IMG/VR virus record: IMGVR_UViG_3300011904_000029
Coordinates: 6,312-70,311 of that record
DNA from: a virus
Taxonomy: Duplodnaviria; Heunggongvirae; Uroviricota; Caudoviricetes
Strand: one strand, 5' to 3'
DNA length: 64,000 bases
Made by a program: the position numbers and the translations under genes. This document shows positions 1-64,000 of this stretch, one piece after another. Under the pieces are notes generated by a model, which worked only from the letters and a program-made list of their open reading frames with translations, did not search any database and had not been told where the DNA came from. Position 1 is the stretch's first letter. Every line of letters begins with the position of its first letter.

Positions 1-9
1 ACATTAAAA

Positions 10-198
10 CTAATCTTTTAATTCGTCTTGCATTTCTACTGGAGCTACGAAGTAAATATTGTTTCCTAACCCATTACGATCTGCTAATTTATTGAATTTA
101 ATACAATCCTTTTCAGCATTTTCTTTTGAATAATATAAATGATCAATTGAATCTGAATCTTCCCCAATATTTTTTACTCTGATTTCATAAATCTTCAT
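10..198 (-). CDS. hypothetical small protein
   Basis: 62-aa minus-strand ORF with GGAGG-like RBS; no recognisable motif. Confidence 0.35.
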   Translation of the reverse strand: MKIYEIRVKNIGEDSDSIDHLYYSKENAEKDCIKFNKLADRNGLGNNIYFVAPVEMQDELKD

Positions 199-232
199 AT
201 TAAAATCCTCCTTTTATTTTTCTTATATGTAT

Positions 233-427
233 TTATTTAATATTTAAATCTAATTCTGAAATATGGTATATCTGAACGGGCGATGGTTGCTTGTGATTAT
301 GTTTCGGAAATCTAACTTCGTCCACTTTTAAATCTCGATAGCTCTCTTGCTCATCCCAGTAACCAAAGTCACTGTCTAAACTACCAGTCCACCTACCTAG
401 ACCATCTTTAAGTAATGCTTGTCTCAT
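233..427 (-). CDS. hypothetical small protein
   Basis: 64-aa minus-strand ORF, start overlaps stop of downstream DHFR gene (translational coupling). Confidence 0.35.
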   Translation of the reverse strand: MRQALLKDGLGRWTGSLDSDFGYWDEQESYRDLKVDEVRFPKHNHKQPSPVQIYHISELDLNIK

Positions 428-933
428 TTATTAATCCTCCTTTCGTATGTAACGAATGAATAATCATAAGGGTGGTTTGCGTCTTTCTTGTGTTTTTCGT
501 GACTAGTAATCTTAAAATCATCTAAACTATATTTAGGAAAATATACGTCAGTATCGGAAAAACGATGTGAAACAATAGTTAGATAGATTTTATCTGTATG
601 TGGCAGAAATCTCTTATAGACCTGTTCCCCACCACACACGAATAATTCTGTATCTTTGTCGGCGTGATTGTAATAGTGTTGTAGGATTAATTCTGCTGAG
701 TTATATATGTAAAGATCTGGATGAAAATCAATGTCTCCGCTTTTTGATAAGATTAAATTTGTCCTGTTTGGTAAAGGTTTTCCGATTTCCTGGTATGTAC
801 GCCTTCCCATTACTATTACATTCTGTTCAGTTAAACTCTTAAACCTCTTCATGTCATTTGGTAAGCGAATTAATAATTTACCATTGTGCCCGATTGCAGC
901 GTTAAGATCACAGCAAGCTATGATATTAATCAA
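424..933 (-). CDS. folA: dihydrofolate reductase
   Basis: 169 aa; N-terminal IIACCDLNAAIGHNGKLLIRLPNDMKRFK and VIVMGRRTYQEIGKPLPNRTNLILSK match DHFR substrate/NADPH-binding motifs. Confidence 0.85.
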   Translation of the reverse strand: MINIIACCDLNAAIGHNGKLLIRLPNDMKRFKSLTEQNVIVMGRRTYQEIGKPLPNRTNLILSKSGDIDFHPDLYIYNSAELILQHYYNHADKDTELFVCGGEQVYKRFLPHTDKIYLTIVSHRFSDTDVYFPKYSLDDFKITSHEKHKKDANHPYDYSFVTYERRINK

Positions 934-2576
934 ATAATCTCCTCCTTATATTCTCCATTATAGTATTTCTCCATTGAAAATCTGTCGTCCTTTATCTGCA
1001 CTCTATATGAATTTAATTTGCTTTTTATGTATTCATATTTCTCTTTATCGGTTGCTATATGGTAAGGAACAACAATTAGTTTAATCCCCAATTCATTGCA
1101 TAGTTTTTTCTTTAATCTATCTCTTCTTTTACTTTCTTCAAATTCTGAATAGTGTTTGTGAAAGTACTCTATATATCTATAATGCTGTTCTCCGTTATAT
1201 TCTAGTGCAACTCTTAATTCTTCGTTGTACATATCTAGTTCAAGGTAATTTTTAATACCATTATACTTATTATTTAATAGCGTTCTGTTTTTGTAAAACA
1301 CTTTATTTGTAAGTTTTTCTATAATGAATTTGCATTTTGTTTCATTTTTAAATCTGCCAGTACAAATTTGACACCAAGTACCTGAAAACACGCTATCTAG
1401 ATTTAACTCGAATATATGATCATTCGCACACACCCATTGTAGTAACTGCTTAGAATCAGTGTAATACTCATAAGGTGTTAAAAGCTTCCCGTGATTTTTT
1501 TCTAGAAAAGAAAGTATTCTTTCATAAGGAATTCTCCTTTCGTCTAAGGTACATTCTTTACAGCTTCTCATTCCCTTAAAATTACCTGCGGAGCATTCCC
1601 AATTATGATTATTAGGGCATAAAAACCTATACTTTTTAAATTGACCTTTGTATTCACTCGGAGTAGACAGTAGTTTATAACCCCTATCTACGGCAACTTT
1701 TTTTAACCTATAATACTCCAATATTCCCCTCTTATTATCATTACACTCTCTACACCATCTTTCATCTTTGCGAACCAAGTCATTAGCACTACGATCAAAT
1801 ATATGACCTCTGCCACATATCAACTTAACTCTGGTTGTACTATCTAAAAGTGTATGATTTTTTGTCAACACTTGACCACCTTTATATCTAGCCATCCGTT
1901 TAATATTCACCCATGATAACTTCTGTATTATTTTAGGACTAATCTTTGTCTCAACCAGTCTTCTTTTTTCATCTTCTTTACATTGACTACACCACGTTGC
2001 ACCAAATTTTATATTGTAAAATGAATCCTCCCATACGTGCCCATTTTCACATTTCCATAAAAGAATATCTTTTTGATTTCCTTTATAACTTTCTGATAGG
2101 CACTCACCACCTTTATTTCTTGCAAACTCTTTAACTTCTTCAATTGTATGTCTCAATTTTTGAAGATAGCATTCGTAACACCAATATCCAGACTTTAAGT
2201 TATTTAGGTTTATTTCATATTTGTGTCTCTCTCCACAAACTATCTTCAATTTCGTGTGTGCATTTTCGTAATCCTCTTTAGGAGACAATACTTCTCCACC
2301 TTTTGAACTCACTATTTCACAGAATTCGTTGTAATATTTTGTTATCAGTTTTTCTTTGTTGTTTTCTTTCCTACATTCTGGGCATCCTTTAATTTGCTTA
2401 AAAGATCCCCACGATGTTTTAAGCTCTCCATGTTTTAAACAACTGTATTTTACTACCCATTTATTACTGCCATTAAATTTCTCCCAAGAATGATTAACAT
2501 ATTTAAGACCAACACCGTTACACACATCAATGATTTTGTCTTTTTTAAGACGGGGAGCACCCACTCTCATAAGCAA
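930..2576 (-). CDS. free-standing homing-endonuclease-like protein: tandem zinc-ribbon repeats plus C-terminal PD-(D/E)XK-like nuclease module (paralog family 1 of 3)
   Basis: 548 aa; about six repeats of the pattern C-x2-C ... W-x-C-x-N/E-G-H; C-terminal LEYNGEQHY...RD..K...C.ELGIKLIVVPY block shared with ORFs 13736..14569 and 43898..45400; sits between DHFR and thymidylate synthase genes. Confidence 0.55.
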   Translation of the reverse strand: MLMRVGAPRLKKDKIIDVCNGVGLKYVNHSWEKFNGSNKWVVKYSCLKHGELKTSWGSFKQIKGCPECRKENNKEKLITKYYNEFCEIVSSKGGEVLSPKEDYENAHTKLKIVCGERHKYEINLNNLKSGYWCYECYLQKLRHTIEEVKEFARNKGGECLSESYKGNQKDILLWKCENGHVWEDSFYNIKFGATWCSQCKEDEKRRLVETKISPKIIQKLSWVNIKRMARYKGGQVLTKNHTLLDSTTRVKLICGRGHIFDRSANDLVRKDERWCRECNDNKRGILEYYRLKKVAVDRGYKLLSTPSEYKGQFKKYRFLCPNNHNWECSAGNFKGMRSCKECTLDERRIPYERILSFLEKNHGKLLTPYEYYTDSKQLLQWVCANDHIFELNLDSVFSGTWCQICTGRFKNETKCKFIIEKLTNKVFYKNRTLLNNKYNGIKNYLELDMYNEELRVALEYNGEQHYRYIEYFHKHYSEFEESKRRDRLKKKLCNELGIKLIVVPYHIATDKEKYEYIKSKLNSYRVQIKDDRFSMEKYYNGEYKEEII

Positions 2577-2591
2577 ATAACTCCCCCGATT

Positions 2592-3377
2592 CTATATGCT
2601 CACACGCATTTTAATATGCGGATGATATTTGTAATCTAGTAATTTGACATCTTGTTCAGTAAAGTTATAAAAGTTATTAATCTCGGTATTAATAAATAAT
2701 TCAGGAGCCTTATAGGGCTCACGATTAAATATTTCTTGAATTGGTTTAAATTGCTGCTCATACAAATGAGCGTTGGTAAGAACAAATATCATTTTACCTG
2801 GTTTTAATTTTGTTACTTGCGCCAACATATGATTTAATACTGCCATCTGAGCAACATTGAAAGGCAAACCAAGCGCAACATCTGAGCTACGAATTGTTAC
2901 GTGCGTATTGAGATGATCATTGTTCACATCCCATATTGAATTAAACATACATGGAGTTAATTGCATCTTATCTAAATCTTCACATTGCCACAGGTTTACC
3001 ATCATTCTTCTTGATTGATTATTATATTTGAGATCGCTGATAAGTTTATCCATTTGACTATGCTTTTCAACTTGTCTTCCATATGCCTCGCCAATAGTAT
3101 TAAATTCGTCTGTCCACTCGTCCCAAATATGAATATTTCTTTCTTGCAGCCATGTTACATCATTTGATTGAATCTGATATATCCATCTCATCTCATTTAC
3201 TAATGACTTGAAAGGTGTGTATTTTAAAGTTAACATTGGGAACTCTTCTTGCAGATCGACAGTGATCACCTTTCCAAAAACTTTTTTTGTATTGTCTGCC
3301 GTTCTATTTTCTCCATAATATCCGTTGTCTAAGATATCTTTGACTAAAACTCTATACTGTAAATCAAAATTACTCAT
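2592..3377 (-). CDS. thyA: thymidylate synthase
   Basis: 261 aa; FPMLTLKYTPFKSLVNEMRWIY, IHIWDEW, LTPCMFNSIW (catalytic Cys region) typical of ThyA family; adjacent to DHFR. Confidence 0.85.
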   Translation of the reverse strand: MSNFDLQYRVLVKDILDNGYYGENRTADNTKKVFGKVITVDLQEEFPMLTLKYTPFKSLVNEMRWIYQIQSNDVTWLQERNIHIWDEWTDEFNTIGEAYGRQVEKHSQMDKLISDLKYNNQSRRMMVNLWQCEDLDKMQLTPCMFNSIWDVNNDHLNTHVTIRSSDVALGLPFNVAQMAVLNHMLAQVTKLKPGKMIFVLTNAHLYEQQFKPIQEIFNREPYKAPELFINTEINNFYNFTEQDVKLLDYKYHPHIKMRVSI

Positions 3378-3402
3378 ATATCCATCCTCCTGTATTTATA
3401 AT

Positions 3403-3430
3403 AAAAGGTAAGAGGAATCAACCTCTTACC
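3403..3430 (-). terminator. intrinsic terminator (9-bp GC-containing stem GGTAAGAGG / CCTCTTACC, 6-nt loop, followed by U-tract on minus strand)
   Basis: perfect inverted repeat 3407-3415/3422-3430, plus-strand AAAA at 3403-3406 gives UUUUAUU on minus strand; lies between upstream small gene and thyA. Confidence 0.55.
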
Positions 3431-3433
3431 TAG

Positions 3434-3462
3434 ATAATACTAATTTATTTCATTAATGTCAA
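3434..3462 (-). promoter_or_regulatory. sigma-A-type promoter TTGACA-17-TATTAT (member of conserved promoter family)
   Basis: minus-strand reading TTGACAttaatgAAATAAATtagTATTAT; -35 at 3457-3462, -10 at 3434-3439. Confidence 0.55.
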
Positions 3463-3670
3463 TGATTATTTATAATTTATTTAATAAATTCGTTATTTTA
3501 TTTTTGGTTTTTTGATTGATGCTTTAATCTTACTTCCTAGCCAGACAAAAGTAATCTCAGTCTTTGGATTAGATCCAATATGTTCAACTTGACCAAACTT
3601 TCTAGGAATCAATGACCATAAAATAAGAGCTACTTTACCCAATTGCCACTCACCTCACTTTTATTCCGAA

Positions 3671-3895
3671 CTACGCATGAAATTCGCTATTAAAACCCAT
3701 CGACTTATAAACCCTCTTTAGTTGTTCATAAGTCATCACATCAATCGTATTTTGTAGTAACTCACGCAATTCTCTTTCTTTCAGTACTTCCAATTTTTCA
3801 AAGGATTGACTGCCGCAGCCACGGCATTTTTCACCAACATACTGCTCTCTTCCGCATCCGAGACAGCAATAATTTTTAGGCTTACTTTTATACAA
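3671..3895 (-). CDS. small zinc-ribbon protein
   Basis: 74 aa with CxxC...CxxC (CLGCG...CRGCG). Confidence 0.4.
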   Translation of the reverse strand: MYKSKPKNYCCLGCGREQYVGEKCRGCGSQSFEKLEVLKERELRELLQNTIDVMTYEQLKRVYKSMGFNSEFHA

Positions 3896-3951
3896 ATTTA
3901 CACACCCCCTTTACTTCACAGTCGTATCTTATACACAATAAATTATCTGCT

Positions 3952-4668
3952 TTATCGTTTAGATTGTCTTTCAATCTCAGCTTTCAATTTCGGTTCTGGT
4001 GGAGTCCATCCTTCAGGCTTAATGATTTTTCCGTCACTTTCTCTGAATTTAGGTTGTCCATTATGAAGTTTTGCCATATTAGCATCTTGAACAATTTTAA
4101 ATAGATTAAATGGCTTTACCCCTAAAATAGTAAATGATCCCTGGTTGAAGTATTCAACATCAGTAAGCGCATCTGCTTGAGCAGTAAGAATGTCATCAAC
4201 TGGCTTTGCTTCTGTAACTTGCTTTTCTACTGCTGCGGAAATACCACTATTAAATTCATCGACTAACTTCTTAAATTCTTCTGTATTGCCACCTACGGTA
4301 GCATATAATAATTCCACTAATTCTTCCCCTGTCCACACAGCGCGGTTTAGTGCCGTTTCTTTATCCATAGGTGTTGGTTTTTCGTTGTAAGGATGGTTGA
4401 ATGCTTTGTGAAATTCCTGCACCATCCAATACATCTCATTAGGATTGTATTTTTTAGTTCTTCTTTTAGGTTTGCGATAGGGTGAAAGGTATTTGGTTTC
4501 TACATTTCTTAACTCAGTAACTCGTCTTTGCTTTTCTCTATCAAACTCAAGAATGAATTCAACTTGTGCTGTTTTACCCATATCTCTACTAAATGAAATA
4601 AGCTTCCCTTTTCTTTTACTTGATTTATCCCAAACCAGGCTGTTTAGTTGTAGTTTTTGATTTTGCAT
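3952..4668 (-). CDS. MazG-like all-alpha nucleoside triphosphate pyrophosphohydrolase (putative)
   Basis: 238 aa; segment WMVQEFHKAFNHPY...TGEELVELLYATVGGN resembles MazG/HisE EExxE-type metal-binding helix; located in nucleotide-metabolism cluster. Confidence 0.4.
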   Translation of the reverse strand: MQNQKLQLNSLVWDKSSKRKGKLISFSRDMGKTAQVEFILEFDREKQRRVTELRNVETKYLSPYRKPKRRTKKYNPNEMYWMVQEFHKAFNHPYNEKPTPMDKETALNRAVWTGEELVELLYATVGGNTEEFKKLVDEFNSGISAAVEKQVTEAKPVDDILTAQADALTDVEYFNQGSFTILGVKPFNLFKIVQDANMAKLHNGQPKFRESDGKIIKPEGWTPPEPKLKAEIERQSKR

Positions 4669-4738
4669 TAGTATATTTCCCCTTTGTATGTAAATTTATT
4701 TTAGATAAGAGAGGAGAATTAACTCCGCTCTATGTGTA

Positions 4739-4987
4739 TTAATTTAATTTATTAATGATCTCGTCTAATCCGTTTGGATTAAAGCCAACTACACGCTGTA
4801 CCTCTTCATCATTGTCATCAATAAGGATAGTTACTGGAACTGAACCAATATCATATTGGGCTGCAATTTCTGGATTATCCATTGGATTAATTTTTTCAAC
4901 AATCACACCTTTGTCATCTAGATAATTTTGAACCATTTGACATGGTTTACAACCTGGTAGCTCAAATTTAAATAGTTTATTAGACAT
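4739..4987 (-). CDS. nrdH: thioredoxin/NrdH-like redoxin
   Basis: 82 aa with CKPC redox motif near N-terminus; immediately upstream gene order redoxin-NrdI-NrdF-NrdE. Confidence 0.55.
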   Translation of the reverse strand: MSNKLFKFELPGCKPCQMVQNYLDDKGVIVEKINPMDNPEIAAQYDIGSVPVTILIDDNDEEVQRVVGFNPNGLDEIINKLN

Positions 4988-5405
4988 ATATTTTCTCCTT
5001 TACTATTTCGTCAAATTGATAAAAGTCACTTTGCTTTGGATATCCTTCAAACTTAAATTTAAACAGTATTTGATTTTTGTCTTTTAATACCTCTTCTAAC
5101 AAATCTAATGCCCCACAGAAAAATTCAAACTCCACTCTTCCGCTTCCAAATAGTCCGATCTTTTTATGAGTAAGCATTCCAAGTTTATCCCTTATTTCAA
5201 AAAAAGGTCTTGGGGGAATACCTCTCCCCCAGGTGGATGTTCCAAAAATAATCGTATCGTATTTATCAAAATCAATATTTCTCTCTTTTCTTATATTAAA
5301 AATATCAAACTCACTTTCATTAAAATACTTTAACATTGCCCTTGTATTTCCTGTTGCAGAATAGTATATGACAGCTTTAGAGGTCAAAGTCTTCGCCGCT
5401 TTCAT
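4980..5405 (-). CDS. nrdI: NrdI flavodoxin-like ribonucleotide reductase stimulatory protein
   Basis: 141 aa; AVIYYSATGNTRAM flavodoxin FMN-binding signature; start may be slightly downstream because the first codons overlap the nrdF 3-prime end. Confidence 0.7.
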   Translation of the reverse strand: MKAAKTLTSKAVIYYSATGNTRAMLKYFNESEFDIFNIRKERNIDFDKYDTIIFGTSTWGRGIPPRPFFEIRDKLGMLTHKKIGLFGSGRVEFEFFCGALDLLEEVLKDKNQILFKFKFEGYPKQSDFYQFDEIVKEKIYV

Positions 5406-6468
5406 GAGTATAGTTAATTGCGTTAGCTTGGAGAAAATCTGTTCTTGTTACAATTTCATCTTCTCCTCCTGTTCTCTTTTTGCTTCCATATGTAGCAATC
5501 CATCTTGACTTTAATTCTTGGTTTTCAGGATAAGGTTCTTCGAGTCCTGCGTTTCTACAGATTAAGTTGGCTAGATATTCCACGTAATCATGATATTCTT
5601 TAATGGATAAAGTATCTATTCCTTCAAAAATGTAACTAGCCCATACTTTTTCTCGTTTAACAGCCTCTTTTATATAATCCATAACATAATTATAATTATC
5701 TTTTGTGGCTAACTGCGGCTCTTCTTTCATTAGAATTTGAATCAGCATTCCATAAAAAGTCGAGTGCATATTTTCGTCAGTCCGAATCATAGAAATTAAG
5801 TTATTAGAGCCAATCATTTTTTGATCCCTTGCCAGAGAGTGGAAATAAACAAATCCCCCACTAAAATAAATTCCCTCTAAGACAAGGTTAGCTACGATTC
5901 CATAAAGAATATCTTGAAGTACCTCATTAGAAACTCCACCTTCATCTTGTTCAGCCATATATATCTTCGCAGCATCGACCATTTTTTGAATCGGATCAAT
6001 TACAAGTTGATTCCTATACACTAATTCAGGAATATTTCTTGTAAATTCAAATGCTTGCTCCTTCTCTTGTTGATTTAATACAGTGGACGTTAAGTATTGA
6101 TAACTTCGATTATGCAATTGTTCAAATGATGCAATCATAGAAATTACCGATCTAACTGATGAATCGGTGCATAAATAACCTAAAACAAAATTAAAGTCTG
6201 TTGCAATAGAATCTAACCAGTTTAATTTACCTGATATAATGTTATATACTTGTCTTTCTCTTGGCGTAAGTTTTTCTCTATACTCCTCAATATCCTTAGA
6301 CAGTTTCACCTCATCTTCTATCCAGTACTCTGCAAATAAAGACTTATTAAAATCGAGCATTGTAGGATACTTGATATTATCCCAATCTCGTATCCCACTT
6401 GATTTCCCCCCAAACACTTTTGTTGCTACGTTGCTTGCTTCTCCATCGTAAATCCGAAAGTTTGCCAT
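5377..6468 (-). CDS. nrdF: ribonucleotide reductase class Ib beta subunit
   Basis: 363 aa; diiron ligand region LVLEGIYFSGGF...IRTDENMHSTFYG, acidic C-terminus ...ESGEDFDL. Confidence 0.85.
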   Translation of the reverse strand: MANFRIYDGEASNVATKVFGGKSSGIRDWDNIKYPTMLDFNKSLFAEYWIEDEVKLSKDIEEYREKLTPRERQVYNIISGKLNWLDSIATDFNFVLGYLCTDSSVRSVISMIASFEQLHNRSYQYLTSTVLNQQEKEQAFEFTRNIPELVYRNQLVIDPIQKMVDAAKIYMAEQDEGGVSNEVLQDILYGIVANLVLEGIYFSGGFVYFHSLARDQKMIGSNNLISMIRTDENMHSTFYGMLIQILMKEEPQLATKDNYNYVMDYIKEAVKREKVWASYIFEGIDTLSIKEYHDYVEYLANLICRNAGLEEPYPENQELKSRWIATYGSKKRTGGEDEIVTRTDFLQANAINYTHESGEDFDL

Positions 6469-6488
6469 TATTTTTATCTATCCCTTCT

Positions 6489-7889
6489 TTATGCTTCACA
6501 CATAATACAGTCTTCGTCACGCTCATATTCTTCTGTGTATGTATAATAAATAGTCTTAAGTTGCTTCTTCCATGCTCCAAGATCTAATCTTAGAAGTTCT
6601 GAGCCTTTGATTGATTTAGGCACGTGCATATTATGACTTACTCCCTGATCTATGAATTTTTGTGCTGCTGAAATTACATTAATTGCCCACATTTCATCCA
6701 TTTCAAATCCTGACTTATAGAACCATTTTGTTTGATTATTGTAGTTTGAAGGAACATAAATTACGTTCAGCCCAGACTTTTCTTCCCGATATATGACCTC
6801 ATATGGAGGGTCAATTGAAGGTGAAGAGTTCATAATCAATGAGTTTGAGCTTGTAGGCGCAATTGCGCTTAAATAAGCATTTCTCATTCCTTTGCTTGCT
6901 AAATCACGAAGTTCACTCCATTCATCAGAAACAAAACCTCGCTTATCAAAGAACTCTCCGGTTTGCCAGTCAGAACCTTCGAATAATGGATACGATCCTT
7001 TTTCTTGTGCTAATTTAGCTGAAGCTCTAATCATTGCTTTTAAATACTGTTTAAAAATGTCTTCAGTAAACTTAGACGCTTCTTCAGACTCCCATCTAAT
7101 ACCTCTAGAAGTCATTAGTGTAACCAATCCCATAGACCCTGCACCTACTGCTCTATAAAGCTTGTTAGTGTGCGTGGCTTGAGGTACAACAGTCCGATTC
7201 AGTGAAATTACGTTATCTAACATACGAAATTGGATATCAACAACACGTTGCAAATCAACATCCTTAGATTCATCAAATACATTATTCAAGACTAAAGATG
7301 AGAGGTTGCAAGTTACTAAACCATCTCCTATAACTTTCGTAACAACAAAGCCATCTTCATCTAAATTCTCAGATATACACCTATCAACTTCCATATTTTG
7401 TATGACCTCACTACAGAGGTTTGATCCAAAAGGCATCCCAACATGTGCATTCGGGTTCATCCTTGCTGCTGTATCATGGAAGTATAAATAAGGAGTACCA
7501 CCAGTTTTTCTTGATGTAAAAATAGACTTGTAAATATCTGTAGCATTAACCACTCGTTTAATTTCAAACGACATATCTTTTTCTGCCTTGCGATACCAAT
7601 AGGTAAAGGCATGATCTTCTTCATTCGGTTCTTCATCAGCCATTAACTTTTTCTTATCATAAAGACGATTCAAGTCAACACCCATCTTCTTCCTGAATTC
7701 ATAAGGATCAAAGATTGTCCAGTTTTGCTTAGATTCTAATCTTCTCATGTACTCATCAGGAAGAGTAACTGCTGTTTTAATTGAATGCGCCCTAAGTTCT
7801 TGAGATCCTGTTTTTAAGCGTAAGTCTAAAAAATCAAAAATATCATAATGCCATACAGGTAGGTATAATGCGATTCCTGCAACTCTTGA
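6489..7889 (-). CDS. nrdE: ribonucleotide reductase class Ib alpha subunit, exon 2
   Basis: contains AGIALYLPVWHYDIFDFLDLR, SNLCSEV active-site motif, C-terminal CxxC tail; exon start placed after intron terminal G at 7890. Confidence 0.85.
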   Translation of the reverse strand, partial: SRVAGIALYLPVWHYDIFDFLDLRLKTGSQELRAHSIKTAVTLPDEYMRRLESKQNWTIFDPYEFRKKMGVDLNRLYDKKKLMADEEPNEEDHAFTYWYRKAEKDMSFEIKRVVNATDIYKSIFTSRKTGGTPYLYFHDTAARMNPNAHVGMPFGSNLCSEVIQNMEVDRCISENLDEDGFVVTKVIGDGLVTCNLSSLVLNNVFDESKDVDLQRVVDIQFRMLDNVISLNRTVVPQATHTNKLYRAVGAGSMGLVTLMTSRGIRWESEEASKFTEDIFKQYLKAMIRASAKLAQEKGSYPLFEGSDWQTGEFFDKRGFVSDEWSELRDLASKGMRNAYLSAIAPTSSNSLIMNSSPSIDPPYEVIYREEKSGLNVIYVPSNYNNQTKWFYKSGFEMDEMWAINVISAAQKFIDQGVSHNMHVPKSIKGSELLRLDLGAWKKQLKTIYYTYTEEYERDEDCIMCEA

Positions 7890-8946
7890 CAAATTTGTTA
7901 CTACCTTATTAAAAGGCGGATAGGTCATTTCTGCCTATCTCTCTATGTCGCCATAGAGTTCAGACTATATCTTCTTGTGCGTGTGGTTATAAAAATTTAT
8001 TTTATATAATATGTATTTCTTTATTATGTAGTTCCATATGACATTCGAAGCATAATGTCTGTAAGTTTTCCTCTTTATTTGCTTCATTAATATCGTCAAA
8101 CTCCTCTATAGGAATTATGTGATGAACATTTAGTGCGTACTTTTCATAACTTTGAGTGTTGCAAATTTGACAAGTATAATTATCTTTTTTGACTTTTCTT
8201 TCTCGTATTCTTGACCACTTACTTCCATATCTATTTGGATTTTCTCTAGAAAACTGTCTATTTACACATCTATTTGAACAATATATTCTTTTATTTGACG
8301 GAACTGTAAAAGAAGGTCTTTCAAATTCCTTTTTGCAACAATAACATATTAATTTAATTGTATTTTGTTCGTTAGCAATATTGATACATTCTTGTGAGCA
8401 ATAGCTTATTTCTTTCCTATCTGCCCAAAACTCTTTATCACATACCTTACAGTTTAAATTATGTTTGTTTTTTCTACATAAATCAGAGCAATAATTACCG
8501 TCTTGTTGTATTCTCTGCTTAGCAATTTCAAACTCTTCTTTGCAATATTTACAATTAACTTTGACTTTTTTTGAGTTAATTGCTCCTAATTTAGCACTAC
8601 ACTTATGTGAGCATGTTCGTTTGGATCGCTCTCTTTTATTTTTTATATTTACTGTAAAAATGCTTTCACATATCTCACATTCCTTATCAACATATTCTTT
8701 TACTCTAGGTATTTATTATTCCTCCCTTGATCGCAACCACACGCACAAGTTTGGTTCGAGTTATAAAATTACTCTTATAACTACTTAGTCGTTGAACCTT
8801 CTACCTGGGAAACCAGGAAGCTCGGCTGCGAATTGCCCGCACTCTTGGGTTTTTAGGGTTCGCCGTGTCATTACTGCACGGTATCCTACCTTGAGATACT
8901 CGGGGTTCCCCGCAATTGACCAATTTTATACTCGGCTCATAAGTTA
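7890..8946 (-). mobile_element. group I intron interrupting nrdE, with embedded HNH endonuclease ORF
   Basis: exon 1 reads ...YVNQLG then stops; exon 2 resumes SRVAGIALYL (conserved YVNQxGxRxGAxAxYL block reconstituted); 5-prime exon end ACUCGGU pairs with internal guide GCCGAGU (U-G at splice site); intron ends with G; GC-rich structured core at 8760-8945. Confidence 0.7.
8002..8712 (-). CDS. intron-encoded HNH homing endonuclease with N-terminal zinc-ribbon repeats
   Basis: 236-codon open frame with C-terminal CQICN...HHIIP...NLQTLCFECHMELH HNH motif; preceded by GGGAGG RBS and TAATAA; no in-frame ATG/GTG/TTG near 5-prime end (first codon ATA). Confidence 0.65.
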   Translation of the reverse strand: MPRVKEYVDKECEICESIFTVNIKNKRERSKRTCSHKCSAKLGAINSKKVKVNCKYCKEEFEIAKQRIQQDGNYCSDLCRKNKHNLNCKVCDKEFWADRKEISYCSQECINIANEQNTIKLICYCCKKEFERPSFTVPSNKRIYCSNRCVNRQFSRENPNRYGSKWSRIRERKVKKDNYTCQICNTQSYEKYALNVHHIIPIEEFDDINEANKEENLQTLCFECHMELHNKEIHII

Positions 8947-9915
8947 ACCGAGTTGATTTACATATTCAGCTAGTACACTACTTAATCGTGATGGATGGAG
9001 AATTCCTGTTGCACGTCCTTTATATCCTCGAATCCATGAACCACTTGCGCGAAGGAACCCTAAATACTTCCCAATTCCTGCACCATTTTGACTAAATCTT
9101 GCTGTTTGTTCTAGGCTATTCATAATACTGATCAAATCATCATCAGGAGTAATAATGTGACATGATGACAATGTTCCGTGAGGCGCACCCGAACTCAGTA
9201 AAGTTGGTGTAGCTAATCCTACATAATGATTAGATAAAGCCCAATATGCTTCTTTTACTAACTCCATTCGCTTGGACTTCTTCTCATCTTTCATAAGATA
9301 GAGAGCAGAGGTTAAGAATCGCTCTTGTGGTAATTCTAAGACCTCGCCATTATAGCCCTTTTTAAGATAAGTATTGTTAAGCATGTAGAGTCCAGCATAG
9401 CTAAATTTTTTATCCTTTTCTTTTTCGATAAACTTTCCTGCTTTATTTAATTCTTTTTCAGTATATTGCTCCGTCAAGCTTTCATCATAAATGCCTTGCT
9501 CAACCATTTGAACAACAAAAGAGTAATAATCACCATAACCATTTTTATAATCAAAGCCCCTATTTTTAGACGCTTGCTTATACATCTTCCTCCTCAAAGT
9601 TGCTGCACTTAAATATGTGAAGTCTGGAGTTGACGGAGATATACAGTCATTTGAAAATCTAATAATCAAATCAAACAACTTGTCTGCCTCAAGTTTTTCC
9701 TTGGAATAAACGTAGTCGAATACATTTGCTCGGATTTTATTTAGAATATCTTTGTCGTATTCTTTCTCTGAATCTGTAATGATTTCATGGAAGAAGCGAT
9801 CAAACCTTTCTTCCATGAAATCTGATTCTTGAATGTGTGATTTTCTATCTTTAGTAATAACCGTCAAACAACTACACCCTTTCAGTCTTAAATTTGGTAA
9901 TAATTTATTTTGCAT
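8947..9915 (-). CDS. nrdE: ribonucleotide reductase class Ib alpha subunit, exon 1
   Basis: ATPTLLSSGAPHGTLSSCHII (radical-transfer Cys loop) and FTYLSAATLRRKMY; ends at 5-prime splice site. Confidence 0.85.
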
Positions 9916-9925
9916 ATATTATAAT

Positions 9926-10228
9926 TTATAAAAATTTATTCTCTACTAGCTCCCTCATCCCAGATATGTAGTCCTCGTCTTCATTTTGGCTTAAATCACT
10001 CATTTCTCCATAAGCCTTAGCCATATCTTCTATGTCAAACTCTCTCTTCTCAACTCTTTCCACTGGAACATCTATCGACTCTAAATACTTTTCAATCATA
10101 TTCGTTATTCGCTCATCTAAGCCCCTAATTACATACTCATTCTCTTTGGCACGTCCAACAGTAACGCAAAATTTTCGATGTGTATATAATGACACATTGT
10201 TCACCTCATAAGATTTATTTTTCATCAC
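9926..10228 (-). CDS. hypothetical protein
   Basis: 100-aa ORF upstream of nrdE in same operon. Confidence 0.4.
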   Translation of the reverse strand: MMKNKSYEVNNVSLYTHRKFCVTVGRAKENEYVIRGLDERITNMIEKYLESIDVPVERVEKREFDIEDMAKAYGEMSDLSQNEDEDYISGMRELVENKFL

Positions 10229-10446
10229 CTAAAACTGCTGAACGTGTCAACTTTACCGTTATTTCTCTTTGCAATTCTATTAAAATATGACGTTGCTTCA
10301 CTCCTAAACTTTGACTCATATTCATACAATCTATTTACACCATCAATATGAATAACCGCATAGAACCGTTTAAACGGATTTACCTTTCCTTCAAACGTGT
10401 TGCTGTATACTGTCCTTTTTAATCCTTTATTAAACGACCCTCTCAT
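10225..10446 (-). CDS. hypothetical protein
   Basis: 73-aa ORF, overlapping stop/start with neighbour. Confidence 0.4.
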   Translation of the reverse strand: MRGSFNKGLKRTVYSNTFEGKVNPFKRFYAVIHIDGVNRLYEYESKFRSEATSYFNRIAKRNNGKVDTFSSFR

Positions 10447-10458
10447 TAACCCATCTCC

Positions 10459-10662
10459 TCATTTTAAATTTAATTCATTTAATATTTGACTAAGACCCTT
10501 TTTTCTTTTAGGGTCAATCTTATAAACCTTTTCTCTTAGCTTATCAACGCATTCTTTATGTCCATAGAATTCATGCCTATTATCTTTTTTGTCTGTAAGC
10601 TGTAATACCCACCTCCCATAATGTATTAAATCCTTACACATACAACAGGTCACTACATCCAA
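10459..10662 (-). CDS. hypothetical small Cys-rich protein
   Basis: 67 aa; CCMC...H...H..C pattern; first gene after promoter at 10690-10718. Confidence 0.4.
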   Translation of the reverse strand: MDVVTCCMCKDLIHYGRWVLQLTDKKDNRHEFYGHKECVDKLREKVYKIDPKRKKGLSQILNELNLK

Positions 10663-10689
10663 AATCTCACCTCACTTTAATTTATATTG

Positions 10690-10718
10690 ATTATAGTAAT
10701 TTATTTAATATATGTCAA
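10690..10718 (-). promoter_or_regulatory. sigma-A-type promoter TTGACA-17-TATAAT (conserved family)
   Basis: minus strand TTGACAtatattAAATAAATtacTATAAT; -35 10713-10718, -10 10690-10695. Confidence 0.6.
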
Positions 10719-10747
10719 TAGACTAAATAGAATATAATCAACCACTT

Positions 10748-10945
10748 TTATATCTGATGTACTTCACTGATCATATCTTGTAGCGTCAAAAATGTTTTAG
10801 TAATATATTCATCAATTTTATACCACTCATCATCTGACAGTTGTTCATGGTTTTCTAAATGTGTTGCTAAATAACCAAGATGTTCATTTGACTTTTCAAT
10901 TAAATCAAGGAGCCTATTTCTTTGATTTTCACTTATATTGCTCAC
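10748..10945 (-). CDS. hypothetical protein
   Basis: 65-aa ORF. Confidence 0.35.
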   Translation of the reverse strand: MSNISENQRNRLLDLIEKSNEHLGYLATHLENHEQLSDDEWYKIDEYITKTFLTLQDMISEVHQI

Positions 10946-11139
10946 CTAGGTTCACCTTCACCTTTGCTCAATAAATCTCTTGCCAACAAAGCATTTCGAT
11001 AAGACTCTTTGATTAGTGACACAGCTAAATCACATTTAATTTGACTTATAGACGTATCACTTAAATTTTCTACTCCAAAAAACACTTGATCTAATAGATA
11101 CTGTGTTTTGTTAATGTCCGTCAAAATAGTATTTTTCAT
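10942..11139 (-). CDS. hypothetical protein
   Basis: 65-aa ORF, ATGA overlap with neighbour. Confidence 0.35.
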   Translation of the reverse strand: MKNTILTDINKTQYLLDQVFFGVENLSDTSISQIKCDLAVSLIKESYRNALLARDLLSKGEGEPR

Positions 11140-11459
11140 TATTTCTTCATTCTCCCTAGTATTTCCAATCTCCTTTGATGTAAATCTTTAGCATGATCAA
11201 TATTTTTTATGTCTTTTAAATTTACGTCAATCAACAATCCCATTAAACCTACTTCAAAATCAGCATTAAAATTCTCTGAATGGTCTAATTTATCTTCATC
11301 AAACCAAATAGCCCAGTTCTTATTTTCAGTAAGTACTCTATATGTATATCTTTCGATATCTCTACCATTGTTTTCTTCGATTTCATATCTACAATGTACA
11401 ACTTTACCTTTTTCTCCAGTCTCTTTGATGACCACTCCTTGCCTTAATCCAAATCTCAT
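11139..11459 (-). CDS. hypothetical protein
   Basis: 106-aa ORF. Confidence 0.4.
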   Translation of the reverse strand: MRFGLRQGVVIKETGEKGKVVHCRYEIEENNGRDIERYTYRVLTENKNWAIWFDEDKLDHSENFNADFEVGLMGLLIDVNLKDIKNIDHAKDLHQRRLEILGRMKK

Positions 11460-11503
11460 ACTCCTTTCATCTCCTTTAGACTTATTTATTGTCCAATGGC
11501 TAT

Positions 11504-11893
11504 TTACTTATCAATTTCCTCTGCTTTTAGTTGAAGGTAGTCCTGGAGCAAATCCCTCATTGCATCATCTTTTTCTGCCAAGATCTGATATAAATGAATA
11601 TCTTCCAACTCCTTCCTACGCTTGTCCATTTTTGATTTAATTTCTTTTAACTTTGCTTCTTTTTTAAGCCTTTCTTGATGCCTACTTTTATTAACTTTAT
11701 CAACAACCCATTTAAGCACATTAATTTTAGGATTAGCATTTACTTCTGTCACCTTCCCAAGCTGATAGCCTTGTACAGTATCTACAACTACTAAATCACC
11801 TATAGATAAATCTAAATCGTTCTTGAAGTAGTAGGTTTTTGCAGCAAATTTAAAATCTATATGAGTAATTCCAATAATGTTTGTCATAAGCAT
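11504..11893 (-). CDS. hypothetical protein
   Basis: 129-aa ORF with basic/coiled-coil C-terminus. Confidence 0.4.
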   Translation of the reverse strand: MLMTNIIGITHIDFKFAAKTYYFKNDLDLSIGDLVVVDTVQGYQLGKVTEVNANPKINVLKWVVDKVNKSRHQERLKKEAKLKEIKSKMDKRRKELEDIHLYQILAEKDDAMRDLLQDYLQLKAEEIDK

Positions 11894-11932
11894 ATCTCCT
11901 TTTAAAATTTATTTCACAATGAAATATTCATT

Positions 11933-12154
11933 TTATTCATCTTCTGTTGCAAATTCATTCTCAAATTCAACCTCAATTCGTGAATAATATTTTATTACAT
12001 TATTGATATGTTTGAATTTTTCTATAAAGTGATTGGCATCATTTTCCTCATTTTCTGCCAAGCAATCTGCAACAATTCTAGCGTAATTATCCCTCTGTTC
12101 TCTTAGGCATTTCAATTTAGTATATATTTCATGCAACGTCATATTTACCTTCAT
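11933..12154 (-). CDS. hypothetical protein
   Basis: 73-aa ORF. Confidence 0.35.
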   Translation of the reverse strand: MKVNMTLHEIYTKLKCLREQRDNYARIVADCLAENEENDANHFIEKFKHINNVIKYYSRIEVEFENEFATEDE

Positions 12155-12203
12155 TTAATCACCTCTTGATAACATTATCCTTTTATCACATTCCTCCTGC
12201 GAA

Positions 12204-12386
12204 TTAAATAAAACGGTAAATTTCTTCTTTAGTTAATCTGACAACATTACCATAAGGTGAAATTCCTATAAATAATGGTTTGCTAAGACCTCGATGAAAC
12301 TGGATTTCCTTACAGGCTGCGACTCTCTTAGTTCCATCAGAAACGAAATACTCAAAACCTTTACCTATATACTTCACACCTTTCAC
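12204..12386 (-). CDS. hypothetical protein
   Basis: 60-aa ORF. Confidence 0.3.
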   Translation of the reverse strand: MKGVKYIGKGFEYFVSDGTKRVAACKEIQFHRGLSKPLFIGISPYGNVVRLTKEEIYRFI

Positions 12387-12427
12387 TCCTTCACAATTTG
12401 TATCAATTTCCTAATAAAATCCCTGTT

Positions 12428-12637
12428 TTATCGAATGTTAGTGACTGGTTTAATTTGAGTGTCTTTCATACGATCTTCTAGGTCTTTTAGCTCTCTAAAA
12501 TATCTTTGCTTCACTTCTACTAAAATTCTCTTTTGATTTGTAAAGTCATGTGAATCTAGTTTTGAGTTTGCTAACTCTAATGCATCAATAATGTTTTTTA
12601 ATTCATCGCACTTGCTTACAGCCTCAAATACGTTCAT
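12428..12637 (-). CDS. hypothetical protein
   Basis: 69-aa ORF. Confidence 0.35.
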   Translation of the reverse strand: MNVFEAVSKCDELKNIIDALELANSKLDSHDFTNQKRILVEVKQRYFRELKDLEDRMKDTQIKPVTNIR

Positions 12638-12659
12638 TTTACATCTTCCTTCCTAATAT

Positions 12660-13226
12660 TTATTGACTCTTACTTTTTATCAGTTCTTTAATAACAATTT
12701 GATGAGCCTCAATTTGGGCTTGTTTTAAGTCATCATTAACAATCACATAATCAGCGTACTTCTCATTTTCCAATTCGCTAGTGTTGTTTAGATGCTCCAG
12801 CCTTTTTTTAATTTCAAATACACTGTCTCCACGCTTCATCATTCTCATCGCTAATTTATTGGGACTCGGGGGTTTTATGTATATAATCACAGCTCTGTCT
12901 CCAAGCCCTTCTTTTAATGATTTAGCTCCATTAATATCTTTTGTGCAATGATAAGGAGTGCCATTTAACATGCTTTCTATTGAGAATTGAGGAGTTCCAT
13001 AATAGTTTCCTGCATATTCAGTTGTTTCATAAAAAAAGCAACTTCTTTGAAGTTTAATAAATTTATCAAAACTGACTTGATTAATGTGGTATCCATCAAT
13101 TTCTCCTTCTCTAAGGGATCGAGTTGTATAATTTGTCATGAATCTTATAGGAAGAGAATGTTGAATTGATGATTTTCCTGAGCCACTAGCTCCCATGAAA
13201 ATAAATAATTTCAAATGTATCACCAC
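12660..13226 (-). CDS. gmk: guanylate-kinase-like nucleoside monophosphate kinase
   Basis: 188 aa; P-loop GASGSGKSS followed by TTRSLREGEIDGYHINQVSFDKF and NYYGT, the guanylate kinase fold signature. Confidence 0.6.
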   Translation of the reverse strand: MVIHLKLFIFMGASGSGKSSIQHSLPIRFMTNYTTRSLREGEIDGYHINQVSFDKFIKLQRSCFFYETTEYAGNYYGTPQFSIESMLNGTPYHCTKDINGAKSLKEGLGDRAVIIYIKPPSPNKLAMRMMKRGDSVFEIKKRLEHLNNTSELENEKYADYVIVNDDLKQAQIEAHQIVIKELIKSKSQ

Positions 13227-13726
13227 CTCTGTTGTAGCTCTGTAATTATTTCATCCATTAAATTTTCAGGAATATGATATGTATCCTCCTTTTTGTAAGG
13301 AGACAGAAACAATTTAACTAAATCTTGTTCATTGCTTTTGTTTTCACTTTTTCTTTCCATGTCGTTTTCAATCAATTGGAGTGATTCTGGTCTTTCCACT
13401 CTACACGACCCATCCTTAAATTTAACTTCAATTTGATTGTAGAGATAATCAATCTTGACAATCTCACACTCTTCACTTGTTGATTTGTATAATAATTTAT
13501 TTCCTATATTAAACATTAACAAAGGATTGTTTCTACTTATCGTACTGAGTTCAACATCTTTTACACTAATAATCCTTCCATTACAAATTAAACGAACTTT
13601 ATAGTCGTACATTGGAGTTTTATCTGTGTCAGTAATTTTCACTAACTCGCCTACATGTCTTGGAACTCCTATATCTGAATTCTCATTTAAAACAGCAAGA
13701 TCTCCTTTTTGAAAAGACATGTGCAA
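13220..13726 (-). CDS. hypothetical protein
   Basis: 168-aa ORF. Confidence 0.4.
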   Translation of the reverse strand: MHMSFQKGDLAVLNENSDIGVPRHVGELVKITDTDKTPMYDYKVRLICNGRIISVKDVELSTISRNNPLLMFNIGNKLLYKSTSEECEIVKIDYLYNQIEVKFKDGSCRVERPESLQLIENDMERKSENKSNEQDLVKLFLSPYKKEDTYHIPENLMDEIITELQQRW

Positions 13727-13735
13727 ACTCCTTTC

Positions 13736-14569
13736 TTAATTTAAGCTTATATTTAATTTACTTATGTACTCATTAATTAAATCTCCGACTCTACTAAATT
13801 CTGTGTATGGGATACGTAAAATTGAAATTCCATTTTCTTTGCAGAATGCATCTTTTCTATCATCTCTTTCTAAAACATAATCAAGAGTATTTTTAAAAAG
13901 CTCTCTTTCCTCGAAATGATGTATTCCATCATATTCAATAATAAACAAAACATTTCCATTTATATCATAAATTACAAAATCAAAGAACATTGATTCCCCA
14001 CTATTATTTTTATAATGAACCTCACGATCATATGTCACTCCTAAAGACTCCAAATGGTCAATCACTTCTTTTTCACCTAGAGAAAAATGACAATATTTAC
14101 ATCTTATGCCACTGCGTAAGTTACTAAGGAGCATTTCTGTCCTATGACCATTATTGCACACAACAGTCATTTTTTTGTGTGAGTTGACATATTCCCCTAT
14201 TCTCTTATATCCAATTGACTCAAGAAAACTGTCAACTTCCTTAATTGAAAATCTTTGTTGTACACTACTCTTTTGCAACCAACATTTTCTACATCTAACT
14301 CCTTTTAAAAAATGACTCCAATATATTTCAATTTCATGACCAGCGCTACACTTTACTTTTATTTTGGACTTAGAGTCCTTATAGCTATCTGATATAAGAA
14401 TATAATTTTCTTTTTCTAACTCCTCATTTATAAGATTAATACTCCAATTTGTTTTTCCTTTTCCATTCTTATCTTCTTTTTTGCAACTGGAGCACCTTCT
14501 TCCATTTTTATATTTTTGAAATGTCACTTTCCAATCATGCCCATAAGGGCATCTAACTATAATAGGCAC
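13736..14569 (-). CDS. zinc-ribbon / PD-(D/E)XK-like homing endonuclease paralog (family 2 of 3); annotated from GTG but frame stays open upstream to 14850
   Basis: 277 aa from GTG; C-terminal IEYDGIHHFEE...RDDRKDAFCKENGISILRIPY block shared with 930..2576 and 43898..45400; upstream in-frame extension encodes further CxxC...GH repeats. Confidence 0.5.
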   Translation of the reverse strand: MPIIVRCPYGHDWKVTFQKYKNGRRCSSCKKEDKNGKGKTNWSINLINEELEKENYILISDSYKDSKSKIKVKCSAGHEIEIYWSHFLKGVRCRKCWLQKSSVQQRFSIKEVDSFLESIGYKRIGEYVNSHKKMTVVCNNGHRTEMLLSNLRSGIRCKYCHFSLGEKEVIDHLESLGVTYDREVHYKNNSGESMFFDFVIYDINGNVLFIIEYDGIHHFEERELFKNTLDYVLERDDRKDAFCKENGISILRIPYTEFSRVGDLINEYISKLNISLN

Positions 14570-14853
14570 ATTACTATTGACAAAATCACTGACCAGTTCA
14601 TAGCCATCTTTCTCAAGACTTTTTACAACTTCGTGCTTTGTGATTTTAACCCTATTACTACAACGAGGACACCTTCTTCCTGATTTAAATTTTGAAAAGG
14701 AAGCTTCATATTGATGACCTTTTTCGCATCTTAATACGAGTTTTTCTGTGCTATTTTTATACTCATCGGAAACTAGTCTATACCCGATATTTTCTATATA
14801 CTCTTTAATATCTTTATATGCTAATCTTACCCCATGATTATGACCTTCTCCCT

Positions 14854-15570
14854 TTAATTTAAAATTTCAATTTTTAATTTCTTCCTTCCCCATTGCCAAA
14901 CTCTATCCCTATCAGCAATATATAAGTCTAGTATTTTACCTTTTATTGCTCCTCCACGATCTTGGCAAATTCTTGTCCCTACACTCTCAATGTTAATTTT
15001 TGTACCAAATGGAATATGTGGTGGGCAAGCAATAGTTACGCCTTCTTGAACATAAGCTCCACTTGCAGTTTTTCCATAACCTTTATCACCAGGACTCTTG
15101 CCAGTTGACTCATATCCAGCATGGTAAGCAGTAACTTCATAATAATCAACTTTACCAGATGAGTGACTACTTTTATTTGAGCCACTCATATTAGGGCCTG
15201 TATTGCTTTTACTCGTGTTAACACTACTAATGCTTAATCTATTAACCTTATCTTTTAGCCTATGTATTTCATCATCTTTAACTTTAATCTTTTTCCTTAA
15301 ATCTTCATTATTTTTATTTAATTCATTATTATCTTCCTTTAACCCTTTAATTTCTCCTCGCTGCTTTTCCAATTGACTGTTCTTATTGTAAACCTGATCC
15401 ATCAAAACCCTTTTATTTTTCTCTAGCTCATCAATCTCTTTCTGCTTATCTCCAATTGTCTTATTCATATCGTCCACTTTGTTTTCATATTTTACGACTG
15501 TATTCACATTTGCTCCAATCGCAACAGTTAAAGCAAGAGATATGAATATTGCCTTTTGATTAAAATTCAT
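14854..15570 (-). CDS. secreted coiled-coil protein with C-terminal 3D (MltA-like) cell-wall domain
   Basis: 238 aa; N-terminal signal/TM segment, long Lys/Glu-rich coiled coil, C-terminal YYEVTAYHAGYESTG...GKILDLYIADRD 3D-domain signature. Confidence 0.5.
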   Translation of the reverse strand: MNFNQKAIFISLALTVAIGANVNTVVKYENKVDDMNKTIGDKQKEIDELEKNKRVLMDQVYNKNSQLEKQRGEIKGLKEDNNELNKNNEDLRKKIKVKDDEIHRLKDKVNRLSISSVNTSKSNTGPNMSGSNKSSHSSGKVDYYEVTAYHAGYESTGKSPGDKGYGKTASGAYVQEGVTIACPPHIPFGTKINIESVGTRICQDRGGAIKGKILDLYIADRDRVWQWGRKKLKIEILN

Positions 15571-15628
15571 AAGTCCTCCTATTGATTTTTCGTGTTGTTC
15601 TCCGGCCTCCTTTCTATTAATTTATTTA

Positions 15629-15657
15629 ATTGTAATATTTTATTTAATATATGTCAA
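15629..15657 (-). promoter_or_regulatory. sigma-A-type promoter TTGACA-17-TACAAT (conserved family)
   Basis: minus strand TTGACAtatattAAATAAAAtatTACAAT; -35 15652-15657, -10 15629-15634. Confidence 0.55.
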
Positions 15658-15671
15658 TATGTATTTTCAAT

Positions 15672-16916
15672 TTATTTAACATTTAATAGTTGCTGAAATA
15701 ATGCTTCACAAACATTAATAACTATACTATTACCAGTCATGCGATAGAGTCTTGTCTTTGACCTGTCTCTGCCTTTGTAAAACTTATCATTTACTGCTTT
15801 TCTTGCCACTTCGTAATCCCTATCAGTGAAACCCATTAGCCTAAACGCCTCCTTGTTGGTCATTTCCCTAATGAACAAATATTCTCCCTCTGCAATCAAG
15901 TCATCCTCACTCTTGACCAACTTGTATCCATCATCTATTTTTACGGCAAGCTTTAGTCCTTTTATTTGAGTTTTTGACACATTTTCTAATAACTCACTCA
16001 GTTCAATAGGATTTTTTTTATTAAAAATAGCTACCATAAAATCCTTAGTCACAGTCGTCACCGTATTACTTACGTCATCTTTTCTAATCTCCAGTTGTTG
16101 AGGCTGTCCCATATAGCTTCTTGTCCTTAAACTACAGCCCTTAACAATTCTTCTGTCCAAGACAACGTTATATGGAACCCCTTTAGACATATTGGCTGTT
16201 AAACATCTACTAGCATCATGGTCAGAGTCACTATGGTGCTCAAAATCCCAATGGGTTCTACCACCTTTTGTTTTTCTATTCATATACTCGATTGCTTTTT
16301 CAGTATGTATATGATTTTTTAATATATCTAAATCTGTTTCCAATTTATCTGAGAGTGATTTTTGATTAGGCATTGGCTCAGGGAAATCGAATCCTTTATC
16401 AATATCTTTACGAATACTAATCATAAAGATGCGCTCTCTATTTTGAGGAATTCCAAAATCACGAGCATTTAATATTTGCCAGTAGTTGTTATATCCTGCT
16501 TTTTCTAATTCCTCTTGCATTTCTTTAAACTCATTTTCAAACTTTTTACTTGTTAGTCCTTTTACATTTTCCATTAATGCATATTTTGGACTCTTAGCTC
16601 GGATAATTCTGAGAGCATCAAAAAACAATATCCCTCTATGATCATCAAACCCCAATTGTTTACCAGCTGCCGACCATGATTGACATGGTGGAGAGTAGCA
16701 AATAACATCGCAATCCGGTACATCTTCAATGTTTAATGTAGTTATATCCGTAGCAGGAAAATTTGTATTATGTATTGAATTATAGGCGGTAATCGCAAAT
16801 TCATCATTTTCAACTGCTAAAACTGTTTCATGTTCTATATTAAGATTTTCAAGTGATTTTTTCCAGGCTCCTATTCCTGCAAATAATTCAACTACTTTTA
16901 ATTTACCAATAAGAAA
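15672..16916 (-). CDS. DNA (cytosine-5)-methyltransferase (full-length frame; 5-prime end lacks canonical start / apparent frameshift)
   Basis: open frame encodes motif I VELFAGIGAW, motif IV CYSPPCQSWS, motif VI ENV (ALMENVKGL), motif VIII QNRERIFMI; ORF-track call 15672..16655 starts after motif IV at an internal TTG. Confidence 0.75.
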   Translation of the reverse strand, partial: FLIGKLKVVELFAGIGAWKKSLENLNIEHETVLAVENDEFAITAYNSIHNTNFPATDITTLNIEDVPDCDVICYSPPCQSWSAAGKQLGFDDHRGILFFDALRIIRAKSPKYALMENVKGLTSKKFENEFKEMQEELEKAGYNNYWQILNARDFGIPQNRERIFMISIRKDIDKGFDFPEPMPNQKSLSDKLETDLDILKNHIHTEKAIEYMNRKTKGGRTHWDFEHHSDSDHDASRCLTANMSKGVPYNVVLDRRIVKGCSLRTRSYMGQPQQLEIRKDDVSNTVTTVTKDFMVAIFNKKNPIELSELLENVSKTQIKGLKLAVKIDDGYKLVKSEDDLIAEGEYLFIREMTNKEAFRLMGFTDRDYEVARKAVNDKFYKGRDRSKTRLYRMTGNSIVINVCEALFQQLLNVK

Positions 16917-16930
16917 TCATCTCCATAATT

Positions 16931-16959
16931 ATTATAATATATTTATTTTAGTTCAATAA
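16931..16959 (-). promoter_or_regulatory. possible promoter TTATTG-17-TATAAT immediately upstream of methyltransferase gene
   Basis: minus strand TTATTGaactaAAATAAATatatTATAAT, -10 only 4 nt from ATG at 16926. Confidence 0.3.
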
Positions 16960-17058
16960 AAATTTATTTTATAAATCTACGAGTAATCCCTTGTAATCTA
17001 AGATAAAATAAAACTCTTCTTTTATCGGTATCTCCATACTGTGCAACTCATCTTATTC

Positions 17059-17469
17059 TTAAGCCTCTACAATTGGGAAGTGTATACCATTTACAACAAA
17101 CGAACCTACAGAATAGTAATATCCACCATTCCCTGCATCTGCTGTCATTTCCGCCAAAGCGATTGGGTTTTGGTTGTGGAATAATGTAACTTTAACTTCA
17201 TTTACATTTGTATCACTATCTGGAATATTAATTTGTTCACCGACTTGTACGTTTGTAATAACCGCATCCAATTCAACATTGCTGAACGACCCTCCTGCAT
17301 AAGCACAACAATCACTCTCACTCATTTCAAGTGTAATGATTGTACCATCATCTAATACAAGCTTGTTTTCATTCCATTCTACAATACGTTTATAAAGTAA
17401 AAGTTTATTTAAATCATTTAAATCTCCATAGTTCATCCGTATAGCCCTCCTAATCTTTTTATCAATCAC
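17059..17469 (-). CDS. hypothetical protein
   Basis: 136-aa ORF. Confidence 0.4.
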   Translation of the reverse strand: MIDKKIRRAIRMNYGDLNDLNKLLLYKRIVEWNENKLVLDDGTIITLEMSESDCCAYAGGSFSNVELDAVITNVQVGEQINIPDSDTNVNEVKVTLFHNQNPIALAEMTADAGNGGYYYSVGSFVVNGIHFPIVEA

Positions 17470-17486
17470 TTGATAAAATTAAGGTT

Positions 17487-17861
17487 TTATTTGTCTTTAT
17501 GTTGAGGTGATACCTCACGCACCTCAACAGATACAATGATATGATTTAGATCATTTTTGCTTCTTTGGAGTCTTTCAGTGATCATTGTTAAATTATTGGC
17601 GCTCTTGTAGTTGCCATTATCCAATTCAAAGTGAATAGCTTTACTGATATTACTGTGTAGATTTTTTACTCTATCTCTATGTGCTTTCAGTATTTCATTG
17701 TGCGAATTCTCATAATTGCTTGATTTTAAGTCTGTAGTTAACTGTTTTAGAAGATTACAGTAAGTGTTCATTAATGTTTTAATAGCATTATAATGTAAAT
17801 TTCTAAATTCAAATTCTGCATTATCTAGTGTTAGTGTCATATTTTTAATTGTCTTTTCCAT
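17487..17861 (-). CDS. hypothetical protein
   Basis: 124-aa ORF. Confidence 0.4.
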   Translation of the reverse strand: MEKTIKNMTLTLDNAEFEFRNLHYNAIKTLMNTYCNLLKQLTTDLKSSNYENSHNEILKAHRDRVKNLHSNISKAIHFELDNGNYKSANNLTMITERLQRSKNDLNHIIVSVEVREVSPQHKDK

Positions 17862-17927
17862 TTTTTATTCTCCTTTGACGATTGGTCGTCACCCTATAAT
17901 TATTTAAATACTTATTTTGATATGGTA

Positions 17928-18161
17928 TTACTCATCCATCAGTGCAAAGAATGTTGCAATGTTATGATTTCCACCAGCTCGTTGCGCCACTTTAATTTTA
18001 TTTTCTTCTGAAAGAGTGTTCCAAATAGATGACAGTTCACTAATAATCTCTTCAAATGTTTTACCTTCTGTATCGACTTCAACGAAGCTAAGATCTGCGT
18101 TTACTATCGTAAAGTTTAAAGCCTCAATTACTAAAACTATTTCATTTGAGTTCAGCTTCAC
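17928..18161 (-). CDS. hypothetical protein
   Basis: 77-aa ORF. Confidence 0.35.
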   Translation of the reverse strand: MKLNSNEIVLVIEALNFTIVNADLSFVEVDTEGKTFEEIISELSSIWNTLSEENKIKVAQRAGGNHNIATFFALMDE

Positions 18162-18197
18162 TTTTATGTCTCCCTTATTCTCAATAAACCTAAAATT

Positions 18198-18443
18198 TTA
18201 TTTCTTTGTATCCCATTTAACTTTATTATTAATTTCTTTGATTATAAGTTCTGCAATTCTCTTCCCTTTAGTTTCATTTTCTAGAGTGTCAAAGCGTTGC
18301 TCTAATTTTTCTAATCGGTAATTTATATTTGTTAAAAAGCAAACAAAATCATCAAGTGAATTGATACTGGGTTCTTTTATTTCACCCTTAAACTTCATCA
18401 CAACATTTCCATTGTCATCTATAACCTTAATATTCTGATCCAT
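18198..18443 (-). CDS. hypothetical protein
   Basis: 81-aa ORF. Confidence 0.35.
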   Translation of the reverse strand: MDQNIKVIDDNGNVVMKFKGEIKEPSINSLDDFVCFLTNINYRLEKLEQRFDTLENETKGKRIAELIIKEINNKVKWDTKK

Positions 18444-18486
18444 AATTACATCTCCTTTTATTTATTGGATTAAAATAAATTCTAAT

Positions 18487-18762
18487 TTATAACAACGATC
18501 CATCCATGATTAGAATACTAGTGTCTGAGCTATTAAAATCTTCAAGTACCAAATGAGGATCGACCAGCTTTCCGTCCTCGCTTGGTGCTTGACTAAATCT
18601 TACTAATGCATAATCTTCTGGAACTAGCTTACATTCTTCAAGAAGCACTTCAAGTTCACTTTCATCACCAGCGACAACTTCAATGTACTTTTTAACTGCA
18701 TCAACATCGTCCTTAGCTTTAATTAATGCGTAATAAGGATCAACAATTTCATAGATATTCAT
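18487..18762 (-). CDS. hypothetical acidic protein
   Basis: 91-aa ORF with AGGAGG RBS. Confidence 0.4.
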   Translation of the reverse strand: MNIYEIVDPYYALIKAKDDVDAVKKYIEVVAGDESELEVLLEECKLVPEDYALVRFSQAPSEDGKLVDPHLVLEDFNSSDTSILIMDGSLL

Positions 18763-18859
18763 TTTTTTAGCCTCCTCTTAAAATTAATCTCTCGTTTACT
18801 CCGTTTTCCTTCGCTTTTCATCCTCATTTTTACAATAAAATAGTGGTTTTAATTGATTC

Positions 18860-21154
18860 TTAAGCTGTCAATAACTCCACCTCTTCTTTTTCCATCCAGT
18901 TTGTTTCCGTTATTTCTAAGTCAACCACAACTGGAACTTTCATCCATTTTACATCTTCCATAATTTTCTTAATATAAGGGAAAATCCACTCCTCTCCTTC
19001 ATATACTAAAAATTGTAGTTCGTCATGAATATTTGCTAATGGAAGTGTTTTGCAATTATGTTTACGTAGGAACTCGCCAATCTCTACTACATAACTTTTT
19101 AATAGATCAGCACAAGAGCCTTGTACTAAATAGTTCCCAACTTTATATGCTTTTTCCGTGTCAGATAAATAATAAACTCTTCCATACATGTTTGTAGCGA
19201 AGTTGTCTTTTTGAATCTTCTTTGAAACTTCTCTTTGGTACCTTGCTACTTCTGGAAAAGTATTAGACCACCCAGTGACAAGAGCGTTTGCTACTTCCAT
19301 TGAAACTTCAAGAGATTCAGAAGCTTTTTTTGCTCCACCACCGTAATTCCGCATAAAGTTAAAAGTTTTTCCGATATTTCTCCAATATCCTCTAAAAGTT
19401 TTCTCGTCAATTATTGGCTTTTCATTATGTGAGTATTTCTTATATTTTTCTTCTGTAACATATTTCAATGCTTCTAATGCATTATGAGTAGTTTCGCTAT
19501 GTACATCGGTTGGAGTCCAATGGGTACCGTCTTCTTGTATCCAAGCAGATTTTCCTTCTGGAGTTTTTTCTGACCACCTTTTACGATCAGCATCATTCTC
19601 AAATTGATACATTTCACCTGTTAAATAATGTTTGCAGTACAGTGGCATATAAGCTCTGCATAAATTTAAATCAGGTTTTCCTAATAACACACTGTAATTG
19701 GCCTGTGCTCTCAATTCAATCTGGGAAAGGTCAAAATAGGCAATTTTACTATATTTTCCACCTCGTACTACAAATGCCCTCCTGGGAGAAAATATCTCCA
19801 TTTCTATTGGTGCTTTCCCTTCCCCATGCTCTTTTTCATATTTTTCTCCTTCTTCAGTTAAAATTCTTTCTTTAGGAAATTGTTGTGCATCTGATCCCAA
19901 TCTTCCTGAGACAGTGTTAAATTGTCCATACTGGGTATAAAAGTTTCCATCATACTCTGCAACTTCCATAATCCTTGAAATATATGTAGATTGCCATTTT
20001 TCTAGACGCCTTAGCCTCGTTATAATTTGTGCAACTCGGTTATCTTTGTGTTTTTTTAAAAACGCCTTATCAGTAGAACCTATTACTTCTCCTGTAATTT
20101 TTTCAAAGTATTCTCCTATTACTTTGCTTTGTGAGACAGTAAAATACTCTCCTACAATTTCCCACATTTCCTCGTATAACTTTTGGATTTCTTGATCACA
20201 TTTTACAAAAGAATCCTGTAAATAATCCATATTTACAGTCATTCCTACACGTTCCATTCTTAATAATTCCATTAACAATTTATTTTCTTGTTGAAAAAGT
20301 TTTTGTTGTTTTCGTTGTAAAATGTTTATATAAAACTTTTCTACAATTTCTAATGTATAAATTCCGTCACTATGAACATATTCCATCATTACATTTTTAT
20401 CTACTTCTGAATAGTTTGCAAAAGGATGTTCTTCCATCCACCTAAAATAAGCTTCTTCTACTTCTTTTGGAACTTCCAGCCATCTTTGCTTACGTTCTTT
20501 TGTAAACATATCCATATCATTGCGTTTTTTGACTTTATAGGCTTCTTTTAATTTCCCTATGCCCCATCCCAGTTCTTTTAATATCTCCTTTAGGATATTT
20601 CGTTTTTGGTCATTTATTTTTCTTAATTCCTTCTTTACCTCAGATTCAAATTCTGCTGCTCTTTCATCAATGTACTTTTCTGAAACCTTTTTTAGCCCTA
20701 ATAAATCTCCACCATCTCTAGCTGAAACTGCATCGAATGAAAATCTACAAATTCCCATTGTGTCAGAAATATTTGAGAGATTGAAAACTTCCTCTTCTGG
20801 TATCCCCCCATTAATCATCATATGGAGATCGAATTTTGTGTTGTGCCCCACTGCCATTTGAAATTTTTTTATAAGCTCTACAACTTGTTTCAATATTTCT
20901 GTACCATGTTCAAATGCAAACACTCTTCCCTTAAAATTTTCCTTTTGTTTTTGTTTAGGTAAAAGCCAGCCAAATACCCACATAAACGGTTTATCTTTTT
21001 TAATATGTAATCCTGTAGTTTCCGAGTCAAATACACAAAGCTTTGGATTATCTTCATAAAAATAATTATTTATTTCACTAAAACTTGTTACCCAGTATTT
21101 CTTATATTTAAATGTTACTTCAGTTTCTAGTTTAGGAGAGATTAATATAACTTT
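18860..21154 (-). CDS. family A DNA polymerase with 3-prime-5-prime exonuclease domain (true start upstream of track ORF; no canonical start codon in frame)
   Basis: motif A YFDLSQIELRAQ, motif B RNIGKTFNFMRNYGGG, motif C LANIHDELQF; Exo II HNTKFDLHMM; Exo I VFDSETTGL lies in frame upstream of the track start 20983, frame open to 21154. Confidence 0.8.
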   Translation of the reverse strand, partial: KVILISPKLETEVTFKYKKYWVTSFSEINNYFYEDNPKLCVFDSETTGLHIKKDKPFMWVFGWLLPKQKQKENFKGRVFAFEHGTEILKQVVELIKKFQMAVGHNTKFDLHMMINGGIPEEEVFNLSNISDTMGICRFSFDAVSARDGGDLLGLKKVSEKYIDERAAEFESEVKKELRKINDQKRNILKEILKELGWGIGKLKEAYKVKKRNDMDMFTKERKQRWLEVPKEVEEAYFRWMEEHPFANYSEVDKNVMMEYVHSDGIYTLEIVEKFYINILQRKQQKLFQQENKLLMELLRMERVGMTVNMDYLQDSFVKCDQEIQKLYEEMWEIVGEYFTVSQSKVIGEYFEKITGEVIGSTDKAFLKKHKDNRVAQIITRLRRLEKWQSTYISRIMEVAEYDGNFYTQYGQFNTVSGRLGSDAQQFPKERILTEEGEKYEKEHGEGKAPIEMEIFSPRRAFVVRGGKYSKIAYFDLSQIELRAQANYSVLLGKPDLNLCRAYMPLYCKHYLTGEMYQFENDADRKRWSEKTPEGKSAWIQEDGTHWTPTDVHSETTHNALEALKYVTEEKYKKYSHNEKPIIDEKTFRGYWRNIGKTFNFMRNYGGGAKKASESLEVSMEVANALVTGWSNTFPEVARYQREVSKKIQKDNFATNMYGRVYYLSDTEKAYKVGNYLVQGSCADLLKSYVVEIGEFLRKHNCKTLPLANIHDELQFLVYEGEEWIFPYIKKIMEDVKWMKVPVVVDLEITETNWMEKEEVELLTA

Positions 21155-21165
21155 TCACCCCTTTA

Positions 21166-22866
21166 TTAAAAATACAAAACATCATTTATTTTCATTTTTA
21201 CTATTTCTATTTGAGGAATTTGCTTTCCATCCCAATTATTAATTTTAAACCTTCCTACTATATCCATGTAAAAAGTTTCTCCTTCAGAAAAATAGGATTC
21301 GAAAAGATCTTTTTTAAAGTAAAGTTTAATAAATTCAATGCAACTGTTATGTATCATTTTAAGATTCTTAACTCTCTTACCTACTAGACTAATATTTTCT
21401 ATTTGAAATCTAACATCTTTAATAGCAAACTCTGGTTCTTTTAAAACCGACCCCCATTCATCTCTGTACGATGCAATCTCAGTTATTAAATCTTTGTCAA
21501 GGTCACCTTCTTCTAAAATAAAATCAACTTCATAACTGTCTAAATCAATTTCATCTTTAAGATTTTCTTCAAAATATGAATGTAGTTTAGGTATTTCAGC
21601 TTCTTCAATTTCAACTCCAAATGCATTGGGGTGTCCTTCGCATAACTTAAATAATTTTGATCCGATAAGAAATTTTTTAAAATCTTTTATTTCGCCTTGT
21701 TCAAAACCTCTGGCAGATCCTCCATATAAGGATTCTTTTAGTTTTCGCAACAAAATAACTGGTCTTTTATATTTTTTTGCAATTTGATTGGCTGCAAGAC
21801 CTGTAAAGTTTTTATCCATTAAGTCTGTTACATCAATAATTAAAGCTTTCATTTTTAATAAATTCTTTTTTACAACGTATTCTTCAATACTTACTAAACC
21901 CTTATCTTTAGCTTTATTTTGCCTTGCTCTGGTATTTGTTGCAGCTCTTACTGTAGCAACCTGAATAGGTTCGTACTCATTTTTCCGTTTATAAAATAGC
22001 ATATCCTTTGATTCTAAAAAGGATTTCATCATATTGTTTTTCTCTTGTGCTGTTGAAGCTCGTACAATTGCATTTATCAATGGAACAACGTAAAAAGCCA
22101 CATTATGTATATTTACGATTCCTTTCATAGAAAAATCTTGTTTAAAAATAATTTCTTTTATAAAAGGGTTTTTAATTTTCTCTAACCCCTTTTTTACATA
22201 ATACCGTGTCTCTAATTCCCTTAGATCCATCATGTCACCAACATTGCCAATTGCTACTAAATCTAGAAAATCGTCTGCATAGGATTCAGAAAACTTCTCG
22301 TCCAAGGCTTGGCAAAATTTATATACAATTCCTGCACCTGATAAATTTTTATTTAAGTATTGAGGAGAAAGTTGGTTATTTACAATAATCGCATGTTCAG
22401 ATTCCTTTTCACATTCATGATGATCCAAAACAATAACATCTATTCCTTTTTGATTTAACTCTAAATGTTCCTTTTCTTGATTGGAGCCAGCATCAGGAAT
22501 AATTACAAGCGATACATCGTTTGGAACATTTTTTAGAGCAATTCCATGTTGCTTACCAGTCTGAAGACTCCAAACAATATTTACATTGGGATTAATTCTT
22601 CTAAGATAATTTATTAAAATAGCTGCTGAACAATAACCATCACAATCACTATCGACTTGTACAAAAATTTTATTATTTTCTTTCATATGTTTAACTAGAC
22701 ATTTTACAGCCCTGTCTATATTTTTTAAATATTTGTAGGGGATAATATGTTGTTTTCCAACGTTTAGTATTTCTTCAATATTTTCTGGAGCAACACCTCT
22801 ATTCCTAAATATTGTTCCAATAGGATCAAGATTAAAATTGTTTTCACCAATCAGTTTAAAGTTCAA
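21166..22866 (-). CDS. RecJ-like DHH-family single-strand DNA exonuclease
   Basis: 566 aa; DHH motifs VDSDCDGYCS, IIPDAGSN, VLDHHE. Confidence 0.65.
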   Translation of the reverse strand: MNFKLIGENNFNLDPIGTIFRNRGVAPENIEEILNVGKQHIIPYKYLKNIDRAVKCLVKHMKENNKIFVQVDSDCDGYCSAAILINYLRRINPNVNIVWSLQTGKQHGIALKNVPNDVSLVIIPDAGSNQEKEHLELNQKGIDVIVLDHHECEKESEHAIIVNNQLSPQYLNKNLSGAGIVYKFCQALDEKFSESYADDFLDLVAIGNVGDMMDLRELETRYYVKKGLEKIKNPFIKEIIFKQDFSMKGIVNIHNVAFYVVPLINAIVRASTAQEKNNMMKSFLESKDMLFYKRKNEYEPIQVATVRAATNTRARQNKAKDKGLVSIEEYVVKKNLLKMKALIIDVTDLMDKNFTGLAANQIAKKYKRPVILLRKLKESLYGGSARGFEQGEIKDFKKFLIGSKLFKLCEGHPNAFGVEIEEAEIPKLHSYFEENLKDEIDLDSYEVDFILEEGDLDKDLITEIASYRDEWGSVLKEPEFAIKDVRFQIENISLVGKRVKNLKMIHNSCIEFIKLYFKKDLFESYFSEGETFYMDIVGRFKINNWDGKQIPQIEIVKMKINDVLYF

Positions 22867-22881
22867 TTTATTCCTCCTTCA

Positions 22882-23943
22882 TCAATTTATTTTATAAATG
22901 TAATCATTGTAAAGCTTTATCCAGACTTCTTTACCTTTGTCACAGGGCGAGTCTTTTTCATTGAGTAAATTCCCCTTATCAAAAATTACATAACGCAGTC
23001 TGCCTTTTAATTTACTTACCTCGTCAATAATAAAAGCTGTATCTTTATCTTTATCCCAAGCGAATATGAATTTAACCTTTAGACCTAAGTCTTTTAATAA
23101 ACGTATTTGGTGATCTGAAAGACTGTCTCCTTCGATACTAATCACATTTTTGTACCCCCATTGGTATAAAAGCATTACAGTTTTTGCACCCTCTACAATA
23201 ATTACTTCTTGTTTTTTCTTGATTTCGGGCAATGCTCTATGTAGATTGAAGAATTCAATAGATTTGTTGCAGGGCACAAGATAAAGATATTTATACTTAT
23301 CCTCAATTTCCTGATTTTTACCACAGTACCTACCTTTTACCCCAATTAAATCCCCTTGTTTATTGTGTATTGGGAAAGTGATTCTATCACTCAGAACATC
23401 TATACCAACATTAAAATATCTTTGTGTACTTGTGGAGATACCTTCTTTAACCCACCCAAGGTAAGGAATATTCCCAAAGTATTTTAAAATATGTAATGGT
23501 TTGATTTCATTTTCTAATGTTTGAGTCATAGTTTCTTTGTCAATTTTCTTTAACCACTCATTATAACTCGGTTTTACTCTTGTTTCTTCTGCTGTATCTT
23601 TATAAAAATCATCAATAAATTCAAAATACCCTAATTTGTTACATAGCCAATATTTACTTTTGGATAAGTATTCCAGACGCTTTTCAGCCGTAACACCTTC
23701 AAAAATTATATAACTTACAATATCGAAAATACTGCCTTCTATTCCTCGAGATCTTATATGACTCGATAGGTTTTCATTGTTCTTAACTTGCACACTTCGT
23801 TTGTTTTCTCCGTCCGGAAGACCTGCTACATATAGTTTGCCATTTTGCTCAGTATCAATTCCCCAACAACCTAACAATATTAGCACTTCGTCTATTCTTT
23901 TTTCTTTATAGATTCTTAATTTAATTTGCTGAAGGTCAGTCAA
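22882..23943 (-). CDS. DnaG-like DNA primase (TOPRIM domain)
   Basis: 353 aa; VIIVEGAKTVMLL ... ISIEGDSLSD ... FAWDKDKD TOPRIM acidic motifs. Confidence 0.5.
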   Translation of the reverse strand: MTDLQQIKLRIYKEKRIDEVLILLGCWGIDTEQNGKLYVAGLPDGENKRSVQVKNNENLSSHIRSRGIEGSIFDIVSYIIFEGVTAEKRLEYLSKSKYWLCNKLGYFEFIDDFYKDTAEETRVKPSYNEWLKKIDKETMTQTLENEIKPLHILKYFGNIPYLGWVKEGISTSTQRYFNVGIDVLSDRITFPIHNKQGDLIGVKGRYCGKNQEIEDKYKYLYLVPCNKSIEFFNLHRALPEIKKKQEVIIVEGAKTVMLLYQWGYKNVISIEGDSLSDHQIRLLKDLGLKVKFIFAWDKDKDTAFIIDEVSKLKGRLRYVIFDKGNLLNEKDSPCDKGKEVWIKLYNDYIYKIN

Positions 23944-23955
23944 TTTACCACCTAC

Positions 23956-25455
23956 TTAAAAAGAGCCTCCTACTCTTGGAACTTTTACATAAGCAACCTC
24001 TTTAAATGAATTAATGTCATAATTAGCTTCATAGATTATTTGCTCTTCTTCTGATCCAAATCTATTTTTAGCTAAAAATACAACCATATATTGTTTTTTT
24101 GGATCAAGTTTATAAGGTTCTTGAAACCACTCTTCTGATATTTCGTCTTTTTTGTAATTATAGGGTTTTAATGCAAATTTTCCTCCAGGATATTCGTCAG
24201 AGAACAATAATCTTCCCATCATAACTACACTAGCAACTTCATTGATTTCCATACTTTTCCCTGTACTATCTAAGTCTAGAAAACGTGACTCTTTGCCTAA
24301 CTTTAATTGAACCGTAGCCAATGTTCCTACATTATAATTATCTTCCTTGATCAAGTCATGTAACTCTTGTGCAGAATTTGAAAAATGTTCCCAACGTGCC
24401 ATGTCGCTCTGAGAACGATCAGGCTTAAAAGTGTCAATAATCAATTTACTATATCCCTGGGGACGGTACTGTTCTACTCTGCTAAAAATATCCTCCAAAC
24501 GATATTTTTTTAATTCTAAAGTTTTAATAAGTCCTTTTCCATGTTCATTTGCCCATTCCTTAGCTATTTCTAATTTATTTAATGTTTTATCATTGAAATT
24601 ACCTTCAAACATTTTATCTCTATTAATTGGATTCTTATTTATTTTAGATGCAATTGTGGCAAGAAGCAGCGCTCGCCATTTGCTAACACTTTCTTCGTTA
24701 ATTGCTAATAATGCTTTTTCCTGATTTTCAAATAAACTAAGAATAAATTTTTCCATTGCGATTGAACTTTTTCCTACACCAGATGACAGTATTAAATAGT
24801 ATAACGCTCCATTCTTCCACCCCTTAATTTTCCTATTTAACCTTGGGGCATCGTGCAAGGGTATACCCATTGTATCTCCGGCATTTAACTCTTTTATTGT
24901 TTCATCTAAATCTTCAACTAAATCATGCTCTACAACATCTCCTGAATTTATATGAGAAAAAGCTTCTCTGTATTTAACTTGAATGTACAATTCAACTTGT
25001 TTTAAATTCATTTTTGTTAATTTCAAAATTAAGTCTTTATCGTTTATATCAATCAATGATTCTTTTTGTAGCTTTCTTAAACTCTCATACTTCTGAATTT
25101 CATTAAAGTGATACTCTTCATTTTGATCTTGTTCGATACATCTGTCCATTAATTCCTTAATTGTCTCGTATCCTCCAAAATCATTATAAGCATCTATGTA
25201 ACTCTTTTTTCCAACCTCCTTCGGGCGAGAAACTAAAAATGAGTATACAGTTTTATTATCAAAATGTCTTATTCCTTCCTCATACATTTGCCGTCCGACT
25301 GTATAGTAAAAAAACCATACTGATTCAGTAAAAGTTTCATCCGTTATTTTATGTGTTCGGTACTTTTGAAACAAACTAGGATTCGCCCACATGTAACCGT
25401 TAAATAAAGATTCATGTATAAATGAAGGTTCAACAAATTCCTTTAAATATTTCAT
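23956..25455 (-). CDS. DnaB-like replicative DNA helicase
   Basis: 499 aa; Walker A YLILSSGVGKSS, Walker B-like KLIIDTF; positioned between primase and polymerase. Confidence 0.5.
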   Translation of the reverse strand: MKYLKEFVEPSFIHESLFNGYMWANPSLFQKYRTHKITDETFTESVWFFYYTVGRQMYEEGIRHFDNKTVYSFLVSRPKEVGKKSYIDAYNDFGGYETIKELMDRCIEQDQNEEYHFNEIQKYESLRKLQKESLIDINDKDLILKLTKMNLKQVELYIQVKYREAFSHINSGDVVEHDLVEDLDETIKELNAGDTMGIPLHDAPRLNRKIKGWKNGALYYLILSSGVGKSSIAMEKFILSLFENQEKALLAINEESVSKWRALLLATIASKINKNPINRDKMFEGNFNDKTLNKLEIAKEWANEHGKGLIKTLELKKYRLEDIFSRVEQYRPQGYSKLIIDTFKPDRSQSDMARWEHFSNSAQELHDLIKEDNYNVGTLATVQLKLGKESRFLDLDSTGKSMEINEVASVVMMGRLLFSDEYPGGKFALKPYNYKKDEISEEWFQEPYKLDPKKQYMVVFLAKNRFGSEEEQIIYEANYDINSFKEVAYVKVPRVGGSF

Positions 25456-25468
25456 TCAAGCCCCCCCC

Positions 25469-26056
25469 CTACAAAAACTCAGATATATCTAATTCGTCTT
25501 TCTTTTTTTGTTTTATTGGAACTTCATAATCAGATATATTTCTTATCGGTTTTTTATCAATTTTTACTTTTTCTTGATGCTTTATAACCTGTACAACTTC
25601 ATTGACGTTATTTACCATGATTGCGAAGATATACGAAAACTCATTCCATTTATTTTGAAATGTAACATTGTTCAAGGCATATTCGATTTTTCCCTCAGCA
25701 TGTTTATAACTATCCAACATCAATTGAAAGGAGATTCCTTTTTTATACTTCTTGATCTTTCTACCCTTAATTGAGATAGAACCGTTCCTAAAATCTTGTA
25801 ATTTACCTATCATCCTGGTATTAAGAACCTCTAGATTATGAATTTTTAATAGGTAATTATATAGTTTGTCAAATTCCTCAAGTTCCTTTTGTTTTTTCTC
25901 CTTATCATTCAAATACTCAGTATGACATGCGTAGTGAAAATATCTTCTTCGCATTTTTTCTGTTCCATTTTTATTATACTTTCCAGTGGCAGTTGCTTCA
26001 CAATACATTAAACTTTTATCGTGCTTCTCTTTGCACCAAAAGCAGGTTACTTTCAT
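25469..26056 (-). CDS. hypothetical protein with N-terminal zinc finger
   Basis: 195 aa; CFWC...C...H..CH. Confidence 0.4.
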   Translation of the reverse strand: MKVTCFWCKEKHDKSLMYCEATATGKYNKNGTEKMRRRYFHYACHTEYLNDKEKKQKELEEFDKLYNYLLKIHNLEVLNTRMIGKLQDFRNGSISIKGRKIKKYKKGISFQLMLDSYKHAEGKIEYALNNVTFQNKWNEFSYIFAIMVNNVNEVVQVIKHQEKVKIDKKPIRNISDYEVPIKQKKKDELDISEFL

Positions 26057-26121
26057 AAAATTATCCCTCTTTGATAATATTGTGGGAACAGATTTTATTC
26101 TGCCCCCACATTTTTTATAAT

Positions 26122-27276
26122 TTATTTAATAATATTATTTACAATTTTTAAAGCTTTCTTCAAATTTTCAGCATTTCCTTCTTCTTGCTTATAATTTTTA
26201 ATTCCAAATTCCTTATTAAAAGCTTCTGCTGCTTGAACTTTTTGTTCACGTGACATAGAATCTACAATTTTATCAACTTCTGCTAACAAAGCAACTGGAT
26301 CATTTTCAAGTTTATCAGCCACTTCTTTCGCTTTTTCTTCACGATCTTCCTGTTCCTCTTTTTTTAACTCTTCAACTGAACGTGAGGTCTTTTTAAGCTG
26401 TCCTTTTACCGCTTCTTCAAACACTTCTAAAAATTTCTCTGCACTATATTCTACCTTATCTGGAAGGTTAGTGTATCTTCCTCCTGCAATTTCAACGTAT
26501 TCAGAAGGCCGGAAGTACATATAAGTTTTAGTTTCATGGAAATTACTTGCAATCTCACGTTTCTTTTTATCTTGTTTATTATCTTCGAGAATTGTACCGT
26601 CTTTATCTTTTACATATGTCTCATTATGCAAGCAGCAGATTAGACTCGCTTGTGATTCGAAAACTTTTTTTCCTGAATTTGACATCATTAATTGAATTGA
26701 ATTGTATTTTAACCCGTTATGCAAAGTTGTTTCTTTTTCTTTAGTCCATGCTAAGTAGACAAGCCCGTATCCTGCATTTTTTAAAGTATCAAAAGGTTTC
26801 TTAAGTTCTTCATACAGAGCGACCCATCCATTTTCTTTTCCATTGGTGGATTCTGAAATATCTTGTAAGGAATCAAAAGTTTTTCCATACTTTCTCCCAC
26901 GATCATGCATAATCCATGCTGTACAAGCATCAATGGCCCTATCTGCCGTATCTACTCCGATTAATTTTGTAATTCTTCCTTCTTTAGCCTCTTTGACAAG
27001 GGCTGGTACAACTTCTTTCTTAAAGTATTCCCAAACTTTCCATAAATCGCTATCTGTTCCCTCTTCATGTAATGGGACAATGTTATCCAATTCCCACGTC
27101 TCATATCCGTCCTCAAAAGCAAGTAATAAAGATTCGTCTGGTGATTTATAATGAAGTTCTGTTATTTCTTTCCATAACCTGGTTTTTCCGCTTTTGTACC
27201 CCCCAACAATAAGTGTAATAATACTTTCCAATTCCACTTTAGGTACATTTTTTACAACTCTTTTTCTAAATGACAT
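26122..27276 (-). CDS. P-loop ATPase (RecA/AAA-like, replication/recombination associated)
   Basis: 384 aa; Walker A IVGGYKSGKT, Walker B-like LIGVDTAD. Confidence 0.4.
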   Translation of the reverse strand: MSFRKRVVKNVPKVELESIITLIVGGYKSGKTRLWKEITELHYKSPDESLLLAFEDGYETWELDNIVPLHEEGTDSDLWKVWEYFKKEVVPALVKEAKEGRITKLIGVDTADRAIDACTAWIMHDRGRKYGKTFDSLQDISESTNGKENGWVALYEELKKPFDTLKNAGYGLVYLAWTKEKETTLHNGLKYNSIQLMMSNSGKKVFESQASLICCLHNETYVKDKDGTILEDNKQDKKKREIASNFHETKTYMYFRPSEYVEIAGGRYTNLPDKVEYSAEKFLEVFEEAVKGQLKKTSRSVEELKKEEQEDREEKAKEVADKLENDPVALLAEVDKIVDSMSREQKVQAAEAFNKEFGIKNYKQEEGNAENLKKALKIVNNIIK

Positions 27277-27345
27277 ACTACAACATCTCTCCTCGATTTA
27301 TATTTATTTAATTTTAGGTAGACTGATTACATGCTTTTGCATCTA

Positions 27346-28695
27346 TCAAAACGGAAGATCGTCCTCACTTATTTCTACACTAGCAAACGGACTATCTTCA
27401 GGATCTTTTTCTGTTTCTGGCATAATTTCTTCTTCTGTTAAAAGGTTCTTTTTATATGTACCTGTTACATAGTTTAAAATCTCTAACCCTTTTTTAGTTC
27501 CAGTAGATACCTGTTCATAATCAGTAATTTTTTCCCCTACATCTTCAAAAGGATTATCATCTTCTTTCTCTTCAACTTCTACAAGAGTAAATTCGGCACG
27601 GTTATTGTCAATTCCCTCAACCACTAGAAAAGATAAAGGTTCCAATCTTGAAAAAGCATCTGCTAAAGCTGTTTTACCTTCTTCTGGCTCTGTGTAGTAG
27701 ACTTTTAATTCAACATCTTTTGGTATAGATCTTTCTTTACCGTAGTCAAGATAAACAGCATTTACTTTTGTATCTTTGTTTTCTTCTTGATATGTAGATT
27801 TAATTCCAATTTGCATTTCGAATGAATTAATTTCTTTGAAATTTTCATCCTTAAAATCTCTGATATATGGGATATACTCAAAACCACCATCTTTTTTAGG
27901 AACACGTACTTGGCTTTCGGTATTATTACGAACGGTAATTCTTTCACTTTCCACTACATTTTCCGTATATTCTTGCTTGATCCGTTTACCTTCTTTATCA
28001 TCTTCAACTTTACAGATATAAAGTGTTCCTCCTTCGGGTTGCAGCCATCCTACCCGAATTAAAGCGACTCCTTCTTTATTCGCTTTTCCCATACCTAAAT
28101 AATTTCCTTCGGATTCTGAATCATAAACTCTAAATGTTTCGCCCTCTTTTAATCCTTTAATTTCAACTTCACCATTTTTTAACGGATTTACAAAATCAAT
28201 AATTCGTTTTACCGTGTTAATTTCTTCTCCGTCATCATTTACAAATGAATCAAATTCATAGTGACCTCTAACCTCTGCCCACATATCTTTTTTAATAAAT
28301 TTGGATAAACGCTCTGTCTTGTCCCAATCTGTTTCAATAAGATGATAAGTTTCATCAGGATACTGTGCTTTGTCAAAACGATCTTCCCATTCTAAACGAT
28401 GTGTTTTTTTATGTGTAGAACTGTATGCAAACGCTTGGGGCATTTCCATTCCTGCCAATTCCACTTTCAGTTCGTTTCTAAAAGCTGTTTCAATGTTAAA
28501 TTGTAATACTCTACGATCTTTATCTGTTCGTGTTTTGGTTGTATCAAAAATTTCTACATCATACCAACTGTCAGTATCCTGATCTTTTTTTCTTACAGGC
28601 TTCACTAATCCCACAAATTGAAAACTGTTTGAAAACTCCTTACCTTCATGGTTTTTGTTTAATTTGATATCTCCCTTATTCCGCTTTTTCGCCAT
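27346..28695 (-). CDS. putative single-strand DNA-binding / recombination protein with SSB-like acidic C-terminal tail
   Basis: 449 aa ending ...ISEDDLPF, resembling the SSB C-terminal D-D-D-I-P-F protein-interaction tail. Confidence 0.3.
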   Translation of the reverse strand: MAKKRNKGDIKLNKNHEGKEFSNSFQFVGLVKPVRKKDQDTDSWYDVEIFDTTKTRTDKDRRVLQFNIETAFRNELKVELAGMEMPQAFAYSSTHKKTHRLEWEDRFDKAQYPDETYHLIETDWDKTERLSKFIKKDMWAEVRGHYEFDSFVNDDGEEINTVKRIIDFVNPLKNGEVEIKGLKEGETFRVYDSESEGNYLGMGKANKEGVALIRVGWLQPEGGTLYICKVEDDKEGKRIKQEYTENVVESERITVRNNTESQVRVPKKDGGFEYIPYIRDFKDENFKEINSFEMQIGIKSTYQEENKDTKVNAVYLDYGKERSIPKDVELKVYYTEPEEGKTALADAFSRLEPLSFLVVEGIDNNRAEFTLVEVEEKEDDNPFEDVGEKITDYEQVSTGTKKGLEILNYVTGTYKKNLLTEEEIMPETEKDPEDSPFASVEISEDDLPF

Positions 28696-28756
28696 GCGTA
28701 TTCCTCCATTTATTATTTATTTTATATTTATATGTATCAATAAAATTCCTCTTTTA

Positions 28757-28948
28757 TCAATTTAAATATTTTTGGACAACTTTATTCCAATTAGCTTTTC
28801 TGGTTTTATAGTCTGTGTGAACTTTTTCGACTGTATAAAATTCACTTTCAATACTACTATTCATTTGCGATGCATTTTCTCTTTGCAGACTTCCAAATAA
28901 CACCTCCAAATCACTCACTCTTTCCTCTAAAGTCTTCATCATCCTCAC
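28757..28948 (-). CDS. hypothetical protein
   Basis: 63-aa ORF, first gene after promoter 28983-29011. Confidence 0.35.
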   Translation of the reverse strand: MRMMKTLEERVSDLEVLFGSLQRENASQMNSSIESEFYTVEKVHTDYKTRKANWNKVVQKYLN

Positions 28949-28982
28949 CTCCTTAAAGTTTATAAATCAATATTACTCTTCT

Positions 28983-29011
28983 ATAATACTAATTTATTTA
29001 ATATATGTCAA
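28983..29011 (-). promoter_or_regulatory. sigma-A-type promoter TTGACA-17-TATTAT (conserved family)
   Basis: minus strand TTGACAtatattAAATAAATtagTATTAT; -35 29006-29011, -10 28983-28988. Confidence 0.55.
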
Positions 29012-29015
29012 CCGT

Positions 29016-29273
29016 TTAAATGAAATTTATTTTATGTAATTCTTCAGTAGCAATATCAAAACTTTTATAACCGTCTACAACAATAAATTTGCATCCATCA
29101 GGTTCTCTAAGACCAATTACTAAATTTGATCCGGCACTGGCACACTTAAACTCTCCCACATTCGCATCCATTAATTCCACTCTTATTTCTTCCAACCATC
29201 TCTTGATCTGCCATTCACTAAATAACATACCTTCACTGTAGTCGTAAAACTTTCCTGGATAAATGTCACTCAA
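29016..29273 (-). CDS. hypothetical protein
   Basis: 85-aa ORF. Confidence 0.35.
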   Translation of the reverse strand: MSDIYPGKFYDYSEGMLFSEWQIKRWLEEIRVELMDANVGEFKCASAGSNLVIGLREPDGCKFIVVDGYKSFDIATEELHKINFI

Positions 29274-29513
29274 TTATTTCGCCTTCTTTATATTTAAGTT
29301 TACTACCCTATGAAACACTTCGGCCATTGCTGACCCACCAAGTATAAATATGATCAATGCTTTGCCTGACAAATTCAACATATTATATATGTTCATTAAA
29401 TCCTCGATCTCATCCGGCACATTATCCGTATGTTTCATTATTAAATCCATTAATATCATCAAGATAATGCCGAGTAGCCAGGTTAAACTTATAATTAATG
29501 ATAAGTATTCCAT
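29274..29513 (-). CDS. small membrane protein
   Basis: 79 aa with two hydrophobic helices. Confidence 0.4.
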   Translation of the reverse strand: MEYLSLIISLTWLLGIILMILMDLIMKHTDNVPDEIEDLMNIYNMLNLSGKALIIFILGGSAMAEVFHRVVNLNIKKAK

Positions 29514-29552
29514 TACTCAACTCCTTTTGTATTAAAACACTCATTTTATCAC

Positions 29553-29834
29553 TTAAAAATAATAATTTGGCAATCTTTCTCCACATGTTTTCACTTGATC
29601 AGAAAGAAGAAAGTCCTCTTCGCTGCTCACTTTGGTGTAAGCACAATAGTATACAGGCGATTTGCAGGGATGCTCTTCACCATTGTTATCTACTAAAGCA
29701 TCATCAACATATCCAATAATTTTATAATGTGGGCATTTTTTAGTTTTAATTATTCCATTTTCAATGCGCCCAGTGATTTCATAACAATAATCAGTGTCTT
29801 TCGGAATAAGTTTTTTCTTTTGTCGCTTATTCAT
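29553..29834 (-). CDS. hypothetical Cys-rich protein
   Basis: 93-aa ORF. Confidence 0.35.
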   Translation of the reverse strand: MNKRQKKKLIPKDTDYCYEITGRIENGIIKTKKCPHYKIIGYVDDALVDNNGEEHPCKSPVYYCAYTKVSSEEDFLLSDQVKTCGERLPNYYF

Positions 29835-29870
29835 ACTATCCCTTCTCTCATTTAATCTCCGTACTGTGAA

Positions 29871-30128
29871 CTAAGATAAAATTAAAAGTTCTTCCATTTT
29901 TTCCTCTGAAATAGACACATCAATTTCACTATCATCTTGTTTGAAACAAATATCATAACTAACAACAAAATTATTAACACTACTCCATCCCATTGATTCA
30001 ACTACGCCTTCAGTGCCTTTTCTAATAACAACCGTTTCGGTTATTTCGATATTCTCATCATGCTTATACACTTCGAAATCTTGTTTAGCAACTACGCTTT
30101 CAACGTCTGGATATTTGTATTCAACCAT
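29871..30128 (-). CDS. hypothetical protein
   Basis: 85-aa ORF. Confidence 0.35.
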   Translation of the reverse strand: MVEYKYPDVESVVAKQDFEVYKHDENIEITETVVIRKGTEGVVESMGWSSVNNFVVSYDICFKQDDSEIDVSISEEKMEELLILS

Positions 30129-30188
30129 TTCTTACATCCTTTCTTTACTTCACATTTGTATCTGATCCACAGTAAAATCACCATTTCA

Positions 30189-30404
30189 TTAAAAATTCTT
30201 ATGTACATTAAGACCATGAGGATCATTATAAATAATGACTTTATGATAATTTAAGCTATCCAATACTTCTTTATCTGAAACATAAACACTTCCAGAAAAT
30301 AAGTCCTTTCTATCTTTAAAAACCTTGAAGATTGTTTCGGTAACTTTCAAAAATCCTAAATCTGCCGTTTCTTTATATTGATTACTTGTTATTTTTCTTT
30401 CCAT
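30189..30404 (-). CDS. hypothetical protein
   Basis: 71-aa ORF. Confidence 0.35.
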   Translation of the reverse strand: MERKITSNQYKETADLGFLKVTETIFKVFKDRKDLFSGSVYVSDKEVLDSLNYHKVIIYNDPHGLNVHKNF

Positions 30405-30429
30405 ACTACATCTCCCCTTTTTAATCTAA

Positions 30430-30627
30430 TCACTCTCCATGAATCCCATCTCTATATCCCTTATCATAAATTTCTTTAATGGTTTCATTATCAATAATAT
30501 CTAATAGCTGCTCCAATTCTTCTTTGTTTAATCCACCATTTTGATCTTCACGGTTGAAAAATAGCCATCCTAGTTTATTCAGACACTTCCAGTTACTGTC
30601 CATCAATTTATTTACTTTAAGTATCAT
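30430..30627 (-). CDS. hypothetical protein
   Basis: 65-aa ORF. Confidence 0.3.
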   Translation of the reverse strand: MILKVNKLMDSNWKCLNKLGWLFFNREDQNGGLNKEELEQLLDIIDNETIKEIYDKGYRDGIHGE

Positions 30628-30877
30628 CTCTAATCATCCCCTTTCCATGCAATATCAGATAAGTTATAACTATAGCAGCTACTCCTATACCGATCATCCC
30701 TACTCCAAATAGCGCACCTCCTTGGCCAGTAGATAAGGCTGTATATCCTAAACCTATAAAGAACAAAGATACCAACGCTATGAAGGAGAGAATCAGAATC
30801 TTTTCTGAAGGATGTAAATTAACCTTGCTTGGTTTAAATAGATTCATTTCTATCTCCTTTTGATAAATATTCTTCAC
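30617..30877 (-). CDS. small membrane protein
   Basis: 86 aa with two predicted TM helices. Confidence 0.4.
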   Translation of the reverse strand: MKNIYQKEIEMNLFKPSKVNLHPSEKILILSFIALVSLFFIGLGYTALSTGQGGALFGVGMIGIGVAAIVITYLILHGKGMIRDDT

Positions 30878-31088
30878 TCATATGTGTTACACTATTTTCT
30901 CTACCCAAGTAATTTCATCGTTGCTTATTCCTGCGCCCCAGTAACCACTCAAATTATCATTAAGTTCTTCTAAAACCGCACCTACGTCTTCATTGTTTAC
31001 TGATCCTTCACCTGAGTAGTAAATATGTAAAGGCTTTTCTTTGATTCTATCCATTATGTTCTCCTCTCAATGAAACCTACAATTTATT

Positions 31089-31481
31089 TCAATCTATTTT
31101 TACTTTAACTGTAAATTTATTGTTTTTGAGCAGTCTTCTGATTTCATCTTCCTTAGACTTTCTGGCAATCTGTCTATCAGTTACTCCCATTGATTTTTTA
31201 ACCATCTGTTCCACTGCCTGTTCTATATATTCTTTATTAGATAATACATTTATTACATCATCATAGAACTCATTTTCATTCTCATATTCATCTCCAATCC
31301 AACCTTTGCTACATAAAACCATTGACCTTTTAGTTTTAGCAATCTTACCTGGTTTTCTAAAATTTATATCAAGTGTCAGTTTTAGATAATCAAAAGAACG
31401 TGCCATATAATTTAATTTAGCATTAACAGTTAATTCCATTGTTAGCTCCTTTATTAGAGTCCTCTCACAGTGTAAAACCAT
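31089..31481 (-). CDS. hypothetical protein
   Basis: 130-aa ORF. Confidence 0.4.
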   Translation of the reverse strand: MVLHCERTLIKELTMELTVNAKLNYMARSFDYLKLTLDINFRKPGKIAKTKRSMVLCSKGWIGDEYENENEFYDDVINVLSNKEYIEQAVEQMVKKSMGVTDRQIARKSKEDEIRRLLKNNKFTVKVKID

Positions 31482-31504
31482 GAGAGGCTGTATGTATTTA
31501 ATTA

Positions 31505-32461
31505 TTATTTGTCTTTTTTATTATCATTGTCGATATTCAACATGAAATTTTCTGATCCGTTACCGGAAACAACAGAAGGTACTTCACCATTCCACTTCTT
31601 AATCCACTCTTCTTGGATTTCAAGCTCACGCAATTTAATAGATTTCTCAAGTGTTGCTTGACGCTCTTCAATGGCCTTTCTGTCTGCTTTTGCTTTTTCA
31701 ATTTCTCTTTTGTTGTCAATGTCTTGAGACTTTTTCTTCTCTTCTGCAATGAAAGCAGCATTAATTGACTCTTGGACATCTTTATCTACATAGTCTAAAT
31801 CTCCAACATATCCAATATTTGAAAGAGTAATTCCTCTCTTTTTAAAATAAGGAACGACATCATTGCGAACTGTTTCAATTACTTTCTTTTTGTTCTCTCT
31901 AATTTCTTTCATACTCATTGATCCATATGTTTCTAGGAGAATAGTTCCAATTTTATTTCGAATTTCGTAGTCCATAATCTTCTCTAATGTTTCACCTTTG
32001 TATTGATAAAGGAATTTAGCAGTATCCTCTTCATTAATACTTGCTGTAGCGCTCATTCCAACATAAAACTTGATTGAGTCTTTAGATTCACCAATGAATC
32101 CTTCGGCTTTATTGGATGTTCCTCTTGTAGTATCTGACAGCCACTCTCTCGTTTCTGGAGCACGATCAACAACTAGTACAGCTACATCATCCCTATACTT
32201 TCCTTTCCACCATCCCCATCCAGTTTTATACCATGTGCGGGTAACTTTAATACGCTTTGCAGCAACTTGGTTTTTTGCCAAATACTCTTCACTTTGAAAT
32301 TTATCTTGATCGCCAGTTTTTCCCTCTAATGGAATAACGAAAGCAGTCTGATTAGACTGAATCTCTACAACTTTTGGTTTGTTGTATGGTTTTACACACC
32401 CTGATAAAGTGATTCCTGCTACTAAAACTACTGGTAAAATTGCTTTTGATTTAATTGACAT
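31505..32461 (-). CDS. putative lipoprotein (lipobox LSGC) with SPFH/band-7-like C-terminal coiled-coil region
   Basis: 318 aa; signal peptide ...AGITLSGC; C-terminal EKAKADRKAIEE... coiled coil. Confidence 0.35.
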   Translation of the reverse strand: MSIKSKAILPVVLVAGITLSGCVKPYNKPKVVEIQSNQTAFVIPLEGKTGDQDKFQSEEYLAKNQVAAKRIKVTRTWYKTGWGWWKGKYRDDVAVLVVDRAPETREWLSDTTRGTSNKAEGFIGESKDSIKFYVGMSATASINEEDTAKFLYQYKGETLEKIMDYEIRNKIGTILLETYGSMSMKEIRENKKKVIETVRNDVVPYFKKRGITLSNIGYVGDLDYVDKDVQESINAAFIAEEKKKSQDIDNKREIEKAKADRKAIEERQATLEKSIKLRELEIQEEWIKKWNGEVPSVVSGNGSENFMLNIDNDNKKDK

Positions 32462-32489
32462 ATTCTCATTTCTCCCTTTTGATATGATT

Positions 32490-32759
32490 TTATATTACTT
32501 TTGTTAATAAGTTTTTAATGTTGTTAGCGAATAGTACTACAACAAACAATACATAACCAATGAGCCAATTATTTTTGAATAATAGCCAAAACTTAACTCC
32601 TGCATGTGATGAATAATCATCGTTTAATTGCTCTATTGCAAACTGCGCTCCAACAACAGGTTCATATATAGACGTGATCATTATACATGCGATTAACACC
32701 AGTGTTGCAATTGATGCTTTGGCTGCCAGTCCTGAACTTATTCTCACACATTTCACCAC
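32490..32759 (-). CDS. small membrane protein
   Basis: 89 aa, two hydrophobic segments. Confidence 0.35.
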   Translation of the reverse strand: MVKCVRISSGLAAKASIATLVLIACIMITSIYEPVVGAQFAIEQLNDDYSSHAGVKFWLLFKNNWLIGYVLFVVVLFANNIKNLLTKVI

Positions 32760-32777
32760 CTTAATTACAGTTGTAAT

Positions 32778-33068
32778 TTATTTCCTAAATGGCTCAATAA
32801 ACTGCCACATAAACCAATTTTTAATACTATTCCACTCCGCTAAAACAGGAATAATAACAATTAAAACAAAAAACCACCACATTGCATAATCACCTATAAG
32901 AAATTCCAACAACCAAATGGGCAAAACAACTATTAAAGCAACTACCAATAAGATAAAAATCAGTACCCCGATCAAAGCGAAGATAAAACCCATAACATTT
33001 AAACAACTTTCTTTCAATCTATTTAAAAACTCCTTCAAATCATCACCTCTTTTCACGATAAAAACCAA
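32778..33068 (-). CDS. small membrane protein
   Basis: 96 aa, strongly hydrophobic. Confidence 0.35.
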   Translation of the reverse strand: MVFIVKRGDDLKEFLNRLKESCLNVMGFIFALIGVLIFILLVVALIVVLPIWLLEFLIGDYAMWWFFVLIVIIPVLAEWNSIKNWFMWQFIEPFRK

Positions 33069-33199
33069 GATTCATTGATATTTATTTTAAAAGAATTTCC
33101 AATCCGCCCAAGTATGTATTTACAAATTCTTCAAATGTTATGTTAAGTTTTTCCTCCATGTTTCTATTTACAAAATAATCTCCTAGGTATTCTAATAGC

Positions 33200-33430
33200 T
33201 CATCGTTCATCATATTCTTTCCTCACTCTCTGCATCTCTATAATTTTATTGGCTTTTAGCCTTGATAGTTTATTCATTGTTTTGTTACATGATGGACAAT
33301 ACAAATCACAATAATTATCAAAGCTATAATACTCATTTGCTATTTTATACTCACTTACAACATGCCACTCATGAGGACATTGAGACTGAATTCTTCTTAA
33401 CTCTCTCTTTTGTCTCCATTCGCTAAACAT
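33200..33430 (-). CDS. hypothetical Cys-containing protein
   Basis: 76-aa ORF. Confidence 0.35.
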   Translation of the reverse strand: MFSEWRQKRELRRIQSQCPHEWHVVSEYKIANEYYSFDNYCDLYCPSCNKTMNKLSRLKANKIIEMQRVRKEYDER

Positions 33431-33812
33431 TTATTTTATCCTTTAGGCTTTTGGGCAATTTGCTATTAATTTTTCTTATTCGCTTATCTCTGTTCATCAT
33501 CCAATCTTGTATCTCCATAGTTTCAAAATAGTCATTGGCATTTGGTATGAAGCCCAAATCTTCTAATATATGTTGCTCTCCAACATATCTAGTAAAAACA
33601 GTCCTACCATCAGAATTTATAAAAGACTCTCCAAAAATTTTTGCGCATTCAAAAATACCTTCTGAATGATGTCTCATGGCTCGATGTCTCATATCTGGAA
33701 TCCAAGCTTTTGTTACATCAAACCAATTATGGATTTCAATATAGTCTTTTGGCTGGCCTCCAAATCTTCTTGCAGAACTTTTAGCATGAATTTCTGGGTG
33801 TGACATTATCAC
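33423..33812 (-). CDS. hypothetical protein
   Basis: 129-aa ORF. Confidence 0.4.
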   Translation of the reverse strand: MIMSHPEIHAKSSARRFGGQPKDYIEIHNWFDVTKAWIPDMRHRAMRHHSEGIFECAKIFGESFINSDGRTVFTRYVGEQHILEDLGFIPNANDYFETMEIQDWMMNRDKRIRKINSKLPKSLKDKINV

Positions 33813-34425
33813 TCATCTCCTTTTTTACTATTATATGCTTCCAAGTCATACCGTTTTTAATTTGATAAAGCATAGATGGGGTAATATCGTGCTTTTTTCT
33901 TATCTCTTTGCTGCTAGCTCCGTTGAATATCATATTTTTTATGTCTATAACTTGTTCAGTAGTTAGTCTTGCCGTTGGATTATTCTCGCCTCTCGCTTTT
34001 TTACTTAGCATTTCCCTGTTTTCTTTTGTGTGAGTTTTCCCGTAAAAACTGTTATTTTCCCCAGCTTGAGATTTTCTTATTTTCTCTTTTGATTCTTTTG
34101 AGTGCTTATAATCAAGTAGCGAATATGAATTTGGTGCTAAATTGTATTTGTTCTTTATTTTGTCAAGAAAGTATTGCTCTCTTTGACTAAGCTCATCTTT
34201 ATCTTTAACTTCTTCGAGTATTTCGAATGTAAATGATGATTCGCCAAATTGATCAAAGTCTTGTTGAAGCGATCCGTTATGATGAACCCCTTTCCTCAAT
34301 GCCCACCTATGAGTTAACCATCTTTCATATGTGTCTACCGTGCTTCCTATGTAAACCATGTTATTTTCTTTGCATATAATTTGATATATTCCTAGTTTTC
34401 TCTCTGCTTTTTTAGTGATTGGCAT
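33781..34425 (-). CDS. GIY-YIG homing endonuclease (I-TevI-like, with NUMOD-type linker repeats and C-terminal HTH)
   Basis: 214 aa; GIYQIICKENNMVYIGST...YERW GIY-YIG core; repeated KxxxGExNxxYGKTH modules. Confidence 0.75.
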   Translation of the reverse strand: MPITKKAERKLGIYQIICKENNMVYIGSTVDTYERWLTHRWALRKGVHHNGSLQQDFDQFGESSFTFEILEEVKDKDELSQREQYFLDKIKNKYNLAPNSYSLLDYKHSKESKEKIRKSQAGENNSFYGKTHTKENREMLSKKARGENNPTARLTTEQVIDIKNMIFNGASSKEIRKKHDITPSMLYQIKNGMTWKHIIVKKEMSDNVTPRNSC

Positions 34426-34437
34426 ATATCCTCCTCC

Positions 34438-34857
34438 TTAAAACACCAATTCTTCAATATCATACTCATATAAATCAGAGCTATATCCATGCAATTTATC
34501 GCTGACATATTCGAAAATATCATATGTGAAAACATAGTCACTATAGGTAGATTTTTCTTTAATCACGATGTTTTCAATTTCCTCTGAACCTTCTTCAATT
34601 TCTCCATTCTTACTGAAGATTTGAATGTATGAAGGCCAGTAGTCTGTTCCACCTTCATCATCATATTCACCCTGAAACTCCCAAGTGATTTTATCTAATT
34701 TCCCAATCCCATGTTGTGTAAATGCTTTTTGTATTGTTTCCCTTAATTCACTTGTGATAGATTCTACTACCACTTTCTCCAGTTCCTCTTCTAATGCCTT
34801 ACGTCTTTCTTTTAAATCTTCTACAGGTAATGTCAATGTTTCTTTAAATTTGCTCAT
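34438..34857 (-). CDS. hypothetical acidic protein
   Basis: 139-aa ORF. Confidence 0.4.
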   Translation of the reverse strand: MSKFKETLTLPVEDLKERRKALEEELEKVVVESITSELRETIQKAFTQHGIGKLDKITWEFQGEYDDEGGTDYWPSYIQIFSKNGEIEEGSEEIENIVIKEKSTYSDYVFTYDIFEYVSDKLHGYSSDLYEYDIEELVF

Positions 34858-34903
34858 ATTTGACTCTCCTTTGTATTAGTTTATTTAAGATAAAAGATTT
34901 GTT

Positions 34904-35131
34904 TTACTCGGTTGGAAATAAACCAACAATATCAGAATATTTTACTAACAACATTTGTTCGCTATCTTTATTCCAAAAAGCGTTTATATTAGTTGGGTTT
35001 GTAACAAAATTTTCGCATACACCAATAAACTTACAGATTTTTTCACTGTTTGGTTTTTTATAATAAACAAAATACTCTTTGTCTCCTATGTAATACGGTT
35101 CTCTCTTCATAATTTTCACCTCGCATTTCAA
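34904..35131 (-). CDS. hypothetical protein
   Basis: 75-aa ORF. Confidence 0.35.
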   Translation of the reverse strand: MKCEVKIMKREPYYIGDKEYFVYYKKPNSEKICKFIGVCENFVTNPTNINAFWNKDSEQMLLVKYSDIVGLFPTE

Positions 35132-35740
35132 GATAAAAAGATTCTTTTATCTTGTTTATTAGTCCTTATATTCTTCATCGTCTTCGCTGTCATAGTTATT
35201 CATCCAACAATCGCATCCACAACATGGGCAATATGAGAAGCCGCATATCCCACAAATTGGATCGCCAAGGAAATCATCTTCATACTCATATTCATCAAAC
35301 TCTTCATTTGAATCATTCATACCAAAAGCCTCCTCAATAAATGAAATATTTTATTTAATTATTATTGATCAATAACCCTTCATTCCTGATTGATTTATAT
35401 TCGTACTCATTAACCCATTTTTCTTTATTTGTGTTGATATTTTTTAATAAATAAAACTTGTGCATATATGGCTGTACCCCATCAGTCGAATGTTCAATAT
35501 CAAAGTCAATCATCTTAAACATTTAATCTTCCCTTTCAGTAGATACATAGTTACTTATATAATCTAATGCATCTTCTTTTTTATTAAATTTAACTGGGAT
35601 CGGAAGGTCTCCCTTTTCTAATAATAAAACCTTGCCAAAATCATCTGTAGCTACTTCAATATACCACTCGCCTTCTATTAGTTTAGGAACCATTATATTT
35701 ACACCTCTTTTTCTAAATGAAAGAACTCTTTTATTGTGCT

Positions 35741-36058
35741 TTAATAGTTTTCGTGTTGATATTCAGGCAATATACTTTTTAATGTCTCAACAATGTATTT
35801 AATTGGTTCCTTGTCAGATCGAATGTGTGTATCAATTTCTCTTAAAGCATCAACATAGTACTCAATATCATCGCATCTATCTTGATACACGTCTTTCAAT
35901 CTATCTATTTCTTTCTGTTGCTCAAAAAATACTACTAATAGTCTTTTTGTGTACTCAATAACTTGGCCTTCCCATTCTTTATTGCCATGTCTTTCAAACA
36001 TTGCAGATGATTGTACTAGCGAACTTAGGAATACTTTATATACTTTTTCAGTTGTCAC
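35741..36058 (-). CDS. hypothetical protein
   Basis: 105-aa ORF. Confidence 0.4.
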   Translation of the reverse strand: MTTEKVYKVFLSSLVQSSAMFERHGNKEWEGQVIEYTKRLLVVFFEQQKEIDRLKDVYQDRCDDIEYYVDALREIDTHIRSDKEPIKYIVETLKSILPEYQHENY

Positions 36059-36090
36059 TTGATCACCTCACTGTGAACTAATAGCACATA

Positions 36091-36285
36091 CTATTTACCT
36101 TCAATTAAAATCTCACATGCACTTTCTAAAACCTGTTCTTTAGACAATTGAAATTTTTCTTTATTTTTATCATAGTACACACAAAACATTGGATATAATT
36201 GCATTTCATTGTGGCCTTCTTTTTTGAGTTTCATTCTAAAAAGTTTTAAATGTCTACTGAGTCTTTCAAGCGAATCTATATTCAT
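36091..36285 (-). CDS. hypothetical protein
   Basis: 64-aa ORF. Confidence 0.3.
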   Translation of the reverse strand: MNIDSLERLSRHLKLFRMKLKKEGHNEMQLYPMFCVYYDKNKEKFQLSKEQVLESACEILIEGK

Positions 36286-36313
36286 TTATACCTCTCCTAT
36301 TAAAATAGTAATT

Positions 36314-36963
36314 TTATAGATTTTCTCTTATATAAATCTTATAGTCTTCGTTAAGCCACCTATCTATTTTATTCAATCTATCAGCACTATAAAAATTTAA
36401 TTCTTTTGTATACCAGTCAGTATAGTCATATGCCCACTTTTTACTATTGCAATACCTGCATGAAGGTACACAATTACTTAAATCATTTAATCCGTCATTT
36501 ATAGCATGTTCCATATGTAGATGATGTCCTTGCTCTTGTTTCGCAGTCTCCTCCTCGACTCCACAATAAGCACACTTGTAGTCAAAATACGCCTTGCACC
36601 TTTCCCATTCTAAAGGTGAAATGTCATGCTGCTTATGCATGTGTTTATAATTATACTCCTTGAGTTTTTCTTTATTATCTCTTCTCCATCTTCTTTGATA
36701 TCCCCTCTCTCTCTTTGTTGTTTCCCATATTCTCTATTCTTTTTCTGCCAATCTGGACTAGACATATATCTATTAATCTTATTTTGTACAAGCTCTGCAT
36801 ATCTTTCAGGATTCTCCTCTTGCCATCTCATACTTCTCTCCACAGCACAGTCTTTACAATAGGGCTGATAGTAAATATACTCATCTCCAGACGATTTCTT
36901 TTTATTTTGAGAATAAAATGAGTCTAGGCTTTTTTCTAAGTTGCAATCTGAGCATACTTTCAC
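36314..36963 (-). CDS. HNH endonuclease, apparently split by a frameshift (two overlapping ORFs 36610..36963 and 36314..36640)
   Basis: downstream part has HNH core GHHLHMEH...NCVPSCRYCNSKK; upstream part has zinc finger CSDC...CKDC and W..N.E..Y repeat modules that continue in the other frame; frames switch inside (CT)5CCCC tract at 36702-36714. Confidence 0.5.
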
Positions 36964-37004
36964 CTCTTTGATTTCACCTCCAAAAACACAATATAATTGT
37001 ACTT

Positions 37005-37364
37005 TTATTGATCTAAGTCGTAGTCTTCATAAATGTTATAGGCCACAAAAATTTCAGTATGTTTATTAAAATACTCGTGAGCATTCCAAGCACCAAACAT
37101 AAAGCAGCCATTAAGAAAAGTAACCTCCTGCTCTAGCTTCTCTTCTGTAATTCTATTAGTGCCGATAACGATATCTCCTTCGTATATCTCTTCTCCAAAC
37201 CTGTCTTTTAAACCTGAGAATAGACATACGGTATTGAAATAAACTTCTTGTGAGCCTATGTACGCTTTTCTATCATCGTAATTTATGTAAATTTCACTTC
37301 CATATAGCCAATCATCTTCTTTTACTAATGGCTCGATACTAATACCACGGAATTTAAGCTTCAT
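37005..37364 (-). CDS. hypothetical protein
   Basis: 119-aa ORF. Confidence 0.4.
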   Translation of the reverse strand: MKLKFRGISIEPLVKEDDWLYGSEIYINYDDRKAYIGSQEVYFNTVCLFSGLKDRFGEEIYEGDIVIGTNRITEEKLEQEVTFLNGCFMFGAWNAHEYFNKHTEIFVAYNIYEDYDLDQ

Positions 37365-37376
37365 TTTTAATCTCCT

Positions 37377-37577
37377 TTAGTCTTCATCATAATTAAAAAA
37401 TTTATGTCCAGTATATCCTTTAAAAAATAGCTTCTTTTTAGGGTGGTCTGAGCACTCAGCATCAAAGAATATTCCGCCAGTTTTAATTAGCTCACAAGTC
37501 GAACACTCTGGCTCATGAACTTTTGTTCCGTTCATATAGTCCTCAGAACGCTCCATGATAATCTCTTCAATTGGCAA
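37377..37577 (-). CDS. hypothetical Cys-rich protein
   Basis: 66-aa ORF. Confidence 0.35.
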   Translation of the reverse strand: MPIEEIIMERSEDYMNGTKVHEPECSTCELIKTGGIFFDAECSDHPKKKLFFKGYTGHKFFNYDED

Positions 37578-37914
37578 TCCATTTCATTTTTTGATTTTTC
37601 ATAAATAATAAGGCAGATACTACCGTGCAAGCTATTATCAAGAACATTAACAGAAATGCTAGCGCAAGCACTTAATCACCACACTTTCTTTATTTTTATC
37701 TTCCTCAACTATCACTCATTTTAGTTGTTCTCTCAATAAATTCAGGAATTTATTGAGTTATTTGCTCTTTAATTCCTCTTCGATATCTTTAAGAATGTCT
37801 TTTGCCTGATCTTTTGTATAACCATATAATGTTAAAAGACAATATGCTTCAAGGTATTCCTCTGGAGACAATGTTTTCCCTCCTTAATATTTAGATAAAA
37901 TTCGCATTTTATAA

Positions 37915-38388
37915 TTAAATAATTTGCATTGGAAATTTAAAACCTTTCGACAATAACTCTTCTTCTGTATGCAATTCAACAACTTGAAAGTTTAAATCAA
38001 TATCTAATTTTCCAATAAAGTTATACTCATCATCTAAGAGTCCGATTTCAGCAAAATAATCTAACAAATCAAAGAGAAATGTATTCTTTGGAACTTTAAA
38101 ATTTCCTTTATTAGAGCACCTTAATATCATTTTCTTCATTATTTCATACCCGTTTAATGTTGGCTCTGCGTATTCAATATAAACATGTCTATTTGTAACA
38201 TTGTCAAATTTATAAGGGTTTACTCTTTTATAGTTGCTACCTTTCCCTATTAGAGATAGCTCTTTGGCCAGTAAGGGGATAACTGTTTTTGGCAACATAC
38301 TAGTTTCAACATTCCATCTATTGTCAACTACAACTGATCGCTTTTGAAACCCACCTTTTTCATATCGGAATAACTTATTATATTTCAT
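37915..38388 (-). CDS. hypothetical protein
   Basis: 157-aa ORF. Confidence 0.4.
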   Translation of the reverse strand: MKYNKLFRYEKGGFQKRSVVVDNRWNVETSMLPKTVIPLLAKELSLIGKGSNYKRVNPYKFDNVTNRHVYIEYAEPTLNGYEIMKKMILRCSNKGNFKVPKNTFLFDLLDYFAEIGLLDDEYNFIGKLDIDLNFQVVELHTEEELLSKGFKFPMQII

Positions 38389-38434
38389 TTTTCATATCTC
38401 CTTTCTTTATGAAGAACTGTGTATAATTATTTTT

Positions 38435-38716
38435 TTATTTATTTTCCTTTTCAAATAGCAGATTTTTTAAATGATCAATCTCTTGATTTTGTTTAATTAT
38501 TGCTCTTCTATATGAATCTATAACACGCTCAAAAGTGATGAAGACATATGCAGCCATGAAGAAAATAGGAGTTGTTATTACCCACTTAGCAACATTATTA
38601 CCTTGAAACATGTTATTCTCATTAATTTCTATTAATACTCCCGAAAGAATAATCGAAAAGAAAACACTAACCAATACTGCTTCTGCACCTTTATTTTCTT
38701 TCAAGAACTTAATCAT
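38435..38716 (-). CDS. small membrane protein
   Basis: 93 aa, two TM segments. Confidence 0.4.
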   Translation of the reverse strand: MIKFLKENKGAEAVLVSVFFSIILSGVLIEINENNMFQGNNVAKWVITTPIFFMAAYVFITFERVIDSYRRAIIKQNQEIDHLKNLLFEKENK

Positions 38717-39056
38717 CTTTTACCTCCCTTAGTTTCTTTCTTAGTGTAACTACCTTCCCTTCTTGCCCTGTAATCTCATATCCGCCCTTATGTACTTCAT
38801 TGTAATCTGTAATAATAACCTTATATTCCACATCTGGGCCATTCTTATAGGTAAAATACCCACCAAGACTAAAAGCAACGGCAAATAGAAAGATAATGGC
38901 TCCGGGCGCTATGTATTCACCAACGCTCTGTTCCTTCTTGATTAGATCAACGGCAATACCAACTATAAGAAGAAGTGCCAATGCCGCTATTGTGGTGAAA
39001 AGACCCACAAGACCGTAATACTCAAAATTCAAAACCTGTTCTGAAAGAATTTCCAT
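38709..39056 (-). CDS. small membrane protein
   Basis: 115 aa, two TM segments. Confidence 0.4.
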   Translation of the reverse strand: MEILSEQVLNFEYYGLVGLFTTIAALALLLIVGIAVDLIKKEQSVGEYIAPGAIIFLFAVAFSLGGYFTYKNGPDVEYKVIITDYNEVHKGGYEITGQEGKVVTLRKKLREVKDD

Positions 39057-39086
39057 ATACTATCTCCTCTCATTAAAACTCATATT

Positions 39087-40031
39087 TTATTTTGAATACT
39101 TTCCCGCTTCTAGGTCAGAAATGAAACTCTTAATCTCTCTTATTGCTGTATTATAGTCATCATAGGATTTAACTTTGTAATCAATTTTTTGAACCATCTC
39201 TGAAATACGTTTCATCTTATTGACAACATCTTGAACTGATGGGTTTTGCATAGTGGTTCTAATATAAGTATCAATCTTATCCTCAATCCACTTTTTATCT
39301 TCTTGATATTTCTTTTCAACAATATGGAGTTCGTCACTAAAGCTATGTACTGTTATATCAAACAACTGTTTACCCTCAATAAACAAATTAACCATGCCTT
39401 GGTTATATTCATACAATTTAAATGTTCCTTTACCGGATTTACCAAATCCATCTGATTCGTCTTCAAATCCTTTATCGCTAAGATATTTTCTTATGTATTG
39501 TTTATAGAATTCCCAACGATCATATGTAGCTGCTTGAGATGTGATGTCCTTACCGATATGTCTATACAAAGATATAAAGGGTTTATCAGATTCTAATTTT
39601 TTAATAATATTTAACTGTAATGTTTGAATATACTCTTCATCTGTTCTGTTAATAATTTCGTAATCCCTGAGAAATTTTCTGTATTCAAATTCTTCTTCCA
39701 GGCTCTTAAAAATCCTTGTCTCGTTATATTCATCCAACTCTCTTTTTGACTCTAGCCTCTCTTTTTCTTTTTCATATTCTTCTATGGTCAAATCGGGACG
39801 ATCTGCGTTCAAACTTTTTGCTTTTACTTTTACTGAATGAGTTGAGTAGATTTCAATCACTGGCTCAGTTTCAGTTGTGTATGTCTTATTTGCTTCAGAC
39901 TTTTCTCCATTTACTTTATAGTATTTATTTGAACTGTATGTATATCCTATAGATGGAAGTTTAAATATAAAACCTTTTTCACTTTTTAACACGTCTATAA
40001 TCATATCTGTTCTTTTGCTTGGCCCACACAT
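39087..40031 (-). CDS. hypothetical protein
   Basis: 314-aa ORF, no recognisable motif. Confidence 0.45.
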   Translation of the reverse strand: MCGPSKRTDMIIDVLKSEKGFIFKLPSIGYTYSSNKYYKVNGEKSEANKTYTTETEPVIEIYSTHSVKVKAKSLNADRPDLTIEEYEKEKERLESKRELDEYNETRIFKSLEEEFEYRKFLRDYEIINRTDEEYIQTLQLNIIKKLESDKPFISLYRHIGKDITSQAATYDRWEFYKQYIRKYLSDKGFEDESDGFGKSGKGTFKLYEYNQGMVNLFIEGKQLFDITVHSFSDELHIVEKKYQEDKKWIEDKIDTYIRTTMQNPSVQDVVNKMKRISEMVQKIDYKVKSYDDYNTAIREIKSFISDLEAGKYSK

Positions 40032-40465
40032 TTTACCTATCTCCTTTTATCTCAGTTTTTCTCTTGCTTATTCCGTTTTTCACCGTCAATTTCTCATTAA
40101 AATAATTGTTTTATACATAAATTTATTTTCCTTTTGATTCTTGTAATAAATGATCTGTTAATAAATAAATAATTTCCTGTGCATTCTCAAGTATGTAATG
40201 TATATCACCTACAACTGCTTTGTTATTACCATCTTTATAATTTATTATTCCCCTATGACAACTATCAATAATTTTCAAAAGTTTATCTTGAACAATCACA
40301 TTATCAACCTCCTCCTTAACTATAAGTCACATTATTTTAATTGTCAACAATATTTTATTTTATATTTAATAGACGTTACAATGAGCACTCTAGGCATCTT
40401 TTACTTAATAATTTCTAAAAGATGCCTAATAAAATTCGATAGCAGGCAAGTTAATTTTCATGATT

Positions 40466-40798
40466 TTATGATGATGCTGCTTTAAGTGAATAAGAAGTGT
40501 TTAATGACACCCCTTCACTTTGTGGCAACTTAACTCCTAGTGTTTCCAATAAAAACTTTCTCATAATATTCTTTTCAGTCTTATGTAAATCAAATCCAGA
40601 ATCATCAAAACCATAATCAATCTCTTCTACTGGGTGCATTGTTATTTTATTTTGTATAAAATCTATATGTGTGTAGACATAATGCTTACTATCGACAAAT
40701 CCTCTAGTGATAAACTTAACTGGTATAATTGCAACTAACTCCTCTTCGTCCCATTCTTCAATGTAATCAAAAAATTCCTTCTCTAAGTTGATTTTCAA
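40466..40798 (-). CDS. hypothetical protein
   Basis: 110-aa ORF. Confidence 0.4.
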   Translation of the reverse strand: MKINLEKEFFDYIEEWDEEELVAIIPVKFITRGFVDSKHYVYTHIDFIQNKITMHPVEEIDYGFDDSGFDLHKTEKNIMRKFLLETLGVKLPQSEGVSLNTSYSLKAASS

Positions 40799-40957
40799 GA
40801 CAATATCCCCTTTTTCATTTATTTTTCTCTAGCCCATCAAACAGCAATTAAATTATTTCTCCTTTCTTTAATATCAAAAAACAGAACGAATGTTCCCTTT
40901 AATTATATGGCTTGTTCTGTTTTTATGCAACAGTCAAAGTTTTAATATTTTTATCTA

Positions 40958-40986
40958 TTGCCAACACTTACCAGAACAAATAAAAT
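40958..40986 (+). promoter_or_regulatory. plus-strand promoter TTGCCA-17-TAAAAT for XRE regulator
   Basis: -35 40958-40963, 17-nt spacer, -10 40981-40986, AAAGGAG RBS 41009-41015, ATG 41023. Confidence 0.5.
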
Positions 40987-41022
40987 TAAATTGTACGTCT
41001 AATAATAAAAAGGAGCTTTCCG

Positions 41023-41235
41023 ATGAAAAAGATAGAAGTCGGAAAGTGCTTACTTCCTGAACTTTTGTATGAGCGTAAAATGACACAAGTTGATCTTGAA
41101 ACTAAAACCGGAATTGATCGTAGACAAATTAATTCCTATATCAAAGGTCATAGGAGGATGTCTCTAGTTAATGCGAAAATTATTGCTACCGCATTAAAGT
41201 GTGTCATTGATGACTTATACGAGTGGAAAGGGTAA
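41023..41235 (+). CDS. XRE-family helix-turn-helix transcriptional regulator (YopS-like position)
   Basis: 70 aa; LLYERKMTQVDLETKTGIDRRQINSYIKGHRRMSLVNAKIIATAL is a classic Cro/CI-type HTH; divergent from the repressor-like operon. Confidence 0.65.
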   Translation: MKKIEVGKCLLPELLYERKMTQVDLETKTGIDRRQINSYIKGHRRMSLVNAKIIATALKCVIDDLYEWKG

Positions 41236-41466
41236 GTACGGTGGCTGAATGCCACTGGTTGCTAATCATCGAAAACGATGATTTAACACTACCTTTTTCC
41301 TATAAATTATACAACGCTTATATAGTATTTACTATATAAAATTCCAAATTATACTAGTTATTGTTCGTTGTACAATTTATACAAAAACCACTTCATATAT
41401 TTATTTAATTTTTATGTATAAATCTTAACCTATTCTATACAGTAGGTCAAGATTTAGAAGCATATA

Positions 41467-42462
41467 TTACCCATATAATTTTTCGACATTTTTTTCATTT
41501 ACAAACTGTTTTATATATGCCGTATTGTAATAAGTGTAGTCCTTCACAGTTATGGGGCTTAAATTGTACTTAATTGCTATCTTTTCAAATTCTTCATATT
41601 CGATTTCATTTGAGAACCCTTTTTCTTTTTTATCTTGAAGCAGCTTATATGCCATATAAATCATCCCTGATCTTGTCAATGACTTTGGTGTTATATCTTG
41701 AAAGTCGAAAAGTTCCGCAATCATTTTTATTCTATTCAATATTGTTATCTGACTAACTCTTTCTCCTTCCTTAACTCTGCCTCTTCTAACGTTTTTAATT
41801 ACATAATCACTCTCAACGATCTGAGAAGTTGAAAATCTCCCTTCTTCAACTGTTCCATTCCTGTTTAAATATTCATCATTACTATAATGAGCCTGTCTTA
41901 TTAACTCAATAACATCGTCTTCAAAATAGACAAATCTTTCTCCTTTTACATCATCATATAATCTCACTTTCCCAGTTTCTTCTTCTACATCAGCCCATCT
42001 TAAGTTTCTTAACTCACTGCTCTCTGTGCCATAAACTCCCTCAAATAATAAACGTAAAACCACTCTATCTTGAATATTTACTAAGTTGTTATATATATAA
42101 TCGAGTTCCTGTTTTGAAATAAACTGCTTAATGTCTTTATCAATAAACTGTCTATACCATTCTCTGTCTAAATTCTGCATAGGATGAATGTTGCTTGTTC
42201 GTAAATTATTCTTAATAGCCCACGCTATATATTGTGAAATAAAATTTCCTCTTGTTACTGCTACATTTAACGATTTGGGGTTTGAGTTAGCAATTACAGA
42301 ACCAATTTGATCTAGTGAAAAATCATACAAATCTTTCCCTAAAGGGACTTCATTCCCATAGGCATAATAAAAAATATACTCTACAACGTTTCTTGTCGTT
42401 TCACTATCATAGGCATCATTTAAAAATCTTTTTTTGATATCTTCATTATACATTTTATGCAT
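41467..42462 (-). CDS. tyrosine-recombinase-fold protein with degenerate active site (YopR-like repressor candidate)
   Basis: 331 aa; box I-like VLRLLFEGVYGTESSELRNLRWADV retained but box II reads SLTRSG (His replaced by Ser). Confidence 0.45.
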   Translation of the reverse strand: MHKMYNEDIKKRFLNDAYDSETTRNVVEYIFYYAYGNEVPLGKDLYDFSLDQIGSVIANSNPKSLNVAVTRGNFISQYIAWAIKNNLRTSNIHPMQNLDREWYRQFIDKDIKQFISKQELDYIYNNLVNIQDRVVLRLLFEGVYGTESSELRNLRWADVEEETGKVRLYDDVKGERFVYFEDDVIELIRQAHYSNDEYLNRNGTVEEGRFSTSQIVESDYVIKNVRRGRVKEGERVSQITILNRIKMIAELFDFQDITPKSLTRSGMIYMAYKLLQDKKEKGFSNEIEYEEFEKIAIKYNLSPITVKDYTYYNTAYIKQFVNEKNVEKLYG

Positions 42463-42463
42463 A

Positions 42464-43828
42464 CTAAGATTTCACCATACCCTTTACGTCTATTTCTTTA
42501 AAGTAATTTGCAATATTTTTTCTTAATTGATTTGTGTCTCTTTCAATATTACCTTTCTCATTTAACACACCAATATCTTTCCATAATGGATTGTCTTTTG
42601 AGAAATCAATGCTCTTTACAACCTTTCTGATTTCTTTTGCTTTTATATCAGATTCATACATACGTCTTGCTATGACAATATATCCCACAAACACGTTATT
42701 GTCATTAATCAATGAATTCTTTCTTGTTTCTTCAACTTTAAAAATAAACTCGTCTTGATAAGACCCAATTAGCATATTGAAAAATTCAACAAGAAAATCT
42801 CCTACATCCGCTGCGTCTGCACGGGTATTCATGATAAATTCTTGATCTATTGTATCTGCCAACACGTTATACGAAACTAATTCGTTTGCAATTGTTCTTA
42901 CTCTATTCGTTTGAGAAATCCTACCCTCTAGATCGCTTTCCGTCTTAAGCTGCTGAACAACACTGTCCGAGTACCTTTTCGATTCCCACTCTTGAACTCT
43001 TACGGTAGAGATAGGGGTAGCTTTTGCTACCTGAGCCTGTTCAGCTCTAAATTTCTTTTTTGTAAAATTACTTATGACAACAATGAAGTCATGCTGAATA
43101 TCTTTGTTGTTCATCAAAGCGTTTCTAATGGCAGTAATTCTGTGAAACCCATCACCAATCGCAAGTTCAGTTCCTTTATTTATCTGTAATGTCTGATGCG
43201 TGGGATCATACTCTAATTCATTTCCGGTTTCACTACTTCTTACTAACGCATTCCAAACTAATGGAGGAGTTGTTTTTGCTAATGTTCCATTGATGAGATG
43301 TTGCTCAATTTCTCTTACATTTGTCATCATCAACTTTGGCTTTTTTCTTACTGTCCCATCTTTGCCCTTCACTAATACAGCCTCTCTTTGTAATTCGTAA
43401 TCGTAAATTAATAATTGATTTTCAACTAACTCATTAATAGTATGCATATCGATCCTTACAGAAAATACGCCATCTCCCTCTACTCTAGCGTTTTTCAAAA
43501 CTATAGGAAAGTCAACTTCTTCACGATAGACAGATGCATCATATGTTTTTGCTATATCTTTTTCAACATCAGTAAAATAATCACTTGGATTTATATTATA
43601 AGTAACGCCGCATTTTGCGTAAATCTGCTCAGTAATTAAATATAACTCCCTAATATCTAAATTAGATAGCGATTCTTTCGCATTACTGATCCATGTTTGA
43701 ACTTCTCCAGCTAATATATTGTGTTTGCTTACTAAGTGTAATTTAATATCATTAATAATTTTCTTATCTCTTTTAATAGCTTGGATAGCTTGAGTAAGAT
43801 TTTCTTCTAATAACTCTCTATCATTCAT
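42464..43828 (-). CDS. DGQHR-domain (DndB/ParB-like nuclease superfamily) protein
   Basis: 454 aa; motif ELAIGDGFHRITAIRNAL corresponds to the DGQHR signature of DndB-like proteins. Confidence 0.5.
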   Translation of the reverse strand: MNDRELLEENLTQAIQAIKRDKKIINDIKLHLVSKHNILAGEVQTWISNAKESLSNLDIRELYLITEQIYAKCGVTYNINPSDYFTDVEKDIAKTYDASVYREEVDFPIVLKNARVEGDGVFSVRIDMHTINELVENQLLIYDYELQREAVLVKGKDGTVRKKPKLMMTNVREIEQHLINGTLAKTTPPLVWNALVRSSETGNELEYDPTHQTLQINKGTELAIGDGFHRITAIRNALMNNKDIQHDFIVVISNFTKKKFRAEQAQVAKATPISTVRVQEWESKRYSDSVVQQLKTESDLEGRISQTNRVRTIANELVSYNVLADTIDQEFIMNTRADAADVGDFLVEFFNMLIGSYQDEFIFKVEETRKNSLINDNNVFVGYIVIARRMYESDIKAKEIRKVVKSIDFSKDNPLWKDIGVLNEKGNIERDTNQLRKNIANYFKEIDVKGMVKS

Positions 43829-43897
43829 CTATTTCACCTCATTTATATATTACATTAAGCAATGACACCTGTAAAACAGTTATTAATATAAATTTAT

Positions 43898-45400
43898 TTA
43901 CCCAATTTGATCATAGTCTTCTTTATACATCCATCTGTATCCACCAGCTGATTTTCGGCGACCTTGGCAAACTAGTGATATTCCATTAGCACTTTTCATA
44001 TTTAAATGCTTTCTTGCTTTTCCCATACTTTCCCATGATTTGATAAATCTTCCATCATGTGTCAGCTGAACAATTTCTTTTGATTTTATTAGCGCCCCTG
44101 TATTTTTCTTTGAATCATAATCACACCAACCGATTTTGGCTCCCTGTTTTAAGAATTTAATTGCTGTATTTCTTCCTATATTAAGTGTTTTAGATATCTT
44201 TAATGAGCACCTTACTCCCATATTCCATAAATCACTTGCATCTTTTACTAATGTTGAACAAGCAAATTCGTGACACTTTAACCACTCAATATTGGAAAAA
44301 TTGATTAGATTTATAATATCGCTATTTAGAATACCTACTTTTATCCAGTCTATATTTGAATATCTACAATCCAATACAATATAATTAGCAATTCCGTTTT
44401 CTTTAGCTAATTCTTTTTTTAATTTGTCGTTCTTTTTAACTTCAATTAGGCTACCTCCTTTAAATCCTTCTTCATAATGCTGTAACCCATGTGTCTCTAT
44501 TATCATATTTAAATCAGGAATATAAAAGTCATACCTCTTATATCCAACAATATCCTCATCTTTAAGTTTTACATTTTTTGACCAACTAAATATTTTCTGT
44601 GTTTCAAATTCCATGTTTAATTGCATGAATATGCCAATAACGAATTTTTCTGGATAACTAAATCCATCAGAACATCTTGAGCAGCTAAATCCTTGATTGA
44701 CAACATTATCTATAAATTTCATTTCTGAGTTACTACATTTTGGACAAGTAAACCTTAGTTTTCTTTGACTCCCTTTAGATACTTCATATCCTATGCGGGG
44801 ATCAGATAAAAGACTCGCTACATCAGGATTAGTCGCCCATAGGCAATTCGTATGATTTACTTTTTTTCCAGTACAATATGGGCAATTATTACCATTAACT
44901 TTATTAGCTATTGTCATGGAATATTCACTTTTGCATAATAAACAATTCCACTTATACTTGATTCCAGAAGACTTAAATATCTTGTCTGGCGTACAATCAT
45001 TTTTATTACTAAACTCAAGCAATATATAGTTTTTATTATTTTCTTTTACCCAATATTCTAAAGTGTGTTCATACGACATAATTTCTCTTTTAGTTATTTC
45101 GGCTTTTATACTACCACATCTTCTACACCTATCAATTCCATCTCCAGCTTGTCGACTTGAGATAATTTTAGAATAACTTTGATTCTTAATCACCTCATTA
45201 CAGTCATCACAAATCTTAGTAACCTTTACATTAGAATTTTTAGGTAGATCGCTGACGCTTATTAGTATTTTTGTATTAGGTGGAACTGTTAGTCTTCCTT
45301 GATTATTTTTACGTCTTGGTATGTGATACCCCAATAATTCATAATATTTATCAGTTTTTAATCCACATCTTACCCATATTTCTTTCTCTAATATAGCCAA
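43898..45400 (-). CDS. zinc-ribbon / PD-(D/E)XK-like homing endonuclease paralog (family 3 of 3) with C-terminal NUMOD1-like DNA-binding tail
   Basis: 500 aa; CxxC...GH repeats; YDFYIPDLNMIIETHGLQHYEE...KENGIANYIVLD nuclease block; C-terminal ...SAGGYRWMYKEDY. Confidence 0.55.
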   Translation of the reverse strand: MAILEKEIWVRCGLKTDKYYELLGYHIPRRKNNQGRLTVPPNTKILISVSDLPKNSNVKVTKICDDCNEVIKNQSYSKIISSRQAGDGIDRCRRCGSIKAEITKREIMSYEHTLEYWVKENNKNYILLEFSNKNDCTPDKIFKSSGIKYKWNCLLCKSEYSMTIANKVNGNNCPYCTGKKVNHTNCLWATNPDVASLLSDPRIGYEVSKGSQRKLRFTCPKCSNSEMKFIDNVVNQGFSCSRCSDGFSYPEKFVIGIFMQLNMEFETQKIFSWSKNVKLKDEDIVGYKRYDFYIPDLNMIIETHGLQHYEEGFKGGSLIEVKKNDKLKKELAKENGIANYIVLDCRYSNIDWIKVGILNSDIINLINFSNIEWLKCHEFACSTLVKDASDLWNMGVRCSLKISKTLNIGRNTAIKFLKQGAKIGWCDYDSKKNTGALIKSKEIVQLTHDGRFIKSWESMGKARKHLNMKSANGISLVCQGRRKSAGGYRWMYKEDYDQIG

Positions 45401-45424
45401 TATTACACCCCCTGTAAAACTTTT

Positions 45425-46465
45425 TCAGTCGCCTAATTGTGTCATTTCTTTTAGTTTTAAATTTAACAATAATATTTGATCCTTAGTAAGAGATGAAATG
45501 CCTTTCAACAACTCTTCATGAGAAACTTTTTTAAATAATTGATCATCAATATCACCCTTGCTAGACACAGCTCCCAATACACCCAAATCACGTTCGCCAA
45601 TATATATCAGCAGATTCTCCATATTCTTATGTCCAGAAGCCTTTTTTGCTTGTAGTAAGTCATTTGTCAAGCGATACTGGAACGTTACTCCGGCTTTACG
45701 AAATGAATGGAAGACCACATTTCTCTTATCTTCAAATTTTAATTGCCTTTTTATATAATTCATCATACTTTGAATTGAGGTATCACTTATATCAAATACT
45801 TTATTTGTACCTGATTCATTTTTTATTTGAACTAATTCTTCATAAAACTCTTTAGAGATTCTTAAATTCCTCTCTTCATTCCCCTTATCAACTGCCCTAA
45901 TCTCAACCTCATCATCATGTAAAATAAAATCATCCCAAGTCAAATTTAATAATGCACTTTTACGTAGGCATGTATCCATTGCAGTAAGGATTAGATAATA
46001 TTTTGTTAGACGCTTTCTACCTCTAGGTTGATTTTTTACTAGTTCTGCTGCCTGAAAAACCTCCTCAACTGTTAACACTCCATGATGATTTTTTCCTTCC
46101 TTAAGCCTATCTGCCTCATCAAATGCTGCCAGATTTTCTATATAACCTCTTCTATATAGCTGTCCATAAAATTGATTAACCGTTGAAATTTTCCTGTTTA
46201 TAGATTTATTTAATAATCCTCTGTCATTCTTTAGATAAATTTGAAACTTTACTATATCATCATCATTTAATTTAACATCATTTTTATTTAAAAATTCAAT
46301 TTCTTTTTTAGCTTTAAACTTAAAAAAATCTCTAATGTCGCTATCATAAGCTTCTCTTGTTTTTAGACTCTCACTTCTCATTGTTTTCTTTTCTAAGAAT
46401 AATATGATCTGTTCGTATATTTCTGATCGATTAATTTCAACGACCTCAGCCAACATTATAACCAC
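45425..46465 (-). CDS. tyrosine recombinase / integrase-family protein (catalytic residues intact)
   Basis: 346 aa; box I AMDTCLRKSALLNLTWDDF, box II VVFHSFRKAGVTFQYRL, GHKNMENLLIYIGE with candidate Tyr nucleophile. Confidence 0.65.
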   Translation of the reverse strand: MVIMLAEVVEINRSEIYEQIILFLEKKTMRSESLKTREAYDSDIRDFFKFKAKKEIEFLNKNDVKLNDDDIVKFQIYLKNDRGLLNKSINRKISTVNQFYGQLYRRGYIENLAAFDEADRLKEGKNHHGVLTVEEVFQAAELVKNQPRGRKRLTKYYLILTAMDTCLRKSALLNLTWDDFILHDDEVEIRAVDKGNEERNLRISKEFYEELVQIKNESGTNKVFDISDTSIQSMMNYIKRQLKFEDKRNVVFHSFRKAGVTFQYRLTNDLLQAKKASGHKNMENLLIYIGERDLGVLGAVSSKGDIDDQLFKKVSHEELLKGISSLTKDQILLLNLKLKEMTQLGD

Positions 46466-46682
46466 TCCTTAATAATTTAATTCCTTCTCAAGAATCATTA
46501 CAATATTCTTTGCTTCCCTATAAAGCCTTTGTTTGTCCTTTTTAGTCCATTTCTTAAGGTTTCTCTTTATGTATCCAAACGTATTTGACGACACTTCTCC
46601 CATCCTCTCCATTCATTATATATTATTATGTTCAAAAGTACAAATTATAACTATTATATAAATTTATTTATCTTTAGTTCTT

Positions 46683-46710
46683 ATTATAGCACAAATTGTT
46701 CTTAATTCAA
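46683..46710 (-). promoter_or_regulatory. promoter TTGAAT-16-TGcTATAAT (extended -10) upstream of recombinase operon
   Basis: minus strand TTGAATtaagaacaatttgtgcTATAAT; -35 46705-46710, -10 46683-46688. Confidence 0.45.
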
Positions 46711-46741
46711 TGCAAAAATGCCAGTTTTTTAATTTATTAAA

Positions 46742-46767
46742 TAAAAAAGACCTGTATTAAACAGATC
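46742..46767 (-). terminator. intrinsic terminator (7-bp stem with one G-U, U-tract)
   Basis: minus strand GAUCUGUuuaauACAGGUC followed by UUUUUUAUUU. Confidence 0.45.
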
Positions 46768-47007
46768 CATTACTATGCATTAAAAGAGAGTTTTTATTTA
46801 GTATTCTAAGTATTCAATGTCAATTGAAATTAGATCCCCCCCTAAAATCCTCAATTCGATAGCAATTGTCTCCATCATAACTAATTACAATTCCTTTCGT
46901 CTCCCACCACATAGCATCATATGGATACATTACTTTAACTTTTTCGCCTTTTGCCAACATATTTTCAATACTCCCTCCAATAAATGCATGATTTTATTAT
47001 TGATTTG

Positions 47008-47340
47008 TTAAAGCTCTTTTATTATCTTCTCGATTGTTTTATACGGTATTGGATATAATGCAGTTAAAGTATTTTTAAAAATATCTTTATTCGAATCATA
47101 GATCTTTTTTATTCCTGACTCCGGAGAACAAGGACATTTTACTCTGCTGCAATATCTAATATCGTTAACAAACTTAGTGACTTCAATAATCATACTGTTC
47201 GTCACTTGTTTGGCTCGCTCAACGTCAAATTTTGAATAGTGTGTAGCATCAGTAGCTGCAACTAAATCATTTTCATAATAACCAATTAGCTGTCTCAATA
47301 AATTCACATATTCTGTTTTATCATTACTCATTATCTTCAT
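47008..47340 (-). CDS. hypothetical protein
   Basis: 110-aa ORF. Confidence 0.4.
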   Translation of the reverse strand: MKIMSNDKTEYVNLLRQLIGYYENDLVAATDATHYSKFDVERAKQVTNSMIIEVTKFVNDIRYCSRVKCPCSPESGIKKIYDSNKDIFKNTLTALYPIPYKTIEKIIKEL

Positions 47341-47393
47341 CTCCTCAAAAATTTTATGAATTTATTTAATGTTTTATCCAAACTACGCATTAA

Positions 47394-47666
47394 CTACTTA
47401 ACATATTCAACAAACTCTTGTCCTCTTTCACAAAATTCTCTTACCATAGCACAAACTAGTCCAAATGACATTCCCGAATGGCCTTGATTTTCGATTATTG
47501 TTTTTGCTTCATCAAGTGTTCCGTTACTATTTAACACACTTACTATATCTAGGCAATTTCCTAATTCCATACCATGATACAAATCATCAAGTCTGACAGG
47601 AACAATTTGATCCCAATAAGCCCATTTGTCTTCTGTTAAGACTTCTCTGCCTTTTTTTTCATCCAC
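47394..47666 (-). CDS. hypothetical protein
   Basis: 90-aa ORF. Confidence 0.35.
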   Translation of the reverse strand: MDEKKGREVLTEDKWAYWDQIVPVRLDDLYHGMELGNCLDIVSVLNSNGTLDEAKTIIENQGHSGMSFGLVCAMVREFCERGQEFVEYVK

Positions 47667-47941
47667 ATTTTTGCTAACTCTGGTATTTTTTCTTTATGCT
47701 CTTTTTCTTTTCTATCGTATTCATCACGCCAATTTTTCTGATCTCTGTCAAATTCCGCTTTTGTTTTGCCAGTTATATCTTTATAAGCACCGTCCATAGT
47801 TACAGTATCTGAATATAGGGTGACTCCATTAAATTCCCCTTTTACTAACAACCCTTTACTCTTGTAATTTAACAATTCTTTTACGGCTTCTTCGATTGTT
47901 TCACCTGCTAAAAAACTTATATCCTTATAATTTTTAACCAT
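47636..47941 (-). CDS. hypothetical protein
   Basis: 101-aa ORF. Confidence 0.35.
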   Translation of the reverse strand: MVKNYKDISFLAGETIEEAVKELLNYKSKGLLVKGEFNGVTLYSDTVTMDGAYKDITGKTKAEFDRDQKNWRDEYDRKEKEHKEKIPELAKMWMKKKAEKS

Positions 47942-48003
47942 CTCAATCCCTACTTTCTACATAATTTGTATTTTTTATATGATAAATTCCATATTTTATT
48001 TAT

Positions 48004-48546
48004 TTAGTTAATCTCACATGTTTTAGGGTGTAGTTTTGTTATTGTTCTATTTTTCTTCTTGGCATAATTTACACAGTTTGCTGTGCCACCCTTTGTTCCA
48101 TCCCAAACTGCTATAACATAATTAGAGTTATCCACCATCCACTTATTTCTCTCCTGCATACACCAGGGAGTGTATTCATCTTCTGATACATAATGGACTG
48201 TATCGGCCCTGTCTATTATTGATTGCCATTCATCTTGAGATTTTTTAGGCCATTTATTAGGGTGATTTTTACATGGAACTGCTGCAATCAGTTTAATATG
48301 AGGATATTTTTCCTTTAGTTTCAAAACAATTCTTGCTGCCCACATATCAATTCCTAATGCCATCCCAGAGATAAATGTATCAACATTATGTAACTCTATA
48401 TGATTAATAATTATTTCTCTAAGAGTGAACAGCATCTCTTTATTTCCTTCTGAAAACGGATCGTATCCATGTAATTTATTAGGTCTATGTCCAGTAAAAC
48501 AACAAACATACTCTCTTTCCAATATTGCAATCTCCTCCTCACACAT
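48004..48546 (-). CDS. DUF1273 / YpsA-YoqJ-like SLOG-family protein
   Basis: 180 aa; CCFTGHRPNKLHG, TFISGMALGIDMWAARIV and VIAVWDGTKGG align with the YpsA/YoqJ family pattern as recalled (ITGYKPFELG, ISGQLGVELWAAEAA). Confidence 0.5.
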   Translation of the reverse strand: MCEEEIAILEREYVCCFTGHRPNKLHGYDPFSEGNKEMLFTLREIIINHIELHNVDTFISGMALGIDMWAARIVLKLKEKYPHIKLIAAVPCKNHPNKWPKKSQDEWQSIIDRADTVHYVSEDEYTPWCMQERNKWMVDNSNYVIAVWDGTKGGTANCVNYAKKKNRTITKLHPKTCEIN

Positions 48547-48796
48547 TTAATTTGCTTACAATAAACTTCTCAATACGCTCTAAATCCTCTACTAGCTCTT
48601 TTAATGTGGTTGCAGTTGTTTCCATTACCTTCTTCTTAATCAGCCCATTCATAGCTGACTTAACGGTGCTGTAGTTCCCATGTACCTTCGGAATTTCTTT
48701 ACCGTCTTTATTAAAGTTCTTTCCTGTATACTCTCGAATAGAAAAAGCAGTTCCATCTGATTCCAAGTAAATATTTTTCTCAATATGCACTTTCAC
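48539..48796 (-). CDS. hypothetical protein
   Basis: 85-aa ORF. Confidence 0.35.
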   Translation of the reverse strand: MKVHIEKNIYLESDGTAFSIREYTGKNFNKDGKEIPKVHGNYSTVKSAMNGLIKKKVMETTATTLKELVEDLERIEKFIVSKLNV

Positions 48797-48865
48797 TTTC
48801 GTATCTCCTTTATTAATTTATTTCAATAAAACCAAACCATTAACTATTTGTACGTATTAATTTAA

Positions 48866-49648
48866 TTAATCTTTATCAATCAATGCCTCTATCCCTTTGC
48901 TGGAAAGAATGCTATGTATAAACAGCCTGCCTTTTTGCGTCCACTTTGTGTTCATTCGTGAATTTCCATGCTTATCTACATGTGTATTTGACTTTGTATA
49001 TCCCTTGTCGGCATGTTCAGCGTATAATAACCATTGCTTACTAAGTTTATATTGAACTTTTTCATTATGTAAAATCTTATTGAGTTTTTGAGCAGTAAGT
49101 CCATAATCTTTTGCAATCTGACTAATAGTTATTGTTCCCTTGGATTTTAGTATCTCATCATAATATGTAACTTTAGGCTCATATTCTTTAACCTGCTGTT
49201 CAAGCATTAGCTTTTCAGTTTCTATACGTTTCTTCTCTTCTTGTTCTTTAATCCATTGCTTTGCTCGTTCGATTGGATCTTCAATCATGTACGAATGTAA
49301 AACTACGCCTTGTTTTAATGTTTTCTCCATTTCCTCAAACTTTGTAACGTAAGTAGCAGTGAATAAAATCCCTTTTTCTCCAGTTAATTTATTTGCTACC
49401 ATATCGCAGCCTTTTTTAGTCAATAGATAATGTGGCTTCTCTCTTTTATAACTATCTAAATATGTGCTTTCTTTGAAGAAATTAGATGGGTTCAATTTTG
49501 TACCCATGTTAGAATTAGTCAAATAACCAATATATGTTCTAATATCCCTCATTAAGATTTTGTGCTCTTTACCAACCATATCTGCAACTTCTCTACTATC
49601 CACTAACAACTGACCATTTCGCTCCATAATTTCTAATTCTTTTATCAT
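48866..49648 (-). CDS. phage regulatory protein Rha / antirepressor (Rha N-domain plus Ant C-domain)
   Basis: 260 aa; N-terminal RNGQLLVDSREVADMVGKEHKILMRDIRTY matches the Rha family signature. Confidence 0.55.
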   Translation of the reverse strand: MIKELEIMERNGQLLVDSREVADMVGKEHKILMRDIRTYIGYLTNSNMGTKLNPSNFFKESTYLDSYKREKPHYLLTKKGCDMVANKLTGEKGILFTATYVTKFEEMEKTLKQGVVLHSYMIEDPIERAKQWIKEQEEKKRIETEKLMLEQQVKEYEPKVTYYDEILKSKGTITISQIAKDYGLTAQKLNKILHNEKVQYKLSKQWLLYAEHADKGYTKSNTHVDKHGNSRMNTKWTQKGRLFIHSILSSKGIEALIDKD

Positions 49649-49728
49649 TAAATCAATCTCCTTTTATCTTCTGTTTACTCCATTTTTATCTATCACACTT
49701 GCAATAAATCCAGTCATTTATTTAGAAT

Positions 49729-49983
49729 TTATTTAACAGTCCACATAAAATGCATACAATTATCTATCACATAGTCTTTTGTTTCATATGGCTTATCTTT
49801 AAATTCCCAAAAGTACCCATATTTTAGTATACTTACAAAGTCGTGGGTTCTACTAAATGCATCTAAACGTCTATCATTGTCAATTGCACTATGTAACTCT
49901 TCTATCGTATCACCTATATAAGCCCCGCTAAGACTACCTGTGGTACCAAACTCAACACGATATTTAGTCCATACTGTCTTCAT
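49729..49983 (-). CDS. hypothetical protein
   Basis: 84-aa ORF. Confidence 0.35.
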   Translation of the reverse strand: MKTVWTKYRVEFGTTGSLSGAYIGDTIEELHSAIDNDRRLDAFSRTHDFVSILKYGYFWEFKDKPYETKDYVIDNCMHFMWTVK

Positions 49984-50102
49984 ATTTCATCCCCTAATGA
50001 AAGATTTATTTTACTAATTTATTTTTTTTACAATAACTTACCAACATCAATATCCATGACTCAATTAATCTCAACGTGATAAAATTCACTTGAGGTGTTT
50101 AT

Positions 50103-50927
50103 ATGTTTATTTCTCCTATGTTATTGCATAAATCCGATAAACCATTCGATAATGACTCCTGGATAACAGAACTTAAATTAGATGGATTTCGCTGTATATG
50201 GACAAAGTTTAATAACAAGGTCAAAATTTATACACGACACAACAATGAGATAACTGCATTATTCCCAGAGCTTCAATCACTTGATATCCCCGATGGCACT
50301 ATCCTTGATGGTGAATTAGTAGTAACAGATCATCAAGGGAAGCCAAACTTTGAATATCTCTTAGAACGTTTTAAATCAAAGAAGTCACAACACAAAATAA
50401 CATTTTGTCCATTTGATATAATTTATTTAAGTAATGATAATCTATGTAGACTTCCTCTTATTGAAAGGAAAGAAATTATAAATGAGCTAATACCAAAAGA
50501 CACGCAATTACTCACAAAAGTTAGTTGGTTAAGTGGTAATGGTATAGTTTATTTTGAACTAATTAAACAACACGATCTTGAGGGTATTGTCCTTAAGAAA
50601 GCAAATTCTACTTATCAAGTAAACAAACGATCACAAAATTGGATAAAAGTAATCAATTATAAATATGAAAATGTGCTTGTTTCCGGCTTACGAAGAGATA
50701 AATTTGGCCTTCTATTATGTTATGAGAATGGCAATTATGCTGGATTGTTAGAGTTCATGCCACCGCAAAACCGGAAACAATTTTATAGAGTCTATAGAGA
50801 TTGCACTATTAAGGAAGATGATAAGTATTTTTATTTAGACCCAAAAATTAAGATGAAAGTTAAGTTTCGCAATTATACAAGTAAAGGTTTGCTTAGAATT
50901 CCTAGTTTTGTGGAGTGGGTGTCATAG
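50103..50927 (+). CDS. ligB: ATP-dependent DNA ligase (minimal adenylation + OB domain type)
   Basis: 274 aa; motif I ELKLDGFR (KxDG), further nucleotidyltransferase motifs; GAGGTG RBS. Confidence 0.8.
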   Translation: MFISPMLLHKSDKPFDNDSWITELKLDGFRCIWTKFNNKVKIYTRHNNEITALFPELQSLDIPDGTILDGELVVTDHQGKPNFEYLLERFKSKKSQHKITFCPFDIIYLSNDNLCRLPLIERKEIINELIPKDTQLLTKVSWLSGNGIVYFELIKQHDLEGIVLKKANSTYQVNKRSQNWIKVINYKYENVLVSGLRRDKFGLLLCYENGNYAGLLEFMPPQNRKQFYRVYRDCTIKEDDKYFYLDPKIKMKVKFRNYTSKGLLRIPSFVEWVS

Positions 50928-50953
50928 CTCCACACATACATAAAAGATCATCC

Positions 50954-51307
50954 CTAAGACAATTTCACATCAATAATTTTTTCTATTGAAATCTTCTCAG
51001 ATTTACCATTCAATACTATATGCAATTTCTTTTCAATATGGTCATACTTGTTAATATGGCACTTCTTCTCAGTAATGCTTCCCAAATGATAAACGGACAA
51101 GTATACAGGAACATAGTCTTCAATAGCAATTGTCAACAAATCATTTATCTCCATCCATTTTTGCTCATCTAAAATTGGCTTATTAATCAGCTTTTTATTA
51201 GAATTATGGGAAATGATTTTCTCTGTATGTTCAGGCAACATCATCCTACTTGATTCCCACCTTAGATTTTGATTTTTTGTTAATTTATTGATTTTCATTG
51301 CAATCAT
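50954..51307 (-). CDS. YolD-like protein (accessory to Y-family polymerase)
   Basis: 117-aa ORF immediately downstream of and co-oriented with the Y-family polymerase gene. Confidence 0.45.
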   Translation of the reverse strand: MIAMKINKLTKNQNLRWESSRMMLPEHTEKIISHNSNKKLINKPILDEQKWMEINDLLTIAIEDYVPVYLSVYHLGSITEKKCHINKYDHIEKKLHIVLNGKSEKISIEKIIDVKLS

Positions 51308-51310
51308 CCT

Positions 51311-52546
51311 TTATTTATAGTGACCACCAATTTTTGAAGCTCTTTCGGATGCTTGACCTGCTTTAGTTAATGACGATGCCCTATATAATGCTGTACGTCC
51401 GTATTTATCCCAAATTTCATCTAGTGCTGTATTCAGTTGCTCCCTATATGAATAGTTATCAAATAAATCAATCTGGTAGTTGTCTGCTGGCTGTAAGTTA
51501 GAAATACTCACACCTAAACTGCGTATTGGCTCTTTATTCCAAAACTTTAACAGTAATTTATAAGCTGCATTAAAAATATCTAGATCATAATTTGTTGGCA
51601 CTGATAAAGTAACTTGTCGATTAAATCCGGTTGGAAAATCAAAATCCGCACCTCTAACGCCACAAGAAATTGTTGTTCCCATGTATCCTTTCTTTCTACA
51701 TCTTCTAGCTACTTCAGTACATAGTTCTAATAGTACAACCTTAATTTCATCTAAATCCATATAATCTCTGGGCAAAGTCATATGATGGCCAACTGCTTTT
51801 TGTTGATTGTGCGTCTTAACAGTGACTGGCGAATAGTCGATACCGTTGGCTGTCTGCCATAATACCTCTCCATTAATGCCCCATCTTTTCTTCAGCAATT
51901 CAACTGGAAATTTAGCCAGTCCTCCAATTGTAAAGATGCCCATCCCGTTTAAATTACGTTTCATTCGTTTGCCTACACCAAACATTTTTTCTACTGGCAG
52001 CTTCCATAACTGGTCAATGTTGTTTTGATCTAGACGGAATATGCCTTCTTTGTTCTTTTTAGCAAAGTTATCACAAGCCATTTTTGCTAATATCTTATTT
52101 GATCCTATACCTACTCTGGCATATACTCCAGTATCATATAATATTTTTTCCTGAACTTTTTTAGCTATTTCAAACTGATTACCAAATAACTTTTGACTAC
52201 CAGTTACATCCATAAATTGTTCATCAATACTAAACTGCTCAACTAAATCAGTAAACTCTTCCATAATTTTGCTAATTTGCATAGAAACATTAATATATAA
52301 CTGCATATGAGGTTTAACTACCTCAACATTAGGACATTTCAATAAAGCAGATCCCAATGTTTCGGCTGTTGTGATGCCAAATTTCTTTGCAATTGGACAT
52401 GCAGCTAGGACTATGCCACTTCTACGCTCAGGGTCTCCCGCAACAATAACAGGCTTATCCTTTAATGAGTTATTATTAACTTTTTCAACTGAAGCATAGA
52501 ATGATTGCATATCAACTAAGAAAATCACTTTTTCTGCCAATGACAA
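51311..52546 (-). CDS. Y-family translesion DNA polymerase (UmuC/UvrX-like)
   Basis: 411 aa; N-terminal VIFLVDMQSFYASVE, FSIDEQFMDVTG, GVGKRMKRNLNGMGIFTIG motifs. Confidence 0.85.
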   Translation of the reverse strand: MSLAEKVIFLVDMQSFYASVEKVNNNSLKDKPVIVAGDPERRSGIVLAACPIAKKFGITTAETLGSALLKCPNVEVVKPHMQLYINVSMQISKIMEEFTDLVEQFSIDEQFMDVTGSQKLFGNQFEIAKKVQEKILYDTGVYARVGIGSNKILAKMACDNFAKKNKEGIFRLDQNNIDQLWKLPVEKMFGVGKRMKRNLNGMGIFTIGGLAKFPVELLKKRWGINGEVLWQTANGIDYSPVTVKTHNQQKAVGHHMTLPRDYMDLDEIKVVLLELCTEVARRCRKKGYMGTTISCGVRGADFDFPTGFNRQVTLSVPTNYDLDIFNAAYKLLLKFWNKEPIRSLGVSISNLQPADNYQIDLFDNYSYREQLNTALDEIWDKYGRTALYRASSLTKAGQASERASKIGGHYK

Positions 52547-52562
52547 TCACCTCAATTAATAA

Positions 52563-52574
52563 GAACGTTCGTTC
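52563..52574 (-). promoter_or_regulatory. LexA (Cheo) box GAACN4GTTC downstream of polY promoter
   Basis: GAACGTTCGTTC exactly fits GAAC-N4-GTTC; second near-match AAACACTTGTTC at 52590-52601 inside spacer of TTGCAT-18-TATAAT promoter (52581-52610). Confidence 0.55.
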
Positions 52575-52845
52575 CCTAATATTATATACAAACACTTGTT
52601 CTTTATGCAAGGTGATTTTAATTGGTAAAAATTTTACACTTTATTCCAGCGATATTCTAATACGTCTGTTATGTATTTATGTATATTCACTATTAATCTC
52701 TCTTGGTTCTATAACACCTTCATAGTGAAGTCCTTCATTTTTTAAGCTTTTCATGATCTTATGTATAAGTTCCTTGGCATCTATTTCTTCTTCTGTCCTC
52801 AACTCCCCATTTATCCTAAAAGTTTTCAACACAAATACACCTCCA

Positions 52846-53046
52846 TTACTTTATTTCATGGCTAAGAAGCTTCAAATAACCCTTAATCATTTTCTTGCGA
52901 ATATCTCTAGCTTCTTTCTTGTTACTATGTGCGTAAGTATCTGCTGTCAAGAAATCAAAATTAGCACACTTTTGATATGCTTTAGTATATCTATGTTCTT
53001 GTAAAGATAATACTCTCCTCTCCATACCCAAATATCCCCCATGCAT
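52846..53046 (-). CDS. hypothetical small basic protein
   Basis: 66-aa ORF (possibly starting at internal MERR...) downstream of TTTACT-16-TGcTATAAT promoter near 53060-53090. Confidence 0.35.
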   Translation of the reverse strand: MHGGYLGMERRVLSLQEHRYTKAYQKCANFDFLTADTYAHSNKKEARDIRKKMIKGYLKLLSHEIK

Positions 53047-53269
53047 TATTTTATTTAACTATTATCATTATAGCACATGGAGGATTAAAGTAAACATTTT
53101 TACAATAAATATTTATTTTGTTTTTGATTTTCTTTAAATCTATACATAACAAATCCATCATCCAGGTTAATAATTAGCCCCTTTCCAAATTCATTTCTTA
53201 AATCCTTAATAATTTTATTTTTTTGTCTATAAGTATTGAATGGAACGCAACCAGTAATAAACACCTACC

Positions 53270-53413
53270 TTACTCACCCTTTCTTTTATCAGTTTTATCA
53301 ACCGAACTTAAAAACTCTCTTATGTCATCTACACTCATCCCCAATTCTTTAGCAGTCACAATTAATTCATACCATTCCTGATCTAATTGTTCTCGCTGAG
53401 ATTCCAATTCCAC
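53270..53413 (-). CDS. SinI-like (Sin-domain) small protein
   Basis: about 46 aa from GTG/TTG after GGAGGTG RBS: ESQREQLDQEWYELIVTAKELGMSVDDIREFL resembles SinI LDQEWVELMVEAKEANISPEEIRKYL. Confidence 0.45.
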   Translation of the reverse strand: MELESQREQLDQEWYELIVTAKELGMSVDDIREFLSSVDKTDKRKGE

Positions 53414-53595
53414 ACCTCCATTTATTCATATGTATTTATTTTATTAATAGAAGCTATAAATTGATCTTGCTGTTATTTCAAATTGAAGTGAGTGATTTTT
53501 ATGTTTGGCTGATATATGACTGTTTTAATTTTAAAACTTATCTCTAAATGAATTGACTGTTTTATTGAATTAATCTTCAATAATATTTTTTCGCA

Positions 53596-53772
53596 CTATG
53601 CATTAACCAATTTGGAATATGCTACTTTCAATCCGTCCACTTCATCAACGCTATATCCTTCAAAGGCTTTGCTTCCTGCATCTAATAACATTTCATCTTC
53701 TGTATCGTATTTAATAACTAACTTCTCTTTGTGCACAGTCTCCATCGACAAGGTTTTGCTGATTTGCTCCAC
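53596..53772 (-). CDS. hypothetical small protein
   Basis: 58 codons from GTG with AGGAGGG RBS; coupled to upstream ORF. Confidence 0.4.
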   Translation of the reverse strand: MEQISKTLSMETVHKEKLVIKYDTEDEMLLDAGSKAFEGYSVDEVDGLKVAYSKLVNA

Positions 53773-53784
53773 TTTTAAGCCCTC

Positions 53785-54021
53785 CTATTGCTCCTTCTCA
53801 TACCAGGTAAATTGTTCTCCAACTTGCTCAAAAACCCACTCAATATACTCTTTTGTTATTTCTTCTTCAGTATCATCATCTTCAAATTCAAATTCCTCTT
53901 CATAAACATGGTGATCTCCTAATCCGTATCTGTGACGAAAAACAATTGTTCTCATTTTATTTCCTCCTTGTTCCATTAAAATCAGATATTTATTTAGTTG
54001 CCTATTTATATTAACGTTCAT
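53785..54021 (-). CDS. hypothetical acidic protein
   Basis: 78-aa ORF. Confidence 0.4.
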   Translation of the reverse strand: MNVNINRQLNKYLILMEQGGNKMRTIVFRHRYGLGDHHVYEEEFEFEDDDTEEEITKEYIEWVFEQVGEQFTWYEKEQ

Positions 54022-54320
54022 CCAATTCTTACCCTTGTTACAGCCTCTCCATATCCTTTTAATGACCCATCAATTTCACTTCGTTCTTGATTGAACAGGT
54101 TAATTTCCTCTAGCGTGGCTTTGCGTTGTAAGAACTCTGAAAGCCAGTCATTTGAATATAAGTCCCCTATTTTACCATCTGTAATCCAAAGTGTTTCAGT
54201 TTTAAATGAACCTTCAAGATTATTTTTTGAGACAACTAGAATAATATTTTTTTCAGCCTTACCATCTTCATAAATAAAGTCATTAGCATAAAATCTGCCG
54301 ATTTCAATTTTACTCTTCAT
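54018..54320 (-). CDS. hypothetical protein
   Basis: 100-aa ORF. Confidence 0.4.
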   Translation of the reverse strand: MKSKIEIGRFYANDFIYEDGKAEKNIILVVSKNNLEGSFKTETLWITDGKIGDLYSNDWLSEFLQRKATLEEINLFNQERSEIDGSLKGYGEAVTRVRIG

Positions 54321-54360
54321 TTATATCATCCCTCCATACATTGATAAAAGTCGCATTTTA

Positions 54361-54552
54361 TCAATACTCTTTTCCCTTTTGTTCACACTCAATAAATTTT
54401 ATAGATTCATTAACTCCTTTTTTAAAACCATAATTGTGTGATTTAATTATTAGCTTTGCTATACTTTCAATTTTCATAACATTTTCATCAATGCCTTTTA
54501 ACATTTCAATATCAACATTACTTAGTCCTGCTTCTTTTAATTCATCATACAT
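54361..54552 (-). CDS. hypothetical protein
   Basis: 63-aa ORF. Confidence 0.3.
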   Translation of the reverse strand: MYDELKEAGLSNVDIEMLKGIDENVMKIESIAKLIIKSHNYGFKKGVNESIKFIECEQKGKEY

Positions 54553-54591
54553 ATAAATGCCTCCCTCAATATATGCAATACTTTATCTTAC

Positions 54592-54801
54592 CTAGATTCC
54601 ATACATTTCTCGTTCTTTTTCTCTTATCATTTCTTGAAATTCATACGGCATTTCCTCAGCAAAATTACTAATGATTGTAACATCTTCTTTTGACATTCCT
54701 TTTTCAATTCTTGATATTACCTCAAAAGCTTCCTTAATAATTTTTACACCTTCTTCAGTGTATATGTTCATATTTTTAACTACTTGATACAAATCTCTCA
54801 T
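54592..54801 (-). CDS. hypothetical protein
   Basis: 69-aa ORF. Confidence 0.3.
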   Translation of the reverse strand: MRDLYQVVKNMNIYTEEGVKIIKEAFEVISRIEKGMSKEDVTIISNFAEEMPYEFQEMIREKEREMYGI

Positions 54802-54817
54802 TTAGACCATCTCCAAT

Positions 54818-55123
54818 TTACATTTTATAGTGTAAATTAATATTAAAATCTTGTTGTAATTGGTAAATCATATATAAACCATCTAAGCCAAACTCTTTCG
54901 CATATTTAAAGGCCAAATCACGTTCAAATCCATAAGCAATATATTTAGCAGCAGTCTTGATGATTAAAGGAGAGTGTTTTGTGAAGTCTATATCTTTATG
55001 ATCCGTACACACTGCCATAAACTCATTAATTGCACTTTGGAATTTGTTCTCTTTATGCATACGTGTATCCAATGCCTTGAAAGCTTCGGACAGTAATTTT
55101 GCATTACTCATTTCTTCAGTCAA
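54818..55123 (-). CDS. hypothetical protein
   Basis: 101-aa ORF. Confidence 0.4.
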   Translation of the reverse strand: MTEEMSNAKLLSEAFKALDTRMHKENKFQSAINEFMAVCTDHKDIDFTKHSPLIIKTAAKYIAYGFERDLAFKYAKEFGLDGLYMIYQLQQDFNINLHYKM

Positions 55124-55325
55124 CTTAGTCCCTCCCCTCCATAAAATTAGAATTTTACTGTGAAATCCAGTGATAATTTTCTAATGCTGTTATATTAAAA
55201 TCTCATTTTGCAGATCTTTTTCTCTCTTCTTTATATATGTTGATTGCAATCTCTACCATAGATCTGTAAAACTCATCAATTTACTGTAAATACCTGGCGA
55301 TAAAGCCATTATGCTGTTATATAAA

Positions 55326-55673
55326 TTATAACCCCTCTGCCATCCCCAGGCTTACCATAATAGCATTATCAACTTTATTCATTGTGAATTGATCCAAGGC
55401 GGTTATTTTGCCTTCTAATCGCTTCTTATCAATGGTTCTTATCTGCTCTAATAATACCACGGAATCTTTAGAAAGACCGTATCTTTTAGCATCTAATTCA
55501 ACATGAGTAGGCATCTTCGCTTTTTGTATTTGACTAGTCACAGCAGCAACAACGGTTGTTGGACTATAGTGGTTCCCAATATTATTTTGAATTACGAGTA
55601 CAGGTCTATATCCACCTTGTTCACTTCCTCTTGTAGGACTTAGATCTGCGAAGTAAATGTCACCTCTTTTCAC
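55326..55673 (-). CDS. mazF: MazF/EndoA (PemK-family) mRNA interferase toxin
   Basis: 115 aa from GTG; [66 protein letters not shown]... closely matches the Bacillus EndoA sequence as recalled. Confidence 0.85.
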
Positions 55674-55798
55674 CCCTGAACACTCCCTCTTGTTTATAAT
55701 TTAATTTATTTTTATCTCTAATTACGCCAGCGATTTTAAGCTAATGCTGATATATGTATTTTTCAATCACTGGCCTGGTTAGAAATAGAAACATTGTT

Positions 55799-56173
55799 TT
55801 ATTGATTTATGATATAACCATGCATCAAGCTTGCCAATTTAGCTGCTCTTTTTACCGATAACTCAATCCAATTATCATCATTTTTATCTGTGTAGCAAAT
55901 CAAAGATAATTTCATATTTCCGTTCATGTCTTTACCAATAAATAGTGATCTCTCTACATCTTTGGAGTAAGTGCTAATTTCTTCATTATAAGCCTTATCT
56001 TCTGGGATTACCTTTTCAATTTTGTTAATACCATTTAAATGTTTTTCAATTTTATTTAATATATATAAAGCTTCATTGTCATCAAGAATCGCTCTATAAT
56101 AACCTCTCTTATCAGAATCACTGGTGAATCTCATTATTACTGATTTCCCTTTTGTTTGAAGTTCAATGCTCAT
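55799..56173 (-). CDS. hypothetical protein
   Basis: 124-aa ORF. Confidence 0.4.
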   Translation of the reverse strand: MSIELQTKGKSVIMRFTSDSDKRGYYRAILDDNEALYILNKIEKHLNGINKIEKVIPEDKAYNEEISTYSKDVERSLFIGKDMNGNMKLSLICYTDKNDDNWIELSVKRAAKLASLMHGYIINQ

Positions 56174-56268
56174 GTTAGACCTCCTAAATATCTCAATATA
56201 TTTATGTATTTGTTGTAATAAAACCCTTCTTTTATTAAATTATTAACTACATACTTTCTCCGTACTGT

Positions 56269-56460
56269 TCACCAAATTCTTTTACCGTTGGGTTCTCCTA
56301 ATAGCCTATTTGCTTTGCAATACAAGAAGTATTGGTCATTGTGCGAAATACGCATATTCTCATTGGTGCGCCTAGATTCAAGGAATACTCTGTAATATGT
56401 TTTGGCAAACTCCTCAAGCTCGGAAAGTCTCTTCTCTAAGTCCTTTGTCAAAAAAATCAC
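56269..56460 (-). CDS. hypothetical protein
   Basis: 63-aa ORF (probable TTG start a few codons in). Confidence 0.3.
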   Translation of the reverse strand: MIFLTKDLEKRLSELEEFAKTYYRVFLESRRTNENMRISHNDQYFLYCKANRLLGEPNGKRIW

Positions 56461-56490
56461 TCCTTCACAACTTATATCTAAACTTGTTTA

Positions 56491-56589
56491 TTAAAACCAT
56501 CCAAATTCAGATGCTAAAATTTGAATAATAATCCATAGAAATGCCAATGTGAATGGGACTTGTATGATAGCTATTATAACCCAGAGCAT
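56491..56589 (-). CDS. 32-aa hydrophobic peptide (small membrane protein)
   Basis: GGAGTG RBS 7 nt before ATG; MLWVIIAIIQVPFTLAFLWIIIQILASEFGWF. Confidence 0.3.
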   Translation of the reverse strand: MLWVIIAIIQVPFTLAFLWIIIQILASEFGWF

Positions 56590-56622
56590 ATCTTCACTCC
56601 TTCACAGTTTCTCGGTACTGTT

Positions 56623-56808
56623 TTAATCAAAATGCAGTAAATTAGTCTTTATCACATGTTCCTTTTCTAAAGAGTATAGTTTTGCATTATGTTTTTCAGC
56701 ATATTCTTTTGCCAATTTGATAGCATCCTCATCATTTTTAGCTTCGTGAAGTATTTTTACTGAATTGGATTTTTGTTTATGTTTTCTTATCAGCAACCTA
56801 TATTCCAC
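56623..56808 (-). CDS. hypothetical protein
   Basis: 61-aa ORF. Confidence 0.3.
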   Translation of the reverse strand: MEYRLLIRKHKQKSNSVKILHEAKNDEDAIKLAKEYAEKHNAKLYSLEKEHVIKTNLLHFD

Positions 56809-56861
56809 ATATTCGATTTTAATCCCTCCTTTTATTCTTTAATAAAAACCCTTCTTATACG

Positions 56862-57053
56862 CTAATCGTGTAATTTATATTGCTCCAGTTTTACCAGATC
56901 GCTTTTAAGTTCATTTAACCTTTTTTCTAATAAGTTTCTACTGGCGTTCAGTAAATGATCGTTTGTCAGGCTTTTCGTAATTGCATTGATTTCATTTTGT
57001 ATAAATAAAACCGCATACTTGAACGCCATACGTTCGTGTTGTATTGGAATCAT
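56862..57053 (-). CDS. hypothetical protein
   Basis: 63-aa ORF. Confidence 0.3.
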   Translation of the reverse strand: MIPIQHERMAFKYAVLFIQNEINAITKSLTNDHLLNASRNLLEKRLNELKSDLVKLEQYKLHD

Positions 57054-57140
57054 TCCTCTTTCACCCTCCTACACCTGTATTATTCTAAGATAAATCGCTC
57101 GTTTATCTCATATAAAAGAATAGCCTAATATCATTGTTAA

Positions 57141-57335
57141 TTAATTTTTATTTGATATTTTAAATTGCACCTTTTCAAAAGTAGTGCCATCTGCGACTCC
57201 GACATAGCCATCGTTAGCATTTTCATAATATTCTTTTGCCTGTTTTAAAGCTTTTGCTTGGCTATCTGCTTTTACATCAATCTCATAAGTGTATGTTTCA
57301 GTGATTTTAACTTTAAAATCTTTCATTTTCTCCAC
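57141..57335 (-). CDS. hypothetical protein
   Basis: 64-aa ORF. Confidence 0.3.
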   Translation of the reverse strand: MEKMKDFKVKITETYTYEIDVKADSQAKALKQAKEYYENANDGYVGVADGTTFEKVQFKISNKN

Positions 57336-57341
57336 CTCTTT

Positions 57342-57533
57342 CTATGAACTATAAGTAAAAAGTTTAACGCCAATAACATTATTTCTTTCGCTTGATTCTA
57401 ATTTATTCAAAACCATATTCATAGCAGTTATGTTGTCGTTGGATTCAGCTATTATTTCTCTAGGAGGTTTACTGATAAAAGATATTTTAATCATAAATTT
57501 TTTCATTTCGATTTTTCCTTTCTTTGTTTGCAC
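57342..57533 (-). CDS. hypothetical protein
   Basis: 63-aa ORF. Confidence 0.3.
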   Translation of the reverse strand: MQTKKGKIEMKKFMIKISFISKPPREIIAESNDNITAMNMVLNKLESSERNNVIGVKLFTYSS

Positions 57534-57566
57534 AAATTGTATCTATCGCTTGATAAATCGCTCGTT

Positions 57567-57944
57567 TTATTCATTTCTATAAAGATCGTTCAATAGTTCT
57601 CTTGCTATATCAGCTAACTTTGAAATATCACCTGTATACACACACTCATTAATTAATTGTCTAATCTCTTCCTCGTTCATATGCTCCAACATTGTTAAAC
57701 CCACATCTTCTCCTGTCTTATTTACTTCTTCCTGCTTTTCAAAAGAATCGTCAAATGTAATCAATTCATCTTCATCAATTCTACCTTCGTTCAAAATATA
57801 TGGATTCCAGTCTTTATATTCACATACTTTTTCCCATAGTCCTAAATTCATTATTTGTCTTGCTGTCATTGTAATTTCCGACATTATGCATACCCCTCTA
57901 TAAATTAAATGTACCAGACTTCGAAAGACTCTCAATTTGATCAA
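57567..57944 (-). CDS. hypothetical protein
   Basis: 125-aa ORF. Confidence 0.35.
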   Translation of the reverse strand: MIKLRVFRSLVHLIYRGVCIMSEITMTARQIMNLGLWEKVCEYKDWNPYILNEGRIDEDELITFDDSFEKQEEVNKTGEDVGLTMLEHMNEEEIRQLINECVYTGDISKLADIARELLNDLYRNE

Positions 57945-58143
57945 TTGCTTCTTGAAACTTTTTATACTCTCTTGGCAATATTCCCAAACTACCCATTAAA
58001 ACTGCTGAGTCATGATTATATCTATTAGCCTCGCAAATGGTTTTAAACTTGTATAACAATTCATCTACAGAATCACTACTCTCAATATACGCCTGTGTCG
58101 ATCTAATATTTGAATGGTCTGCTTGACTCATGTTTTTATTCAC
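57898..58143 (-). CDS. hypothetical protein
   Basis: 81-aa ORF. Confidence 0.3.
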   Translation of the reverse strand: MNKNMSQADHSNIRSTQAYIESSDSVDELLYKFKTICEANRYNHDSAVLMGSLGILPREYKKFQEAIDQIESLSKSGTFNL

Positions 58144-58345
58144 TCCTGACTTTCTCTATTCCTTTAAATTCATAGGTATAAATTAGTTCGCTTAAAAACT
58201 TATCTTTATCCCAAACTTCAATTCTATTTTCATTTTCTTCAACATCTTTAACTTCTACAATGTCACCATTAGACCACAAGTAGTCTCCTTGTGCTATGCA
58301 GGATACATCAACGATCTTAATTAAGTCTCCTTTTTGTACTTCCAA
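58136..58345 (-). CDS. hypothetical protein
   Basis: 69-aa ORF. Confidence 0.3.
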   Translation of the reverse strand: MEVQKGDLIKIVDVSCIAQGDYLWSNGDIVEVKDVEENENRIEVWDKDKFLSELIYTYEFKGIEKVRSE

Positions 58346-58769
58346 GCTAATCCTCCCTTATTAAGTCAATCTCTAATTCTACTGTGCCGTTAATTATCTC
58401 TCCACAATTATAAACTTCTGCCTGTGAACCATCGGTAAAATTTATTATCAAGCCATCATCATTGTTTGTTATTTCTGAAATTATTTTCCCCTTAAATTCA
58501 TCGTACATTTGGTTATTTCTCCTTATTTCCTTAGTTGTCCCCGACTTATTGATATACTTCTATTTCATTATAGGTTTGTTTTAAATCTCTTATTTTTGGC
58601 TCAGTATAGCCAGCATTCCTAGTTTCGATTATTGCATCAGTTAAACTTATATAATCCCATCTTGACAGCCAAAATGCTTTTATTTGATTCTTCATGTGTT
58701 TTGTCATTGTTTATTCCTCCCGTTTCTTTTTTAAGATTTTATTGCATCACGTTAAGATGTCTATTTTAT

Positions 58770-58961
58770 TTAGATATCGCTATTCTGACAATTGTTACAA
58801 AATAAGTGATAGCTTTCTCCGATAACATTATCCTCCTCATCACATAATTCATGGTCAAATATACTGCAATCTGTACTTCCACATTTCAAACATTTAATTT
58901 GAAATAAATCATCATTATATCCTTCTATATTACTCATACTAATCTCCTTTAAAATGCTCAC
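58770..58961 (-). CDS. hypothetical Cys-rich protein
   Basis: 63-aa ORF with CxxC pairs. Confidence 0.3.
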   Translation of the reverse strand: MSILKEISMSNIEGYNDDLFQIKCLKCGSTDCSIFDHELCDEEDNVIGESYHLFCNNCQNSDI

Positions 58962-58962
58962 T

Positions 58963-59250
58963 TTATCTATATTTTCCTATCAGAAACTCAATGTACCTAT
59001 TCATCTCATCTTTAACTGCCAGTCTTGATTGAATAATTCCATGTCCAATTTCAACATGACTAATTTCTGTATTGATTTTTGTCTTGTATGGCTCTTCGAC
59101 ATTTGATCTAATCTGTAACCATCTCCTCCTGCCTTTTGCAAAAGAATGAGTCGACCAAATATTGTTTAATATATAATCAAAATGATTTGCAGTCTCCCAA
59201 GCTTCACTAACCTTTTTTAGTTTTTCTTCATAATCTTTAAATTGATTCAT
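58963..59250 (-). CDS. hypothetical protein
   Basis: 95-aa ORF. Confidence 0.35.
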   Translation of the reverse strand: MNQFKDYEEKLKKVSEAWETANHFDYILNNIWSTHSFAKGRRRWLQIRSNVEEPYKTKINTEISHVEIGHGIIQSRLAVKDEMNRYIEFLIGKYR

Positions 59251-59275
59251 ATTTCACCTCTGTGTAAAAATCATT

Positions 59276-59617
59276 TCATTCTGAAATAATTTCCATAATT
59301 CTTTTTAACTGATCTAGTGTTAAATCTTTTTTAGCCCACATACTAAACTTACTTTCTATTCGAGAAAATAACTGCTCATATTCTCGTTCGTCTAAAATTT
59401 CTTGCCTTGAAAAGTATAGTTCATAATCTGGAGCATAGTCTGTTGCTTGTTTAAGAGTCTCAATGTAATATTTCTTTGCTCTAGCTATGTCTAACTCAAA
59501 ATATTTTCTCCCCACTTTTACAATCTCTGCCTCTAGTATTTCTTTGTTTCCCCATCTTTCCGCATTATTCACTGGCTTTAAATAGACTTTTCTTCCAACT
59601 TTAATTTTCTCTTTCAT
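59276..59617 (-). CDS. hypothetical protein
   Basis: 113-aa ORF. Confidence 0.35.
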   Translation of the reverse strand: MKEKIKVGRKVYLKPVNNAERWGNKEILEAEIVKVGRKYFELDIARAKKYYIETLKQATDYAPDYELYFSRQEILDEREYEQLFSRIESKFSMWAKKDLTLDQLKRIMEIISE

Positions 59618-59635
59618 TTTTATTAGTCTCCTTAT

Positions 59636-59878
59636 TTACTTCTTTTCTAAATCATCTAAATCGATCCCGTAAATGCTTTGAATCCAATCTTTAATAGTAT
59701 AGTCCCATCCACCAAGTAAACCATTCCAAGATAACACTTCTTTAAACACTTTACTACTTGTTATATGTAGAAATTTTCTATCCATTGAATTATCATCTTT
59801 TTCAAGACCTGCACGTTGTCTTAAATATTCGACAATTTCCATCGGATACCTTTTCTCTAATTGCTTCGTATAATCCAT
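59636..59878 (-). CDS. hypothetical protein
   Basis: 80-aa ORF. Confidence 0.3.
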   Translation of the reverse strand: MDYTKQLEKRYPMEIVEYLRQRAGLEKDDNSMDRKFLHITSSKVFKEVLSWNGLLGGWDYTIKDWIQSIYGIDLDDLEKK

Positions 59879-59970
59879 TAGCGTCGTCCTCCTGTTTCAG
59901 TTATTTTCGATCAGATAAAAAGATCATTTTATTAAATAGGCAGCTTAGTTCATCACTTATTTAAATATTA

Positions 59971-60252
59971 TTATTTTCTAATTTCCATTTCATCAATGGT
60001 CAGCCATTTTTTACCTTCAATTTCAGAGTGATAGCCATTAATATGTTTAATAATTTCATCGGCAATTTCATATTCATCACTTGTTCTTAGTTGCCATATT
60101 GATTGGTGAGTCCCATATCCACCAAAAATTAATACATCCTCATCTTGAATTTCCATACGTGTTAAACCAAAAGCAAATGTACTAGTATCAAACATTATCT
60201 CTTCGTCTAGCTCAATATTTTCTATTGCTTTCACCAACTGATCATATGTCAT
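59971..60252 (-). CDS. hypothetical protein
   Basis: 93-aa ORF. Confidence 0.35.
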   Translation of the reverse strand: MTYDQLVKAIENIELDEEIMFDTSTFAFGLTRMEIQDEDVLIFGGYGTHQSIWQLRTSDEYEIADEIIKHINGYHSEIEGKKWLTIDEMEIRK

Positions 60253-60375
60253 GATAAAACCTCCTAAATGTTTGTGTTTAATTTTACCATATTACAATCT
60301 TTATTTACCTTTCTAAATAGCGTTTCTTTTTAGTATTTAACACACCTCTCCTTTCTTAATGAAAGATGGATATTA

Positions 60376-60573
60376 TTAATTTATTAGATGTTCATTTTCA
60401 GTGTAGCATGTTGAGGCTTCAAAGAAATTACTGCCTTCATACAATAGTTTGTGAAAGTGGTCATTGTTGTTTATGATAACTTGATAAAACATTCCTTGAT
60501 CGTCCATTCCACTTTCAAATGTAATATAAGTCCCTTTCTTAATTCCTTCTTTTTCTTTAATTGTTGAAATCAT
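60376..60573 (-). CDS. hypothetical protein
   Basis: 65-aa ORF. Confidence 0.3.
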   Translation of the reverse strand: MISTIKEKEGIKKGTYITFESGMDDQGMFYQVIINNNDHFHKLLYEGSNFFEASTCYTENEHLIN

Positions 60574-60644
60574 CCAACTTACTCCTCAGCGATATTTTTC
60601 ACTTTCTGTTATGTAACTTAAATTAATTATACTATTTTATTTCA

Positions 60645-60923
60645 TTAATGTAAAGTGTTTTCTTGATTATCTTCCCAAATACATCCTTCAACTGTCCAAC
60701 AATTTTTTATTAATGTATACTTAATATCTTTAACCTGGATTACTTCAATAGTACATGATGCAGCTACTTCATAGCCATTGTAAATAATTAATTCTTGATT
60801 CTCATACACTCTGTACTCTTCTCCAGTGATTAAAGTCTGTATGACATTCTCCGGTAGTTCATTCCAGTTATGAATCAATCTTGGCAAGTCTTTGACCTTT
60901 CCAGTTAGATGGTAAACTAACAT
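60645..60923 (-). CDS. hypothetical protein
   Basis: 92-aa ORF. Confidence 0.35.
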   Translation of the reverse strand: MLVYHLTGKVKDLPRLIHNWNELPENVIQTLITGEEYRVYENQELIIYNGYEVAASCTIEVIQVKDIKYTLIKNCWTVEGCIWEDNQENTLH

Positions 60924-61006
60924 TAATATCCTCCTTTTTAGCGATAATTGAAGGCGACTGTTATATAGTGAAATGCAGTGATATTTTCAGTCGCCTGTTA
61001 TATGCT

Positions 61007-63964
61007 TTAAACTACCTTCTGAGTATTCCATTGAATGTAGCTTTTGCCTTCTTCATCTTTTTCTTTAATTAGAAGCATGTTTAAAATATCAAAATCAACT
61101 CCAAACCTTTCTAAGATTTCATCATCATCTATGGAATCATTTTTCATAAAGTTGTTTAGTTTCTCTTTATTCATAATCAACTTAAGTAAATTAGACTCAA
61201 TACTGTTTCTAATTGTTAAAAAGTGTATTTCTTTTTGCTCTGTAGAGGTATATCTTATAAACCTTGCAAAAAACTGATGCATTGCTGCAAAGTTCCATTG
61301 TAGCTCAATAAGTAATACACGGTTCACAAAATCAATATTCATGCTGCTTGATAAAGATTGTTGAGTACAAATAAGTATTCCATTTTTTGTTTCTTTTAGT
61401 TTCTTTATTATCTCTTTTCTCTTGCTCAATGTTGTGCTGTCACCAGTAATTATAAACAATGGCCTTTCAGGGAATTTGTTTTTAATATAACTTGCATACA
61501 TATTAACTGTTTTAATGTGAGTACACCCTATTACAACATGCTCGTTATCCCATTCATGAAGCATATTAACCATTTCAATTGCTTTGGAAGGTGTTTGACT
61601 TGAATAGTAATCTTTAAAGATATTAGGTGTTACACATGCTTTTAACAGGCTGTTAAGTTGTTGTATAATCCTCAACAAAGCATCTTTTCTGCTGTTCCCT
61701 GTTGATCTGTACATATGAGTGAGTTTATAGAATTCTTCAATTACAATTCTATAAAGTTCTTTTTCAGCATGGTTAAACTCTGTTGTTTTCTGTATGATTT
61801 TATAAATATTCTTGCCGCTAACCTCTTCAAATGTTCGAGTTATCATTGTTTTATTAATTAGTTCGCTTAATTCTTCACTGTTATATATATCTTGATTCAT
61901 TTTCCCTACACCAAATACTGTTGCTTTCTCCGGTGAAAATGATCTTTTAAAATGTGTATGGCCTTTCTTATATGCAGGAAACGGCCACATATAAAATTTA
62001 TTAAATTCCTCCTTAATCTCTTTTGTCTTTTTATCCTCAATAAATATAATGTCATTCTTTGACAGCATATTAACTGAATTATTATAGAGCAATTCAAATG
62101 CTGTAAACGATTCTGGAATGTTATTTCTGGTACTTGTAGCACTCATAAGCAATTTAAACTTAACTCTTCTAAAACAGTTTAAAATGGCCTTTGTACGTTT
62201 AGATGATGGATTACAAATACCATCTGCTTCATCTAGTACCAACATAACTTTTTGACTTTGCATTTTTACAAACTTTTTAATTTGCTTTTGATATTTAGTT
62301 ATCATTCCAAAAGTCATAATTACTATTTGTCCATGTTTAATATTGTCAATATCTTTAAGTGATTTGATCCTAATAAAATCTATATCGTATGCCTTTAGAA
62401 TTTCGTCCCAATTGTTATTAATTGCAATTGCAGGTGCAATAAGGAATATATTTCTAATGCTGTTATGCTGCTTTCTATATAACATCTGTGCAATGGCCGA
62501 TAAACTTTTCCCTGCTCCTGTTCCCCATTGCAGATAACCATAATTTTTAGATAGCATTTTTATTGTATCTTCTTTTTGAATATTATTTAGTTTAATCTCC
62601 TGGCTATTTTCTTTATCATAAATCACCAAGTTTTCAAGAAAAGATTTTATTTTTTCGTCTTGTTTTATATTTTTAAATGAGCAATTCTGCTTCTGATATT
62701 CCTTGCTTTTCTTTTCAAATAATTTTATATACTTATGATCTTGAAAAGGATAGTTATCATTAATAATCATGTCATTAAAGCTTATCTCTTTGACTCCATT
62801 ATATGATTTTAAAAATTTTCTCTCCTTTGTGCTGTATGCTTTTAGCTTCAGACCATAGCGATTTTTTACAAGTCTTGTTATATGAACTTCTGGTTTTTTA
62901 TGCTGCTTTTTTAAAGTGTTTTTAAGATACCGAATAACTTTGTTTTTTGTTATCCTTACTTTCTGCCATTCCTCATAAGTCATTCCCTCTGGCTGCTCTT
63001 GTGTATAATACCTATTCAAATAGGCTTCACATTTAGAATAGTATTTATTGATTTTCGGATTACTCTTGATATCAAATAACAACTTATTTACTTTATAATG
63101 AAATTCATTTTCATCTTTATTTTGTGACATTGTTTCAAGAATAATTTTATTTTTAACTTGCTGCTTTTCATCAAGAATTGGTTTTATGTAATTGTTATAA
63201 ATATAATTTGATTCTGATTCAATTATTTCTAGCGATTTTATAGTATTGCTTTTATATGGCCTCTCTGTTACATGTTCGCTCTTTTTCTGGAAAAACATAA
63301 TCTTTGTTTCAAAATTATTGACCCCGACATGATTAAATGAGTCTGAAGGCAAAGTGAATTGTGACACAAAATTGAACATCTTATTAATCTCTGTTATCAT
63401 TCCACCGTCTACAAAGTCATCGCTTAGAAAGGATCTAGGTACAATTAATGCCATGATCCCACCAGGTTTTAATACTTCATATGATTTAATACAATAATAC
63501 AGTTGACTTAAATATTCATCATTTCCAACATCCCATTTTAAATTAAATGGTGGATTCCCTAAAACAATGTCAAACTGGATATCAGTTTTATAATTTCTAA
63601 TATCTTGATTTGTTATATTTGCATGTGGATATAAGTATTTTGAAACTTTATAAGCCTTTATATCTAATTCATTGCCATATACATTTAACTCGTTTGGAAG
63701 ATAGTTAAAAAAGTTACCCATCCCACTTGTTAAATCAATAATTAAATCATGCTCATTAGGTTTTAAACAGTCTATAAGAAATTTAGAAATTGTATGAGAT
63801 GTAAAGAATTGACCATTTTCTAATTCCTTTTTGGCTTCTGTATAATCATGAAAAGATGAATAGTCTTTAAAATCTAACCCATGCAGCCCACCATCACCAG
63901 TATAAGAATTAAATATATCCTCTTTTGAAATATTGTGTTGATCACATAAGTTATTATCAATCAA
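61007..63964 (-). CDS. N6-adenine DNA methyltransferase fused to SF2 (DEAD-box-type) helicase
   Basis: 985 aa; N-terminal amino-MTase motifs FFTSHTISKFLID, DLTSGMGNFF (motif I) and NPPFN (motif IV); C-terminal helicase motifs GTGAGKS (Walker A), LVLDEAD (motif II), LMSATS (motif III). Confidence 0.75.
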   Translation of the reverse strand: MIDNNLCDQHNISKEDIFNSYTGDGGLHGLDFKDYSSFHDYTEAKKELENGQFFTSHTISKFLIDCLKPNEHDLIIDLTSGMGNFFNYLPNELNVYGNELDIKAYKVSKYLYPHANITNQDIRNYKTDIQFDIVLGNPPFNLKWDVGNDEYLSQLYYCIKSYEVLKPGGIMALIVPRSFLSDDFVDGGMITEINKMFNFVSQFTLPSDSFNHVGVNNFETKIMFFQKKSEHVTERPYKSNTIKSLEIIESESNYIYNNYIKPILDEKQQVKNKIILETMSQNKDENEFHYKVNKLLFDIKSNPKINKYYSKCEAYLNRYYTQEQPEGMTYEEWQKVRITKNKVIRYLKNTLKKQHKKPEVHITRLVKNRYGLKLKAYSTKERKFLKSYNGVKEISFNDMIINDNYPFQDHKYIKLFEKKSKEYQKQNCSFKNIKQDEKIKSFLENLVIYDKENSQEIKLNNIQKEDTIKMLSKNYGYLQWGTGAGKSLSAIAQMLYRKQHNSIRNIFLIAPAIAINNNWDEILKAYDIDFIRIKSLKDIDNIKHGQIVIMTFGMITKYQKQIKKFVKMQSQKVMLVLDEADGICNPSSKRTKAILNCFRRVKFKLLMSATSTRNNIPESFTAFELLYNNSVNMLSKNDIIFIEDKKTKEIKEEFNKFYMWPFPAYKKGHTHFKRSFSPEKATVFGVGKMNQDIYNSEELSELINKTMITRTFEEVSGKNIYKIIQKTTEFNHAEKELYRIVIEEFYKLTHMYRSTGNSRKDALLRIIQQLNSLLKACVTPNIFKDYYSSQTPSKAIEMVNMLHEWDNEHVVIGCTHIKTVNMYASYIKNKFPERPLFIITGDSTTLSKRKEIIKKLKETKNGILICTQQSLSSSMNIDFVNRVLLIELQWNFAAMHQFFARFIRYTSTEQKEIHFLTIRNSIESNLLKLIMNKEKLNNFMKNDSIDDDEILERFGVDFDILNMLLIKEKDEEGKSYIQWNTQKVV

Positions 63965-64000
63965 ATATAAAATTTTATCGTTTATCTCCTTCCTGTTCTC

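Follow-up and report, generated by a model that had tools for sequence, protein, structure and literature searches.

Putative free-standing homing endonucleases with zinc-ribbon arrays and a Vsr-like nuclease domain at three gene junctions of an SPbeta-like prophage

Three genes of an SPbeta-like prophage, here called ORF1, ORF2 and ORF3, are very probably free-standing homing endonuclease genes (HEGs), which combine an array of CapR/DUF4379/DUF723 zinc ribbons with an EDxHD (Vsr-like) nuclease and which were each acquired separately and inserted between neighboring genes. The window, i.e. the whole stretch of 64,000 nucleotides that was analyzed, is part of NCBI MAG contig DAMDKB010000005.1 (GCA_032100165.1, 163,871 bp), for which a 20 kb megablast against GenBank phages returned no close relative. 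Besides the three zinc-ribbon genes, it carries a GIY-YIG gene, an HNH gene within an intron of nrdE, and a split HNH gene, all of which are further selfish nucleases of classical families. This set of six had been proposed in the initial annotation and is borne out by Pfam, PHROG, and alignment. Its description as unusually dense was overstated: six such genes in one prophage are ordinary for large phages, HEG clusters adjoining essential phage genes are on record (PMC10448857), and the zinc-ribbon plus Vsr-like family alone accounts for up to seven matches per single phage among GenBank relatives. A PHROG scan of ten unannotated ORFs in the window found no further endonucleases. The three genes and their surroundings are as follows:

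930..2570, minus strand: ORF1, putative free-standing homing endonuclease gene, 546 aa (Pfam DUF4379/CapR; PHROG 559, E 1e-59)
424..933, minus strand: dfr (dihydrofolate reductase), flank of ORF1
2592..3377, minus strand: thyA (thymidylate synthase), flank of ORF1
13736..14835, minus strand: ORF2, putative homing endonuclease gene of the ORF1/ORF3 family, four zinc ribbons and nuclease domain
13220..15570, minus strand: flanks of ORF2, with a YorP-like gene (13220-13726) and a 3D-domain gene (14854-15570)
43898..45400, minus strand: ORF3, putative homing endonuclease gene, 500 aa
41467..46465, minus strand: SPbeta-type lysogeny module interrupted by ORF3
45425..46465, minus strand: yopP-like integrase gene
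42464..43828, minus strand: yopQ-like DndB gene
41467..42462, minus strand: MrpR/yopR repressor gene, after the yopQ-like gene

All three ORFs are present on the minus strand and have a common build, in which tandem zinc ribbons of ~60 aa are followed by a C-terminal nuclease domain of ~110 aa. Pairwise BLASTP comparisons of ORF1, ORF2, and ORF3 yielded E-values of 7e-10, 5e-6, and 5e-8. The tandem ribbons, already recognized in the initial annotation, are supported by Pfam and PHROG matches and by the unit counts, which are six in ORF1, four in the full reading frame of ORF2, and three in ORF3. The DUF4379 treble-clef zinc finger scores 35.7 bits in ORF1 and 64.9 bits in ORF3 (curated cut-off 24.5), while ORF2 matches CapR (35.9 bits, cut-off 24.2) and DUF2726 (27.0 bits, cut-off 24.7); DUF723 is recorded for many homologues of the three ORFs. 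PHROG 559/681 is matched by all three, and ORF2 and ORF3 also match PHROG 9084, ‘homing endonuclease’. The ribbons of ORF1 (aa ~44-403) are of the C-x3-H...C-x2-C type and precede an EDxHD/Vsr-like nuclease domain at the C-terminus. The ‘C-x-x-GH’ motif that had been ascribed to all three proteins holds for ORF1 and ORF2 but not for ORF3, which has CxxC...CxxC units of the DUF4379 type. Repeats recur every ~60-80 aa in ORF1 and ORF2, and the units of ORF3 lie at irregular intervals (first CxxC at aa 64, 153, and 219). In ORF3, the EDxHD/Vsr-like domain is accompanied by a C-terminal NUMOD1/I-HmuI-like helix-turn-helix region, which displays no similarity to the GIY-YIG protein of the window.

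The shared C-terminal block proved to be real: an alignment of 24 sequences, comprising the three ORFs and 21 homologues, shows E, D, E-x-x-G-x-x-H, and D-x-x-K to be invariant. When aligned by profile to 3r3p, the invariant residues (E, D, E, H, D, and K) fall on E170, D196, N208, H213, and D222, the residues named for I-Bth0305I (PMC3239194). The nuclease-domain profile recovered AbaSI, 3hrl, and 3r3p among solved structures, if weakly (E 0.02-0.4); direct searches of PDB chains with the ORF2 and ORF3 sequences found no nuclease match, and a full-length profile against PDB chains gave zinc-ribbon noise only. Given these weak sequence matches to solved structures, it is fold and motif that support assignment to the family. 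The best matches lie on the Vsr-like branch, and the block did not fall into a non-nuclease fold. The earlier suggestion of a PD-(D/E)XK enzyme was right as to the superfamily, with the branch probably being Vsr-like/EDxHD rather than that of a canonical PD-(D/E)XK homing enzyme (I-Ssp6803I or HE_Tlr8p-like). DUF2726 has been grouped with VSR/DUF559 in a survey of PD-(D/E)XK proteins (PMC3424549), and relatives in GenBank carry the annotation VSR homing endonuclease or group I intron protein. The catalytic domain of the three ORFs is a Vsr-like variant of the restriction-endonuclease fold.

Each gene occupies a junction that is empty elsewhere. ORF1 lies between dfr and thyA, as initially reported, and fills the spacer from the thyA stop codon to the start of dfr; dfr starts with a TTG that overlaps the stop codon of ORF1, and the Shine-Dalgarno sequence of dfr, AAGGAGGAG, is located within the 3’ end of ORF1. 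The thyA-dfr gap measures 8 nt in locus L002, which is empty, while orthologues of ORF1 with 46-48% identity reside at the same junction in L087 and L088. A search of genome contigs with ThyA yielded a distant, uninformative match only. ORF2 had been placed next to the methyltransferase gene, which is off by one gene, given that the 3D-domain gene intervenes and the C5 methylase is encoded at 15672-16916. The gene order is 3D-HEG-YorP in L013, and in L006 the 3D gene and the YorP-like gene are just 4 nt apart. The ORF2 call at 13736-14569 is truncated, as the open frame reaches 14866. Homologues begin at the position of an ATG (14835-14833), which in the sequence at hand is displaced from the reading frame by 1 nt, in a G4 run; the GTG at 14569 is the first canonical start in frame and gives the 277-aa, three-ribbon product of the public gene calls. 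A 384-kb JGI contig encodes the same proteins, with the identical 277-aa ORF2 call; two metagenome scans, one with the exact pattern over the G run and one with the extended ORF2 protein, did not retrieve this contig.

The position of ORF3 within the repressor operon was likewise confirmed, between the yopP-like integrase gene and the yopQ-like DndB gene, with MrpR/yopR coming next after the latter. Without ORF3, yopP and yopQ are adjacent, with gaps of 67 nt in Perkons and 84 nt in phi3T. A prophage of Bacillus pseudomycoides carries a homologue with 47% identity on the other side of yopP, and since its YopP/Q/R proteins share only 33-34% identity with those of the window, the HEG is better conserved than its host module. 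Other homologues of ORF3 are found in non-phage chromosomal contexts, and a search of viral contigs with the yopQ-like protein produced no match. It is conceivable, albeit unlikely, that the ORF3 lineage, which occurs on either side of yopP in different prophages and is better conserved than the lysogeny module, specifically follows yopP-yopQ-yopR/MrpR, in which case it could drive exchange of the whole repressor/immunity module among SPbeta-like prophages and even have been co-opted into lysogeny control.

A related possibility, which we consider improbable, is that the three genes are domesticated derivatives that kept the HEG architecture and have since taken on a function for the phage, either as sequence-specific DNA-binding regulators or as dedicated nucleases, similar to CapR of the Vibrio PLE satellite. 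Here, ORF3 would be the best candidate, owing to its location inside the yopP-yopQ-yopR lysogeny module and to the homologue accompanying the same module in B. pseudomycoides, and CapR-type zinc-finger domains are indeed present in a domesticated endonuclease acting as a repressor (PMC10448857). However, all catalytic residues are intact in the three ORFs, the lysogeny module works without an ORF3 gene in Perkons and phi3T, and ORF3 takes different positions relative to yopP from one prophage to another, as is more readily explained by insertion than by an integrated role in regulation.

In agreement with insertion of selfish elements, the three genes are not conserved in all relatives, and every junction is empty in one or more related phages. 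Empty junctions were found in L002, L006, Perkons, and phi3T, and occupied orthologous ones in L087, L088, and L013, although the relatives compared for empty sites are distant, with flanking proteins at 22-79% identity, and gain is indistinguishable from loss. In the 68 kb of Perkons that were compared, no homologue of ORF1, ORF2, or ORF3 was found, while ORF1 and ORF2 have orthologues at the same junctions in other phages. The three genes had been described as paralogous. They are related, but identity among them is 25-29% compared with 46-53% to genes in other phages and genomes, on which grounds local duplication was rejected as their origin in favor of independent acquisitions.

The architecture, fold, conserved catalytic residues, exact intergenic placement, and presence or absence at the same junctions in relatives were observed, and from these we infer catalytic activity, target sites, and present-day mobility. 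In the proposed mechanism, the tandem zinc ribbons would recognize an extended stretch of DNA, located where the two flanking genes meet or close by, in the genome of a related phage lacking the HEG, and in ORF3 the NUMOD1-type helix-turn-helix would add to target reading. The nuclease domain would cut this target with the Glu/Asp/His/Asp set common to I-Bth0305I and Vsr, and repair of the break by recombination with the HEG-carrying genome would provide the recipient with a copy of the HEG and probably also of markers flanking it. Alternatively, the proteins might be competition or exclusion nucleases, which would attack the DNA of rival SPbeta-like phages or prophages and need not copy themselves into the site of the cut. 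Boundaries of phage genetic exchange can be marked by nuclease genes (PMC10448857), and all three genes adjoin conserved genes that rivals carry as well. Yet, self-copying predicts what is seen here, namely orthologues that occupy the identical junction in different phages and empty sites elsewhere. Exclusion is also compatible with homing and thus more a side effect than a true alternative; on its own we regard it as quite improbable. Least credible of all is a Vsr-type repair role, envisaged for ORF2 especially, which would nick T:G mismatches arising when 5-methylcytosine made by the C5 methylase encoded nearby is deaminated: the three ORFs have no match to PF03852 at E<=0.1 and none in NCBIfam, they carry long zinc-ribbon arrays, as HEG DNA-binding modules typically do and the ~155-aa Vsr does not, no methylase gene lies anywhere near ORF1 or ORF3, and ORF2 is not adjacent to one and is absent from L006 and Perkons.

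The other three nucleases of the window are associated with the following features:

7890..8946, minus strand: group I intron, 1057 nt, in nrdE, the large-subunit gene of class Ib ribonucleotide reductase
8002..8712, minus strand: HNH homing endonuclease ORF within the nrdE intron, 236 codons (Pfam HNH PF01844, 38.6 bits)
33781..34425, minus strand: free-standing GIY-YIG homing endonuclease gene (GIY-YIG and NUMOD3; Pfam, TIGR01453)
36314..36963, minus strand: split HNH endonuclease gene in two overlapping frames (36610-36963 and 36314-36640)

The initial annotation gave no coordinates for the intron HNH, which is thereby located. Exon 1 of nrdE runs to 8947 and exon 2 begins at 7889, and the exact exon junction is fixed by the uninterrupted nrdE of L002 (...NQLG|SRVAG...). 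Sequences CUCGGU and GCCGAG can pair as P1, with a U-G at the 5’ splice site, and the last intron base is G. The match to Rfam RF00028 (31 bits, E 1e-5) is under the gathering score of 50, which leaves the ribozyme assignment below threshold, and at the gathering threshold Rfam has no match anywhere in the window. The HNH ORF has no ATG, GTG, or TTG before codon 226; the candidate start is an ATA at 8712, 8 nt after GGGAGG, and the ORF is missing from the public gene calls. Several genes of the window lack such a start, namely those for the DNA polymerase, the intron HNH, and the C5 methylase. It is conceivable, though unlikely, that this is real biology and not sequencing error, and that starts at AUA or AUU throttle the expression of these genes.

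The frameshifted HNH gene was confirmed as well, with Pfam HNH on the C-terminal part and PHROG 1035 matched by both parts in order (positions 63-138 and 144-243). The frame change lies 3’ of the frame-0 TAG near 36738, probably in the GAGAGAGAGGGG run near 36700-36712, and the gene is either a pseudogene or the product of a sequencing error. The GIY-YIG gene is well supported by PF01541 (50.5 bits), PF07460 (43.3 bits), and TIGR01453 (115.6 bits, cut-off 56). The start of a DUF6915 gene lies within its 3’ end, and none of 66 loci carrying a DUF6915 homologue has a GIY-YIG gene at this position, these loci being too distant for an empty site to be defined.

Three of the six copies look impaired, i.e. 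ORF2 with its 1-nt frameshift, the split HNH, and the intron HNH without a canonical start. Decaying copies are expected late in the homing cycle, and ORF2, the split HNH, and possibly the intron HNH probably represent such copies. Given that ORF2, as sequenced, cannot be translated from its ancestral ATG and that two of the other three HEGs look impaired, current mobility of the set is doubtful, and several stages of the homing cycle appear side by side in one SPbeta-like prophage. The locus reveals no new kind of system. Its main value lies in annotation, since NCBIfam and public gene calls leave the three zinc-ribbon proteins unnamed, and relatives are often mislabeled as ‘HNH endonuclease’ in RefSeq. 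The three genes would be free-standing, site-specific additions to a zinc-ribbon/EDxHD family of HEGs only outlined in 2025, and each comes with matching empty and occupied junctions that are directly usable as cleavage substrates.

Among known systems, the GIY-YIG/NUMOD3 gene is I-TevI-like and passes TIGR01453 but is free-standing, and the intron HNH resembles the I-HmuI type in residing in a group I intron of a ribonucleotide reductase gene, a classical host of phage introns. Unlike I-HmuI-type enzymes, it has no canonical start codon, and the second HNH gene is split by a frameshift. Similar to the T5orf172 HEGs of ICP1 and other phages, a class with repeated CapR-like zinc-finger DNA-binding domains (PMC10448857), ORF1, ORF2, and ORF3 have a repeated CapR/DUF723 array and the habit of settling beside essential or conserved phage genes, as T5orf172 members do in ‘HEG islands’ (PMC10448857); the nuclease domain is GIY-YIG-like in T5orf172 and Vsr-like here. 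E. coli Vsr (PDB 1CW0) shares the core fold and the catalytic Asp/His/Asp arrangement, but is a small, single-domain, mismatch-nicking repair enzyme whose gene is paired, usually overlapping, with that of its cognate C5 methylase; the three ORFs have no such pairing, long DNA-binding arrays, and a sporadic distribution. I-Bth0305I (PDB 3R3P; PMC3239194), the EDxHD prototype, has the composite E-D-x-H-D residues also seen in ORF1, ORF2, and ORF3, although similarity by sequence is not significant alone (E 0.4). Its gene lies in a group I intron of recA, and its DNA binding relies on NUMOD2/HTH motifs, whereas the N-terminal regions of the three ORFs are zinc-ribbon arrays, which places them in the zinc-ribbon outgroup rather than among close relatives of I-Bth0305I. 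This outgroup, reported from phages, combines several ~60-aa CapR/DUF4379/DUF723-related domains with a ~100-aa C-terminal EDxHD/Vsr-like nuclease domain (PMC12350094), the same architecture as in the three ORFs. The published examples lie inside group II or group I introns and have three to five repeats, while the genes described here are free-standing and intergenic in an SPbeta-like prophage, with six repeats in ORF1 and an additional C-terminal NUMOD1/I-HmuI-like region in ORF3.

The window adds three free-standing genes (ORF1-ORF3) to a known, recently characterised homing-endonuclease family, in which zinc ribbons are joined to an EDxHD/Vsr-like nuclease. Along with a GIY-YIG gene and two HNH genes, they bring the number of nuclease genes to six:

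930-2570 (-), ORF1
7890-8946 (-), group I intron in nrdE, a 1057-nt insert
8712-8002 (-), HNH ORF within this intron, 236 codons, Pfam 38.6 bits
13736-14569 (-) as first listed, ORF2
33781-34425, GIY-YIG gene with GIY-YIG and NUMOD3 domains, match to TIGR01453 above cut-off
36314-36963, split HNH gene
43898-45400 (-), ORF3

The relationship among the three zinc-ribbon proteins reported in the initial annotation is recovered by pairwise BLASTP (E 7e-10, 5e-6 and 5e-8) and by profile matches. Counting Pfam matches only above curated cut-offs, ORF1 and ORF3 carry DUF4379, a "treble clef zinc finger", and ORF2 carries CapR and DUF2726; all three belong to PHROG families 559 and 681, ORF2 and ORF3 also to 9084, and the best PHROG match of ORF3 is 4538. 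ORF1 contains six C-x3-H...C-x2-C units and ORF2 four, counted over its full reading frame. The three units of ORF3 are of the CxxC...CxxC type, and the "GH" motif once ascribed to all three proteins is therefore limited to ORF1 and ORF2. The proposed common C-terminal block is borne out by a 24-domain alignment including all three ORFs, in which a Glu, an Asp, and the motifs E-x-x-G-x-x-H and D-x-x-K are invariant. In the 277-aa ORF2 product, the conserved Asp and His are D197 and H218. The nuclease-domain profile aligns weakly with the I-Bth0305I structure (3r3p; E 0.4), and the invariant residues fall on E170, D196, N208, H213, and D222, positions that make up the EDxHD motif and coincide with the active site of Vsr on superposition (PMC3239194). 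Given this placement, and given that a survey of PD-(D/E)XK proteins groups DUF2726 with VSR/DUF559 (PMC3424549), the block is a nuclease fold, as anticipated, though of the Vsr-like branch.

Thousands of relatives lacking annotation have been reported for this family (PMC12350094). By tblastn, ORF2 matches 501 GenBank phage records, with hosts including Staphylococcus, Bacillus, Enterococcus, Escherichia, and others; the matched genes are variously annotated as "HNH endonuclease", "VSR homing endonuclease" or "group I intron protein", the first of which is a mislabel. For ORF3, 857 homologues fall at E<=1e-8, chiefly in Bacillaceae and named "zinc-ribbon domain-containing protein", many with NUMOD1 or I-HmuI NUMOD-like domains. 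None of the NCBIfam models covers the family.

The genes reside in an SPbeta-like temperate phage, as judged by gene content. The window (G+C ~31%, coding almost wholly on the minus strand) encodes YorP, YosH, YopX, YorH, and YolD domains, an MrpR (YopR) master-repressor fold adjoining yopQ-like (DndB) and yopP-like (integrase) genes, as well as DnaB, a family A DNA polymerase, a class Ib ribonucleotide reductase, thyA, and dfr. Exact protein matches place it within the MAG contig DAMDKB010000005.1 (GCA_032100165.1, 163,871 bp), and it is an integrated prophage, since its immediate left flank carries a large serine recombinase gene and comG genes of the host. There, comGC, a pilin-like N_methyl gene, and comGF come after the recombinase (17955-20786 of locus L010), an arrangement that looks like a prophage end beside or within the host comG operon. 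Towards the other end, 61007-63964 (-) and beyond (L008 5582-8611) encode a 1009-aa fusion of N6 adenine methylase and ResIII/DEAD helicase domains, with a possible role in restriction, anti-restriction or defence. No close relative was found among GenBank phages searched at the nucleotide level; by protein comparison, the closest described phage is Psychrobacillus phage Perkons.

Comparison with related genomes revealed the presence/absence pattern expected from the initial annotation. ORF1 (1.65 kb) occupies exactly the spacer between thyA and dfr, and the Shine-Dalgarno sequence of dfr lies within the 3' end of ORF1. In the IMG/VR contig L002, only 8 nt separate the thyA stop from the dfr start (ThyA 70%, DHFR 45% identical to those of the window), while L087 and L088 carry ORF1 orthologues, 46-48% identical, at this junction (ThyA 77% and 79% identical, respectively). 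For ORF2, contig L013 presents the order 3D domain (51% identical), endonuclease gene (50% identical), and YorP; in L006, whose polymerase is 75% identical, no endonuclease gene is present at this junction, and a YorP-like gene of the same length and architecture as that of the window (E 3e-6) starts 4 nt after the 3D gene. The yopP-like and yopQ-like genes, separated by ORF3 in the window, are adjacent in Perkons (67 nt) and phi3T (84 nt). Across the 68 kb of Perkons compared, all six nuclease genes lack a homologue. A Bacillus pseudomycoides prophage (L086 5001-10173) has an ORF3 homologue, 47% identical, that lies upstream of yopP instead of separating it from yopQ, and the YopP/Q/R of this prophage are only 33-34% identical to those of the window; by sequence identity, the ORF3-type gene is thus more conserved than its host module, as horizontal spread would predict. 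The three ORFs had been called paralogous, yet they are 25-29% identical among themselves and 46-53% identical to genes elsewhere; they are separate acquisitions rather than local paralogues.

Two side observations concern these loci. At the same lysogeny module, this ORF3-type lineage occurs on one side of yopP in one prophage and on the other side in the other. Beside ORF2, a 168-aa ORF (13220-13726, -) matches two PHROG families in tandem, YorP-like (aa 5-64) and phrog_18253 (aa 71-110), which are separate small genes in L013.

The remaining nuclease genes differ in setting. The GIY-YIG gene stands alone, and its 3' end overlaps the beginning of a DUF6915 gene; a GIY-YIG gene is missing from the corresponding position at all 66 loci compared that carry a DUF6915 homologue, all of them distant. 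The HNH gene described as frameshifted is indeed split, with two overlapping frames matching consecutive parts of PHROG 1035, and the shift comes after the frame-0 stop near 36738, probably within a GAGAGAGAGGGG run. The intron HNH was likewise confirmed within an insert splitting nrdE between ...NQLG (8947) and SRVAG... (7889), a gene uninterrupted in L002. The insert scores 31 bits (E 1e-5) against the group I intron model, below the Rfam threshold; it can pair into a P1 helix in which U-G marks the 5' splice site, and its last nucleotide is G. Its ends (7918-7974, 8700-8916) are 86-97% identical to unannotated DNA of Lysinibacillus phages vB_LfM_LysYB1 and YB2, a similarity that suggests a related intron there and hints at host range.

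Three of the six show apparent damage. The ORF2 frame is open to 14866 and its homologues start farther upstream than 14569, which extends the gene to about 14835. These homologues begin "MG(T/R)KLTY"; the window reads C-ATG-GGG-TAA, where one further G would give "MGVRLAY", and the ancestral start therefore lies 1 nt out of frame in a G run. Public gene calls, including the JGI assembly, list the identical truncated 277-aa product. Besides ORF2 and the split HNH, the intron HNH ORF looks intact yet has no ATG/GTG/TTG before codon 226, which explains why public gene calls and the ORF listing missed it; an ATA codon lies 8 nt after GGGAGG. A homopolymer sequencing error possibly underlies the apparent damage.

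Candidate non-canonical starts were also noted elsewhere. The polymerase frame (21100-21160, -) continues for 57 codons ahead of its first canonical start, a stretch that includes the DSETTGL exonuclease motif, and after AAAGGGG the window reads GTT-ATA-TTA where L006 has TTG-ATA-TTA; translation may begin at ATA. The C5 DNA methylase (15672-16916, -), truncated to 300 aa in the public call, is open for 87 codons upstream without ATG/GTG/TTG, and this extension holds motif I (FAGIGA) and PPCQ; an ATT after GGAG is a candidate start, or else a T run there carries an error of 1 nt.

Overall, the initial observation and its core interpretation stand, with corrections to fold, acquisition history, ORF2 extent, and the three damaged copies. 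Further endonuclease-type genes (I-HmuI NUMOD-like, NUMOD4, HNH) occur near replication genes of related SPbeta-like phages, where this load thus appears general:

160-828 and 6918-7448 of contigs L012/L013/L014
14588-15271 of L081 (Perkons), ORF112

Phage T4 has ~15 homing endonuclease genes in 169 kb. Six in 44.5 kb, or ~1 per 7.4 kb, is high, as had been claimed, but not exceptional, given that single GenBank phages contain up to 7 matches to the zinc-ribbon/EDxHD family and that "HEG islands", clusters of such genes beside essential phage genes, have been described (PMC10448857). The same work reports repeated CapR/DUF723 zinc-finger DNA-binding arrays in T5orf172-class phage homing endonucleases (PMC10448857), which the CapR/DUF4379 units of the window ORFs resemble.

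Follow-up and report, generated by a model that had tools for sequence, protein, structure and literature searches.

Conserved promoter spacers in the early region of an SPbeta-like prophage as probable operators of an MrpR-type repressor

Results

The window analysed here, a stretch of 64,000 nucleotides from positions 6,312 to 70,311 of the IMG/VR record IMGVR_UViG_3300011904_000029, is the early/replication region of an SPbeta-like prophage, which we regard as integrated because its serine recombinase gene adjoins the host comG genes. The YopR-like protein that the original prediction had assumed is indeed encoded in the window (41467-42462; Table 1). Its product matched the Pfam models MrpR_N_CB (88 bits) and MrpR_C_cat (82 bits; cut-off 27 bits each), scored below the cut-off of the generic Phage_integrase model, and in the PDB matched the MrpR/YopR structures 8a0a/8bj6 (E ~5e-30) and the entry 9rd5 (1.7e-33). 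The gene order is that of SPbeta: a yopP-like gene, a yopQ-like gene, mrpR and then the divergent HTH gene. In addition, a LexA box lies downstream of a TTGCAT-17-TATAAT promoter-like site and ahead of ORF 40466-40798. The product of this ORF had no sequence match in Pfam or the PDB, similarity to Sar or YopT was not detectable, and its single-sequence AlphaFold model was unusable (pLDDT 37.6); from its position it is a candidate de-repressor of the promoter family described below.

Table 1. Genes, promoters and copies of the spacer element in the window.
Feature	Coordinates	Strand	Remarks
MrpR/SroF (YopR)-family integrase-like repressor gene	41467..42462	-	331 aa; Pfam and PDB matches
DndB-domain protein gene	42464..43828	-	YopQ/SroE position; directly upstream of mrpR; synteny with SPbeta
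Second tyrosine-recombinase-like gene	45425..46465	-	YopP/SroD position
Divergent Cro/CI-type HTH gene	41023..41235	+	70 aa; yopS position
LexA (Cheo) box	40884..40895	.	GAACATTCGTTC; perfect GAAC-N4-GTTC; 86 nt before ORF 40466-40798
Acidic ORF	40466..40798	-	110 aa, pI 4.9; syntenic position of the SOS-controlled antirepressor Sar (YopT)
P3462	3434..3462	-	TTGACA ttaatgAAATAAATtag TATTAT; 37.2 bits against the family matrix
P10718	10690..10718	-	TTGACA tatattAAATAAATtac TATAAT; consensus match 12/12; 37.6 bits
P15657	15629..15657	-	TTGACA tatattAAATAAAAtat TACAAT; 35.0 bits
P29011	28983..29011	-	TTGACA tatattAAATAAATtag TATTAT; 38.3 bits
P60654	60626..60654	-	TTTACA ttaatgAAATAAAAtag TATAAT; 34.2 bits
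Second direct copy of element	3473..3485	-	ATTAAATAAATTA; 32 nt upstream of P3462 spacer copy
Second copy of element	15668..15679	-	TTAAATAAATTG; 32 nt upstream of P15657 spacer copy
Third copy of element at P15657	15618..15630	-	ATTAAATAAATTA; overlaps last two bases of -10, extends into 5' UTR
Second, degenerate copy of element	29023..29033	-	AAAATAAATTT; 33 nt upstream of P29011 spacer copy
Isolated copy of element	26118..26130	-	ATTAAATAAATTA; end of gene 26122-27276, then hairpin; without -35 hexamer
Isolated copy of element	24571..24583	-	ATTAAATAAATTAG; within helicase gene
Partial family member	50008..50036	-	TTATTG taaaaaAAATAAATtag TAAAAT; 15.6 bits (spacer and -10)
Promoter-like non-member (proposed weak fifth site)	16931..16959	-	TTATTG aactaAAATAAATatat TATAAT; at most 14.3 bits
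Consensus-grade promoter, non-member	40319..40347	-	TTGACA attaaaataatgtgact TATAGT; spacer unrelated

The promoter family has five members in the window. Four of them had been predicted originally, and their TTGACA-17 nt-TAnnAT layout was found where it had been placed. P3462 (read 3462..3434; TTGACA ttaatgaaataaattag TATTAT) heads the thymidylate synthase gene (2592-3377), followed by the genes for a DUF4379 protein and DHFR. P10718 (read 10718..10690; TTGACA tatattaaataaattac TATAAT) leads a block of three small ORFs and, after them, the ribonucleotide reductase genes, and P15657 (read 15657..15629; TTGACA tatattaaataaaatat TACAAT) heads the YorM-like 3D-domain gene (14854-15570). The replication operon is headed by P29011 (read 29011..28983; TTGACA tatattaaataaattag TATTAT) and begins with a 63-aa ORF, a 449-aa protein, an AAA_24-type protein and a YorH-like protein, followed by a DnaB-like helicase, a primase-like protein, a RecJ-like protein and DNA polymerase. 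The genuine fifth member, P60654 (read 60654..60626; TTTACA ttaatgaaataaaatag TATAAT), lies outside the range covered by the original prediction and heads a 65-aa ORF (60376-60573) together with a run of small early ORFs. The weaker fifth site proposed at 16931-16959 does not belong to the family, as its -35 matches at 2/6 positions and the word AAATAAAT is one position off register. Similarly, of the three spacers said to be identical, those of P10718 and P29011 are so over the quoted 16 nt, and that of P15657 differs at one base.

All five sites lie on the coding strand, and a start codon with a GGAGG-like ribosome-binding site ahead of it follows each of them after 56-87 nt. In 5/5 sites the hexamers match the sigma-A consensus at 11-12/12 positions, the -10 has A at position 2 and T at position 6, and the spacer is exactly 17 nt long. 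From this promoter-like anatomy we infer that they fire as early promoters of the host sigma-A (sigma-70-type) polymerase. A search for TTGACA-17-TATAAT with at most one mismatch returned six sites on the minus strand of the window and none on the plus strand, an excess on the minus strand beyond chance (first-order Markov resamples, mean 0.9, maximum 4). Against the family matrix the five members score 34-38 bits and the next best site in the window 14 bits.

The similarity extends through the spacers, whose pairwise identity is 12-16/17 (mean 13.9/17 vs 5.3 +/- 2.0 for random intergenic 17-mers), with 13/17 positions invariant across the five members. The -10 hexamer varies at two positions, so that the spacer core is the tighter of the two. 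The 17-nt flanks on both sides are near background (identity 6.7-7.1), and conservation ends at the outer edges of both hexamers in 5/5 copies. Such very high spacer identity, together with the location of the promoters at module boundaries, would be expected if the copies were recent duplications or gene conversions of one promoter cassette with an unconstrained spacer, perhaps serving as homology patches for module shuffling; some relatives carry a promoter of another type at the orthologous position, which indicates that replacement has happened. However, arbitrary conversion tracts would not stop at the hexamer edges in every copy, 29 bp is short for homologous recombination, and many prophages show, independently and with words of their own, a pattern with the same limits. 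We consider this origin very improbable.

No 13-mer of the window is more over-represented than the spacer core ATTAAATAAATTA, and the same routine run on SPbeta recovered SPBRE as its top 13-mer. The 11-mer ATTAAATAAAT has 11 copies (0.96 expected), all on the minus (coding) strand and none on the other. The shorter word AAATAAAT, on which the original prediction relied, is on its own weak evidence, because it is common on the A-rich coding strand (53 copies). Three family promoters (P3462, P15657 and P29011) have an upstream second copy of the element at an offset of 32-33 nt, and further copies are found elsewhere (Table 1). The mix of copies at early promoters and copies elsewhere in intergenic DNA is also that of SPbeta and phi3T. 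Copies away from promoter spacers fit a protein site better than a feature of RNA polymerase, although the element is low-complexity A/T in a genome of 32% GC and some of these extra copies may thus be compositional. The partial member at 50008..50036, upstream of ORF 49729-49983, combines a spacer core in the family register with a poor -35.

Discussion

SPBRE, a repeated element of SPbeta (Lazarevic 1999, as cited in PMC10516654), is an experimentally shown MrpR site (Kohm et al. 2023, PMC10516654), and the MrpR peaks in SPbeta include yorE and yorM (PMC10516654). P29011 and P15657 occupy the positions that correspond to yorE (PyorE) and yorM. According to our comparison, SPBRE is the conserved 17-nt spacer of TAGACA-N17-TATAAT promoters at yorE, yorZ and yonP, with TAATAT as the -10 of yosX. 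Both elements are multi-copy, lie on the coding strand of the early region, are the top over-represented 13-mer and in several copies form the 17-nt spacer of sigma-A promoters that head, among others, the yorE- and yorM-equivalent blocks, and in both cases an MrpR-family repressor is encoded in a conserved gene neighbourhood. The sequences themselves are unrelated (AAAWAATATGTATATAA in SPbeta vs ATTAAATAAATTAGTAT in the window), the -35 is TAGACA in SPbeta and TTGACA in the window, and the repressors are only 33% identical. Furthermore, a short dyad (ATACA...TGTAT) is present in SPBRE, whereas the window element repeats directly, is not palindromic and has a mirror-repeat core with no dyad. 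In our reading, SPbeta PyorE shows no evident 32-nt double copy but has a partial copy ~38 nt upstream. The SPbeta core word has 0 copies in the window and the 13-mer of the window 0 copies in SPbeta or phi3T; base for base the window element resembles neither SPBRE nor the phi3T box, and only the two-A-tract design is shared. Published work describes the operator motifs as phage-specific, so the missing sequence match does not exclude membership of the class.

All these data suggest that the conserved spacer is probably a phage-specific MrpR/SroF operator built into sigma-A early promoters, and that the window most likely holds a local version of the system already described in SPbeta and phi3T. 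The shared operator first proposed from spacer conservation thus gains support from the MrpR-family gene, from the parallels in these two phages and from other prophages, with MrpR as the binder that we infer. Near-consensus promoters in a lysogen would, moreover, need a repressor. The base-for-base difference from both known elements and the low complexity of the sequence count against this MrpR-operator reading, as do two further observations: within 10 kb of mrpR the window has no full family member, which differs from SPbeta, and in close helicase relatives (L138-L142) the orthologous promoter is built differently and its spacer is variable.

The phi3T repressor SroF recognizes a box of 26 bp that contains two central A-tracts (bioRxiv 10.1101/2025.11.27.690993). 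In this box, CATTAAGAATAAAAATAAAATTACTG, a monomer reads 24/26 bp as a clamp around ~24-26 bp, and two consecutive A-tracts followed by TTAC form the centre (bioRxiv 10.1101/2025.11.27.690993). The window core, AAATAAATTAG/C, has the same two-A-tract design, with TTAC/TTAG after the tracts in the two phages, and the ~24 bp read by the monomeric integrase-fold repressor of phi3T match the 29-bp conserved block in the window. Both phages have many coding-strand copies, located at promoters and next to ribosome-binding sites; in phi3T we found ~25. A small antirepressor gene under SOS control comes just after the repressor in phi3T and has its candidate at the syntenic position in the window. Unlike in the window, none of the phi3T copies found lies in a promoter spacer; four touch a -35 hexamer directly on its upstream side, and many others stand beside ribosome-binding sites; the A-tracts are longer in phi3T (AAAAATAAAA vs AAATAAA), and the two repressors are 28% identical.

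The spacer could also be the operator of another protein, such as the Cro/CI-type HTH protein (41023-41235), the DndB-like protein, some other early regulator or an A/T-preferring host nucleoid protein. Several further DNA-binding candidates are encoded beside mrpR, and TACTA/TAGTA, a word reported to be preferred by Bacillus subtilis Rok, stands at the spacer/-10 junction in 4/5 sites. According to published work, SroE is a second repressor, and MrpR may depend on further factors for its specificity in vivo. We nevertheless regard such a protein as an unlikely occupant, since a non-palindromic direct repeat is easier to reconcile with a monomeric clamp than with an HTH dimer, the paired A-tracts agree with the solved complex of SroF and DNA, and the 13-mer of the window type appears to track the MrpR clade. 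In this regard, ATTAAATAAATTA has 3 copies in 42 kb near mrpR genes 57-77% identical to that of the window; in 355 kb from phages whose MrpR is at most 44% identical it has 0 copies.

Other SPbeta-like prophages keep the promoter architecture, with spacers near-identical within a genome and different between genomes. Their promoter words are AAAATAAATTGA in the C. gottheilii prophage, AAAATAATTTAA in that of S. globispora, AAAAAATAAGTA in L157-159 and ACAAATAACATA in L169-171; the retrieved mrpR and replication loci of these prophages are on different contigs, and repressor and operator sequences are accordingly unpaired. Over 540 kb, the distance from spacer copy to upstream copy peaks at 32 nt (12 cases; 17 at 31-33 nt), whereas the opposite strand has 0 cases at the same offsets and resamples give ~0.3 per offset. 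Lesser peaks occur at 21 nt (5 cases), 38 nt (4) and 42 nt (3). It is conceivable, though we put it forward tentatively, that Bacillaceae SPbeta-like prophages share a bipartite operator composed of the spacer word at the -10 and a direct copy 32 bp upstream, beyond the -35. Two monomeric clamp repressors could then bracket the -35 on one helix face, and promoters and operators would evolve in concert within each genome. To our knowledge, such a 32-bp double copy is undescribed for SPbeta or phi3T.

These comparisons also bear on whether the conserved spacer and the A/T word upstream serve solely to adjust how strongly host RNA polymerase uses the promoters, through spacer shape or twist and an UP-element-like contact with the alpha subunit, with no phage regulator involved. 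A-tracts alter DNA shape, both hexamers are consensus-grade and the upstream copies fall within -46 to -58, the zone of UP elements. Furthermore, three consensus promoters (TTGACA-N17-TATAAT) of an unrelated viral contig of 28% GC (L029) carry AAATAAA in the same register of the spacer, so part of the signal could be a general trait of strong promoters in low-GC hosts. Strength tuning, however, predicts one optimum in related hosts, and instead each prophage has its own word; moreover, the same word occurs away from promoters and beside ribosome-binding sites, conservation is higher in the spacer core than in the -10 hexamer, and the equivalent SPbeta spacer is a demonstrated repressor site. 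There is in our judgement little likelihood that polymerase alone explains the element.

Under the MrpR-operator reading, each of the five promoters would start transcription anew in front of an early block of co-directional genes, namely the small early genes, the replication operon, the yorM-like gene, the nucleotide-reductase block and the thymidylate synthase block. The ~13-bp double A-tract element (A)TTAAATAAATTA(G) within the 17-nt spacer, abutting the -10 hexamer, would be bound by the integrase-like master repressor of the prophage (gene 41467-42462), as the counterpart of SPBRE and the Phi3TRE box. A monomeric clamp centred on the spacer (~24-26 bp, as in phi3T) would span the -35 to the -10 and exclude RNA polymerase; such a footprint would account for conservation that extends exactly from one hexamer to the other, and for a spacer core that varies less than the -10. 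The upstream copy 32-33 bp away (three helical turns), beyond the -35, is probably the site of a second repressor on the same face. In the lysogen all family promoters would be shut off together, and after DNA damage a LexA-controlled antirepressor, for which ORF 40466-40798 is the candidate, could release them together.

The operators OR and OL of lambda are 17-bp dyads bound by HTH dimers in two control regions. As in lambda, the sites in the window overlap the -35/-10 of strong early promoters with multiple copies per promoter, and a phage-specific specificity would define immunity. Unlike lambda, the element is a non-palindromic A-tract word, presumably held by a monomeric recombinase-fold clamp, at many promoters over >60 kb.

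If this reading is correct, sequence alone reveals, through the 29-bp block, both the operator and the regulon of an uncharacterised repressor of the MrpR/SroF type, with at least five early operons in the window and more beyond it. The block would then stand beside SPBRE and Phi3TRE as a third operator type with a sequence of its own. It would also help to define how this unusual type of monomeric recombinase-fold repressor reads DNA, through A-tract shape and flanking bases. The 32-bp layout, together with uniformity within and diversity between genomes, could make immunity groups predictable among the many SPbeta-like prophages of Bacillaceae genomes and metagenomes. In addition, as genetic parts for Bacillus-type hosts the promoters are compact, near-consensus and probably open to tight repression.

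Lastly, just upstream of the -35 of the non-member promoter at 40319..40347 there is a double A-tract word, TAAAATAAAAT, with 4 nt (ATTG) between the two.

Five promoters with a conserved spacer

The four minus-strand promoters of the original prediction (P3462, P10718, P15657 and P29011, named by their upstream edge) were all found in place, each reading TTGACA, a 17-nt spacer and TATTAT, TATAAT or TACAAT. The predicted family was nevertheless incomplete, since a whole-window motif scan added a fifth member, P60654 (Table). With at most one mismatch, TTGACA-17-TATAAT occurs six times on the minus strand and never on the plus strand of the window, and first-order Markov resamples held 0.9 such sites on average and 4 at most; the sixth site, at 40347, has a spacer unrelated to the family. 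A position matrix derived from the five family sites and then scanned over the window gave 34-38 bits for the members, 14.3 bits for the runner-up and 9.2 bits for the top plus-strand site. The weak fifth site that had been proposed near 16956 did not belong with them, as it scores 14.3 bits against 34-38, its -35 hexamer matches at 2/6 positions in the proposed register, and the AAATAAAT that was said to keep the same register is one position out of phase.

All five members agree at 13 of 17 spacer positions and differ at two positions of the -10 hexamer. The spacers fall into two subtypes, ttaatgAAATAAAwtag (P3462, P60654) and tatattAAATAAAwtan (P10718, P15657, P29011). Their mean pairwise identity is 13.9/17, compared with 5.3 ± 2.0 for random intergenic 17-mers, and the 17-nt flanks on either side of the promoters are near background (6.7-7.1); conservation therefore ends at the outer edges of both hexamers. 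The five sites have sigma-A-type promoter anatomy and form a tight family, and the predicted pattern is real and slightly larger than described. Neutral duplication leaves unexplained why identity never extends past the hexamer edges, whatever the copy or genome, and we regard it as a very improbable origin of the family.

Features of the window and of the adjoining contig
Feature	Position	Strand	Remarks
P3462	upstream edge 3462	minus	heads thyA/DHFR block
P10718	upstream edge 10718	minus	heads reductase block; ATTAAATAAATTA in spacer
P15657	upstream edge 15657	minus	heads yorM-like gene
P29011	upstream edge 29011	minus	heads replication operon; ATTAAATAAATTA in spacer
P60654	60654..60626	minus	TTTACA ttaatgaaataaaatag TATAAT; heads small early genes
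ATTAAATAAATTA outside spacers	3473-3485, 15618-15630, 24571-24583, 26118-26130	minus	24571-24583 within helicase gene
mrpR homologue	41467-42462		331 aa; Pfam MrpR_N_CB + MrpR_C_cat
Acidic ORF	40466-40798	minus	110 aa, pI 4.9; one gene after mrpR, exact yopT/Sar position
Perfect LexA box GAAC-N4-GTTC	40884-40895		GAACATTCGTTC; 86 nt upstream of ORF 40466-40798
Second perfect LexA box	52563-52574		GAACGAACGTTC; beside TATAAT
Y-family polymerase; YolD	51311-52546; 50954-51307		just downstream of second LexA box
Prophage end and comG-like genes	17955-20786 of retrieved locus L187		~4.6-7.4 kb past left window edge, same contig
Reductase large-subunit gene	8944-9915 + 6489-7928		split by 1-kb non-coding gap 7893-8943
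C5 cytosine methylase	15672-16910		apparent start near 16907; two ORFs, 15672-16655 and an upstream piece
G+C-rich hairpin	3406-3431	minus	10 bp, then UUUUAUUAU; begins 3 nt past P3462 -10
ATAACAG-N12-ATCRCTG	52647-52672, 55168-55193, 60587-60612, 60976-61001	minus	plus ~6 near-copies at 53.4-63.3 kb
TAAAA-N6-TTTTAT(C), examples	37890-37914, 54340-54360, 35120-35158, 17010-17040		also in relatives' loci L138-L142

A repeated word in and around the promoters

AAATAAAT alone was rejected as a signal because it is too common on the A-rich strand, with 53 minus-strand copies in the window (in a mutant design, ATATATAT would replace it in the spacer core with A/T content preserved). The 11-mer ATTAAATAAAT has 11 copies against 0.96 expected, every one on the minus strand, and the top repeated 13-mer family that our k-mer routine returned for the window was TTAAATAAATTAG/AAATAAATTAGTA. 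All 6 window copies of the 13-mer ATTAAATAAATTA are likewise on the minus strand, within promoter spacers and outside them. At three promoters (P3462, P15657, P29011) a second copy of the word lies 32-33 nt upstream of the spacer copy, across the -35. Extending the scan ~7 kb past each window edge on the same contig gave one more partial member, TTTACA aatattaaataaaatta TACATT (18.9 bits), and two further consensus promoters, each with a copy of the word 10-15 nt 5' of its -35. The 13-mer is a mirror repeat and a dyad is absent, so an HTH-dimer operator looks unlikely. Additionally, Rfam returned no RNA family in the window, which leaves an RNA explanation of the element unsupported.

Likeness to the operators of SPbeta and phi3T

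The window encodes a homologue of MrpR (YopR), the master repressor of SPbeta (PMC10516654). The protein matched solved MrpR/YopR structures with E about 5e-30, and its neighbourhood keeps the SPbeta order, with a yopP-like recombinase, a DndB-like gene in the yopQ position, mrpR and a divergent small HTH gene. In the SPbeta regions that we compared (NC_001884), the MrpR operator SPBRE is the promoter itself at yorE, yorZ, yosX and yonP, with TAGACA, a conserved 17-nt spacer aatacaaataatatgta and TATAAT (TAATAT at yosX), and its other copies flank a promoter or adjoin a ribosome-binding site. The window promoters share this anatomy at corresponding positions (P29011 with PyorE, P15657 with yorM), and the same k-mer routine applied to SPbeta returned SPBRE as the top repeated 13-mer.

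In phi3T, the equivalent repressor SroF is a monomer that clamps a 26-bp box, CATTAAGAATAAAAATAAAATTACTG, contacting 24 of its 26 bp; at the box centre the minor groove is narrowed over two consecutive A-tracts, and both repressor and operator are specific to the phage (10.1101/2025.11.27.690993). On the coding strand of PP526178 there are about 25 copies of the phi3T core, of which 4 sit immediately against a -35 hexamer and several more are next to ribosome-binding sites. In its two-A-tract-plus-TTAC/G design the window core (AAAT-AAAT-TAG/C) matches the phi3T box, and a ~26-bp footprint centred on it would span -35 to -10, in agreement with the 29-bp conserved block. The architecture of the window thus has parallels in SPbeta, in phi3T and in uncultivated relatives.

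The best-supported reading of the element is the shared operator of the original prediction, given an over-represented and strand-biased word, the presence of an MrpR-family gene and the parallels in SPbeta and phi3T, from which we infer binding. The five promoters would be active early promoters at which RNA polymerase is kept out by the MrpR homologue clamped around the spacer element, and the upstream copy could recruit a second MrpR monomer on the same helical face. An SOS-induced antirepressor would then free all five promoters simultaneously. In phi3T, induction proceeds via Sar (YopT in SPbeta), a LexA-controlled DNA-mimic antirepressor whose gene directly follows the repressor (10.1101/2025.11.27.690993). 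The candidate at that position in the window, the acidic ORF with a perfect LexA box ahead of it, had no Pfam or PDB sequence match, homology to YopT/Sar could not be shown, and its single-sequence AlphaFold model had an unusably low pLDDT of 37.6. The system would be a sequence-distinct addition to the class of SPBRE and Phi3TRE (the phi3T operator), and not a new kind of system.

The window-type 13-mer has 3 copies in 42 kb around mrpR genes 57-77% identical to that of the window, one of them conserved just after the mrpR terminator, and 0 copies in 355 kb of phages with MrpR at most 44% identical; the S. fordii relative has an MrpR 77% identical to the window protein. The mrpR-centred loci (L134, L136, L178-184) and the helicase-centred loci (L137-L177) are separate stretches, never on the same contig. 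The occurrence of the 13-mer around the closer mrpR genes was our one direct hint that repressor and operator co-vary, and we consider it unlikely that a different protein binds the element.

Other words in the same layout among relatives

Replication loci of SPbeta-like prophages were collected via the conserved helicase and polymerase, and in them each relative carries a word of its own at the equivalent sites. In Cytobacillus gottheilii this is ttaAAAATAAATTAAaaaattacTTTACAtattaAAAATAAATTGAtattat, which stands at the yorE promoter, with a near-identical second promoter and 12 further copies in 22 kb; the words are AAAATAATTTAA in Sporosarcina globispora, AAAAAATAAGTA in L157-159 (with TAGACA) and ACAAATAACATA in L169-171, where the yorE-position and yorM-position promoters of L169 have an identical spacer. 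When signature words are tabulated against loci, essentially all matches fall on the diagonal. Over 25 loci (540 kb), the distance from spacer copy to upstream copy peaks at 32 nt (12 cases; 17 at 31-33 nt), and at 31-33 nt the opposite strand gave 0 and resamples about 0.3 per offset. Lesser peaks lie at 21 nt (5 cases), 38 nt (4) and 42 nt (3), of which 21 and 42 fit helical phasing.

At the yorE position, the promoter of L138-L142 is of the form TTGnAA-16-TGnTATAAT and its spacer varies. Perkons, the nearest published phage (MrpR 44% identical), has another repeat, TATAATTAAG(G/T)TG; the design is therefore common, not universal. Perkons (MT325768 1-85000; L143+L144) carries 45 copies of TATAATTAA, mostly as TAnTATAATTAAG(G/T)TG, and this promoter-associated repeat consists of a -10 followed by a conserved block, lacks a -35 at 17 nt and forms no -35 family.

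Exact and degenerate promoter scans of viral and genome contig collections gave single matches only, except in L029, and no other genome with this exact promoter family; the single matches in L009, L145 and L146 look like chance on inspection. L029 (IMGVR_UViG_3300043105_000161), an unrelated viral contig of 28% GC, has three TTGACA-N17-TATAAT promoters within 2.2 kb (937-3162, minus strand), whose spacers all carry AAATAAA in the same register; downstream of two of them lies a conserved aaatatataaagaaaag block. This register, shared by an unrelated contig, and the UP-element-like position of the upstream copy would both suit an element that serves promoter strength purely, a reading that we nonetheless doubt because the words are phage-specific, copies lie outside promoters and the spacer is conserved more than the -10. 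What may be new is confined to the 32-bp double-copy layout and the distribution of this layout among Bacillaceae prophages.

Prophage context

The window has 32% GC and nearly every gene on the minus strand. It encodes thymidylate synthase, ribonucleotide reductase, a C5 methylase, a YorM-like 3D-domain protein, a family-A DNA polymerase, a DnaB-like helicase, primase-like genes, an ATP-dependent ligase, a Y-family polymerase with YolD and a Rha/Ant protein. A search of a phage database gave no close DNA relative among deposited phages. Past thyA, at the downstream end, a 577-aa large serine recombinase adjoins host comGC/comGD/comGF-like genes (contig DAMDKB010000005.1, GCA_032100165.1), which identifies the element as an integrated prophage; the comGC-like ORF beside the recombinase has only 63 aa, and the arrangement suggests that the prophage integrated within the competence comG operon or next to it.

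Upstream of the sro-like operon, 46465-50000 lacks an AimR-like gene (about 380-aa TPR), whereas SPbeta and phi3T have arbitrium genes there; the prophage may do without arbitrium signalling or encode it elsewhere. The gap in the reductase large-subunit gene holds a 57-nt stretch with 96.6% identity to Lysinibacillus phages, which suggests an intron; at Rfam gathering thresholds there was no match. The broken C5 methylase may reflect a frameshift or a sequencing error.

Other repeats and RNA-like features

The second repeat family, ATAACAG-N12-ATCRCTG, is restricted to 52-63 kb of the window, where exact copies number 4 (0 expected) and those with at most two mismatches number 12 (0.7 expected). 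The 5' UTR between P60654 and its first gene contains one copy, and the spacing does not suit a sigma-A promoter. The hairpin next to P3462 has a dG of -16.5 kcal/mol (z -2.9). A P3462 transcript would miss part of its 5' arm, so the hairpin may stop upstream read-through yet spare P3462 transcripts; alternatively, it may be a 5' stabiliser. Lastly, many short intergenic gaps contain a small A/U hairpin-like motif, TAAAA-N6-TTTTAT(C), immediately 5' of a ribosome-binding site. Its version in relatives is a repeated TTAAATAATAwT-N5-TTTTATnAAA unit, and the motif may represent an intercistronic RNA element.

Follow-up and report, generated by a model that had tools for sequence, protein, structure and literature searches.

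The insert that interrupts a class I ribonucleotide reductase (RNR) alpha gene on the minus strand of the 64,000-nucleotide window (the whole stretch of DNA analysed) is, with a probability of roughly 0.93, a mobile group I intron of subgroup IA-like type in a Bacillus-type Herelleviridae-like phage, its splicing being predicted from RNA structure and its mobility from homology. The subgroup assignment is approximate. The preliminary description had already proposed a group I intron with an HNH endonuclease splitting this gene, and the proposal is upheld by structure, covariation, Rfam matches, a Pfam HNH match of 38.6 bits and the presence or absence of the insert at an exact codon boundary. 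Selfish mobile elements of this kind are well known, and the only oddity is the ATA start of the endonuclease gene. The interrupted gene is laid out as follows.

6489..7889, minus strand: exon 2 of the RNR alpha gene, 466 codons and a stop codon, opening SRVAGIALYLPVWH
7890..8946, minus strand: group I intron, 1057 nt, opening UAA (an in-frame stop for exon 1), last base G7890
8930..8939, minus strand: internal guide sequence, GCCGAGU (8936-8930) for P1 and UGA (8939-8937) for P10
8947..9915, minus strand: exon 1 of the class I RNR alpha gene, 323 codons, C-terminal ...EYVNQLG

The two minus-strand open reading frames are the N- and C-terminal parts of one alpha subunit, as first described; they are in frame and join to a protein of 789 amino acids. 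The last codon of exon 1 is GGT (8949-8947), followed by a TAA stop at 8946-8944, and exon 2 opens TCA AGA GTT at 7889 and ends at 6489, in agreement with the YVNQLG end and the resumption given in the preliminary description. The predicted spliced junction reads ...CAACUCGGU|UCAAGAGUU..., also given as ...AAUCAACUCGGU|UCAAGAGUUGCA.... The joined protein contains the Pfam domains Ribonuc_red_lgN and Ribonuc_red_lgC, the latter over profile positions 1-523 of 523 (E 6e-124), and aligns with PDB 7agj_A without a gap over the junction (E 2e-142). Intron-less Bacillus phage genes align to it over 477 contiguous bases with 75% amino acid identity, and the IMG/VR contig L007 with 88%. No close phage genome was found for the locus by megablast. 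A scan for promoters and terminators gave 11 sites against 10.6 expected, which is the chance level, and no terminators. An intein was ruled out, the insert opening with a stop codon and containing many stops in the exon frame.

The identification of the gene as nrdE found no support. The joined protein reaches 446 bits with TIGR02506, whose cut-off is 341, and with both large-subunit domains present it belongs to the class I alpha (NrdA/NrdE) superfamily; the class Ib NrdE model TIGR04170, with a cut-off of 750, gives 306.6 bits. The best-scoring models are generic or NrdA-like alpha subunits (NF006665, 776 bits), and PDB 7agj is the Aquifex NrdA. The neighbouring flavodoxin gene matches generic flavodoxin models only, and an NrdI partner is not recognized. 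On these profile scores the host gene encodes an NrdA-like class I alpha subunit rather than a demonstrable NrdE.

The end of exon 1, ACUCGGU (8953-8947), pairs with GCCGAGU (8936-8930) at intron nucleotides 11-17 and forms P1, with the wobble pair U8947·G8936 at the 5' splice site; both this guide pairing and the terminal G of the insert (G7890) had been pointed out before and are confirmed. In five introns at the same site 7/7 pairs of P1 hold, and a compensatory change from C-G to G-C tracks the Leu codon. P10 is formed by the start of exon 2, UCA (7889-7887), and UGA (8939-8937), and comprises three contiguous base pairs only, or 6/7 with one mismatch. The 3' ends of the introns in the relatives read ...GUAACAAAUUG or ...GUAACAGAAUG. 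The boundaries can be slid by one base (T/T) with identical mRNA; of the alternatives, 8946 and 7890 are the intron ends that satisfy the U·G and terminal-G rules.

The same NQLG|xR boundary carries related introns in Brochothrix phage A9, Lactococcus phage AM1, Staphylococcus phage PB50 and in L084, L089, L108, L109 and L112. Three of these (A9, L084 and L089) are members of the intron family without an open reading frame. Intron-less alleles are found in L007-L010 and in BCP78-type phages, for which the site was compared by codon-anchored extraction of the splice-site flanks, and the closest relative found is intron-less. The site is therefore polymorphic for presence and absence of the intron. 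Major-capsid genes also contain this ribozyme core, there with a different guide sequence. In two such introns, LysYB2 and L037, no convincing P1 with a U·G pair was found and the exact 5' splice site was left unplaced; their cores are 86% identical to that of the window intron.

The elements of the ribozyme could be placed on both sides of a long internal loop.

8751..8923, minus strand: 5' half of the catalytic core, with P3-5' (UUGGU), P4, P5/P5a/P5b, P6/P6a, J6/7 and P7-5', P7.1 and P3-3'
8795-8786, minus strand: J6/7 and P7-5', UCAACGACUA
8782-8759, minus strand: P7.1 hairpin
8755-8751, minus strand: P3-3', ACCAA
8734..8749, minus strand: P8 5' strand, CUUGUGCGUGUGGUUG
7974..7989, minus strand: P8 3' strand, UAACCACACGCACAAG
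7961..7973, minus strand: J8/7 and P7 3' strand, AAGAUAUAGUCUG, the conserved 'S' element
7890..7958, minus strand: 3' peripheral domain, with P9 (GCGA tetraloop), P9.1 (conserved CAGAAAUGA loop), P9.2 and the tail UAGUAACAAAUUUG to the terminal G

A group I core is thus present, with the P3-P7 pseudoknot, P4-P6, J6/7 and J8/7 all placeable. P7 is formed by UAGUC of AAGAUAUAGUCUG and GACUA at 8790-8786. The conserved elements GUUCAACGACUA and AAGAUAUAGUC occur once each in the 64 kb, both within the intron. A single hairpin of 8 bp (8782-8759) lies between P7 and P3', and 8/8 of its pairs covary; a second hairpin at this place (P7.2) was sought in the intron and not found, and neither was P2. 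A group II intron was ruled out, as the core is that of group I and neither a reverse transcriptase nor a maturase gene is present. The RNA with the open reading frame deleted folds at -113 kcal/mol (z = -7.0). The GC-rich core that had been located at 8760-8945 is confirmed, the GC content of the 5' core (8713-8946) being 45% as compared with 28% in the endonuclease open reading frame and 32% in the whole window, but the core also spans 7890-7989, where the P8 3' strand, J8/7, the P7 3' strand and P9-P9.2 are found.

P8 is a stem of 16 bp (8734-8749 with 7974-7989), and its loop of 744 nt houses the endonuclease open reading frame. Equivalent stems of 10-16 bp, unrelated in sequence, flank the open reading frame in five homologous introns (six family members).

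8002..8712, minus strand: homing endonuclease open reading frame in the P8 loop, 236 codons and a TAA stop at 8004-8002
8020..8172, minus strand: HNH (beta-beta-alpha-metal) nuclease domain, residues 181-231 of the open reading frame
8721..8726, minus strand: Shine-Dalgarno-like GGGAGG, 8 nt upstream of the ATA codon

The open reading frame encodes four CxxC...CxxxC zinc-ribbon modules followed by the HNH domain. The domain matches Pfam PF01844 above the cut-off of 21.4 bits and PDB 5h0m by profile (E 1e-6); the AlphaFold model (pLDDT 87) has an HNH fold like that of 5h0m, with a Foldseek probability of 1.0. Fifteen homologues were found at 43-61% identity, and every one with a readable context lies between RNR alpha fragments. 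The residues H197, H198, N216 and H225, which include the catalytic His...Asn...His, and the cysteines C181/C184/C221/C224 of the CxxC...CxxC zinc site are invariant in the family. The zinc-ribbon repeats gave no significant family among Pfam and PDB sequences, the best being a weak L24e-like match (E 0.07).

The frame starts with ATA (8712-8710) directly after TAA TAA, an observation that was absent from the first reading and is added here as an amendment. There is no ATG, GTG or TTG in its first 225 codons, and the sole canonical start in frame further downstream would leave fewer than 12 codons. In the homologues an ATG, TTG or GTG start codon occupies this position or one close by. Present-day mobility is uncertain because the open reading frame is without a canonical start codon. 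Either the gene is weakly translated from AUA behind the strong GGGAGG, or its start has just been lost.

In the second case the intron would still splice while the endonuclease gene is dead through an ATG to ATA or TTG to ATA mutation, and the element would be an immobile passenger entering the degeneration phase of the homing cycle. This is a possible reading, though not the favoured one. The ATA coincides precisely in position with an ATG in L112 and a TTG in L111, ahead of the conserved PRVK, no other usable start is at hand, and the same-site introns of A9, L084 and L089 indicate that the gene does get lost in this lineage. On the other hand the 236-codon frame is fully open at its low GC content, 33/33 of the family-invariant residues are intact, and GGGAGG is at the ideal spacing. 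Low-level initiation at AUA does occur in bacteria. The RefSeq coding sequence of the Twort enzyme I-TwoI (TwortORF052) is likewise annotated from ATA, and that enzyme is called functional in PMC3653736, which cites Landthaler 2002. More doubtful still is the idea of an uncharacterised architecture in which four Cys4 (TRASH/L24e-like) modules read the target, with the HNH domain C-terminal, and the AUA start deliberately keeps the nuclease at a low level. Should a few base pairs be read by each module, the family might represent a nickase scaffold that is modular by nature and re-targetable.

Covariation was analysed in an alignment of seven sequences with 61 pairs in P1, P3, P4, P5, P5b, P6, P7, P7.1, P9 and P9.1. 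P8, P9.2 and P6a were excluded from the count, where MAFFT was out of register, and P8 was looked at separately. Over the 61 pairs, 92.4% of the cells are paired as compared with 33-40% when the partners are slid, changes on both sides are found in 32/61 pairs, and 0/500 shuffles match any of these measures. Both-side changes affect 4/5 pairs of P3 and one pair of P4, P7 is invariant, and P9 and P9.1 covary. The P3-P7 core on whose detection the preliminary description had staked its reading is accordingly placed as a pseudoknot with backing from covariation.

The covariance-model search that had been suggested for the insert gave a divided result. Two partial matches to Rfam RF00028 (Intron_gpI) were obtained by focused search, one at 8652-8956 (31.1 bits, E 9e-6) and one at 7941-8050 (24.3 bits, E 1e-3), each covering half of the core and separated exactly by the open reading frame; both are under the gathering score of 50 bits. 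Rfam over the whole window gave no matches, either at the gathering threshold or at E <= 0.1. The low score is probably explained by the 744-nt insertion in P8, which the RF00028 model cannot span. Relatives without an open reading frame exceed the gathering score: L037 with 68.8, LysYB2 with 58.2 and the same-site L089 with 52.5 bits. That the window alone does not reach this score would fit a decayed, splicing-incompetent remnant in an RNR alpha pseudogene, which is nevertheless very improbable: the core helices are intact and pairing throughout, as are the conserved elements J6/7, J8/7 and P7, both exons are open and conserved, and the downstream genes for the beta-subunit, flavodoxin and a thioredoxin-like protein are intact. 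A gene that is split rather than spliced, with a free-standing endonuclease gene between two separately translated alpha fragments that assemble after translation, has a precedent in Aeromonas phage Aeh1 (nrdA and mobE, cited in PMC3653736), and exon 2 can be stretched upstream to 7928 by ORF finders owing to an ATG in frame at 7928-7926, but this is the least probable reading of all, since that ATG falls in the conserved P9.1 loop CAGAAAUGA and is followed by an immediate stop in L108, a complete ribozyme with covariation surrounds the open reading frame, and the break lies within the contiguous catalytic barrel domain. Restart of translation at this ATG was ruled out, as it is not conserved (L108).

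For the mobile group I intron the following course is proposed. The transcript would fold into a P1-P10 ribozyme, and exogenous guanosine would attack after U8947, which a U·G wobble to the guide GCCGAGU holds in P1. The 3'-OH released on exon 1 would then attack after the terminal G7890, positioned by P10, and ligation of ...NQLG to SRVAG... would give the intact enzyme. The four tandem Cys4 zinc-ribbon modules are presumed to be the DNA-recognition array, with the HNH nuclease C-terminal to it. In a mixed infection the endonuclease, by homology with its relatives, would cleave or nick alleles that lack the intron, close to the NQLG|SR codon boundary, and recombinational repair would copy the intron and some flanking exon into the cut allele.

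The RNR alpha gene is intact once spliced and should be annotated as one joined coding sequence and not as two fragments and a 'hypothetical' or HNH gene, and several phage genomes already deposited call for this correction as well (AM1, PB50 and the LysYB capsid gene). RNR genes of Firmicute phages are known hot spots of homing introns, and the locus extends this pattern by a further lineage. A single codon boundary is occupied by one intron family in NrdE-type as well as NrdA-like enzymes. For work on the regulation of homing endonucleases, or on how they recognize DNA, the ATA start and the array of four zinc-ribbon modules offer modest leads. With the capsid-gene copies of its core, which have a different guide, the family would be a useful example for the study of intron retargeting.

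Group I introns are established in phage RNR genes, some with HNH endonuclease genes (PMC3653736, PMC1865063, PMC2248736), and nrdE introns have been reported in Brochothrix phage A9 (PMC3653736). The A9 intron shares with the window intron the identical insertion point (...NQLG | QR...), the identical P1 exon strand ACUCGGU and a homologous P9.1 and 3' tail, with 79.8% identity over 87 nt. It differs in having no open reading frame (327 nt, short P8) and a different P5 extension, and its host is a class Ib-type nrdE, with an upstream flavodoxin gene annotated 'putative ribonucleotide reductase subunit'. In Staphylococcus phage Twort, with intron sites taken from the genome record, nrdE intron 1 is one codon away (NQG|GKR) and lacks an endonuclease, while I-TwoI, which shares the annotated ATA start, is in intron 2 at another site downstream; its N-terminus is, by eye, without evident similarity to the zinc-ribbon array.

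The endonucleases of AM1 (gp159) and PB50 are homologous to that of the window (37-40% identity) and lie at the same insertion site, in nrdE-type host genes; the AM1 open reading frame extends through J8/7 and P7. Those of L108, L109 and L112 are closer (53-61%), at the same site and in the same P8 loop. All five are HNH genes between RNR alpha fragments. Unlike the window gene, they start with ATG, GTG or TTG, and none of the five loci is annotated as an intron. The DNA polymerase intron of SPO1/SP82 (I-HmuI, I-HmuII) is also a group I intron of Bacillus Herelleviridae with an HNH nicking endonuclease, but it resides in another host gene and differs in DNA-binding architecture. Its open reading frame is likewise looped out of P8.

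The nrdB intron of RB3/T4 with I-TevIII is a phage RNR group I intron with an HNH endonuclease and zinc-finger DNA binding (PMC1865063). It differs from the window intron in its beta-subunit host gene and phage group, and I-TevIII has two CX2C...HX3C fingers and is a dimer, whereas the window protein has four Cys4 modules. The nrdIEF introns of the Bacillus cereus group are group IA and some carry homing endonuclease genes; they occupy several conserved nrdE and nrdF sites, with evidence of horizontal spread (PMC2248736). They differ from the window intron in that the characterised enzyme, I-BthII, is of the GIY-YIG type and the hosts are chromosomal or prophage genes.

The sequences 8947-9915 and 6489-7889 (minus strand), when joined, are in frame and give a protein of 789 amino acids. 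This protein matches the Pfam families Ribonuc_red_lgN and Ribonuc_red_lgC (entire 523-position barrel profile, E 6e-124) and PDB 7agj_A (E 2e-142), ungapped at the junction (window side yvnqlgsrvagialylpvwh). The upstream ORF, 8944-9915, ends in ...AEYVNQLG (GGT 8949-8947) followed by TAA, and the downstream ORF, 6489-7928, includes ...SRVAGIALYLPVWH, beginning at 7889. A 159-residue peptide spanning the junction is encoded by unbroken 477-nt stretches in the Bacillus phages BCP78, TsarBomba, Bastille and others, with at most 75% identity; identity with the IMG/VR contig L007 is 88%. Since the joined protein is ungapped at the junction and the intron-less homologues are uninterrupted, the exon boundaries are nucleotide-exact. 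Sliding the boundary by one base (T/T) gives an identical mRNA, and the choice was settled by group I rules. An ATG at 7926-7928, within the conserved P9.1 loop (CAGAAAUGACC), shares the frame of exon 2, and ORF finders therefore lengthen this exon by 13 spurious codons (6489-7928). In the IMG/VR contigs L011 and L012 (3001-3354) the junction peptide was matched from residue 42 onward only, which suggests a further upstream interruption of their RNR alpha gene, near ...GIGKYLGF.

The two ORFs had been described as the halves of NrdE. They are the N- and C-terminal parts of one RNR alpha protein, but the NrdE label is not supported, as the NrdE-specific model TIGR04170, whose cut-off is 750 bits, gives 307. 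The general NrdE_NrdA model is passed and the top matches are NrdA-type; going by these scores, the defensible name is 'Class I RNR alpha subunit'. Three genes follow downstream:

5377-6468, minus strand, RNR beta subunit
4980-5405, minus strand, flavodoxin, generic
4739-4987, minus strand, thioredoxin/glutaredoxin-like protein

This operon (4739-6468, minus strand) is nrdEF-I-H-like in gene order, not in model scores.

The insert 7890-8946 is, judged from its sequence, a group I intron. The splice-site pairing and final G proposed in the preliminary description were both recovered, and P3 and P7, on which the presence of a core had been made to depend, could be placed.

Placed helices and 3' end of the intron (all minus strand)
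P1: exon ACUCGGU with guide GCCGAGU (intron nt 11-17), U8947·G8936 at the splice site
P10: UCA with UGA
P3: UUGGU with ACCAA
P4: UGCGGG with UUCGCA
P5, P5a, P5b, P6/P6a: placed
P7: GACUA with UAGUC, also CA with UG over a bulge
P7.1: 8-bp hairpin, P7 to P3', a subgroup IA-like trait
P8: 8749-8734 with 7989-7974, 16 bp
P9 (GCGA tetraloop), P9.1, P9.2: placed
7890: terminal G, intron 3' end

The group I model search proposed earlier succeeded in part. A focused Rfam search gave two partial Intron_gpI matches, one at 8652-8956 (31.1 bits, E 9e-6; P1 and P3-P6 through the GUUCAACGACUA element) and one at 7941-8050 (24.3 bits, E 1e-3; AAGAUAUAGUCU and P9). Neither reaches the gathering score of 50 bits, probably because a 744-nt loop parts the two core halves, and Rfam scans of the entire window gave no match. 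The conserved GUUCAACGACUA and AAGAUAUAGUCU elements occur once each in the 64-kb window, both within the intron. Without the ORF the RNA has a predicted fold of -113 kcal/mol (z = -7.0), and this minimum-energy fold includes P1, P4, P6a, P7.1, P8, P9, P9.1 and P9.2.

An ORF-less core, 86% identical to the window's intron, was found with blastn in the Lysinibacillus phages LysYB1 and LysYB2, and a pattern scan of IMG/VR added the contigs L037, L084 and L089. Seven sequences were aligned with MAFFT (window and AM1, both minus ORF, L084, L089, A9, LysYB2 and L037). Over 61 pairs in 12 helices 92.4% were paired, compared to 33-40% in all slid controls; 32 of the 61 pairs were altered on both sides, and none of 500 shuffles reached any of five covariation measures. 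The compensatory changes lie mostly in P3, P5b, P7.1, P9 and P9.1, while P7 is unvarying, as expected of the guanosine-binding helix. P8 could not be aligned with MAFFT and was inspected outside the pair count; across the six members that carry an endonuclease, the ORF is bracketed every time by a P8 stem of 10-16 bp, and the stem sequences are unrelated. Three ORF-less relatives exceed the Rfam gathering score: L037 (68.8 bits), LysYB2 (58.2) and the same-site intron of L089 (52.5).

Given this complete covarying ribozyme, an arrangement like that of Aeh1 nrdA/mobE, in which a free-standing endonuclease gene divides a split gene, is unlikely. The sole restart candidate, ATG 7928, falls within the conserved P9.1 loop; in the related contig L108 it is not conserved, being out of frame or met by a stop. 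That the ribozyme is dead is also improbable, each core element being intact. An intein is ruled out by the stop codons in the insert and a group II intron by the core type.

The endonuclease ORF is open in intron frame 0 from 8712 to TAA 8004-8002 (236 codons); lacking an ATG, GTG or TTG start, it does not appear in the ORF list. It starts with ATA, immediately 3' of TAA TAA, with GGGAGG 8 nt upstream. The HNH domain (residues 181-231, Pfam) is preceded by four CxxC-x(15-19)-C-x3-C modules, and all 33 family-invariant residues are kept, among them all the cysteines and the His and Asn of the HNH domain. The 15 homologues (43-61% identity) lie between RNR alpha fragments wherever the context is readable. 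Their start codons in DNA include ATG (L108, L109, L112), TTG (L111) and GTG (L113); the window ATA is aligned to the L111 TTG and L112 ATG, with conserved PRVK next in both. The ATA may be a weakly used start codon, or the start may have been lost very recently. A weak start is plausible because the RefSeq CDS of the Staphylococcus phage Twort nrdE intron-2 HNH endonuclease (NC_007021, 8842-9573; TwortORF052, I-TwoI in the literature) also starts with ATA. The AlphaFold model (pLDDT 87.2) predicts beads-on-a-string zinc modules (small beta-hairpin plus helix) and a beta-beta-alpha nuclease closest in PDB to 5h0m, the GVE2 phage HNH enzyme; in sequence, the zinc-module repeats resemble L24e only weakly (E 0.07). 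The family is annotated in several genomes, and no characterisation was found in the literature. In AM1 the homologous HNH ORF (2531-3193) extends through J8/7 and P7-3' of the ribozyme to the UGA of UAGUCUGA, so that coding sequence overlaps the catalytic core; the AM1 nrdE fragments and introns are not annotated as a single spliced gene.

Related introns share the window intron's exact site, the codon boundary NQLG|xR, in these carriers:

Brochothrix phage A9 nrdE: ORF-less
Lactococcus phage AM1 and Staphylococcus phage PB50: carrying homologous HNH genes
L084 and L089: ORF-less
L108, L109/L110 and L112: metagenomic contigs

The RNR of the last group is NrdA-like, the same type as the window's, and the SRVAGIALYLPVWHYDIFDFLDLRLKTGSQE context is identical in L108 and the window. 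The exon tract CAACUCGGU is common to the NrdA-like intron-containing alleles and A9, while intron-less alleles use alternative synonymous codons, e.g. CAGCTTGGT, CAATTGGGT and CAAACAGGA; this difference fits a P1 constraint, co-conversion, or both. Window and L108 DNA are about 71-72% identical, unbroken across exon, intron, endonuclease gene and nrdF, and the element has therefore been present for some time in this lineage. The RNR gene of L108 (Logan SRR29257492 contig), a close relative of the window's, has a second, upstream intron (2797-3890, after ...GAGIGK) whose endonuclease is of another kind (HNH_3/NUMOD4); the corresponding position in the window is uninterrupted. L089 likewise has two group I introns in the same nrdE, the other one (3296-3533, Rfam 84 bits) being unrelated and about 400 nt downstream of that at the NQLG site.

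Related introns occur outside RNR. Unannotated group I introns lie directly 3' of the annotated major capsid protein CDS in LysYB2 (OP628076.1, 3428-3772) and L037 (2646-2969), with the 86% identical core and a different guide region. A 5' splice site and U·G P1 were sought in these two, with no convincing placement. A short frame (PVLYAPKKWMRFRNIKAELYNGVI*) downstream has the look of the C-terminal exon that the capsid gene lacks, and next to it comes a free-standing HNH gene. In the Alicyclobacillus phage KKP_3916, 3501-3558 matches the P7-3', P9 and P9.1 part at 87%, in an unannotated gap flanked by two hypothetical genes; this too is probably a group I intron that has escaped annotation.

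Phage RNR genes have long been established as carriers of group I introns, several with HNH endonucleases (PMC1865063, PMC3653736, PMC2248736). They include the T4/RB3 nrdB intron with I-TevIII (PMC1865063), introns in Twort nrdE, A9 nrdE and nrdF and SPbeta nrdE (PMC3653736), and those in B. cereus-group nrdE and nrdF (PMC2248736). Twort nrdE intron 1 differs in lying one codon upstream of the NQLG site (NQG|GKR), and the Twort endonuclease intron differs both in insertion site and in the protein family of its endonuclease. The A9 intron is homologous to the window's in core and in site. By these comparisons the window intron is an addition to the established class, and only the start at ATA and the array of four zinc-ribbon modules are mildly unusual.
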